In this document: piece after piece, positions 1-20,000 of the stretch
How positions within the stretch are numbered: position 1 is the stretch's first letter
Layout of the letters: every line of letters begins with the position of its first letter
DNA from: Psammoneis japonica
Taxonomy: Eukaryota
NCBI GenBank assembly: GCA_008632985.1
Contig: QPGO01000168.1
Coordinates: forward strand, 114,436-134,435
Length of the DNA stretch: 20,000 bases
Direction of reading: 5' to 3'
Made by a program: the position numbers and the translations under genes
The notes under the pieces: generated by a model
Databases searched by the model: none
What the model saw: only the letters and a program-made list of their open reading frames with translations
What the model was told of the DNA's origin: nothing

Positions 1-241
1 CAACATTTTCTTAAATGGGTTGATGGTTTGTCTTGAAAAGACACAATTGAGACAAAATGAAACAGTTGGCAATGAACAGGACAAAAACATTGTAAAATTC
101 AGCAATGAAATGATTGATGTCATTTGTGCACAACATGTGCTTTGGCGATGTCCTTTCAACAAGTGTTGCATTGAACAAAATTTGGTGAGCTTTTGTCATG
201 GCCAAAAATTTCTGTGACAAATTTTGTTGTGTGTGATTTGT

Positions 242-270
242 CACGACACGACACGACATGACACGACTCA
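242..270. repeat. Short pentamer tandem repeat (CACGA)n, about 5-6 units
   Basis: Sequence reads cacgacacgacacgacatgacacgactca; one unit shows CG->TG. Confidence 0.8.
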
Positions 271-1021
271 CAAAATGAACACCCACAGTGCACGATGAGG
301 ACTCATCTTGTTTGCCAGTTGTCTCTTGTGCACGATGATGATGAATCAACATGTTGATGTGATGCGGCCTGTTCTGGTGGAATTGGGAGGAACAAGCTTT
401 TCCATCAAAGTGTCTGCATTGACATCAGCAATGTGTGGTTCTGCTGTGGCCTCAGCCTGTGCTGCAGATGCCTCATGGCTTGCATTTGTGTGTTGCACAA
501 CAATGCATGACAAAAAGATCCACTGCATTCTGCACATGAGATGCATGGAAGGGAGGAAAAAACATGACTGTTCAATCTGCCATGTTTTGTCAGCCATGCG
601 TGGTTCTGCTTTTGCCTTGGCCATTCTCCAGCCACCTTGTGATTTGTGTTTGTAATGACATGACACAAGAACAGCACTTTTTTGATGACCGATCTGTTGT
701 GGTGCCAGCCACACCTCACCTTGTTTTGTGATGTGGGTGACATTCAATCAACAGCATCAACTGCACTGACTTGTGTCATGATTGACTGGTGAATTCCATC
801 ATAAAATGGATTCGAGTGTGCCATTGTGTGCTTGCCACTTTTGTTTGTTGCAGTCTGTAGTCATCTGGATGGAGCCGGCATTGTCAGTGCATGGCTCCGC
901 AGGGCCCCAGTGTGCAAGTGCATGGGTGGTTTGGCAAAACACACTTTGTTCTGTGAGCTGGTCACTTCTGAATGTTGCAATTTTTTGTGACATCAACATG
1001 TGATGTGCTGCATGGCAAATG

Positions 1022-1199
1022 TCCATTTGTTGGCATTTGTCTGCTTTTGTCAGGTTCTGTCTGCTTTTGTCAGCATTTGTTGCATGCTGTCAGTGTTTGT
1101 CAGCATTTGTGTGTGCAGACAGAGTTTGTCGGCATTTGTCACATGCTGACGGAGTTTGTCAGCATTTGTTGCATGCTGACAGAGTTTGTTGCATTTGTT
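1022..1199. repeat. Imperfect ~30-bp tandem repeat with internal palindrome (GTCAGCAT...ATGCTGAC), possibly a transposon subterminal array
   Basis: Units start at 1071, 1101, 1130 and 1160 (consensus cagcatttgtNNcatgctgacagagtttgt), with degenerate partial units at 1022-1070. Confidence 0.8.
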
Positions 1200-1259
1200 G
1201 GGCGTGTGACAAAATTGCCAAAAAATCATTCAATGTGCTTGTCTTTGCCAATGGCCAAT

Positions 1260-2990
1260 TTCATCATTCATTGCTTGGGTTGACAGCATGTTTGTGAAGG
1301 AGACACGGCATCACCAATTAAATGACAAGTTTTGTCTTGTTAATTGCCAACAATTGAAATTTGTTCAAGTGCATTTTTTCCAACAAATCATCCAACTCAT
1401 TTGTGGGAATGTTGCAATTGGTGACAAAATGCCATGTGTCCCTGGAGGGGGTTTGTGCATGAGCAGGGACAAGTTGCAGTGCACTGGCACCAAAAATGTC
1501 TCTCAGCAATGAATGTGCAGACAACTGCCAACAGAAAAAGAGGCAATTTTGCAAATGTGTGCATTCCTCCACACTTGAAGCACCTCATTTCTGCTTTGCC
1601 CAGGTGTGCATTCTTCAGACATCAGAGATCACACCCAGCTCATTTTTGTTGTTGCAAGGGGCACAATGAAAAGCCTTTGGTTTTGCAAGGCAGGGAGCAT
1701 GAGACAATTTTGTAGAAGATCACATGCAGAAAACTCTGACATTGCAGCCCAGTGGTGCAACATCTCACCAAGAGCTGGAACATGTCAAAACACAAGCAGC
1801 CAACTTTGAAAATTGCTTTTGGCAGAAAATGTGACCCACAATCACACTCCCAGCATTCAGGAGCAGAGACTTTCACAGATGCAGACAATTTTGCACTGCA
1901 CAGATTTCTGTGCAACAAGTGTGCAGGGCATTTTTGCATGGCTTCTCATGCAACCTCCAACCTCTGACTCCCTCAAGTGTTTGACATGCCACCTGTGGTC
2001 TTTTGTGTCAAATCAGTCAAAAGACACAAGCACTGGCATGAGTGGAGTTGGTGCTCTGATCATTGCATTCAAGTTTTTGTTGTTGGTGTGCCATTGTGAC
2101 AGTTCATTTGGTTGGAGCAGATTTTTCAGGTCTTTTTGGGATGTTGTCAGATGTGCTTCTCAATGTGCTGATGGCAAGAGTTGGCTCCACCACATTGTTT
2201 TTGTTTGTTTTGGTGTGTTTGTTGACATGGGAGGAGCTGGCACAAGTGTCATGGTGCTCACATCCTTTCTTGATGTTTGTTTGAGCAAGGAGTTTTTTGA
2301 CTTGGCTGTCATCCACACATGCCAGCATGGTGTTAATCTCAGATGCCAAGTTGCACAGCACATTTCATGAGTTTTGTTGATTTTTCAACCTTTTTGTGAA
2401 ATGCATTTTGAGCTGACTTGGATCAACCAAAAGCATTTTGAAATCTGGGAGGGACAAACAGCTCAGACACTGATGCTGATGCCAAGGTCAACATGTGCAA
2501 GGTCATGTGTGTGGACCTTGGTGTGAATTTTTTGCATGCAATGACAGGAGTCATTGTGGCTCTCAGAGTCATGGCACAGAAATTGTGCAAAAAGAGTGCC
2601 AGAAACAAACGCTGTCAGTTTGTCCACCCATCCGCACATGAATGTCAACTTCTCGGGAGATCAATTGAAATGCCATCTGCTCAAAGGCACTGCTCTTTGC
2701 CATGCATCAAAATGCCTTTGACCAAATGGCATTTCAGCTGAGAGTTCCCGCAAAGTCAGCAGCTCCAATCACCCTCTCACATGGCATTGTGCACATTTCT
2801 GCATGATTTGGCATTTTTTTCTCATCCAAAATGTCAGCTGTGACTCTCACAACATTTTTGAATGACTCCTGTTGATCTGTCGGTGTCTGAGCACTTTCTT
2901 CACTCTGAATGCTGGGTGGGAGTGGACACAGGCCTCTGGCAAATCCTTGAAGCAGACAAAGCAGATGAGCCCTTTCAGTTTTCAAAAATC
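1260..2990 (-). pseudogene. Degenerate coding remnant of unknown identity, probably transposon-derived
   Basis: A chain of protein-like minus-strand fragments (e.g. NIPTNELDDLLEKMHLNKFQLLAINK, HFLPKAIFKVG, MRCFKCGG, ESFKNVVRVTADILDEKK) is broken by frameshifts and stops. No family is confidently recognised. Confidence 0.3.
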
Positions 2991-3219
2991 AGCCAAACCA
3001 TGGAACTGCAGAGCACAACAAAATGCACAGCATTCCATGTCTGTGCTTTGCTGTGTTGCAAATCAAAATCATGTGTTGTGAAAGCATGGCAAAAAGCACA
3101 AAAGGTGGACAGCATGCAGTGTGATGCTGTGCATTGTCAGAAACATGGCATGATTGTGCAACTCAAAACTTTTGCTCATTGCAGTGTTGTCAAAATTTTT
3201 TGACAATCCTCATTTTGCC

Positions 3220-3960
3220 NNNNNNNNNNNNNNNNNNNNNNNNNNNNNNNNNNNNNNNNNNNNNNNNNNNNNNNNNNNNNNNNNNNNNNNNNNNNNNNNN
3301 NNNNNNNNNNNNNNNNNNNNNNNNNNNNNNNNNNNNNNNNNNNNNNNNNNNNNNNNNNNNNNNNNNNNNNNNNNNNNNNNNNNNNNNNNNNNNNNNNNNN
3401 NNNNNNNNNNNNNNNNNNNNNNNNNNNNNNNNNNNNNNNNNNNNNNNNNNNNNNNNNNNNNNNNNNNNNNNNNNNNNNNNNNNNNNNNNNNNNNNNNNNN
3501 NNNNNNNNNNNNNNNNNNNNNNNNNNNNNNNNNNNNNNNNNNNNNNNNNNNNNNNNNNNNNNNNNNNNNNNNNNNNNNNNNNNNNNNNNNNNNNNNNNNN
3601 NNNNNNNNNNNNNNNNNNNNNNNNNNNNNNNNNNNNNNNNNNNNNNNNNNNNNNNNNNNNNNNNNNNNNNNNNNNNNNNNNNNNNNNNNNNNNNNNNNNN
3701 NNNNNNNNNNNNNNNNNNNNNNNNNNNNNNNNNNNNNNNNNNNNNNNNNNNNNNNNNNNNNNNNNNNNNNNNNNNNNNNNNNNNNNNNNNNNNNNNNNNN
3801 NNNNNNNNNNNNNNNNNNNNNNNNNNNNNNNNNNNNNNNNNNNNNNNNNNNNNNNNNNNNNNNNNNNNNNNNNNNNNNNNNNNNNNNNNNNNNNNNNNNN
3901 NNNNNNNNNNNNNNNNNNNNNNNNNNNNNNNNNNNNNNNNNNNNNNNNNNNNNNNNNNNN
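3220..3960. other. Assembly gap (N run)
   Basis: Ns. Confidence 1.
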
Positions 3961-4185
3961 CTCTCTGCGCAAAGCACAGCTGACTTCTTTCTTCAGCACC
4001 TTGCTGGCATTCACAGTGCTGTGCCAGAAATGTCAGGAAAGGCAGGGATGTTTGCACAACTCTGTGGCTGGAAACAAAACAGGGGGGAACATGGACGAGA
4101 CATTGAGTTGCTTGATGAGTGTTCTTGTTTGGCACTTGTTGAATGCCAAATGGAGATCACTGAACTTTCAACAAAGAAAATGGGC

Positions 4186-4330
4186 AGTTGTTGGCAATTT
4201 TGCAGCAGCGACCGCGGCATTCAGCATCGGATCACATGAAGTGGTTGACACTTTCAACTTTCCACTCATCTCTTGGACAAACAACTTTTGGCAGAGCAGC
4301 TGTGCTCGCACTTGAGAGGCTTTTTTTTAA
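4186..4330 (+). repeat. Diverged, TA-depleted direct copy of the sequence at ~6275-6392 upstream of the glycosyltransferase gene
   Basis: 4225-4255 matches 6316-6346 at 27/31, and 4299-4323 matches 6359-6383 at 21/25 (manual alignment). Confidence 0.85.
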
Positions 4331-4486
4331 GGATGGATCTACGTGCTGCGGTCTGTTTTTTGGGAGCTCATAATTTTCACAAAAATGGCCCAGATGCATC
4401 GCAGCAAATGCACGCGCGTTCGCAAAAAAAAAAAATCAGCGATCGGTCGAACTTTGTCCGTTTGCCAGACACCCTAGAATGCTTGA

Positions 4487-5850
4487 CGCCAATCGCATCA
4501 GACGCTTGTTGCGCGATTTTGCGGCCTGCATGTGGGCCGCAAAAATCTTGTTGCAAATTTTTGCGGCCCGCATGTGGGTCGCAAATTCTTAAAATGACGC
4601 TTGTCTTGGAATGCGCACGCAAAACTTGTGTTGCCGACATCCATCATTGCACACGTGCATTTCTCAGTGGCACGCAACAAACTGCAGCAGCACAATGGTG
4701 CCCACCGCCGGTCTCCCACTTTACGGTGTGACATCTCAATGATCCTCTCACACCGATTTCCCCATTTCTTTCATCAACATTGGGAGGGAATGCACAATGT
4801 GTCCAAACAGATTGGTCCCATCTTCTGTCATTGAGAATTGTGGATTTCTGTTTTGTTCAAAACCACACAGAATTTTCAAATTTGGAAAAGCACGAAATGA
4901 TGGAATGAGCACCAATTTACAAACACTGCACAAATGGTTGTTCTTTTGTGACATGCCAAAATGGACAAAACATGGTTGTGCGGAATGTGGTTTCTGATGG
5001 CAGTCACTTGGCCACTGATCTAGTCTAGTTCCTCAACCGTGATGACAGATTGCCGCGCCAGCTTTTTTGTGGAGTCAATGGAGCGGCTGTTGCTGACACG
5101 CACTCAGCAACAATGAGCTGCGGATCTCGTGCCTCAACTGTGATGTGATGAATTGCAGACATGCCAGCTTTGCAAGGAGCAAACACTTTCTTTCAATCTC
5201 TGCCAATGCCAACTTGTGTCCTCCTGCAACAGCTCCGTCACCGCGGCGCCTGACCTCTCCTTCGTCTGCGCCCATCATGTTTTCTTGACACTTTCCCAAA
5301 TTGATCACATGGGCATGGGCAATGACCTTGAATTGCACTCGAGCTCTCTTGGCCATTGGCGACTCCACAGGAAGACTTGGAGGGGGGGCATGTGCGGGCA
5401 CAGATGGTGCTTCGGCAGCAGACTGCGACACCGGATTTCGCGGCATGTCTTGAACAGGCAAAAAAGGCATGTCCGTTCCCGCTGCAAGCAATGCTGACAC
5501 ATCTGGCACTTCTCCAACGATGTTGTCAGGCGTCCGAGATTGCTGGAGTGAACATCCTTCACCAGTGTGGCCCGCCGTAGGGTCCGCCATGGTGGAGGGA
5601 GAAATCGGCAAAAAAGTGCGCGAAAATGCACACACATTTTAGAGGCTGCGACAACAACCACTGGGACTTTTTTGACAGATGAAGTGTCGATTCCCATGTT
5701 TTCGGGCATGGAGAATTCGACTGTGGGGTCAATTCATCGATTGTCTCTATCATTGAAGATTTGAAAAAATTTGCGGCCCATGTGTGGGCCGCAAATCGTT
5801 TGCGGCCCACACACATGTGGGCCGCAAACGGGCATCTGATGCGATTGGCG
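4487..5850. mobile_element. Non-autonomous TIR DNA transposon (1364 bp) with palindromic subterminal repeats
   Basis: The TIR cgccaatcgcatcagacgc (4487-4505) pairs with gcatctgatgcgattggcg (5832-5850) at 18/19. Flanks are TTGA (4483-4486) and TTAA (5851-5854). Two TTTGCGGCCC-n-GGGCCGCAAA palindromes lie inside each end. Confidence 0.85.
5075..5590 (-). pseudogene. Internal ORF of the TIR element (MADPTAG...), unknown product, probably degenerate
   Basis: The ORF starts at ATG 5590 with a Pro/Ala-rich N-terminus followed by a helical-looking segment. No transposase motif is recognised. Confidence 0.35.
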
Positions 5851-5914
5851 TTAAACGACAGGTACGACCATGCGCGAGTTTTACCTTAACGACTGGAGAT
5901 ATGTCTATAGCCAG

Positions 5915-6040
5915 TCAAATGCCACTTATCGGCATTTCCCGGAAAGTTACCGCTAATCTCCCATAAGAAGCCCGATTTTTTTGAAAATTAGCGGTTTTTT
6001 CGACCTGACAACAGGGCACAGGTCGATAAGTGGCATTTGA
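5915..6040. repeat. Nested inverted repeats (perfect 17-bp outer stem)
   Basis: tcaaatgccacttatcg (5915-5931) pairs with cgataagtggcatttga (6024-6040). Inner pairs are accgctaat (5949-5957)/attagcggt (5987-5995) and tcgacctg/caggtcga (6000-6026). Confidence 0.85.
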
Positions 6041-6458
6041 AGCGCCAAATGTGCAGCTCTTATAGCCGTCTAACAGCCCCTATGAGGGTTTGACGAACGC
6101 ACAAGTGTTCGGGGGTGTTCCGAGGCAGGTCAAAATAACACGGTGAAGTGCGGGAAATGCGAGCTGTTTTAAATTAGACAGCAGCACAAAGAAAATAGCT
6201 CTAGCTACTAAGTCAATTGTCAGTAATTTCGTAGTGCCGGTGGCGTCGGATCATGAAGTTAAATGAAGAGGCGATTGTAGTAATTTTTCGTTGCACCGCG
6301 CTTGATAACATCTATCATCGGATCATGAGAAGTAGTTGACACTTTCCTCTAGAGCCCTGCTGTACTCGTACTCGAGAGACTTTCTTCTCAAGCAGTCAAA
6401 GTGTTGCTCTACAAGTGTTATCAAGACAATTCTACAACGTTAAGATCATTTTCCTTCC

Positions 6459-7499
6459 ATGAAATTTTCGAAGATTGGCATCTCGGTTTTGTCATTTTCT
6501 CTGCTGGTGGTGGGTTGGACTAGCAAAGAAGCCCCTCAATTGAAAGGAAAGCAACTCGAAGTGACCGAAGAAAAGTCAGAACCTGCCACGGGCTTTGTTC
6601 ATTACAAAACGACACGGAGCTCTGGCTGGAATAACCAGCGCGAGGGTGCCATGATGGCTTGGATGGTTGCCTACTTTACGGGACACACGCTTGAGCTTAA
6701 ACCGTTCCATCCAGCTAACACCGGTGTCCTACCGGATCAAGGAGGATACAAGCATGGTGACCTGTGGAATCTTTCTTGTTTGGAAAAGCATGTCCAAGTG
6801 CGAAATATTCCCAGCAACAAAACGTCAGAAGGATATGATTACAATGTCAGCAGATCAAGTGTCTTCGCCAACTACTCAGAAGTACAGGCTTTGAAAAAAT
6901 ATAACAAAATCACCTATAATGGAGGCTGGGCATGCATCATTCGTGCCTTCCCATGGCTTAATCCATCACAAGAGGTGTTCTCCCATCTGATGAATTCCTT
7001 CTCCTACAACTTCGACATTCAGAGATCAGCAGATTTGGTGTTGGAAAGAATTGGTCGGCCCTACGTTGGTTTGCACATTCGAAAAGATAGATTTCCAGCA
7101 ACCAACTGTTCTGCATTGGGTCTTAACGTCAGTTCCGCGGAGGAATCCAAATTCAATTTGAGACGTTGCAAGGGATTGAACTGGACCAACGTTGTCGACA
7201 GAATGTTTCCGAATCTTGATGATGATTACCCGATCTACATTGCTCATGACAGCAGTAGCAGGATGGATCCAACCCTACTTGGCCGGAATTTTCTGCAGTC
7301 GTTTGACTTTGACTTTGTCCGCCAGCTAAGACCTGCAATCCTGTCTGCTGTGGAACAAGAAGTCATGATTCGTGCGGAGTATTTTATTCCATCTATGTAT
7401 TCTACGTGGAGTGAATATGCAGTCTTCAAGCGAGCCGTTGCAGGCAAAGCTGATGGAATGCAAAACTATCAGCACTGGAAGGCCGAGATCTGCCATTGA
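6459..7499 (+). CDS. GDP-fucose protein O-fucosyltransferase-family (O-FucT-like, GT-B) glycosyltransferase, 346 aa, with N-terminal signal/anchor
   Basis: The ORF is long, has normal Tyr content and a hydrophobic N-terminus. It carries SGWNNQRE (cf. G-x-N-N-Q-R), YVGLHIRKD (cf. H-x-R), IYIAHD and AVEQEVMIRAEYFIPSMYSTWS (cf. D/E-Q-x-I/V...F...S-T-F-S) in the canonical order. Confidence 0.8.
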   Translation: MKFSKIGISVLSFSLLVVGWTSKEAPQLKGKQLEVTEEKSEPATGFVHYKTTRSSGWNNQREGAMMAWMVAYFTGHTLELKPFHPANTGVLPDQGGYKHGDLWNLSCLEKHVQVRNIPSNKTSEGYDYNVSRSSVFANYSEVQALKKYNKITYNGGWACIIRAFPWLNPSQEVFSHLMNSFSYNFDIQRSADLVLERIGRPYVGLHIRKDRFPATNCSALGLNVSSAEESKFNLRRCKGLNWTNVVDRMFPNLDDDYPIYIAHDSSSRMDPTLLGRNFLQSFDFDFVRQLRPAILSAVEQEVMIRAEYFIPSMYSTWSEYAVFKRAVAGKADGMQNYQHWKAEICH

Positions 7500-7660
7500 T
7501 GCGCCAATGTTTTGGTTCGTGATGGGTGTCGGCTCTCCAATGCCAGGCGAATATAAAATTGAGGTTCCAAAATCTTGTACCTTTGGCGGTCTGAATGACA
7601 TTGACAGTGATCAGGTCCGTGCACAAACAGGTTAAGCTAGTAATACCTTGCACTAAAGTG

Positions 7661-7855
7661 TGTTCTAGATATTGTGAGAGATTCTGAGCTAGTCTCAGAA
7701 TCGAAGCTATGGTGGAAATCGGAGGATTTCGAGAGGTTAGCTAAACTCTGCGGAACTGCCGATGATTTTCATCACAAACTGACTGGCAGATATGACATCT
7801 TCAATCATGAGGTTCCAATGTCAAAAGGGAATGTGGAATCCCTGTCACCCCCCTT
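7661..7855 (-). mobile_element. Polypurine tract (7848-7855) and putative 3' LTR of the copia element
   Basis: The minus strand reads ttcAAGGGGGG-TGacagg just after the RNase H end. The LTR starts TG at 7847, and a candidate ...ctagaaCA end lies at 7661 (end position uncertain). Confidence 0.45.
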
Positions 7856-9783
7856 GAACCGAATGAGGGAAGATGTTGAAAGCAAGTTGTGAGAGCATGT
7901 GAGCTGGAAGATGCCAAAGAGCACGACCAACCATCACCCAGATCTTGTTGGCACTTTGGGTCTTGGCAGTGCAGTCAGTCGGTTGACTTTCTGCAGGGAC
8001 CCATGCAAGAAGGTGATGACCAAGTGTTGACCTTCTCAGAGATGCATCGAAAACGTTGCTGGATGTGTTGGGTTCGTTGGGTCTGTTGGTCATTTTGGGC
8101 CATTTGAACAGCTGCCAGTTGTCCAACATGGTGATGCTTGGGGTTGTAGACAGATGTTGAGAGTCAATGGAACAGTTGCAAGTGACAAGGCAGGAAAAAT
8201 CACAGGCCAGCATTTGCAGGTGGGCAACAACCATGGCTCCAGCGCATGCACCCATCCATTCAGATTCAGCGGTGGACATTGCGGCAGGGGTTGGGACAGC
8301 AGAGTTGGCTTCTGCAATTGCCCCATTGAAGAAAGCCACAAATCCAATGGCCAATTTTGCAGTGTCAGGGAAATCTTGCCAGCTGGCATCAGTGAAAACA
8401 ACAAACTCAGAATGGCTCATGTTGTGTGCCTCACAAATCATGTGAATTGGACTTGCAGTCAGATCAGAGCAGAATTTGATGGCAAGGTCTTGATGTTTGT
8501 GAAGATGACCAAAAAAATGTGCAAGAGCATCAAAGTTTTTCATGCCCGGGTTGGTGCAGGCCTTGGCGAGTTTGCAGATGATCTGTGCAATGTCGGCTTG
8601 GGTGTTGTGGGCAAGACAGAGGATGGAGCAGACGGCGGAGCAGAAATGAAGGCCAAAGCACTTGGTTGCAATGACCTTGACATCTGTTTCATCCTTGGCA
8701 ATCAAAAATTCAGAGAGCTCAGCAAGCAGACCACCAGAGGCCACTGCAAACAGTGCCATGTGTCCCTTTCTTGAGGTGGAGAGGGACACCAAAATGTTTG
8801 GCACATTCAGGGAAGTGCTGCTTGAGGATCAGGTTGAAGCAGACAAAGAGATGGCTGCAAGCAGGAGCTTGGAGGCAAGTGCCAACAAAATCACCATTCT
8901 TGATGCATTGTTTGGCCTGAGCAGTGAAAGCAAGGAATGGTTTGATGGCATGGGACGATGCGTTCAGGGACCAATTTTCATCGTGGGAGGACTGGCATTG
9001 CATGTTGCTGCATGCACAGTGGCAAGCTTTGAGTTTCTCCAAGGAGCCATTGGACTTCTCCTTGGTGTGGAGAGCAAGGGTGGCGCTGATGATTTTGTCA
9101 TCGGGGCAAGGACATTCGTGGAGAGTGCAGGTCTTGTTGTCCACAATGAGGTTTTTAAGCTCAGAGCATGCAGTGCACAGCTGTGCATCATGAGCTGCAG
9201 GAGGTTGTCTGAGAATGGCTTGGAAAGAACAAGGGACAGGCAAGCAGTCATCATTTGGCACAGACAAGGTGGCTTGGACAGCTTCCAGAGCCCGCTGCAA
9301 TGGATCAGGGCACTGGCACCAATTGCAGTTGATCCACGGGGATGCAACTGATGATGCGCTGCAGGCTTGCTCCTTTCAATAGAGTCATTGAACAGGACTT
9401 GCTCAAGACAATCAGCTGTGGGTTTGGAGGATGCAGCACAGATGTTTTCTTTGTCAGCAAAGTGCACAGCAGTGTGGGTGCCAGCATTGGAGCAAGTGGA
9501 GTGATGCAGGACAGGAGGGACAGGGTTGTCTGGGGGGGTTGAAGTGTCGGAATCGGAGTTGTTGCCATCCGGCTGGGGTGCAGTAGTTTCCAGAGAGGTG
9601 TCGGATTGATCGACAGTGAGGAAACCCTTGACAGTGCCTGCATGCTTGTCAGTGGGTGTGTCGTCATGGTTGGTGAGGCTGGAGGCATCATTGGAGATGG
9701 ATCAGATGGGGAGTGTGCCCAAAAAAGAGACATGATCATGCACCAAAGAAGATTTGAAGCATTCGTCAAAATTGACATCATGT
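7856..9783 (-). mobile_element. Degenerate Ty1/copia retrotransposon pol fragment (integrase C-terminal tail, linker, RT, RNase H), resembling diatom CoDi-type elements
   Basis: Motifs in order: HDVNFDECF (post-integrase DVxFDE), HHSTCSNAG (RRSTR), ELKNL...LEKLKACHCA, DFVGTCLQAP, LKKGTHG, SAVCSILCLAHNTQADIA, VFTDASWQDFPDT, AMSTAESE, LAWVPAESQ. Confidence 0.9.
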
Positions 9784-11935
9784 CCTCTTCTGAATCAGCA
9801 CCATTGTTGTTCACAGAACAGTCTGTCTTGCATGGAGTGTTGGTTCCCTTGTCAATGGATTCTAACTCATCCGGAAATTGCCCTCTGTCAGGATCACATT
9901 CCAAGGAGGATTGTCTTCATCTTCCTCACCAAAGCAAGAGATGCGCACCTCATGACCATCCTTCCTTGGCAGCAACAGACAAAAGACAAAGGCCATTCCC
10001 ACCCAGTGATGAGAGTTTAGAAAGGTCAGTGACACGGTGCTGCCTTTGAAATTGGTGTGCAAAAAGGCAGAATTGCAAAGGGAGTGGTGGCTGCTGAACA
10101 TGTTTTCCACAAGTCTGTCAACCTCACTTCTGATGGAGTTGGTCATGCTGTCTACAAACACACCTGTCTCTCTTTTCAGAGTTCCATTTTCAAACAGGTG
10201 CATCATGTTGCTGGCAGTGGAAAGGATGACCCCAAATGGTTTCTCTCTGAAGTCAGCATGAAGCAAGCAGTTGGTTGCAAAATTGTGTTGCCTCATGTGG
10301 TGCAACTGTTCCTCCTGGTGATTCCCTCTCTTTGTCATCAAGACTGTTGTCATTGGCCTTGCCCTGAACAAGCAACAAATCACAAGCACGGACCAGCTTG
10401 CATTCTTTCCAAAGGTCATCCAGCTCATTGCATCCTGTCATGCAAAAACAGGAACACCTTTGGTGGCAGTTCTTTGTGCCAAGGCAGTCACTGCTCTTTG
10501 CGTCCCCGTTGATTGGGATTGTTGTGGGAATCACACAAAGGCAGTGGATTTTGTCTCTGCATTGGACACAACACCGAAAGCTGCCACACTCCATTGTGTC
10601 AAGCAGTGGCTGAAGTGTCATCTTTAAAACCTTGTGACAGCCACACAGACTTTGCCTCTTCTCCAACTTGTGCATTGGGCTGCTGCTCGGCTGCCAATGA
10701 TGACATTTTTTCCAAGCCAGGAATGTGTCCAAGAACTCTCCACTTTGCCTTGTTGCACCACTTTTTGAAGGCAACATGTGCCAATGTCACTGTCACGGGA
10801 TCTCTGCAAGAAGATCCCATGGAAGCTGTTTTTGTTCTGTTTGTCAACACAAACTGCCAAACACTCCAGGAACTGTTTTTGTGGATCCTTGACTCCAGCC
10901 AAGTGCGTGCTCCTGTGCCACTCTCCAGCCAAAACACATTTGTCATTGATTCCCTTGGCAACATGCATGCCAAAAAGACAAGTTGGGTCCACAAGATTGC
11001 TTTTGTCTGCCCATGTGCAAGTGTCCAACATGTGTGATTGCCACACATCTTCAAAGTTTCAATGTGGTGCCATCGCTGTTTTCTCACCAAGTTCCCCTCT
11101 GGCATTTTCCAGGTTGACTGTGCCAGGAAACGACTTGGAAAGTTTGTCCATCAGTTTGCTCTGACAGGGCATTTTTGTTCCCAGCTTGATTGTGCTGCCA
11201 CAGTGCCTTTTGACAAATCCAACAATGTCATTGCACAAGTGCAGCGGCACTCTGCAATCATCTGTCAGCTTGCACAGCTCTGCACAGGCACGTTCAGGAT
11301 GCTCAGCAATGGCAAACCAGCAAAGGCAACCTTGGCAGGGTGTTGGCATGCCTTGCCCAATCTGCTGTCATCCCCAAGAAAAACATGTCCCCTTGAAATG
11401 ATGTCAATTTGTTCCTCTGTGCATCAGCAACAACTCCATGGTTGTGTCTGGCAATGCACCAAAGGAGTTGGCTTCTTACTTGCTGCTTTCCTCCAAAAGC
11501 ATCTACAGTGACATAAAATGATTCTCCTCTTTGTCACAAATGGAGAAGAGGGGGGAAATGTTGTCTTCAAATGCTGGTGACCACAATGCATCACTGTGGT
11601 CTGCTGCCCCAGCAGAAGACCCAGAATGGATTTTGGTGCCAGAGGCTCCTTGTCACAAGTGCCTCAATCCAGGTGCAGAGGAGTCATTTGATGATGATGA
11701 CAAATCAAATTTCCTGGGATCTCCATCATGAACATTTGCATTCCCAGAGGTGCTGCTGCAACCAAAACAAGGAAGAGCCAACCACATCTTGATGTGGCAA
11801 GTTTGCGATTTTGCAAGTGACAGAAAGGCACTGTGGACCATGATCCAAGTGGCTGAGCATGGGTCAGAATGACTGTTTGCAACAAGGACAGGCAAACTCC
11901 TCTTGCTCATCATGTTTGGACTGAAGAGTGTCCAT
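9784..11935 (-). pseudogene. Plavaka-like DNA-transposon transposase pseudogene, truncated at the C-terminus
   Basis: ATG at 11935 is followed by a zinc-finger-like FACPCCKQSF*PMLSHLDHGPQC. Then come VPLHLCNDIV, GEWHRST...FL...VCVDK, DPVTVTL...KWRVLGHIPGL, CHKVLKMTLQPL, INGDAKSSDCL, PFGVILSTASNMMHLFENG and FLHTNFKGSTVSLTFL. Reading H/C as former Y, these resemble Plavaka motifs as I recall them. There are many frameshifts. Confidence 0.7.
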
Positions 11936-12344
11936 TTTGCAGCAAGAACGAATTTTGATTTTGCCCAAAACAAAAGCAGAGTCCAATTCTCATTAAGTTT
12001 GGTGGTGTGTGGGGTGTGTGTGGTGGTGGGAAACAAAGAAACAAGACACAAAAATGGCACACAAACACAGTTCATTAGTTTCTTTGCATTGATGAATGCT
12101 CTTGTAGTTTCCTGCAAAATGCATGCATTTGGATCATTGAACAATTCCGGAACAAACAATTGATGACAAAGTTGATGTCATCAATGGAAAGGAAACAGCA
12201 AGTTTCAAATGGATGTTCAGTGTGAGATCTAATTGGCGCTCACTGTCAATTTGATTCCATGATGAACTGCAATGCACTCAGGAAAAAACCTTTGCTCTTC
12301 CACTTCCGTTGGTGCAGTGGGTTCAACACATCAACAACAACAGC

Positions 12345-13680
12345 CATGGCACAATGAATCAACAAGTGGTCTGAAGTGAACAATGAAGTTGGTTGTCCCC
12401 AAAACAACATGTTGCTGGCATGCTGACTTGACAACTGCTGGGAGAGATTTGCAGAGCTGAGCAGATTGACCAAAGAGAGAAGAGAAAAAATGACAGAGGC
12501 AGACTGTCATGCAGCAGAAGAAAAGCTGCGGCACTGGTTGGGCATGGAGAGGAAGGATCACTCTTGTGACCCGCACCTGCAACATGACTGCCTTGACATG
12601 CTTTGTTTGTTTAGATCTTACACTGTTCTCTTGATGAGTGACCTGGACAAAGAAGAGCCAATTGACAAGGGAATGTGGAAGGAACTGTGGGAAAGCAAAC
12701 ACCGGACTGCTGAGCCAACAATCAAGGGAGTGTGGAAGGAACTGTGAAAAAACAAATGCCGGACTGTGAGCACAGTGTGGGAGGACATGCAGGAATGGAG
12801 CAGCAAAGCATGTGAGCACATGCATGCCACCCAAGGCATCTTCTCCATGGATGAGACAACGATGAGCACATGGGTGTGATCATTGAGCACACCAGGAATG
12901 TGCACAGATCCAAGCAGCATTGAAACTCAACAGCAACACACCCGGACAGGCAAGGAGAACTGCTCTGTGTCAACAGCTGGGTGCACTGCAGTTGCAAGAA
13001 AGAGATGTTGGATGGATTGGCCACTGGATCCAGGGGGGACAACATGCATTCAGCCATGGACAAGCAAGACATTGATGCATTGAGAGAGATGTCAACCATC
13101 AGCTTGCCCACCCCCATGGAATGGACCACAACAGGAGGTGCAGACTGCTGGCATTGGGCAGCAGTTTTGGAGGTGTTTGCTTGCTTGTGATGGACAAGAA
13201 GGGTGTCACATTTGATGCCATGAAGCTGGCAGATTTGTTCAAGTGCAAAATCATGCATGACACACCCTCAAGGTTGTGGCAGTGTGATGAAATTGGAGTT
13301 CTTTGAATTGACCCTGCAGAGGGTCAATGGTTGGATGTTGGTGGAGATCATTGAGAGAATGAACCTGGGTGATGATTGCAAATGTGATTGTGAAGATAAG
13401 AAGGAGAAACAACAGCGCAGATGTGAGCACAAAGAGAAGAAAGAAAAGATCCATTGTGAACTCATCAAGCATTTTGTCAGTTGATCGCATGACTGATTGC
13501 TCTCACAGTGGAAGGTGCAGCAATTTTGTCATTGCTCATTTGGAGGAAGATGCCATGGAAGAATTGGATTGGATGCCAAGTGCGTGGTGCCAACTGGAGC
13601 TTGGAACTGCTGGGAAGGATGTGTGCATGCAGTCAGTTCATGCCGGAAGAAAATGCTTTTACAGGTGTTGAGGTTCACGC
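12345..13680 (+). pseudogene. Degenerate ORF of unknown function, divergent from the transposase
   Basis: Protein-like, charged helical fragments (WERFAELSRLTKERREKMTEAD, DIDALREMSTISLP, ELIKHFVS) are interrupted by stops and frameshifts. Confidence 0.4.
12655..12771 (+). repeat. 57-bp in-frame tandem duplication (EPIDKGMWKELWESKHRTA / EPTIKGVWKEL*KNKCRTV)
   Basis: Units start at 12655 and 12712. Confidence 0.9.
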
Positions 13681-13999
13681 GTGCACTTAGATCAGTTTAA
13701 AAAAAAATGAACATCAGCAACAAATTCAAACATTGAAATTTCAACCACATTTTTAATTGTTGTTTGAACTGAACATTTGATTGCTGAATTTGCAACAAAG
13801 AAAAATGACAATGGTGCATTCAATGAGAAACTTGCACATTTCTGTTTGTGATTGTGTTGGAATGTCAAGGTGGTTAAAATCAAGAAGCACTGAGAGGAGC
13901 ATCACATGTTGAGTGTCAAGAGAGAGGTTTGAAATTTTTGCAATGGCAGTCTTCCTGATGCACTGTTGCACAACATGATTGCAACAACACAGGCAGTTG

Positions 14000-15132
14000 A
14001 AACAAAACATTGCAACCGGCAAAGGCAATGGCAAGGAAGGAGAATGCAAGGAAGGAGAGTTTGATGGCAGATGACACACCAAACAGCCCAAGACCAACAG
14101 CAGTGTTGCAGTGGGTGGGAGCTGCTGGTGGAAAAGGTGGCACGGAGAGAGCTCTTCCCAAACAAAGCAAAATTCTCAGTGAAGGCAGACATGGCAAGTG
14201 GTGTTGTCATGGCCAATGCATGAAAACACAGCTGATGGCAAGTTCAGCAAATGAGAGCTGGCAGGATCATGGGAAGACTGGGCAAAGAAGTGCATCCTCA
14301 GTGCAATCAGCATGAACAAAAGGAACACTGTGACACAGATGACAATGAAGAGTGTGACAAGTGGCAAGTGCTGCAGGTTGCATTTCTAAGACAACATTGG
14401 GTGTGGCGCTGCCAACAAGGCTCTTGTTTTGCTGCAGTGGCGATGGTGGAAGAACAAGCCAAGGAAATGGGTGGGAGGAAGAAACCACCAAAGAGAGCAA
14501 AAAAAGCAAGAGGAGCAACAAGGTCCAAGCAGATGTTGAAAAACTGTTTGTGGTGACTTGGGAGGATGAGACAGTGGAAAACATTGTGCTTGAGAAGTGC
14601 GCAAACAAGGAGGCATGCACCTGGTTCTATGGCAATGTTCTAAAATTCACAAAGAGCACTGCAATGTGGAGAAAGATGGTGCAGTCCGGCAGCACCAAGG
14701 CTGCAGTGCTGGCTGCAGCAAGCAACAAGGCACTGGTGCTGTTGACATTGGAAAACTGCTGGAAGGTTTAGGAGCACAAGGTCACATGAGAAGGAAAGGA
14801 CAAAGGGAGCAAAGAGGAGGAGAAGGAAACAAAACCAGCGCCCTTGCACACAGACCCAATGCAACAATGTGACTCTTGGAAGGATGAAGGAACAAAGCAA
14901 TTCAATGCAAAAAAAGGGAGAGCAAAGACAAAGGAAAAAGGGCAGAACCACCAAAAAACCGGTGGAGAAGGAGACAAAAACACAAGCAACAACAGAGATT
15001 TTCAGCAACAACAAGGATGACGAAGACAAAACAGAAAAACCTGGTGACAGAAAAGATGAGGAGGAAGACAAAGAGAGCAAAGAAGAAGATGATGATGCCA
15101 AACAAAGAGCAACTGCAGCATGGGCCTGTTGA
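14000..15132 (+). pseudogene. Degenerate transposon accessory ORF with acidic C-terminal tail
   Basis: WFYGNVLKF...MWRK...SNKALVLLTLENCWKV is followed by ALCTD...SWKDEGTKQFN. This resembles the S-D-E-A-x-x-L-L-x-L-E-N / Y-T...W-x-x-x-G-x-x-x-F-N pattern I recall from ORFs beside large DNA-transposon transposases in algae and fungi. The end is D/E/K-rich. Confidence 0.5.
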
Positions 15133-15539
15133 AAATTAAAAACGGCTGCACAAAATCAGCGCTCATTGACAATCCATGTGAGCTGGCAAAAGTTGTGATG
15201 CATTGTTCATTGAGGAATGTGTTTAAAAATTCATTGCACAGTTGATGTTGAATGCAAAAATTGCCACGCACAATGTGGAAAAACAAATGCTGTTGATTGT
15301 CAAGTTCCATGCATTGAAAAAAAGCGCGCACATTGACAGTGAAAGAAGGGAGGCTGTTTGACTGTCAATTGTGATTTCCACAGCTAAGATGAGAGCTCCA
15401 CAGCAAACATCAACTGTCTTTCACAGTCAACCAATTGTTGCCAGCTGCGCAACTGATGAGGTTTGAAACTGTAAAAATGACACCCATGACAGGAATGAAA
15501 ATTGCTGTGAGAAAGATGGTGTCAATCACTGTGTTGCAT

Positions 15540-15832
15540 GCTCTGATGATGTGATGCAGACCCAAGCCACTCTCATCTCTGTGAAGACAACAATGCCTCC
15601 CTTGTGATGGCCTCTGCCAGTCAACCCACTTGCGGCACCCAACACATTGACACCCAACACTTTGACATCCAACACTTTGCTCTTCAAGGTTGGGCAGAAC
15701 AAGATCTTGTGTGATTGGACTGAGTGGACACCACAGCCAACTGCAGTGATGAACTCACAAAGAACTGTGCCAGGACACTCTTCTGTTGGCACCTGGACAC
15801 ACTCACTGGCTGTCGCTGACCAGCGCATGTTC
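15540..15832 (+). mobile_element. Second Ty1/copia fragment: RNase H C-terminus
   Basis: The frame reads LCEDNNASLVMASASQPTCGTQHID...IQHFALQGWAEQDLV*LD*VDTTANCSDELTKNCARTLFCWHLDTLTG, matching the copia YEDN...RTRHIDIK.F...N.AD.LTK pattern. Confidence 0.9.
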
Positions 15833-15919
15833 TGCGCAGCAGCAAAGACCACTCACAGCACTGTTTTCCAGTCAAACAGTGCTCCTCCTCTCACCAGGGT
15901 GCTGCTTTTCCTGGTGTGA

Positions 15920-18081
15920 GGGCATTTCAGTGGAGTGGTCATTCCCATGTGCAAACAGTGAATCACTCTCACAAAATGACAGCCACTCTTCCTCCATGAC
16001 CTGCAACTCCTTTGCCAAGACCTTGCTTCAAAACAAGCACTTCTTGTCATTTGGACATGTGCAGAGAGAGCAGTGCCCTGACCCCTGTGGTGTCAAACAA
16101 GTCCATCTCAATGCTGTCTTGTTGAATTTGTGGCAACTGACCGTGGCTGGAAGTCTTGCTGCATTTGTGATGTGTGGACTGCTTCAACACAACAGAAGTG
16201 CATGCCGCCATGCACTTTTGCCAGAACACACAGCAACATGTGTTGTTGTTCATGCACACCACCATGGCCTTTTTTCACTGTTCATTGTTGTTCCCAGAGA
16301 GAAGCACATGCATCAGGGTTGCGCTCCAATTTGATGGCAGCTGCCAAGAGTGCATGCCAGATGCAGACCATTTTGGGTTTTTTGTGGATGATGCAGCGTG
16401 TCTCTGAGATGTTCCTTGCACCATGATTGAGGTTGGTCTGCACAATTTGTTGCAAACGACAACTGAATCCAAGCAACATCAAGACAAAACTTTGTCTCAT
16501 CATGGACACCCAACCATGGCAACAAGAAATTGCCACAGTCACTGGTGACATGGCTGTGTCTTTGTCACAATGTGAAGCAACCAACAACATTTGTGTGGTG
16601 TCCTTGGCATGTCCAGTCCAGCATGCAGTGGTGGCATTCCTTGGGAGACCAAGTCATGTCAACCACAAGCCACTGCACTCATCCATCTGTGTCTCCCCCC
16701 TGCCCCGACCGGACCAGAGACTGATGGGTGAGACAAAGTTGGGGTTTGGGGTTGACCACTTTCAAAATGACCAAATTGGCAAGTGGTCTTTGCACACAAA
16801 ATGGCACCCAATGACTTTTGAAGGCTTTGGGACTTGTCACAAATCACTTGGCAAAGATTGCCTTGGTCGTTGTTGGGTTGGGATGCCATTGACTCTTGGC
16901 CAATTGACTGGCCATTTCCACATTTTGAGGTCATCAATCTCAAACAACAGAGCAACAGTTGTTTTTGTCTTTCAATTGTTCACCTCCATCTGTGTGCATG
17001 ATGTGGCACTTCCATTCTGTTGAGATGATGGATTTTCAAATTTTTGTGCTTTTTTGCACATGCTTGCTTTCAAACTGGCTGGAAATCATGCACGATGCAG
17101 TGGACAACTCTGACCCCTTTGTCTCAGCATCTGACAAGGACAGTCAAGCAGCGCAATCTTGGATTGTTGCCACACATTGTCAAAAATCAATGTCCAAACA
17201 TTGTGACCTTCAACTGCAATGCCTTGCACAGTCATTTGCAGCAGAAGCCTGAGAGCCATCTTGGAGCCCTCTTGTGTGCCTGAAGCAGCCAAGGAACTCA
17301 TTCAATGCCAATGACATGCCCTTCATTTTCATTCCATCAAGTTTCTTCCTAAAACAAAGCAGTTGTTGTCACTCCAGACAGAACCACACCACAGACCCAG
17401 GTGTCTCTGCAGTCAAAGTTGCTTGTTGACAACTGGGTTCTCAGTTGCTCTCCCTTGCAGCTTGTGCACAGTTGTTGTGTTGTTGCACAAAACTGGGAAC
17501 TGAGTTGTTTGTGTTCTCTGATTGATTTTTGGAGTTCTCTTGTCAATGAAACCCACAACAGGGACAAGAAAGTTGATGGTGCATGTCTCTCTTCTTGGAG
17601 CCACATGAAACAGACCCCCCTGCCTTTTCCTCACAATTCCTTAAGACAATGGACTCAACTTGTGAGACACAGGCTGACCTTGCTCAACAACTGTCAATCA
17701 TCATCAACTCCAAATCATCCAGAGAAACACCTTCCTTTTGGCTCAACTCCCTCAAAAAAGCCAACAGTGCCATTGGTCTCTTTCATCTCCACATCTGCTT
17801 GTTGAGATTCACCATCAGAGGGCCCATTTCTGCTGAGGGCACATGTGCCATGAGTTGCTTTGCCATTGATTGCAACAGCTGCTTGACCGGCAATTGCAGT
17901 GACCACCACAGTGCGCTTTGTGAAAGGCACCCCAAGCTCCTTGCAGAATTTTTTGCATGCTGTGACACTGTCAATCACAGTGCTTTTGCCTGAACCTCTG
18001 GTGCTGGCAAGAAAACAAAGCAGCTGACCTCCACCCTGAGACCCAATTGGTTTGTTCTAAATCCCTTTTCACACTGCTCAA
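15920..18081 (+). mobile_element. Highly degenerate non-LTR retrotransposon remnant (RT followed by an RNase H-like segment)
   Basis: Ordered fragments are TK*QPLFLHD, NSFAKTL...REQ...HLNAVLL, DCFNT, GFFVDDA (Y/FxDD) and NIKTKL, then FVSASD..SWIVAT...QSFAAEA (RNase H-like SDGS...SxRAE). Confidence 0.5.
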
Positions 18082-18576
18082 NNNNNNNNNNNNNNNNNNN
18101 NNNNNNNNNNNNNNNNNNNNNNNNNNNNNNNNNNNNNNNNNNNNNNNNNNNNNNNNNNNNNNNNNNNNNNNNNNNNNNNNNNNNNNNNNNNNNNNNNNNN
18201 NNNNNNNNNNNNNNNNNNNNNNNNNNNNNNNNNNNNNNNNNNNNNNNNNNNNNNNNNNNNNNNNNNNNNNNNNNNNNNNNNNNNNNNNNNNNNNNNNNNN
18301 NNNNNNNNNNNNNNNNNNNNNNNNNNNNNNNNNNNNNNNNNNNNNNNNNNNNNNNNNNNNNNNNNNNNNNNNNNNNNNNNNNNNNNNNNNNNNNNNNNNN
18401 NNNNNNNNNNNNNNNNNNNNNNNNNNNNNNNNNNNNNNNNNNNNNNNNNNNNNNNNNNNNNNNNNNNNNNNNNNNNNNNNNNNNNNNNNNNNNNNNNNNN
18501 NNNNNNNNNNNNNNNNNNNNNNNNNNNNNNNNNNNNNNNNNNNNNNNNNNNNNNNNNNNNNNNNNNNNNNNNNNNN
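18082..18576. other. Assembly gap (N run)
   Basis: Ns. Confidence 1.
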
Positions 18577-18849
18577 CCCTGCCTGACTCTTGTTGGGTCC
18601 TTCTTTGTCATCTGTTTGAAGGGGCTCTGCATCTTGCTCCAACAGATCATGTGGCCCACCTGCATTCAAGCTGTTCCAACAGTCACGCAGATCATGCAGA
18701 AGTTGCTGATGCCAATCATTGATCTTCCCAGACTGAGCATGGTGTTTAAAAGCTGCAACATGGCTCCCATTCTCTTGGAGGTCATCTGCAGATTGGAGCT
18801 GTGCAAACAACAGCAACACTCTCTGTGTGCACTGTTCCATGGCTTGATG

Positions 18850-19350
18850 NNNNNNNNNNNNNNNNNNNNNNNNNNNNNNNNNNNNNNNNNNNNNNNNNNN
18901 NNNNNNNNNNNNNNNNNNNNNNNNNNNNNNNNNNNNNNNNNNNNNNNNNNNNNNNNNNNNNNNNNNNNNNNNNNNNNNNNNNNNNNNNNNNNNNNNNNNN
19001 NNNNNNNNNNNNNNNNNNNNNNNNNNNNNNNNNNNNNNNNNNNNNNNNNNNNNNNNNNNNNNNNNNNNNNNNNNNNNNNNNNNNNNNNNNNNNNNNNNNN
19101 NNNNNNNNNNNNNNNNNNNNNNNNNNNNNNNNNNNNNNNNNNNNNNNNNNNNNNNNNNNNNNNNNNNNNNNNNNNNNNNNNNNNNNNNNNNNNNNNNNNN
19201 NNNNNNNNNNNNNNNNNNNNNNNNNNNNNNNNNNNNNNNNNNNNNNNNNNNNNNNNNNNNNNNNNNNNNNNNNNNNNNNNNNNNNNNNNNNNNNNNNNNN
19301 NNNNNNNNNNNNNNNNNNNNNNNNNNNNNNNNNNNNNNNNNNNNNNNNNN
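18850..19350. other. Assembly gap (N run)
   Basis: Ns. Confidence 1.
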
Positions 19351-20000
19351 GTGAAGTGGGGAGAGGGGGTGAAAAGTGCAAAACCATGTTGTTCTGCAAA
19401 ACACGTGCTTTGTGCAAAAACACCCCATTTGGCTCACTGCCCTGTGTCTTGTGCAGAATCCCATGCAGCAGGCATTTGTCATGCACTCAACGGTCATGTT
19501 TGATGAAGGATCAAAACCAGAAAGAACCCAGAAGTGAACATTCACTGTCAGCGCAAATGATTTGAATGTGCAAACATCAGAAACAAATTGCTTGACTGGA
19601 CTGTCGAAAGCACCATGATGACCCAGCCACTGCTTGTCACCAGGACATTTTACAAAACAGGGGTGTTTCACACATTTCATCAATCTGGGGTGAAAGTGGT
19701 GTCAGGGGCACTGCCCAATGTGTGAAATTAATTCAGCATGCCCCTGTCAAATGTTTTGCTGTGCATGTTGCATCTCATGATTGACCATCATGCCCAGAGA
19801 GCTTGTGCCGCTTTTGTGTTGCAGGTTTCTTAAATCTTGATCCGTGCATGGCTCTGGATGTCCAGGATTGGGACAGCTGGGCTGGCATGTGATTGGCATG
19901 TCGTCAAAACAATGAAAACCTGTTGTCAAAACTGCATCATCGCAGACCTTCATTGTGCAGCTGCCGCATCTCAAGATTCAGGATCACAGAGCTGCTTCAA

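Follow-up and report, generated by a model that had tools for sequence, protein, structure and literature searches.

The transposable element (TE)-derived DNA of the window, the whole 20,000-nt stretch analysed here, has very probably undergone DNA-level hypermutation of TpA to TpG or CpA. Over the full window, TA was observed 148 times against 1188.6 expected (observed/expected, o/e, 0.125) and CG 292 times against 902.2 (o/e 0.324). TG (2065 against 1077.8; o/e 1.92) and CA (1968 against 995.0; o/e 1.98) were in excess, and these counts bear out the scarcity of CG and abundance of TG and CA noted in a preliminary description of this DNA. Since TA and CG are both lost, both palindromic YpR dinucleotides collapse onto TG/CA. 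The direction, dinucleotide specificity and strand symmetry of the change, its sharp boundaries and the sparing of a host gene are demonstrated in the window, as is a loss of TA that can be separated from that of CG. The preliminary description knew of no described mechanism for such a change, but the same TpA-only A->G/T->C hypermutation is reported in mutation-accumulation lines of Bigelowiella natans by Mettrop et al. (bioRxiv 10.64898/2026.01.13.699255). Given this match, the signature of the window is genuine and out of the ordinary, yet a description of it is already in print.

Dinucleotide depletion and the spared island

TA o/e in the TE-derived tracts was 0.036-0.086, with a TpA frequency of 0.0028-0.0059 and a CA o/e of 1.7-2.2. 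The features of the window are listed below, with the strand where one was assigned.

1..3219: tract A, unclassified repeat-derived DNA; TA o/e 0.036, CG 0.143, TG 1.89, CA 2.22; 9 TAs
3961..4327: TA- and CG-depleted tract beside an assembly gap; TA 0 against 25.6 expected, CG 7 against 20.3
4328..4482: left part of the unedited multi-copy repeat R2, the insertion target of the TIR element; TA 4 against 11.0, CG 11 against 8.4
4483..4486: left target-site duplication TTGA (TTAA with a TpA->TpG change); the right copy and an empty-site contig read TTAA
4487..5850: non-autonomous terminal inverted repeat (TIR) DNA transposon of 1.36 kb, TA-poor but CG-normal; terminal inverted repeat of about 19 bp
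5851..6458: right TTAA copy and unedited upstream region; 5851 to about 6315 is multi-copy R2, with normal TA and CG
6459..7499, plus strand: intact O-fucosyltransferase-family gene, 346-aa ORF; Pfam PF10250, E 3.4e-8, above its cut-off
7792..18081: tract D, degraded TE remnants; TA o/e 0.048, CG 0.162, TG 1.84, CA 1.83
7848..9243, minus strand: Ty1/copia pol remnant (reverse transcriptase end and RNase H), hypermutated; 327-aa ORF at 7848-8828
15577..15774, plus strand: second, weaker copia RNase H remnant; two tblastn HSPs, E 2e-5 and 6e-5
19351..20000: tract E, TA- and CG-depleted; TA o/e 0.065, CG 0.254

The "about ten" TAs estimated by eye in the first 3.2 kb correspond to a count of 9 over 1-3219, and the like scarcity described over 7.8-20 kb to 38 TAs over 7792-20000. 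Tract D held 34 TAs, compared with 714.8 +/- 19.1 (minimum 659) in 500 mononucleotide shuffles, and its TA deficit of 681 exceeded its CG deficit of 477. When the combined TA and CG deficit was set against the combined TG and CA excess by segment, the values were 375 vs 409, 1158 vs 1066 and 125 vs 128, a near balance. Strand asymmetry, measured as (TG-CA)/(TG+CA), ranged from -0.05 to 0.18 per kb; TG and CA o/e in tract D were 1.84 and 1.83, as the claim of transitions on both strands of TE-derived DNA would have it. Stop trinucleotides on both strands of tract D comprised 522 TGA, 36 TAA and 19 TAG. The loss of TA is mutational, not compositional. Residual TA was biased to TTAA.

No Pfam domain was found among ORFs of at least 90 aa in tract A or on the strands and ranges scanned in tract D. 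The inverted arms of tract A (1-86 and 1414-1330) were 76% alike.

TA and CG o/e were 0.086 and 0.70 over 3961-5577, and 0.56 and 0.87 over 5578-7791. The island at 5851-7791 contained 88 TAs against 145.5 expected, with ordinary TA density from 5852 onward. The O-fucosyltransferase ORF within it (fTA 0.034, fCG 0.038) had 6 homologues, the best at 50% identity, and matched one read contig exactly; a second contig, at 108 differences from it, is paralogue-like. This gene is spared by both the TA- and the CG-loss processes. R2 is present in many copies, as measured by a summed depth of 2745 over 5845-6315 and by position 5981, which 20 contigs cover; 5851..6458 matched neither a tRNA nor an Rfam family.

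Ancestral states in the TIR element and the copia remnant

The TIR element with its left target-site duplication (4483-5850) contained 8 TAs against 84.9 expected and 67 CGs against 86.0. TA loss is separable from CG loss, as this element lost TA and kept CG. An empty-site contig (depth 172) joined 4482 to 5851, a junction at which two letters fit both sides of the joint. The right target-site duplication at 5851-5854 reads TTAA, and the TpA->TpG change in the left duplication is an in-situ change at a site, one only, of known ancestry. The TA switch points at 4327/4328 and 5850/5851 are structural junctions in the reads, with a read contig showing a loose end at 4327.

Summed contig depth over the TIR element was 524-1638 compared with a base depth of about 57. 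Other copies had CA for TG, or the reverse, at the adjacent positions 4800-4801, 4808-4809 and 5013-5014, and 6 such CA<->TG swaps were present among the 40 contig-vs-window differences listed; these swaps are independent hits in different copies. Differences between copies were mostly transitions (A>G 310, G>A 287, C>T 236, T>C 257), with 48-63 of each transversion type.

The 327-aa ORF at 7848-8828 had 417 homologues at E<=1e-3, and RVT_2 lay directly upstream of the matched part in all 6 of the long homologues scanned. Judged by these homologues, the remnant at 7848-9243 is Ty1/copia, with an RVT_2-type reverse transcriptase followed by RNase H. The window copy, too degraded, gave no Pfam match, and no LTR pair was found for it.

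Codon-level evidence comes from this one copia remnant, with 8 conserved Tyr columns and 8 TA sites. The ORF contains no Tyr, compared with 4.0% in its homologues. Tyr was kept at none of the 8 columns, which now read TGY (three), CAT (three), TGG (one) and TTT (one), compared with retention of 134 of 207 other residues, a difference with a Fisher p of 3e-4. Among 52 aligned relatives, 8 within-codon sites have TA in at least half; the window reads TG at six of these sites, CA at one, TT at one and TA at none; TG-majority sites of the same alignment were kept at 10 of 13. None of 80 related copia loci had a TA o/e below 0.3 (median 0.71, minimum 0.45). Conserved Arg was kept at 2 of 15 columns, and 11 of the 13 changes were to TGC, CAY or CAA, in agreement with the earlier reading of Arg codons as Cys, His or Gln. 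Editing of TA destroys every Tyr codon and every TAA or TAG stop, and alters TA-containing codons for Ile, Leu and Val.

The individual examples first offered for Tyr loss fared differently. The His codon (CAT) of LKKGTHG aligned to Tyr in 12 of 12 homologues, upholding the change from LKKGxYG, but CEDN does not represent a loss from YEDN, as Cys was present in both homologues aligned there. The proposal that unrelated element classes were hit holds for the Ty1/copia remnant and the TTAA TIR DNA transposon, but the Plavaka and non-LTR elements also named were not verified. The Plavaka/KDZ assignment (about 9.6-11.3 kb, minus strand) lacked support: three frames were scanned without a Pfam family reaching E<=0.05, and of 3685 candidates for the frame with the supposed LGYIP->LGHIP change, none was a homologue at E<=1e-3. 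Non-LTR identity had no Pfam support in the ORFs, strands and ranges scanned.

The proposed process and its alternatives

We propose that the TE-derived DNA was run almost to completion from TpA to TpG or CpA, by A->G change on either strand. The hypermutation would be directed at particular sequences, foreign or mobile, and would end within a few bases of their termini, and it is probably the process measured in the B. natans lines. A second, slower and separable process of CpG->TpG/CpA would have emptied the older tracts of CG. Two integrated viral regions of the B. natans lines had 231 single-nucleotide mutations, of which 230 were A->G or T->C, all on TpA, and the rate was about 6e-7 (10.64898/2026.01.13.699255). 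A de novo rate about 1000-fold above background in propagating lines would be expected of a process of this type. The preprint proposes a genome-defence role and, as a hypothesis, an ADAT2-like deaminase. Following that hypothesis, the lesion in the window could be enzymatic adenine deamination in DNA by an ADAT2/TadA-like enzyme, an assignment that we make tentatively. No deaminase gene was found within the 20,000-nt window.

The function may be the inactivation of invading DNA, and the targeting may follow an epigenetic or small-RNA address and not copy number. The initial description of the process as repeat-targeted oversimplifies: multi-copy R2 is unedited and some edited stretches are now near single-copy. 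Summed depth over edited 15736-16677 was 63-74 compared with a base of about 57, where depth reports present copy number and not that at the time of editing. Since R2 is unedited though the younger insert within it is edited, the model requires an address signal that is unexplained. The A->G process first proposed is sustained as to its TpA context, but an A->G lesion is indistinguishable here from T->C because TpA is palindromic.

A lesion on thymine is therefore to be weighed, in which T in TpA is modified or oxidised by an enzyme, TET/JBP-like or other, to a base such as 5-hydroxymethyl- or 5-formyl-uracil that mispairs with G and gives T->C. G can be misincorporated opposite oxidised thymines, and TpA is the preferred site of T modification in some protists; we know of no T-modifying enzyme or base of this kind in the lineage. 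A TA->CA change is TA->TG on the other strand, and neither the window nor the reported B. natans results separate the two lesions. The ADAT2-like candidate of the preprint, with residues linked to DNA editing, argues against modified thymine (10.64898/2026.01.13.699255), and we consider that origin unlikely.

Editing of elements in transit, with single-stranded or extrachromosomal intermediates (cDNA, an excised transposon or a replicating virus) hit before integration, much as APOBEC3 hits retroviral cDNA, would deliver copies already TA-poor. Such a course is in keeping with the change of TA state exactly at element ends, with the editing of the younger insert at 4487-5850 but not of the older multi-copy sequence around it, and with the independence of CA<->TG choices between copies. 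However, the left target-site duplication, which is host DNA made at insertion, carries a TA->TG change, albeit at one site only. Further, the viral DNA in which the new B. natans mutations appeared under clonal propagation was integrated, present as a single copy and silent in transcription (10.64898/2026.01.13.699255). Editing before integration is therefore improbable, and in-situ editing of DNA is preferred.

Another route would begin with A-to-I editing of element RNA by an ADAR- or ADAT-type enzyme, the edited RNA then being reverse transcribed and re-inserted. It would fit a copia element among the targets and the 5' U preference typical of A-to-I RNA editors, discussed in the preprint, whose substrates are nevertheless integrated DNA viruses (10.64898/2026.01.13.699255). 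This route is contradicted by the equal depletion of the TIR DNA transposon and of non-coding ends, by TG and CA excesses that are symmetric and not confined to the sense strand, by conserved Tyr replaced by Cys at 3 columns and by His at 3, and by the change in the target-site duplication, and has very little probability.

TA is mildly under-represented in most genomes, and the CG deficit does add to the TG/CA excess. An absence of hypermutation, with elements intrinsically TA-poor through foreign origin or selection against TA, or with CpG decay alone, is nonetheless contradicted by the loss of all 8 Tyr columns, the replacement of TA by TG or CA at 7 of 8 sites, the lack of TA-poor loci among the 80 copia relatives, the larger deficit of TA than of CG in tract D and the loss of TA without CG in the TIR element, and can be set aside with near certainty.

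As to a check of the assembled bases against reads, contigs from public runs match the TA-poor stretches, but the platform is not independent, because the runs may derive from the assembly's own sample. Contigs at a depth of about 55-58 differed from the window at 5 positions over 8077-9585, 7 over 12762-13941 and 7 over 15092-16366, and had ordinary TA density in the gene island adjoining the depleted tracts. A sequencing or assembly artefact, such as systematic miscalls at a modified base, might be suspected from the assembly gaps in the depleted tracts and from the possibly shared sample, but it is extremely unlikely given only 5-7 differences per 1.2-1.5 kb of depleted tract with normal TA next door, and it would not place in-frame Cys or His at conserved Tyr solely inside TEs.

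Relation to known systems

CpG->TpG/CpA is the classical outcome of 5-methylcytosine deamination. CpG decay accounts for the CG deficit (o/e 0.14-0.16 in tracts A and D) and for Arg->Cys/His/Gln, and also yields TG/CA products, but it cannot remove TA, and the TIR element lost TA without CG loss. The CG loss would be 5-methylcytosine-driven by analogy only, because CpG loss is absent from the main text of the B. natans preprint and 210 of 211 mutations in its NCLDV region were at A/T (10.64898/2026.01.13.699255).

Fungal RIP converts C to T, mostly at CpA, and creates TpA (RIPCAL abstract). The logic is shared: dinucleotide-specific transitions confined to mobile or duplicated DNA, missense and nonsense saturation, and sharp edges. 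The chemistry and direction are opposite, with TA at an o/e of 0.036-0.086 and CA at 1.7-2.2 here. A RIP reading of the window was rejected, as RIP would raise TpA in affected repeats and TpA is destroyed here. The trigger of RIP is duplication; this does not seem to be so here, with R2 multi-copy and unedited and the reported B. natans substrate single-copy. The first account was correct in separating TA loss from CpG decay and in placing it in the reverse direction to RIP.

APOBEC3 edits C, on retroviral cDNA, and ADAR edits RNA (dsRNA). Like the proposed process, these systems and ADAT2 hypermutate invading nucleic acid through the deamination of bases, and A-to-I editors commonly prefer a 5' U or T. 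We know of no biochemical demonstration of a natural genome defence in which an adenine deaminase acts on chromosomal DNA. Amphioxus ADAT2 edits DNA, which shows that DNA can be a substrate of a tRNA adenosine deaminase (PMC10354150).

The closest likeness is to B. natans, in which TpA is the target, TpG and CpA are the products on either strand, foreign DNA is hit and host sequence is spared. Its genome contains 124 TpA-poor, CpA+TpG-rich clusters enriched in TE domains, and RT and DDE domains are over-represented among its low-TpA CDS, whose mean TpA frequency of 0.0018 resembles the 0.0028-0.0059 of the window tracts (10.64898/2026.01.13.699255). The spared island (GC 0.45), with an ORF fTA of 0.034 and fCA+TG of 0.16, compares with B. 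natans CDS means of 0.041 and 0.137. However, the B. natans NCLDV and virophage insertions are partly depleted (Rho 0.45; TpA 3.3% and 9.2%), whereas the substrates in the window are TE remnants close to saturation. The main text of the preprint does not deal with CpG loss, boundaries, the flanking context or unedited repeats, all of which are seen in the window. To the B. natans precedent the window adds TE saturation, boundaries sharp to the base pair, a CpG loss separable from that of TA, residual TA biased to TTAA and a neighbouring multi-copy repeat that is unedited.

Dinucleotide depletion and read support

Across the window, TA was observed 148 times versus 1188.6 expected, an observed/expected ratio (o/e) of 0.125. 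The corresponding ratios were 0.324 for CG, 1.92 for TG and 1.98 for CA. The list of TA positions demonstrated that the scarcity of TA was uneven, with ordinary density at 5852-7791, in an island (~5851-7791; GC 0.45) that adjoins depleted DNA. The preliminary description had claimed a scarcity of TA in the first 3.2 kb and over 7.8-20 kb, and direct counting bore this out, with 9 TAs in 1-3219 and 38 in 7792-20000. The longest depleted tract, 7792-18081, contained 34 TAs, as compared with 714.8 ± 19.1 in 500 shuffled sequences. In their end-state, the depleted tracts have lost ~95% of TA.

Observed/expected ratios of TA and CG by segment of the window
1-3219: TA 0.036; CG 0.143
3961-5577: TA 0.086; CG 0.70
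5578-7791: TA 0.56; CG 0.87
7792-18081: TA 0.048; CG 0.162
19351-20000: TA 0.065; CG 0.254

Conversion of TA and CG into TG and CA predicts that the excess of TG plus CA will approximate the deficit of TA plus CG, as was found in each tract (409 versus 375, 1066 versus 1158 and 128 versus 125). Within 7792-18081, the o/e of TG (1.84) matched that of CA (1.83), and strand asymmetry per kilobase ranged from -0.05 to 0.18. This strand symmetry, together with the presence of a TA-depleted DNA transposon, excludes editing of sense-strand RNA.

To examine whether the assembled bases were supported by reads, a check named in the preliminary description, read contigs from three sequencing runs of one sample were compared with the window over 3961-18081. 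Contigs at a depth of ~55-58 matched the TA-poor DNA with 5 differences over 8077-9585, 7 over 12762-13941 and 7 over 15092-16366, and the same runs also read the TA-rich island adjoining the depleted tracts. These data exclude assembly error, although the runs may derive from the assembly's own sample and so do not constitute a second chemistry.

Three assembly gaps (runs of N) lie in the window, each with DNA depleted of TA and CG on both flanks:
3220-3960
18082-18576
18850-19350

The coding capacity of the depleted tracts was also altered. TGA accounted for 522 of the 577 stop trinucleotides in 7792-18081. The window held 58 open reading frames (ORFs) of at least 100 aa; in this tract many ORFs, 100-330 aa long, overlapped one another across the six frames of the two strands. 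Such overlapping ORFs arise because TAA and TAG are nearly absent, and gene finders could take them for genes. Searches inside the window for long repeats, direct or inverted, and for a pair of long terminal repeats found none. Two local arrays were observed: an array of irregular tandem repeats, ~10 bp in period, at 1016-1198, composed of TTTGTCAGCA-like units in 7 overlapping 65-nt copies, and two tandem 55-nt copies at 12655-12766, 82% alike and 57 bp apart.

Mutational loss of TA in a copia remnant

The following genes and elements were identified in the window:
4487-5850: DNA transposon with terminal inverted repeats (TIRs) of ~19 bp
6459-7499: ORF of 346 aa, O-fucosyltransferase (O-FucT) family, Pfam match
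7848-8828, minus strand: Ty1/copia pol remnant, reverse transcriptase (RT)-end/RNase H part, a 327-aa stop-free ORF extended by tblastn to ~9243
15577-15774, plus strand: second copia remnant, a weak tblastn match

Among 78 ORFs of at least 90 aa, O-FucT alone scored above the Pfam cutoff; its closest relatives were unnamed metagenome proteins, 50% identical. A second, diverged O-FucT copy was present in the reads as a contig matching 6497-7307, with 108 differences and 29 gap positions over ~800 bp, at a depth similar to that of the exact contig.

The copia ORF had 417 homologues. The copia-type RT domain (RVT_2) lay just upstream of the matched part in 6/6 long homologues scanned, which identifies 7848-8828 as the RT-end/RNase H part of Ty1/copia pol. 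No transposon domain was detected in any stretch scanned with profiles, and no Pfam family was found on the plus strand of 12001-18081 or the minus strand of 8800-12600 when stops were read through. Thus, TA-depleted tracts defeat profile-based transposon annotation. The preliminary description had also named a Plavaka element and a non-LTR element. The LGHIP frame on which the former was based had no homologue, and the strand that carries it is the minus strand of 8800-12600; for the latter, no evidence was found. Neither assignment was confirmed.

The copia ORF contained no Tyr in 327 residues, compared with 4.0% Tyr in its 150 best homologues. When 230 conserved codon columns were pooled over 7898-9243, none of the 8 conserved Tyr columns was kept (now 3 TGY Cys, 3 CAT His, 1 TGG and 1 TTT; Fisher P = 3e-4), and only 2 of 15 conserved Arg columns were kept, the 13 changes including 4 TGC, 4 CAY and 3 CAA (Fisher P = 1e-4). 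All other conserved residues combined were kept in 134 of 207 columns. Of the Tyr motifs singled out in the preliminary description, LKKGxYG (LKKGTHG in the window) had Tyr at that position in 12/12 homologues; the change from YEDN to CEDN did not hold, as both homologues aligned there have Cys.

The same direction of change was seen in the DNA. At 8 within-codon sites, TA is the state of half or more of 52 aligned relatives; of these sites, the window has TG at 6, CA at 1 and TT at 1, while 10 of 13 sites with a TG majority among the relatives were kept. The preliminary description had named equally TA-poor intact copies as a refuting observation. Among 80 related copia loci recovered from metagenomes, however, none had a TA o/e below 0.3 (median, 0.71; minimum, 0.45), these relatives belonging to other organisms; close relatives of the copia ORF were not found in metagenome contigs. 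In three of the metagenome loci (L066, L056 and L061), CG was strongly depleted (o/e 0.05-0.37) and TA was ordinary (0.45-0.59); copia elements in other hosts therefore undergo CpG decay without losing TA.

Transitions of all four types made up most of the differences between the window and diverged copies in the reads (A>G, 310; G>A, 287; C>T, 236; T>C, 257), with 48-63 transversions per type. Six adjacent swaps between CA and TG accounted for 12 of the 40 differences listed. Such swaps are the footprint of a single ancestral pyrimidine-purine (YpR) site that was changed on one strand in one copy and on the other strand in another, and separate copies were thus hit independently. Collectively, the protein, the DNA, the relatives and the independent hits in copies demonstrate that TA was lost by mutation.

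Boundaries, order of loss and targeting

The TIR element is inserted in a copy of a noncoding sequence, here termed R2 (4328-4482 plus 5851-~6315), that has normal TA and CG. At 4327/4328, where a read contig has a loose end at 4327, there were 0 TAs in 3961-4327 and 4 in 4328-4482. At 5850/5851, a contig joint, there were 8 TAs in the 1368 bp to the left, and to the right TA recurred at 5852, 5863, 5882 and onwards. The switches in TA state therefore fall on junctions that the reads define independently. Ultraviolet TA photoproducts and GC-biased gene conversion were dismissed by reasoning, since neither is expected to be confined to transposons with base-pair edges.

The empty site of the TIR element was recovered as a contig that joins 4482 directly to 5851 and reads TTAA. 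The flanks of the element in the window read TTGA (left) and TTAA (right); thus, at this single site, the left target-site duplication (TSD) differs from both its right twin and the empty site. Because a TSD is host DNA made at insertion, the ancestral state of this one site is known, and its left TTGA records a change in situ. With regard to timing, the main rival holds that intermediates were edited ahead of integration, and we consider it improbable. A palindrome of GCGGCC(C)ACA / TGTGGGCCGC units was observed inside each end of the element (4515-4588 and 5770-5830), with self-inverted matches 80-88% alike, and these palindromes could form hairpins or double-stranded RNA.

The TIR element had 8 TAs versus 84.9 expected and 67 CGs versus 86.0 expected, whereas older tracts have lost both. 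Loss of TA is thus faster than, or independent of, loss of CG. Among the 55 TAs surviving in 16,167 bp of depleted DNA, 17 lay in a TTAA context, as compared with 10 of 92 in unedited DNA (P = 0.004); the o/e in depleted DNA was 0.01 for ATA/TAT and 0.10 for TTA/TAA. A preference of the editor for certain flanking bases may explain this residue; alternatively, TA may have been re-created from abundant TTG/CAA by ordinary G:C to A:T mutation.

The preliminary description had proposed that the process is repeat targeted. Its confinement to mobile sequences was upheld, but repetition alone did not appear to account for it. R2 is multicopy (summed contig depth 2745 versus a base of ~57; 20 contigs at 5981; depth 172 for the empty-site contig) and unedited, while 15736-16677 is edited at a summed depth of just 63-74. 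R2 gave no tRNA, Rfam or Pfam signal. The TIR element, being inserted in an R2 copy, is younger than that copy, and the O-FucT gene, 600 bp from the edited insert, was untouched. An edited insert within an unedited repeat argues for a sequence-specific guide over copy number or age.

Proposed mechanism and comparison with known systems

Two processes are demonstrated by these data: a strand-symmetric, DNA-level conversion of TpA to TpG or CpA that is confined to particular mobile sequences and stops at their ends, and a separable decay of CpG to TpG or CpA in older tracts. Editing of one A of a TpA would leave no TpA on either strand, so that each site would end as TG or CA and never as CG. 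The predicted coding consequence is the loss of all Tyr codons and of TAA and TAG, which would yield dead elements and many long spurious ORFs. In the window, the transposon end-state is one without Tyr codons and with TGA as nearly the sole stop. A DNA-acting adenine deaminase is the most likely editor, an assignment that we make tentatively; a thymine-side lesion, the main chemical rival, would place the initiating damage on the other base of the dinucleotide and appears unlikely.

Taken together, the observations raise the possibility, which we regard as doubtful, that elements are singled out for editing one by one, to within a few bases, by an address other than copy number or residence time. 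A sequence-specific guide (small RNA or homology) would recruit, first, a chromosomal editor of adenine (or thymine) and, in addition, cytosine methylation, with CpG being lost from edited tracts at a later stage. The result would be a two-step YpR collapse defense in which a flanking-base preference leaves TTAA. Edges sharp to the base pair, a young edited insert in a repeat that is itself unedited, TA loss that comes before CG loss and can be separated from it, and TTAA-enriched survivors offer handles on targeting and on the enzyme.

Natural chromosomal hypermutation of A:T to G:C specific to TpA would represent a new type of eukaryotic genome defense, and it drives sequence GC-ward, against the usual mutation bias. 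The process was first published in 2026, by Mettrop et al., for two viral insertions in Bigelowiella natans, one from a nucleocytoplasmic large DNA virus (NCLDV) and one from a virophage (bioRxiv 10.64898/2026.01.13.699255). According to that preprint, 231 of 302 nuclear single-nucleotide mutations in 15 mutation accumulation lines fell in the two viral regions, and 230 of these 231 were A to G or T to C, all at TpA and with TpG or CpA as the product; per site and generation the rate came to ~6e-7, and mutations were confined to some of the lines. It also reports 324 coding sequences (CDS) low in TpA, at a mean frequency of 0.0018, among which DDE endonuclease and reverse transcriptase domains are enriched, and 124 genomic clusters of 1-kb windows poor in TpA and rich in CpA and TpG. 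Transposable elements are described there as "potentially" reached, with no more said, and the available main text makes no mention of CpG, copia, flanking context, boundaries or small RNAs (bioRxiv 10.64898/2026.01.13.699255). A keyword search of the literature for TpA-specific hypermutation returned no other report.

The interpretation in the preliminary description was thus anticipated and is otherwise largely right. Its statement that no mechanism had been described has been overtaken: the phenomenon and its reading as genome defense are already in print, with an enzyme that is hypothetical so far (bioRxiv 10.64898/2026.01.13.699255). What the window contributes is a new set of near-saturated targets, copia and TIR elements, of a process whose kind was already known, along with testable details: the edges, the timing with respect to CpG loss, the survival of TTAA and the repeat left unedited. 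The composition of the window is compatible with an origin in B. natans, which we consider likely; any other origin would make the system more widespread than a single species. Compared with the CDS means given in the preprint, ORF TA frequency was 0.034 versus 0.041 and CA plus TG frequency was 0.16 versus 0.137; the depleted tracts had TA frequencies of 0.0028-0.0059 versus 0.0018 in its low-TpA CDS. The preprint compares the process with fungal repeat-induced point mutation (RIP) and proposes DNA adenine deamination by an ADAT2-like protein (bioRxiv 10.64898/2026.01.13.699255). TpA hypermutation is like RIP in its logic but opposite in its chemistry.

Follow-up and report, generated by a model that had tools for sequence, protein, structure and literature searches.

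Mutational silencing of mobile DNA is, to our knowledge, well known only in the form of fungal RIP, which senses duplication, mutates both copies by C to T changes (CpA to TpA) and leaves TA enriched. The footprints attributed to ADAR and APOBEC are strand-specific and made on RNA or on single-stranded cDNA, and for the loss of TA we know of no accepted chemical counterpart. A search of the full-text literature for a process that erases TpA returned a single preprint of 2026, on the alga Bigelowiella natans, and nothing on diatoms or transposons; we know of no other description of such a process. That preprint (Mettrop et al. 2026, bioRxiv 10.64898/2026.01.13.699255) reports de novo TpA→TpG/CpA changes confined to particular regions in mutation-accumulation lines, hypermutation of integrated viral DNA with a Rho TpA of 0.45 in a giant-virus region, and an over-representation of reverse transcriptase and DDE domains among TpA-poor coding sequences.

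The locus analysed here lies in a 20,000-nt stretch of Psammoneis japonica DNA (contig QPGO01000168.1, positions 114,436 to 134,435; hereafter the window) and contains two copies of one sequence, which differ in their TA content. Copy A (4155–4349, plus strand) is the TA-erased duplicate, secure to about 4326 and with a tail that overlaps a repeat block, and copy B (6249–6407, plus strand) is the gene-proximal, TA-normal duplicate, ending 52 nt 5' of a start codon. Their homology is evidenced by a gapped local alignment score of 34.5, to be compared with a mean of 11.49 (sd 1.28, maximum 16) in 200 shuffles. The alignment comprises 149 columns at 79% identity and holds 31 mismatches, of which 21 are transitions and 10 transversions. 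It is broken by no fewer than 7 gaps, one spanning some 33 nt, and includes an ungapped 38-nt core at 82% identity (4218–4255 against 6309–6346); a MAFFT alignment of the copies was poor and none of the counts derive from it. The duplicated sequence, in direct orientation, belongs to the 5' flank of a gene of the O-fucosyltransferase family and measures some 170–195 nt. Copy A is placed 2.1 kb upstream of copy B, at the margin of DNA where TpG/CpA have taken the place of almost all TpA and of most CpG, with a nested high-copy transposon block (about 4327–6190) between the two copies. The three sequence blocks quoted in an earlier note on this DNA are all present at the places it gave, and of the wider spans that it proposed to align (3961–4340 and 6050–6420) the core formed by copies A and B is homologous, the remainder not being so. 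Indeed, the left flanks of the two copies are dissimilar (313 of 1000 shuffles reach the flank score), and a long target-site duplication, in which homology would extend as far as the edge of the repeat on either side, was considered and set aside as unproven, as 6189–6248 has no significant partner to the left of 4155.

Comparison of the two copies site by site evidences a selective absence of TA in copy A. The TA doublets at 6278, 6333 and 6363 of copy B face TG at 4192, 4242 and 4303, those at 6281 and 6369 face CA at 4195 and 4309, and the CG at 6373 faces TG at 4313, so that all six site pairs of the earlier note, namely five TA turned into three TG and two CA and one CG turned into TG, are confirmed. 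Over the whole alignment, copy A keeps none of the seven ungapped TA of copy B: six, namely the five above and one at 4222 of copy A, are a single transition away, as TG (3) or CA (3), and one faces TC, or TT under alternative scoring. Retention from copy B to copy A is 0/7 for TA versus 79/123 for the other dinucleotides (Fisher p=0.001), and versus 4/6 for CG (p=0.02), the two remaining CG having become one TG and one CA. Within the alignment tail (4327–4349) copy A has two TA, one of which faces a CA of copy B. Although these TA-type and CG-type sites are real, the pair is not the clean 'before/after' comparison that had been proposed, and to say that it shows the mutation spectrum directly was an overstatement: only 8 of the 31 mismatches are of TA or CG type (6 of the TpA→TpG/CpA kind and 2 of the CpG kind, in a pair that is old and without an outgroup), 22 of the 31 are neither TA-type nor CG-type (12 transitions and 10 transversions), several indels intervene, and copy B has diverged too. 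Copy B is a diverged cousin and not the 'before' state, and selection may act on it as promoter or 5'UTR sequence. By itself the pair is a small and old illustration, made of seven sites, and not a clean measurement of a spectrum.

The direction of change at these sites was addressed by searching for a third copy. A permissive aligner run over both strands of the window gives next-best scores of 13–15 versus 34.5 for the pair, blastn inside the window finds none, a pattern scan across the conserved core in JGI metagenomes returned 0, and the contigs of one sample contain none, the depth over both copies being that of single-copy DNA. As no third copy was found, we infer the polarity at the pair sites from other evidence in the same window; on that evidence the claim that TA is ancestral stands as the best reading for copy A's seven sites, although neither a third copy nor an orthologue was found in window, contigs or metagenomes. 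Elsewhere in the window the direction is that of TA loss. The target duplication of the inner transposon described below has changed from TTAA to TTGA on its TA-poor side, while TTAA is kept on the right. Also, among the differences listed for the contigs of one sample, other copies of this inner element have TA where the window has TG at 4996 (4/4 contigs) and at 5648 (17 contigs, depth 1413/1450), and TA is present in a minority of the other copies at 4804 and 5707. The six CA/TG doublets between copies had been considered as proof of TA ancestry and were given less weight, since they would equally arise from CpG. An internal repeat unit of the island (6211–6239 against 6269–6298) proved weak as an outgroup (8/1000 shuffles reach it); the corresponding unit in copy A falls short of significance (123/1000 shuffles), parsimony being symmetric in any case.

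Variation at the locus was analysed in the contigs of one sample, for which the differences listed amount to 40 of 546. Copy A and its left flank have a summed contig depth of 62–72, corresponding to one contig, and are single-copy to about 4320; the depth over copy B is about 57, and contig X1 has 0 differences from the window over 6188–7307. The window and the contig differ at 7/391 positions in the copy A stretch versus 0/1120 in the island (p=7e-5), and the six copy A differences among those listed are all transitions. At 3997–3998 the contig has TG and the window CA; CG is lost in the contig at 4215 and 4229, and at 4313 it is lost in the window and kept in the contig. With copy B as outgroup to both versions of copy A, polarised CpG→TpG/CpA changes are read at 4215, 4229 and 4313.

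The TA content of the window varies by segment, as a mosaic and not as two clean domains. Over 1–3219 and 7751–18081 the observed/expected ratio (O/E) is 0.04–0.05 for TA and 0.14–0.16 for CG, with TG and CA at about 1.8–2.2 (over the whole window, TG 1.75 and CA 1.81). The left flank of copy A (3961–4154), which follows a run of N at 3220–3960, has 0 TA versus 12.9 expected and a CG O/E of 0.18, and the absence of TA continues to 4326 (0 versus 25.4 expected over 3961–4326), copy A having a TA O/E of 0.14 and no TA before 4327. From this flank rightwards the TA O/E reads 0.0, 0.14 in copy A, 0.36, 0.09 and 0.84 in the three parts of the transposon block, and then the values of the gene island. 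The latter, 1.9 kb from 5851 to about 7745, has an ordinary dinucleotide content: copy B has 9 TA versus 12.9 expected (O/E 0.70) and a CG O/E of 0.97, the TA O/E of the open reading frame is 0.46, the non-coding stretch 7500–7750 has 14 TA versus 19.5 expected, and TG and CA stand at about 1.0–1.3, from which it follows that the island has no TA excess. The regional contrast beside ordinary DNA is thus of 0.04–0.09 versus 0.46–0.84 for TA, and of 0.14–0.18 in TA-poor DNA versus 0.7–1.5 in the island for CG. TA content switches at 5850/5851 and at 7745–7790, the left switch taking about 100 nt and the right one about 50 nt; at the left edge, 5749–5850 has 0 TA (5.6 expected) and 5851–5950 has 9 (7.5 expected).

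The block between the copies is made of an outer high-copy repeat interrupted by an inner element. The left arm of the outer repeat (4327–4482) has 4 TA versus 11.2 expected (O/E 0.36) and a CG O/E of 1.33, and is less TA-depleted than both its neighbours (p=0.001–0.02); its summed depth is 4787 (bin 4345–4472) versus about 60 for single-copy DNA, the single-copy contig ending at 4351 and a contig of another run matching from 4327. The right arm (5855–6188) has 19 TA versus 22.8 expected (0.84), a CG O/E of 1.12, a summed depth of 3880–4768 (5881–6136) and a hairpin with arms at 5915–5940 and 6015–6040, and at 6188 the single-copy contig begins. The inner, non-autonomous element (4487–5850) is TA-poor and CG-rich, with 8 TA versus 84.4 expected (0.09), a CG O/E of 0.78 and a contig depth of 550–1700; it has GC-rich subterminal palindromes and terminal inverted repeats, with arms at 4483–4510 and 5827–5854 that are inverted and 86% complementary and with ends (4487–4590 and 5765–5850) that are alike and inverted. 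Among the few TpA left in the TA-poor DNA are those at 4328–4475, 4590 and 5021–5026. The left target-site duplication of the inner element, TTGA (4483–4486), adjoins the left inverted repeat, and the TA-normal island begins exactly with the right one, TTAA (5851–5854). A contig joint from 4482 to 5851, which skips 1368 nt and leaves 2 letters assignable to either side, indicates that the empty site has TTA here. A TTAA target duplication is typical of piggyBac, and the inverted repeats, the TTGA/TTAA flanks and the fit of the empty-site joint may indicate a piggyBac-like element; the open reading frames of the element gave no Pfam match and no transposase was found among them. A scan of JGI metagenomes with the repeat-arm hairpin returned 0 family copies, Rfam gave sub-threshold hairpin matches on the element palindromes only, with copies A and B free of them, and a search for tRNA genes found none.

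Two coding sequences, one on each side of the right edge, allow the direction of change to be read at the protein level. The core of the island is an intact open reading frame of 346 aa (6459–7499, plus strand), which matches PF10250, the GDP-fucose protein O-fucosyltransferase family, with 34 bits (cutoff 31.5; E=3.2e-8) over profile positions 6–324 of 326; its 6 homologs all carry PF10250, the best at 50% identity, and it keeps Tyr at 11/16 Tyr-majority columns. The contigs also hold a second copy of this gene, at about 87% identity. In the TA-poor DNA to the right of the island lies a dead, probably copia-type pol fragment (7845–8828, minus strand) with 417 homologs at E≤0.001, which would correspond to the region after the reverse transcriptase: RVT_2 directly precedes the matched part in 3/3 homologs tested (P0008, P0009 and P0013), and the reading frame itself has no Pfam match. 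This fragment has 0 Tyr in 327 aa versus 2.4–6.9% Tyr in 25 homologs. At its 12 Tyr columns it has Cys (5), His (3), Phe (2), Trp (1) and Leu (1), with TGY or CAY codons at 8/12, so that Tyr is kept at 0/12 columns versus 11/16 in the island gene (p=2.5e-4). Pfam gave 0 matches for 21 long open reading frames of the TA-poor DNA.

Altogether, we consider it probable that copy A was rewritten by a DNA-level, TpA-specific A:T→G:C process and that copy B was spared at the edge of the island. Such a process would turn A:T into G:C at TpA whichever strand is hit, with TG or CA as the outcome, and a slower, ordinary CpG→TpG/CpA decay would run alongside; it would stop at the edge of the gene island, and copy B would in this way escape. 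Copy A would have been changed in place, and the edge would be set by chromatin state. As for the chemistry, the leading guess would be that a deaminase brought to silent chromatin converts adenine into hypoxanthine, the alternative being that TpA carries a symmetric modification that is mutagenic. Since the two copies are equally old, age does not explain their different TA content, and equal age with different fates indicates that neither their own sequence nor duplication as such is the trigger. In this respect the statement of the earlier note that fate depends on location rather than identity is upheld in part: context matters and not the sequence itself, but pure location is inseparable from the history of the carrier element, given that transposons lie between the copies, that TA loss is a mosaic and that the edge at 5850/5851 coincides with the end of a transposon. 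In fact, the TA poverty of the inner element, ending as it does at the element's own end, fits a positional domain no better than it fits an inherited or element-aimed depletion. As to the targets, the copia-type fragment and the terminal-inverted-repeat element are TA-poor and the single-copy copy A is erased, while the high-copy right repeat arm is spared. A wider reading, which we put forward tentatively as possible but somewhat short of probable, is that the process acts by chromatin and not by copy number, as a TpA counterpart, outside Bigelowiella, of the CpG and CpG-island system. Its edge would then be sharp on the scale of a nucleosome, and only tens of bases would part the erased copy A from the intact copy B region if the transposon block were absent; single-copy DNA would be fully erased and a gene-adjacent repeat arm in dozens of copies spared; TpA would be removed faster than CpG is by methylation, and the activity may have continued since the two versions of the locus diverged.

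The explanation that most directly competes with an effect of chromosomal position is that copy A is a gene-flank fragment captured by, or lying inside, an old decayed transposon that was itself targeted or already mutated. The coincidence of the left TA edge with an exact transposon end fits this, as do the element-by-element differences in TA O/E, the TA-free state of all DNA to the left of copy A, and the sharing of much of the TA-poor state by the copies of the inner element, of which a TG at 4858–4859 common to 10–15 contigs indicates that mutated elements still spread. However, depth shows copy A and its left flank to be single-copy, they have neither a protein-family match nor a repeat partner in the window, copy A shares the orientation of copy B and lies only 2.1 kb away from it, as fits a local duplication, and the high-copy right arm is unmutated, so that we regard capture as unlikely. 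Quite improbable, in turn, is that a TA-loss bias acts genome-wide and that copy B and the island keep TA by functional constraint only. The proximity of copy B to the start codon, as a candidate promoter or 5'UTR, and the intact island reading frame would be expected in such a case, but selection would have to shield almost all TA in non-coding DNA and in transposons, including those of the 334-nt right repeat arm and of the stretch 7500–7750 counted above, and to do so up to switches as abrupt as those at the two edges.

The evidence on polarity bears on a further alternative, in which the ancestor had TG/CA and TA arose in the island copy through C-to-T changes like those of RIP. Parsimony is symmetric as long as only two copies are compared, a tie that the weak island repeat unit does not break; yet the island has neither a TA excess (O/E 0.46–0.84) nor a deficit of TG/CA, its reading frame is intact and keeps the Tyr residues of its family, the pol fragment in the TA-poor DNA has Cys and His in place of Tyr, and the opposite direction is indicated both by the TTAA/TTGA duplication and by the family copies that have TA, all of which makes a gain of TA highly improbable. 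Barely plausible, finally, is an ADAR-like editing of RNA copies before reverse transcription, leaving A-to-G footprints. A copia-type element is affected, and the upstream U/T preference typical of ADAR, as mentioned in the Discussion of the preprint (10.64898/2026.01.13.699255), would agree with TpA as target. Against this, TG equals CA in copy A (3:3), with nearly balanced ratios over the window (1.75 versus 1.81), and a terminal-inverted-repeat DNA element, a target-site duplication and single-copy DNA were changed too; the involvement of both strands, of single-copy DNA and of a DNA transposon argues against editing of retroelement RNA. We thus retain, as the probable explanation, a DNA-level change of copy A.

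The interest of the locus is that it provides a natural control, in which equally old copies of one sequence met opposite fates, that the losses of TpA and of CpG are separable and differ in speed, and that its edges at 5851 and 7745–7790 are defined at base level, as a reference for tests of chromatin or DNA-modification maps. Compared with known systems, it shares with RIP of Neurospora and other fungi (see PMC7296669 and PMC3318451) a transposon inactivation that is mutational and not purely epigenetic, as well as transitions in one dinucleotide context with a strong compositional footprint. It differs in that TA is depleted and TG/CA enriched, the direction being TA to TG/CA, in that copy B keeps normal TA (0.70) whereas copy A has none before 4327, and in that the pair is short (about 170–195 nt) and 79% identical. 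The ADAR and APOBEC footprints of retroelements are likewise context-dependent, deaminase-type transitions in mobile DNA, but here both strands are affected, and non-retroelement DNA as well. A further comparison is with the decay of CpG by deamination of 5-methylcytosine around CpG islands, where a palindromic dinucleotide also becomes TG/CA outside gene-proximal islands; the window carries a CpG deficit, a TpG/CpA excess and polarised losses, methylation itself being putative. The loss of TA is faster than that of CG in the window (0/7 TA versus 4/6 CG kept in copy A; O/E 0.09 versus 0.78 in the inner element). With respect to B. natans, the rate was measured directly there and the depletion is mild, whereas in the window it is near complete (O/E 0.04–0.09), extends over most of the 20 kb, is combined with CpG loss and affects transposon relics and a single-copy flank in another organism, not integrated viruses. 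The two nonetheless have features in common: TpA is the target, in B. natans the only one, and becomes TpG or CpA according to strand, the affected DNA is regional and lies beside DNA with a normal spectrum, its long-term composition is low in TpA and high in CpA+TpG, and its SNP density is elevated.

The window is eukaryote-like in character and extreme in composition: dinucleotide counts over its whole length give observed/expected (O/E) ratios of 0.11 for TA, 0.30 for CG, 1.75 for TG and 1.81 for CA, and most 250-nt bins hold 0–2 TA (runs of N occupy 3220–3960, 18082–18576 and 18850–19350). TA reaches normal density at 5852–7742, beyond which there is a single TA at 7791 and then one at 8147. 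The borders of this island are abrupt, the density switching between adjoining intervals from 0 TA (5.6 expected) at 5749–5850 to 9 (7.5) at 5851–5950, and from 7 (8.4) at 7645–7744 to 1 (13.2) at 7745–7944. The larger TA-erasing phenomenon in this window is real. The island contains one intact ORF (6459–7499, 346 aa), whose match to the GDP-fucose protein O-fucosyltransferase family exceeds the Pfam cutoff and for which six homologs, none above 50% identity, were found.

Depletion is graded among segments. TA and CG O/E are 0.0 and 0.18 at 3961–4154, 0.05 and 0.16 at 7751–18081, 0.14 and 0.58 in the TA-erased duplicate termed copy A (4155–4349, no TA before 4327), 0.09 and 0.78 in an inner element (4487–5850) and 0.36 and 1.33 in the left arm of an outer repeat (4327–4482), whose TA depletion is milder than that of both neighbours (p=0.001–0.02). 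Within the island they amount to 0.84 and 1.12 in the right arm (5855–6188), 0.70 and 0.97 in the gene-proximal copy B (6249–6407) and 0.46 and 0.71 in the ORF. Clearly, in the younger segments the loss of TA runs ahead of that of CG. The 7751–18081 region also displays many overlapping ORFs of 150–330 aa on both strands, because near-absence of TA leaves no TAA or TAG stops; none of 21 ORFs scanned there had a Pfam match. A 10-nt-period array of seven overlapping 65-nt copies spaced 10 nt lies at 1016–1189, within TA-free DNA.

Copies A and B had been presented in the earlier note as a before/after record of TA erasure, and the three sequence blocks and six site changes quoted for them are all in the window. 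Their gapped local alignment scores 34.5, compared with 11.49±1.28 (maximum 16) in 200 shuffles, and spans 149 columns at 79% identity, with 31 mismatches (21 transitions, 10 transversions). None of the seven TA of copy B aligned gap-free is retained in copy A, where three read TG, three CA and one TC, against 79/123 non-TA dinucleotides retained (p=0.001). The loss is also more complete than that of CG, as copy A keeps four of the six CG of copy B, the others being one TG and one CA (p=0.021). The observation is confirmed, and its interpretation partly supported. The pair is not a clean record: 22 of the 31 mismatches belong to neither the TA nor the CG type, gaps occur at several places (one of them ~33 nt long), and the alignment tail at 4327–4349 has two TA in copy A, one of them opposite CA in copy B; across the wider spans proposed, the flanks are not homologous. 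Being of equal age, the two copies make a useful control, though a small and old one that has no outgroup.

What separates the two copies was analysed with contigs placed on 3961–7800 from the only sample with this stretch (three runs). Depth is ~57–72 over 3961–4216 and 6265–7544 and 550–4800 over ~4327–6190 (summed over contigs, a maximum of 4800 where single copy gives ~60), and the left single-copy contig stops at 4351 while the right one starts at 6188, so that each of the two copies is unique, with a high-copy repeat block in between. The inner element carries terminal inverted repeats (4483–4510 and 5827–5854, 86% complementary) and, in subterminal position, GC-rich palindromes. Next to it stand TTGA on the left side and TTAA on the right side, and it ends to the base at the island's left edge. 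A contig joint from 4482 to 5851, two letters matching both sides, represents an empty site reading TTA, and hence the inner element is nested in the outer repeat (arms 4327–4482 and 5855 to ~6190). The block at 4327–6190 thus consists of nested high-copy transposons, the inner one inserted at a TTAA of the outer repeat; several contig joints correspond to shorter relatives that lack the inner part. Compared with microRNA precursor models, the palindromes at 4511–4592 and 5770–5828 matched plant and animal ones below threshold only (best 33.7 bits, gathering score 100); as hairpins they are no ground for assuming a microRNA. The right arm, present in dozens of copies, has normal TA (19 against 22.8 expected) despite the adjoining TA-poor element.

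In respect to polarity, no third copy of the pair was found in the window, in the sample at a likeness of at least 80%, or by pattern scan in metagenomes, and a weak repeat unit within the island leaves the symmetry of the pair unbroken. The O-fucosyltransferase gene has a second version in the sample contigs, at equal depth and ~87% identical to 6497–7307 (811 nt, with 108 differing letters and 29 gaps). It represents a paralogue or else a very divergent allele; the part upstream of it differs from the window and could contain the missing third repeat copy. Independent evidence comes from a putative copia-type ORF located in TA-poor DNA beyond the island's right border (7845–8828, minus strand; 417 homologs, all three of those tested carrying an RVT_2 domain immediately ahead of the matched region). 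It has no Tyr in 327 residues, compared with 2.4–6.9% in 25 hits, and at 12 columns where at least 40% of 15 homologs have Tyr it carries five Cys (TGY), three His (CAY), one Trp, two Phe and one Leu, whereas the island gene retains Tyr at 11 of 16 such columns (p=2.5e-4). The TTAA target duplication reads TTGA on its TA-poor side. Among 40 listed contig differences (of 546), sorted into 34 events, other family copies have TA where the window has TG or CA at 4804, 4996, 5648 (17 contigs) and 5707, with 4309 ambiguous; the reverse occurs once, at 6632 within the gene, relative to its second version. Six of the events are CA/TG doublets, in which both versions are derived and a CpG ancestor fits as well as a TpA one. 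Since the island has neither TA excess nor TG/CA deficit, it represents the ordinary state. The same-window evidence thus favours TA as ancestral, as the earlier note had proposed, and at the pair's own sites, for which no third copy was found, this state would apply by extension.

Why, then, was only one copy erased? Both share the same time since their split, which removes age, their own motifs and duplication as such as causes, and a spared high-copy right arm beside an erased single-copy copy A indicates that the trigger is not copy number either. If selection acted on copy B only, the spared arm and the non-coding 7500–7750 would be left unaccounted for. Part of the pattern may, to judge by the TA mosaic, be historical: many copies of the inner element share its TG/CA states, so that it may have been TA-poor on arrival, and the copy A stretch could be a relic of a targeted element. 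We accept that context, and not own sequence, set the fate of each copy; chromosomal position may be that context, but is not cleanly separated from element history.

TA is replaced equally by TG and CA (3:3 in copy A; O/E 1.75 and 1.81 in the window), and the replacement occurs in single-copy sequence as well as in a DNA transposon, its target duplication and a putative retroelement fragment, which argues for a DNA-level, both-strand process rather than RNA editing. Such a process may be adenine deamination at 5′-TpA, or a mutagenic symmetric TpA modification, and would be confined to silent chromatin, CpG decay being presumably separate and slower. Window and contig differ at 7/391 positions in the copy A stretch and at 0/1120 in the island (p=7e-5), and each of the six substitutions listed is a transition. 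The only contig over 3961–4351 has these seven substitutions plus three small deletions, whereas that over 6188–7307 is identical to the window; the differences include one CA/TG doublet (3997–3998) and three CpG losses, which copy B as outgroup assigns to the contig (4215, 4229) or the window (4313). A locally raised, still acting mutation rate fits these differences, though coding constraint in the island may also contribute and the contig may stem from either another haplotype or another strain.

Among known systems, RIP was rejected, its direction being opposite and only one of two copies being mutated here. Full-text searches of the literature yielded no description of a TpA-erasing process besides a 2026 preprint on Bigelowiella natans. 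In that study, 231 of 302 nuclear mutations in mutation-accumulation lines fell in two integrated viral regions, where all but one were A:T→G:C, every such change being at TpA, and an ADAT2-like deaminase was proposed (bioRxiv 10.64898/2026.01.13.699255). The TpA signature and regional restriction are common to both systems, whereas the present locus differs in its near-complete erasure, in its target (transposon-rich DNA and single-copy flank instead of integrated viral regions), in the superimposed CpG loss, and in being known from sequence comparison where the B. natans mutations were counted de novo. The phenomenon in this window is most aptly classed as another instance of this recently described TpA-erasing hypermutation.

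Follow-up and report, generated by a model that had tools for sequence, protein, structure and literature searches.

The 20,000-nucleotide stretch of Psammoneis japonica DNA analysed here (the window) has lost nearly all of its TpA dinucleotides except in a short island around one intact gene, and each edge of that island falls inside a single mobile element. Since sequence, copy number, age and protein-level selection all fail to predict which DNA is erased, it is position that predicts it. In our judgement the mutator is probably aimed by chromosomal place, likeliest by silent chromatin, with the neighbourhood of the active gene excluded. The preliminary description, made from the letters of the window, had called this a protected island around a single host gene. 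Its normal TpA content stands (o/e 0.61 against 0.05); the implication that all of it is host DNA does not, as ∼527 of its 1,945 bp (about 27%), likewise spared, are MITE or LTR. That non-coding flanks are spared together with the coding sequence holds throughout: TpA o/e is 0.85 and 0.81 in the two parts of the 608 bp upstream of the ATG (R-right and the unique upstream region) and 0.73 in the outer LTR. The features are listed in Table 1.

Table 1. Features of the window, with strand and TpA/CpG state
Feature	Position	Strand	State and remarks
Left old erased domain	1..4152	.	N-masked 3220-3960; nearly all TpA and most CpG lost
P1, degenerate paralogue of 6247-6394 upstream of the gene	4153..4326	+	TpA fully erased, CpG partly kept
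R-left, left part of multi-copy TTAA-flanked MITE R	4327..4482	+	Partly TpA-erased; TpA o/e 0.36, CpG o/e 1.32
Left target-site duplication	4483..4486	.	TTGA now; TpA→TpG change from TTAA
Nested non-autonomous TIR element, 1,364 bp	4487..5850	.	TIRs 4487-4510 and 5827-5850; palindromic subterminal repeats
R-right, right part of the same MITE copy	5851..6187	+	Starts with intact TTAA (5851-5854); left end of island
Unique non-coding upstream region, with P2 (6247-6394)	6188..6458	+	Depth 57.4
Intronless gene, 346-aa GDP-fucose protein O-fucosyltransferase-family protein	6459..7499	+	Intact; N-terminal hydrophobic anchor
3′ spacer, stop codon to LTR	7500..7601	+	3 TpA; CpG o/e 0.94
Probable 3′ LTR of copia-like element	7602..7847	-	Outer 190 bp (7602-7791) spared; inner 56 bp (7792-7847) erased
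Putative polypurine tract, AAGGGGGG on the minus strand	7848..7855	-	Between pol and LTR
Dead C-terminal (RNase H region) part of copia-like pol	7848..8828	-	No tyrosine codon remaining
Right old erased domain	7796..20000	.	N-masked 18082-18576 and 18850-19350

The island (5851-7795) contains 89 TpA, with a CpG o/e of 0.84 and TpG/CpA o/e of 1.18/1.19. The rest of the window has 59 TpA in 16,318 non-N bases, with a CpG o/e of 0.24 and TpG/CpA o/e of 1.82/1.88; by dinucleotide o/e the loss of TpA outside the island is matched by the gain of TpG and CpA, and the flanks carry TpA→TpG/CpA hypermutation together with CpG decay. Because G+C is alike inside and outside (0.452 and 0.468), the island is invisible in a G+C profile. 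The two old domains resemble each other: positions 1-4250 have o/e values of 0.03 for TpA, 0.16 for CpG and 2.20/1.87 for CpA/TpG, and the right domain retains 38 TpA in 11,209 nt (o/e 0.05), with 0.16 for CpG and 1.84/1.85 for CpA/TpG. No Pfam family scored above cut-off in the 77 flank ORFs (three weak rows are at chance level) or in the 13 ORFs of at least 90 aa in the left domain. Beside the island there is no clear asymmetry between TpG and CpA on the two strands. A tRNA search found none, and an Rfam search of 3961-8400 returned two sub-threshold miRNA-like matches, both on palindromes of the TIR element (33.7 vs 100 bits and 27.5 vs 90 bits).

Change-point analysis of TpA, as had been suggested, gives 5852-7791 as the best two-boundary interval, with a log-likelihood gain of 108 when scored per position and 117 when scored per pyrimidine-purine step. 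The 95% support intervals are 5747-5852 for the left edge and 7742-7835 for the right; as each is ∼100 bp wide, the edges are sharp to about that length. The first TpA of the island, at 5852, belongs to the TTAA that the TIR element duplicated as its target site; the preceding one is at 5748. Normal content had been said to start right at the right TIR of this element: the change point at 5852 agrees, and exact coincidence is compatible with the resolution but beyond proof (5747-5852). On the other side, the proposal that normality fades at ∼7795 inside a putative copia LTR is borne out by the change point at 7791, within the probable LTR. Among pyrimidine-purine steps, TpA and CpG account for 0 of 12 in the inner 56 bp of this LTR and 17 of 44 in the outer 190 bp (p about 0.003 by our own binomial estimate). 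TpA alone makes a weaker case, as 6 of the 88 gaps between TpA within the island are at least 56 bp long; on that measure the LTR's inner end is a possible position for the right edge as well (p about 0.06-0.08).

The left edge cuts a MITE. R-left and R-right are the two ends of one MITE copy, with opposite TpA fates, because R-right ends with the inverted complement of the sequence that begins R-left (11 of 12 positions matching), four other contigs run on after 6187 with the remaining 12 nt of the TIR and TTAA, and one contig joins 4482 to 5851 as an empty site with a single TTAA (its shorter side is only 28 letters, below the tool's bar of 31). Four contigs have a loose end before 4327. R-right (337 bp) has 20 TpA and a CpG o/e of 1.12. 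At 4378 and 4380 in R-left the window reads CA, where most of the contig depth has T and hence TpA (1,630 of 1,925 and 1,672 of 1,865); the TpA that R-left retains are at 4328, 4340, 4371 and 4475. Contig depth sums to about 1,700 for R-left, 2,000-2,900 for R-right and 350-1,070 for the TIR element, compared with about 57 where the DNA is unique; the tool itself states that such sums are not copy numbers.

The TIR element is younger than the MITE because it is nested within it. An inverted-repeat search gives its arms as 28 nt, 86% complementary, with further inverted repeats inside. It has 8 TpA in 1,364 nt (o/e 0.09, that is, 90% TpA-erased) and a CpG o/e of 0.78; the younger element is thus erased, though the older R-right is spared. 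Both elements appear piggyBac-like from their TTAA target site and TIRs: TTGA and TTAA flank the TIR element, whose TIRs are 24 nt long, and the MITE begins after TTAA and ends with TTAA in its other copies. None of the TIR element's eight ORFs contains a Pfam family above cut-off, transposases included.

The erasure of the TIR element probably came after its copies separated, because six dinucleotides (4778/9, 4800/1, 4808/9, 4995/6, 5005/6 and 5013/4) are CA in the window and TG in two contigs of other copies, or the reverse, and the left target site is TTGA where the right is TTAA. These observations bear on a purely historical account, in which the element was pasted in already TpA-erased, the mutator has been inactive here since, and the true older edge is a fuzzy one in R-left. 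Such an account explains the exact edge without a barrier; a non-autonomous element with intact TIRs could have been moved in trans after its erasure, and R-left is indeed only partly erased. We nevertheless consider it distinctly improbable. The left target site changed from TTAA to TTGA after the insertion, and the opposite products at six sites are near what independent erasure would give (by our own estimate, about 8-11 erased TpA per 195 nt). The right edge inside the LTR is left unexplained, and the edge on the left would still cut one MITE copy, so that position would still decide.

The right edge lies in what is probably a copia LTR, inferred from one copy without its partner: no second LTR was found in the window (best score 36, against a background of 27 ± 3.5), and 7600-8600 compared with the rest of the window gave similarity z values of at most 3.4. 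The LTR has a terminal inverted repeat (TGACAGTGAT/ATCCCTGTCA, 9 of 10 positions matching), adjoins a polypurine tract and the end of pol, and lies in a region of depth 311 (7680-7863). Its outer part keeps 11 TpA. The order would be that of Ty1/copia elements (pol end, polypurine tract, TG...CA LTR), with the tract and the LTR ends read from the sequence and the Pfam RNase_H match weak; the part assigned to the tract follows from its position. The pol remnant has three relatives at E values of 3e-45 to 1e-44 and is 37% identical to one of them, P0008, over 275 aa. At the tyrosine sites of P0008 it has Cys five times, His twice and Tyr never (our own count). No RT or integrase match was found in the remnant, no Pfam family in the pol region at E up to 0.1, and none in a six-frame scan of 7501-10502 that read through stops; the relatives P0008 and P0010 themselves give only a weak RNase_H match (E 0.09-0.15). 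The C-terminal pol motifs are ones that we take to be copia-type.

A third pair of related sequences with opposite fates involves non-transposon DNA. P1 (174 nt; no TpA, CpG o/e 0.54) and P2, 2.1 kb away and TpA-normal, align with a transition-tolerant local score of 63, where shuffled sequences give 28 ± 3.3 and at most 44.5. In our own reading of the alignment at least seven sites are TpA in P2 but TpG or CpA in P1, and one is the reverse. P1 is erased although it lies at unique depth. Between 4000 and 4351, three of the four substitutions that separate a public-run contig from the window are CpG or TpA versus TpG/CpA differences. The region that holds P2 (6188-6458) has 19 TpA, and no ORF of at least 40 aa occurs upstream of the gene within the island.

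These pairs bear on the idea that small RNAs or homology mark transposon families and the mutator follows the mark with a little spreading, the island being DNA without a guide match. The TIR element and the copia element are both erased, and within the limits of 5747-5852 the left edge agrees with where the TIR element ends, as that mechanism would likewise predict; the authors of the B. natans study discussed below count RNA-guided targeting among the possibilities (bioRxiv 10.64898/2026.01.13.699255). Against it, R-right is spared with the highest summed depth of the stretch, 35-50 times the value for unique DNA, and its partner half in the MITE copy is partly erased; within the LTR one part is spared and another erased; non-mobile, unique-depth P1 is fully erased and its paralogue P2 spared; 8077-9500 is erased at unique depth; and, according to the text of the same preprint, the main B. 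natans target is single-copy (bioRxiv 10.64898/2026.01.13.699255). We regard this mechanism as unlikely here. Erasure in the window is independent of a repeated target, as P1 and the multi-copy R-right show from opposite sides.

A profile match places the product of the spared gene in the GDP-fucose protein O-fucosyltransferase family (PF10250), scoring 34 bits where 31.5 is the cut-off (E 3.2e-8) and covering profile positions 6-324 of 326. Six relatives are 38-50% identical to it, all 47 invariant columns are kept (Y72, Y97 and Y183 included), and an Atlas search with the product placed 20 of 30 feature matches in the O-FucT set; among metagenome contigs, 262 pattern matches yielded no confirmed relative. 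Contigs of the public run reveal a further copy of the gene's 3′ third, about 90% alike, at another place in the genome. A tandem duplication of the gene was considered and rejected (5855-6246 against 6437-7800, z of -1.0 and 0.2).

Could selection for this gene account for the island? In that case the mutator would hit all DNA, and lineages hit in the gene or its control regions would have been lost. The gene is intact and conserved, and TpA o/e is lower in the coding sequence (0.46, 35 TpA) than in the non-coding island (0.81-0.85). Across codon junctions the coding sequence has 15 TpA, compared with 27.9 ± 3.8 in codon-order shuffles; its low TpA content may reflect ordinary TpA avoidance or slight exposure to the mutator. 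The synonymous-site comparison that the preliminary description had proposed speaks against selection: 19 of the 35 TpA could be removed by a synonymous transition and all 19 are retained. Outside the coding sequence the island keeps 53 TpA (20 in R-right, 19 in the upstream region, 3 in the spacer and 11 in the outer LTR), MITE and LTR included, at the highest TpA o/e of the window. Protein-level selection, already doubted in that description, does not explain such a pattern. Moreover, changes in B. natans accrue gradually by the text of the preprint, with 2-45 per line over 186 kb (bioRxiv 10.64898/2026.01.13.699255), and selection would therefore need to act site by site. This explanation we hold to be very improbable.

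Two further doubts concern whether the pattern is real. A global sequencing artefact, which had been argued against at the outset, is unlikely: contigs of a public run, which may come from the very sample behind the window's assembly and so are not fully independent, show both states, with no differences over 6188-7307 and a TpA-free 8077-9500 that differs over 1,425 nt by 5 substitutions plus 1 indel. A more local artefact would be the miscalling of modified bases in silent DNA (A as G, C as T), or chimeric assembly joins at the edges. In some long-read assemblies modified bases do lead to systematic errors of the A>G and C>T kinds; here, among the public-run contigs listed, none spans 5851 or 7465-8077, and depth in 7864-8047 is only 22.8. 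The contigs nonetheless agree with both TpA states, the products seen in them vary among copies of the TIR element, and each edge runs through one coherent element with an end on either side (on the left TIRs with the target-site duplication, on the right the terminal repeats of the LTR), which leaves an artefact with next to no likelihood. A recent insertion of the island, named earlier as a finding that would undo the idea, is unlikely too, since at neither edge is there an insertion junction belonging to the island: the left one is a TIR-element junction inside a MITE, whose other half lies beyond the edge, and the right one is inside an LTR.

CpG follows a different boundary. Change-point analysis gives a CpG-normal interval of 4209-7760, wider than the TpA island; the stretch 4209-5850 is TpA-erased with CpG still normal (o/e 0.78-1.32), and TpA erasure is therefore separable from CpG decay. 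It may also be the faster of the two.

The explanation that we favour, aim by place, would run as follows. The island would be what remains, outside two silent transposon domains, of a small pocket that bears the gene. Within the two domains a process acting on DNA would convert TpA to TpG or CpA (A:T to G:C transitions at TpA), with loss of CpG as well. Its targeting would follow the chromosomal domain, most likely a silent chromatin state, whatever the sequence, copy number or age of the DNA. One alternative chemistry is oxidation of thymine at TpA. The one that we adopt provisionally is adenine deamination, as proposed in the B. natans preprint. The excluded state around the gene would be active or open chromatin, much as the preliminary description had proposed with transcription or open chromatin. 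Transcription alone fits poorly: upstream of the ATG the spared DNA runs for 608 bp, further than a likely transcript, and downstream of the stop it continues for about 290 bp. The pocket may once have spanned about 4209 to about 7760, where CpG stays normal, and the TpA-erasing domain would later have advanced to 5851, at or after the insertion of the 1.36-kb TIR element.

A stronger version, that the mutator reads a chromatin domain, that the DNA preserves a fossil map of heterochromatin borders including an advanced one, and that the enzyme is coupled to silent chromatin, is put forward tentatively; we think it possible but doubtful as a whole. Were it true, the genome would retain a map of heterochromatin borders about 100 bp sharp, past spreading of silencing could be read genome-wide from sequence alone, and a DNA adenine deaminase (or thymine modifier) coupled to silent chromatin would be common to distant algal lineages; if TpA erasure is also the faster process, an advance of the border of about 1.6 kb toward the gene would be on record, at or after the transposon insertion. 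The locus is a natural experiment on the targeting rule: MITE halves, LTR parts and paralogues 2 kb apart have opposite fates. This favours a positional (chromatin-domain) cue over age, selection or the recognition of repeats. Its coordinates allow chromatin marks, DNA modifications and transcript ends to be compared with a permanent mutation footprint, and the separation of TpA from CpG in 4209-5850 may provide a relative clock for how silent domains changed over time.

Several known systems resemble parts of this picture. Repeat-induced point mutation (RIP), known from Neurospora and other fungi, is triggered by duplication and changes C to T at CpA, which raises TpA. RIP and the process in the window are alike in being DNA-level, regional, transition-only and transposon-killing, with a dinucleotide footprint, but opposite in direction: RIP makes TpA from CpA and the window destroys TpA. 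Fungal RIP was rejected on this count and on its trigger, as duplicated P2, R-right and outer LTR are spared and unique-depth DNA is erased. ADAR-type RNA editing fixed by reverse transcription was rejected as well, since a TIR (DNA) element, a target-site duplication and non-mobile P1 are erased too. CpG decay in silenced transposons comes from cytosine methylation and deamination and cannot remove TpA; the old flanks resemble it in their CpG o/e of 0.16 and excess of TpG/CpA, and the right CpG edge (7760) is near the TpA edge, but 4209-5850 differs in being TpA-erased with normal CpG. At heterochromatin-euchromatin borders, silencing spreads from transposon insertions, follows place and halts near an active gene. 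The state seen in the window likewise follows place, ends near an active gene and may have shifted with a transposon insertion; its border differs in being a permanent mutation footprint in the DNA, known from sequence alone.

The closest parallel comes from the rhizarian alga Bigelowiella natans, where integrated NCLDV and virophage DNA undergoes hypermutation restricted to TpA (Mettrop et al., bioRxiv 10.64898/2026.01.13.699255). This is the one experimental report of TpA-specific hypermutation; a full-text literature search found no report of TpA erasure in diatom transposons. By the text of the preprint, T/A→C/G hypermutation confined to TpA was measured in a single-copy, transcriptionally silent region, as new mutations at a rate raised about 1000-fold, and a second hypermutable region, of virophage origin, does not differ in gene expression from other insertions (bioRxiv 10.64898/2026.01.13.699255). 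As far as that text describes them, the two cases have in common near-exclusive T/A→C/G change at TpA, clustered TpA depletion with CpA and TpG enrichment, a regional and possibly single-copy target, and an enrichment of transposon-type domains among depleted sequences. In the window the change at TpA appears as the o/e of 0.05, the ratio of at least 7 to 1 between P1 and P2 and the Tyr→Cys/His replacements in pol, and regional confinement beside normal neighbouring DNA as the change points at 5852 and 7791. On the same text the differences are that B. natans mutations were measured as they arose whereas the window holds a long-term footprint only, that erasure in the window is near saturation (o/e 0.05, against 0.45 for the B. 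natans NCLDV), and that CpG decay accompanies erasure in the older flanks of the window, unlike in B. natans. The edges of the window are resolved to about 100 bp and cut single mobile elements; the text of the preprint does not contain the word stem “boundar”, and its supplementary files may bear on borders. TpA hypermutation itself has thus already been described experimentally in B. natans, and what is new here is the anatomy of its edges.

TpA is nearly absent from the unmasked window, one stretch excepted. Within this island (5851 to 7795), dinucleotide counts give 89 TA, an observed/expected ratio (o/e) of 0.61, with CG o/e of 0.84 and TG/CA o/e of ∼1.18; the 16,318 bases outside it hold 59 TA (o/e 0.05), with CG o/e of 0.24 and TG/CA o/e of 1.82/1.88. 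We call this loss of TpA to TpG/CpA erasure. Three runs of the window are N-masked (3220 to 3960, 18082 to 18576, and 18850 to 19350); RT and integrase parts of dead elements may sit in them, which limits annotation of the flanks. G+C is equal in the island and the rest (0.45 and 0.47), because TA→TG/CA and CG→TG/CA changes offset each other; the ordinary composition profile is flat and therefore blind to the island. A two-boundary likelihood scan gives 5852 to 7791 as the best TA interval (gain of 108 log units), with 95% support of 5747 to 5852 for the left edge and 7742 to 7835 for the right. The sharply bounded island at 5851 to 7795 proposed in the preliminary description is therefore correctly placed, and this change-point analysis resolves its edges to ∼100 bp. 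The CpG-normal interval, 4209 to 7760 (left support 4160 to 4213), extends beyond the TA island on the left.

Features at and around the island
Feature	Positions	Strand	TA o/e	CG o/e	Remarks
P1, paralogue of P2	4153-4326		0 TA in 174 nt	0.54	
R-left, part of MITE R	4327-4482		0.36	1.32	
Nested element	4487-5850		0.09	0.78	non-autonomous TIR element, 1,364 bp; 24-nt TIRs, palindromic subterminal repeats
R-right, part of MITE R	5851-6187		0.85	1.12	
P2, gene upstream region	6247-6394				
O-FucT-family gene	6459-7499	+			intronless; 346-aa protein; PF10250, 34 bits (cut-off 31.5)
Putative 3′ LTR	7602-7847				
pol ORF	7848-8828	-			3 relatives, E ∼1e-45
AAGGGGGG	7848-7855	-			directly after pol, then TG

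At the left edge, contigs of a public DNA run were aligned to the window and their depth summed per stretch. Summed depths, which are not copy numbers, are ∼1,700 at 4184 to 4551 and 2,000 to 2,900 at 5840 to 6207, compared with ∼57 at the unique 6208 to 7127; the nested element is thus flanked by multi-copy DNA, left and right. Loose contig ends define the extent of this repeat, R. It is preceded by TTAA, its right end matches the inverted complement of its left end at 11 of 12 positions, and four other contigs continue past 6187 with the remaining 12 nt of the inverted repeat and then TTAA. Together, these sequence features mark R as a TTAA-flanked MITE, with the 1.36-kb element nested in one copy. 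The nested element is flanked by TTGA (left) and TTAA (right), and one contig joins 4482 to 5851 as an empty site with a single TTAA, although its shorter side is only 28 letters. MITE R is ∼505 bp long (TIR GGATGGATCTACGTGCTGC...), and its summed contig depth is 30 to 50 times that of unique DNA; in the window copy, the right TIR is short of its final 12 nt and the right TTAA is missing. At 5928 it has TA, and most of the depth has TG (3,430/4,505, 21 contigs). Close to each of its ends, the nested element repeats a palindrome (TTTGCGGCC..GGCCGCAAA) three to five times, with sub-threshold miRNA-like Rfam matches; other copies end next to TCAA (loose end at 5795), resembling a TTAA duplication after T→C.

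MITE R is not intrinsically immune, since R-left has CA at 4378 and 4380, where most contig depth has TA (1,630/1,925 and 1,672/1,865). P1 is a degenerate paralogue of P2 (alignment score of 63 vs. 28 ± 3.3 in shuffles); by our count, TA in P2 faces TG or CA in P1 at at least seven places, and the reverse holds at one. The nested element is younger than its host MITE copy and is erased beside untouched R-right, so that age, on this sequence evidence, cannot explain the sparing.

The nested element might have been erased elsewhere and then moved by cut-and-paste into its present site. Against this, two contigs of its other copies carry the opposite product at six dinucleotides: CA in the window and TG in the other copy at 4778/9, 4808/9, 5005/6, and 5013/4, and the converse at 4800/1 and 4995/6. 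At single sites (4804), TA is present in the other copy. Where a site carries opposite products, the two copies each changed an ancestral TA (or CG) separately. We estimate ∼54 to 77 erased TA in the element, or 8 to 11 per 195 nt, and one 193-nt contig shows three opposite-product sites, about the number expected if both copies were erased independently. The change in the left target-site copy (TTGA) likewise postdates the insertion. The sequence comparison thus favors erasure after the copies had separated.

At the right edge, the pol ORF shares 37% identity across 275 aa with the C-terminal region of a pol protein whose motifs we read as those closing copia-type elements with RNase H; Pfam gives a weak RNase_H match for its relatives and no family for the window ORF itself. 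The ORF has no tyrosine, and by our count tyrosines of one relative, P0008, are replaced by Cys at five sites and by His at two, which reads as the coding outcome of TA erasure. The alignment stops ∼14 codons short of the present stop. The adjoining 7602 to 7847 has inverted ends (TGACAGTGAT / ATCCCTGTCA) matching at 9 of 10 positions, and contig depth reaches 311 within 7680 to 7863; as the window holds no partner LTR, we infer that it is the 3′ LTR of a copia-like element. The TA edge at 7791 falls within it, as the preliminary description had suggested: of the 44 pyrimidine-purine steps in the outer 190 bp, 11 are TA and 6 are CG, and of the 12 in the inner 56 bp none is either (p ∼0.003, our binomial estimate). 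By TA alone an edge inside the putative LTR would be less secure, because 6 of the 88 gaps between island TA are at least 56 bp. On either reading, at least three-quarters of the putative LTR is spared and the adjoining pol is erased.

Neither edge is bridged among the contigs listed, so a chimeric assembly join is formally possible there; each edge, however, lies within a coherent element both of whose ends straddle it. As the island itself has no insertion junction at either edge, it is probably not a very recent insertion, a reading that would have undone the earlier proposal. The view that no global sequencing artefact is involved also holds, as public-run contigs reproduce both states, although the run may be the sample behind the assembly: they show no differences in 1,120 nt of the unique island part (6188 to 7307), and five substitutions and one indel in 1,425 nt of TA-free 8077 to 9500.

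The predicted protein of the GDP-fucose protein O-fucosyltransferase (O-FucT) family has six relatives (38 to 50% identity) and keeps 47 of 47 invariant columns of their alignment, three tyrosines among them; the 608 bp upstream of the gene contain no ORF of at least 40 aa. Protein-level selection is insufficient, and noncoding flanks are spared as well, both as originally argued: 19 of the 35 TA in the CDS are synonymously removable yet kept, and 53 TA remain in the noncoding parts of the island, where TA o/e is the highest of the window. The CDS has a TA o/e of 0.46 vs. 0.81 to 0.85 in adjoining noncoding DNA, with 15 codon-junction TA vs. 27.9 ± 3.8 in codon-order shuffles, and a Tyr common to all six relatives is His in the window protein (KHV motif). 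These features would be expected from ordinary TA avoidance or, alternatively, if the gene is slightly exposed to the mutator. Depth is ∼2× unique over 7128 to 7495, the 3′ third of the gene; at 7282 to 7465, a 184-nt contig with 18 differences and one with none both have full depth, and an X2 contig departs from the window after 7471. Elsewhere in the genome there is a second copy of this third, ∼90% alike.

Three further explanations were rejected. Gene conversion has no donor for 6208 to 7127, which has unique depth at ≥90% likeness. RIP-type repeat recognition does not fit, as the most-repeated R-right is spared and the unique-depth P1 and 8077 to 9500 are erased. RNA editing of retroelement transcripts would leave aside a DNA element, a target-site copy, and P1, all erased too.

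Between 4209 and 5850, TA is erased but CpG stands at its normal level, whereas the outer flanks have lost both. Loss of CpG is therefore not a direct effect of the TA process, and the two decays are separable. Erasure of TA faster than CpG decay would explain this state; alternatively, CpG methylation may just be absent from the TIR element. On our reading, a pocket would formerly have spanned ∼4209 to ∼7760, and the TA-erasing domain would have moved up to 5851, either when the nested element inserted or later. A public-run contig over 4000 to 4351 (352 nt) differs from the window by four substitutions and three indels; three of the four substitutions are CG or TA vs. TG/CA, a small hint of a recent process. 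Contig differences occur in the erased flanks (4000 to 4351, 8077 to 9500), with none in island 6188 to 7307; they may be allelic or strain variation, or possibly reflect a higher flank mutation rate.

Both edges cutting single mobile elements, and a younger nested element erased beside older spared DNA, point to positional targeting, in which location would set a base's fate. In the simplest model, a TpA mutator would be confined to a silent chromosomal domain, outside which the active gene's surroundings would lie. The excluding state could be transcription, open chromatin, or absence of a silent mark; transcription is a candidate, but the spared DNA is longer than the expected transcript. 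Surviving flank TA lie in TTAA in 18 of 59 cases vs. 9 of 89 in the island, and are followed by T in 2 of 59 vs. 21 of 89, which suggests that the mutator prefers some contexts to others. Small clusters of survivors in the erased right domain (13660 to 13754, with 4 TA in 95 bp; 11477 to 11514; 12076 to 12105) may mark contexts that resist erasure, or else younger insertions. The erased left domain holds a degenerate array of a 10-bp unit (TTTGTCAGCA-like; 1016 to 1190, at least seven overlapping copies).

Two chemistries are candidates. Thymine might be oxidized at TpA; the main candidate, adenine deamination to inosine, is the one proposed in a 2026 preprint on Bigelowiella natans. Full-text searching found this preprint as the only description of such a process, and none for diatom transposons. 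It reports T/A→C/G mutation at TpA only, in an integrated giant-virus region of single copy and in a virophage region, with a rate of ∼6e-7 per site per generation; the large target is transcriptionally silent and the smaller is not distinguishable by expression (bioRxiv 10.64898/2026.01.13.699255), so that these data are mixed as to the excluding state. Whereas that text leaves borders untreated (the stem "boundar" occurs 0 times), the edges are mapped here, and the locus adds that both cut single mobile elements and that a younger nested element has lost its TA next to older DNA that kept it.
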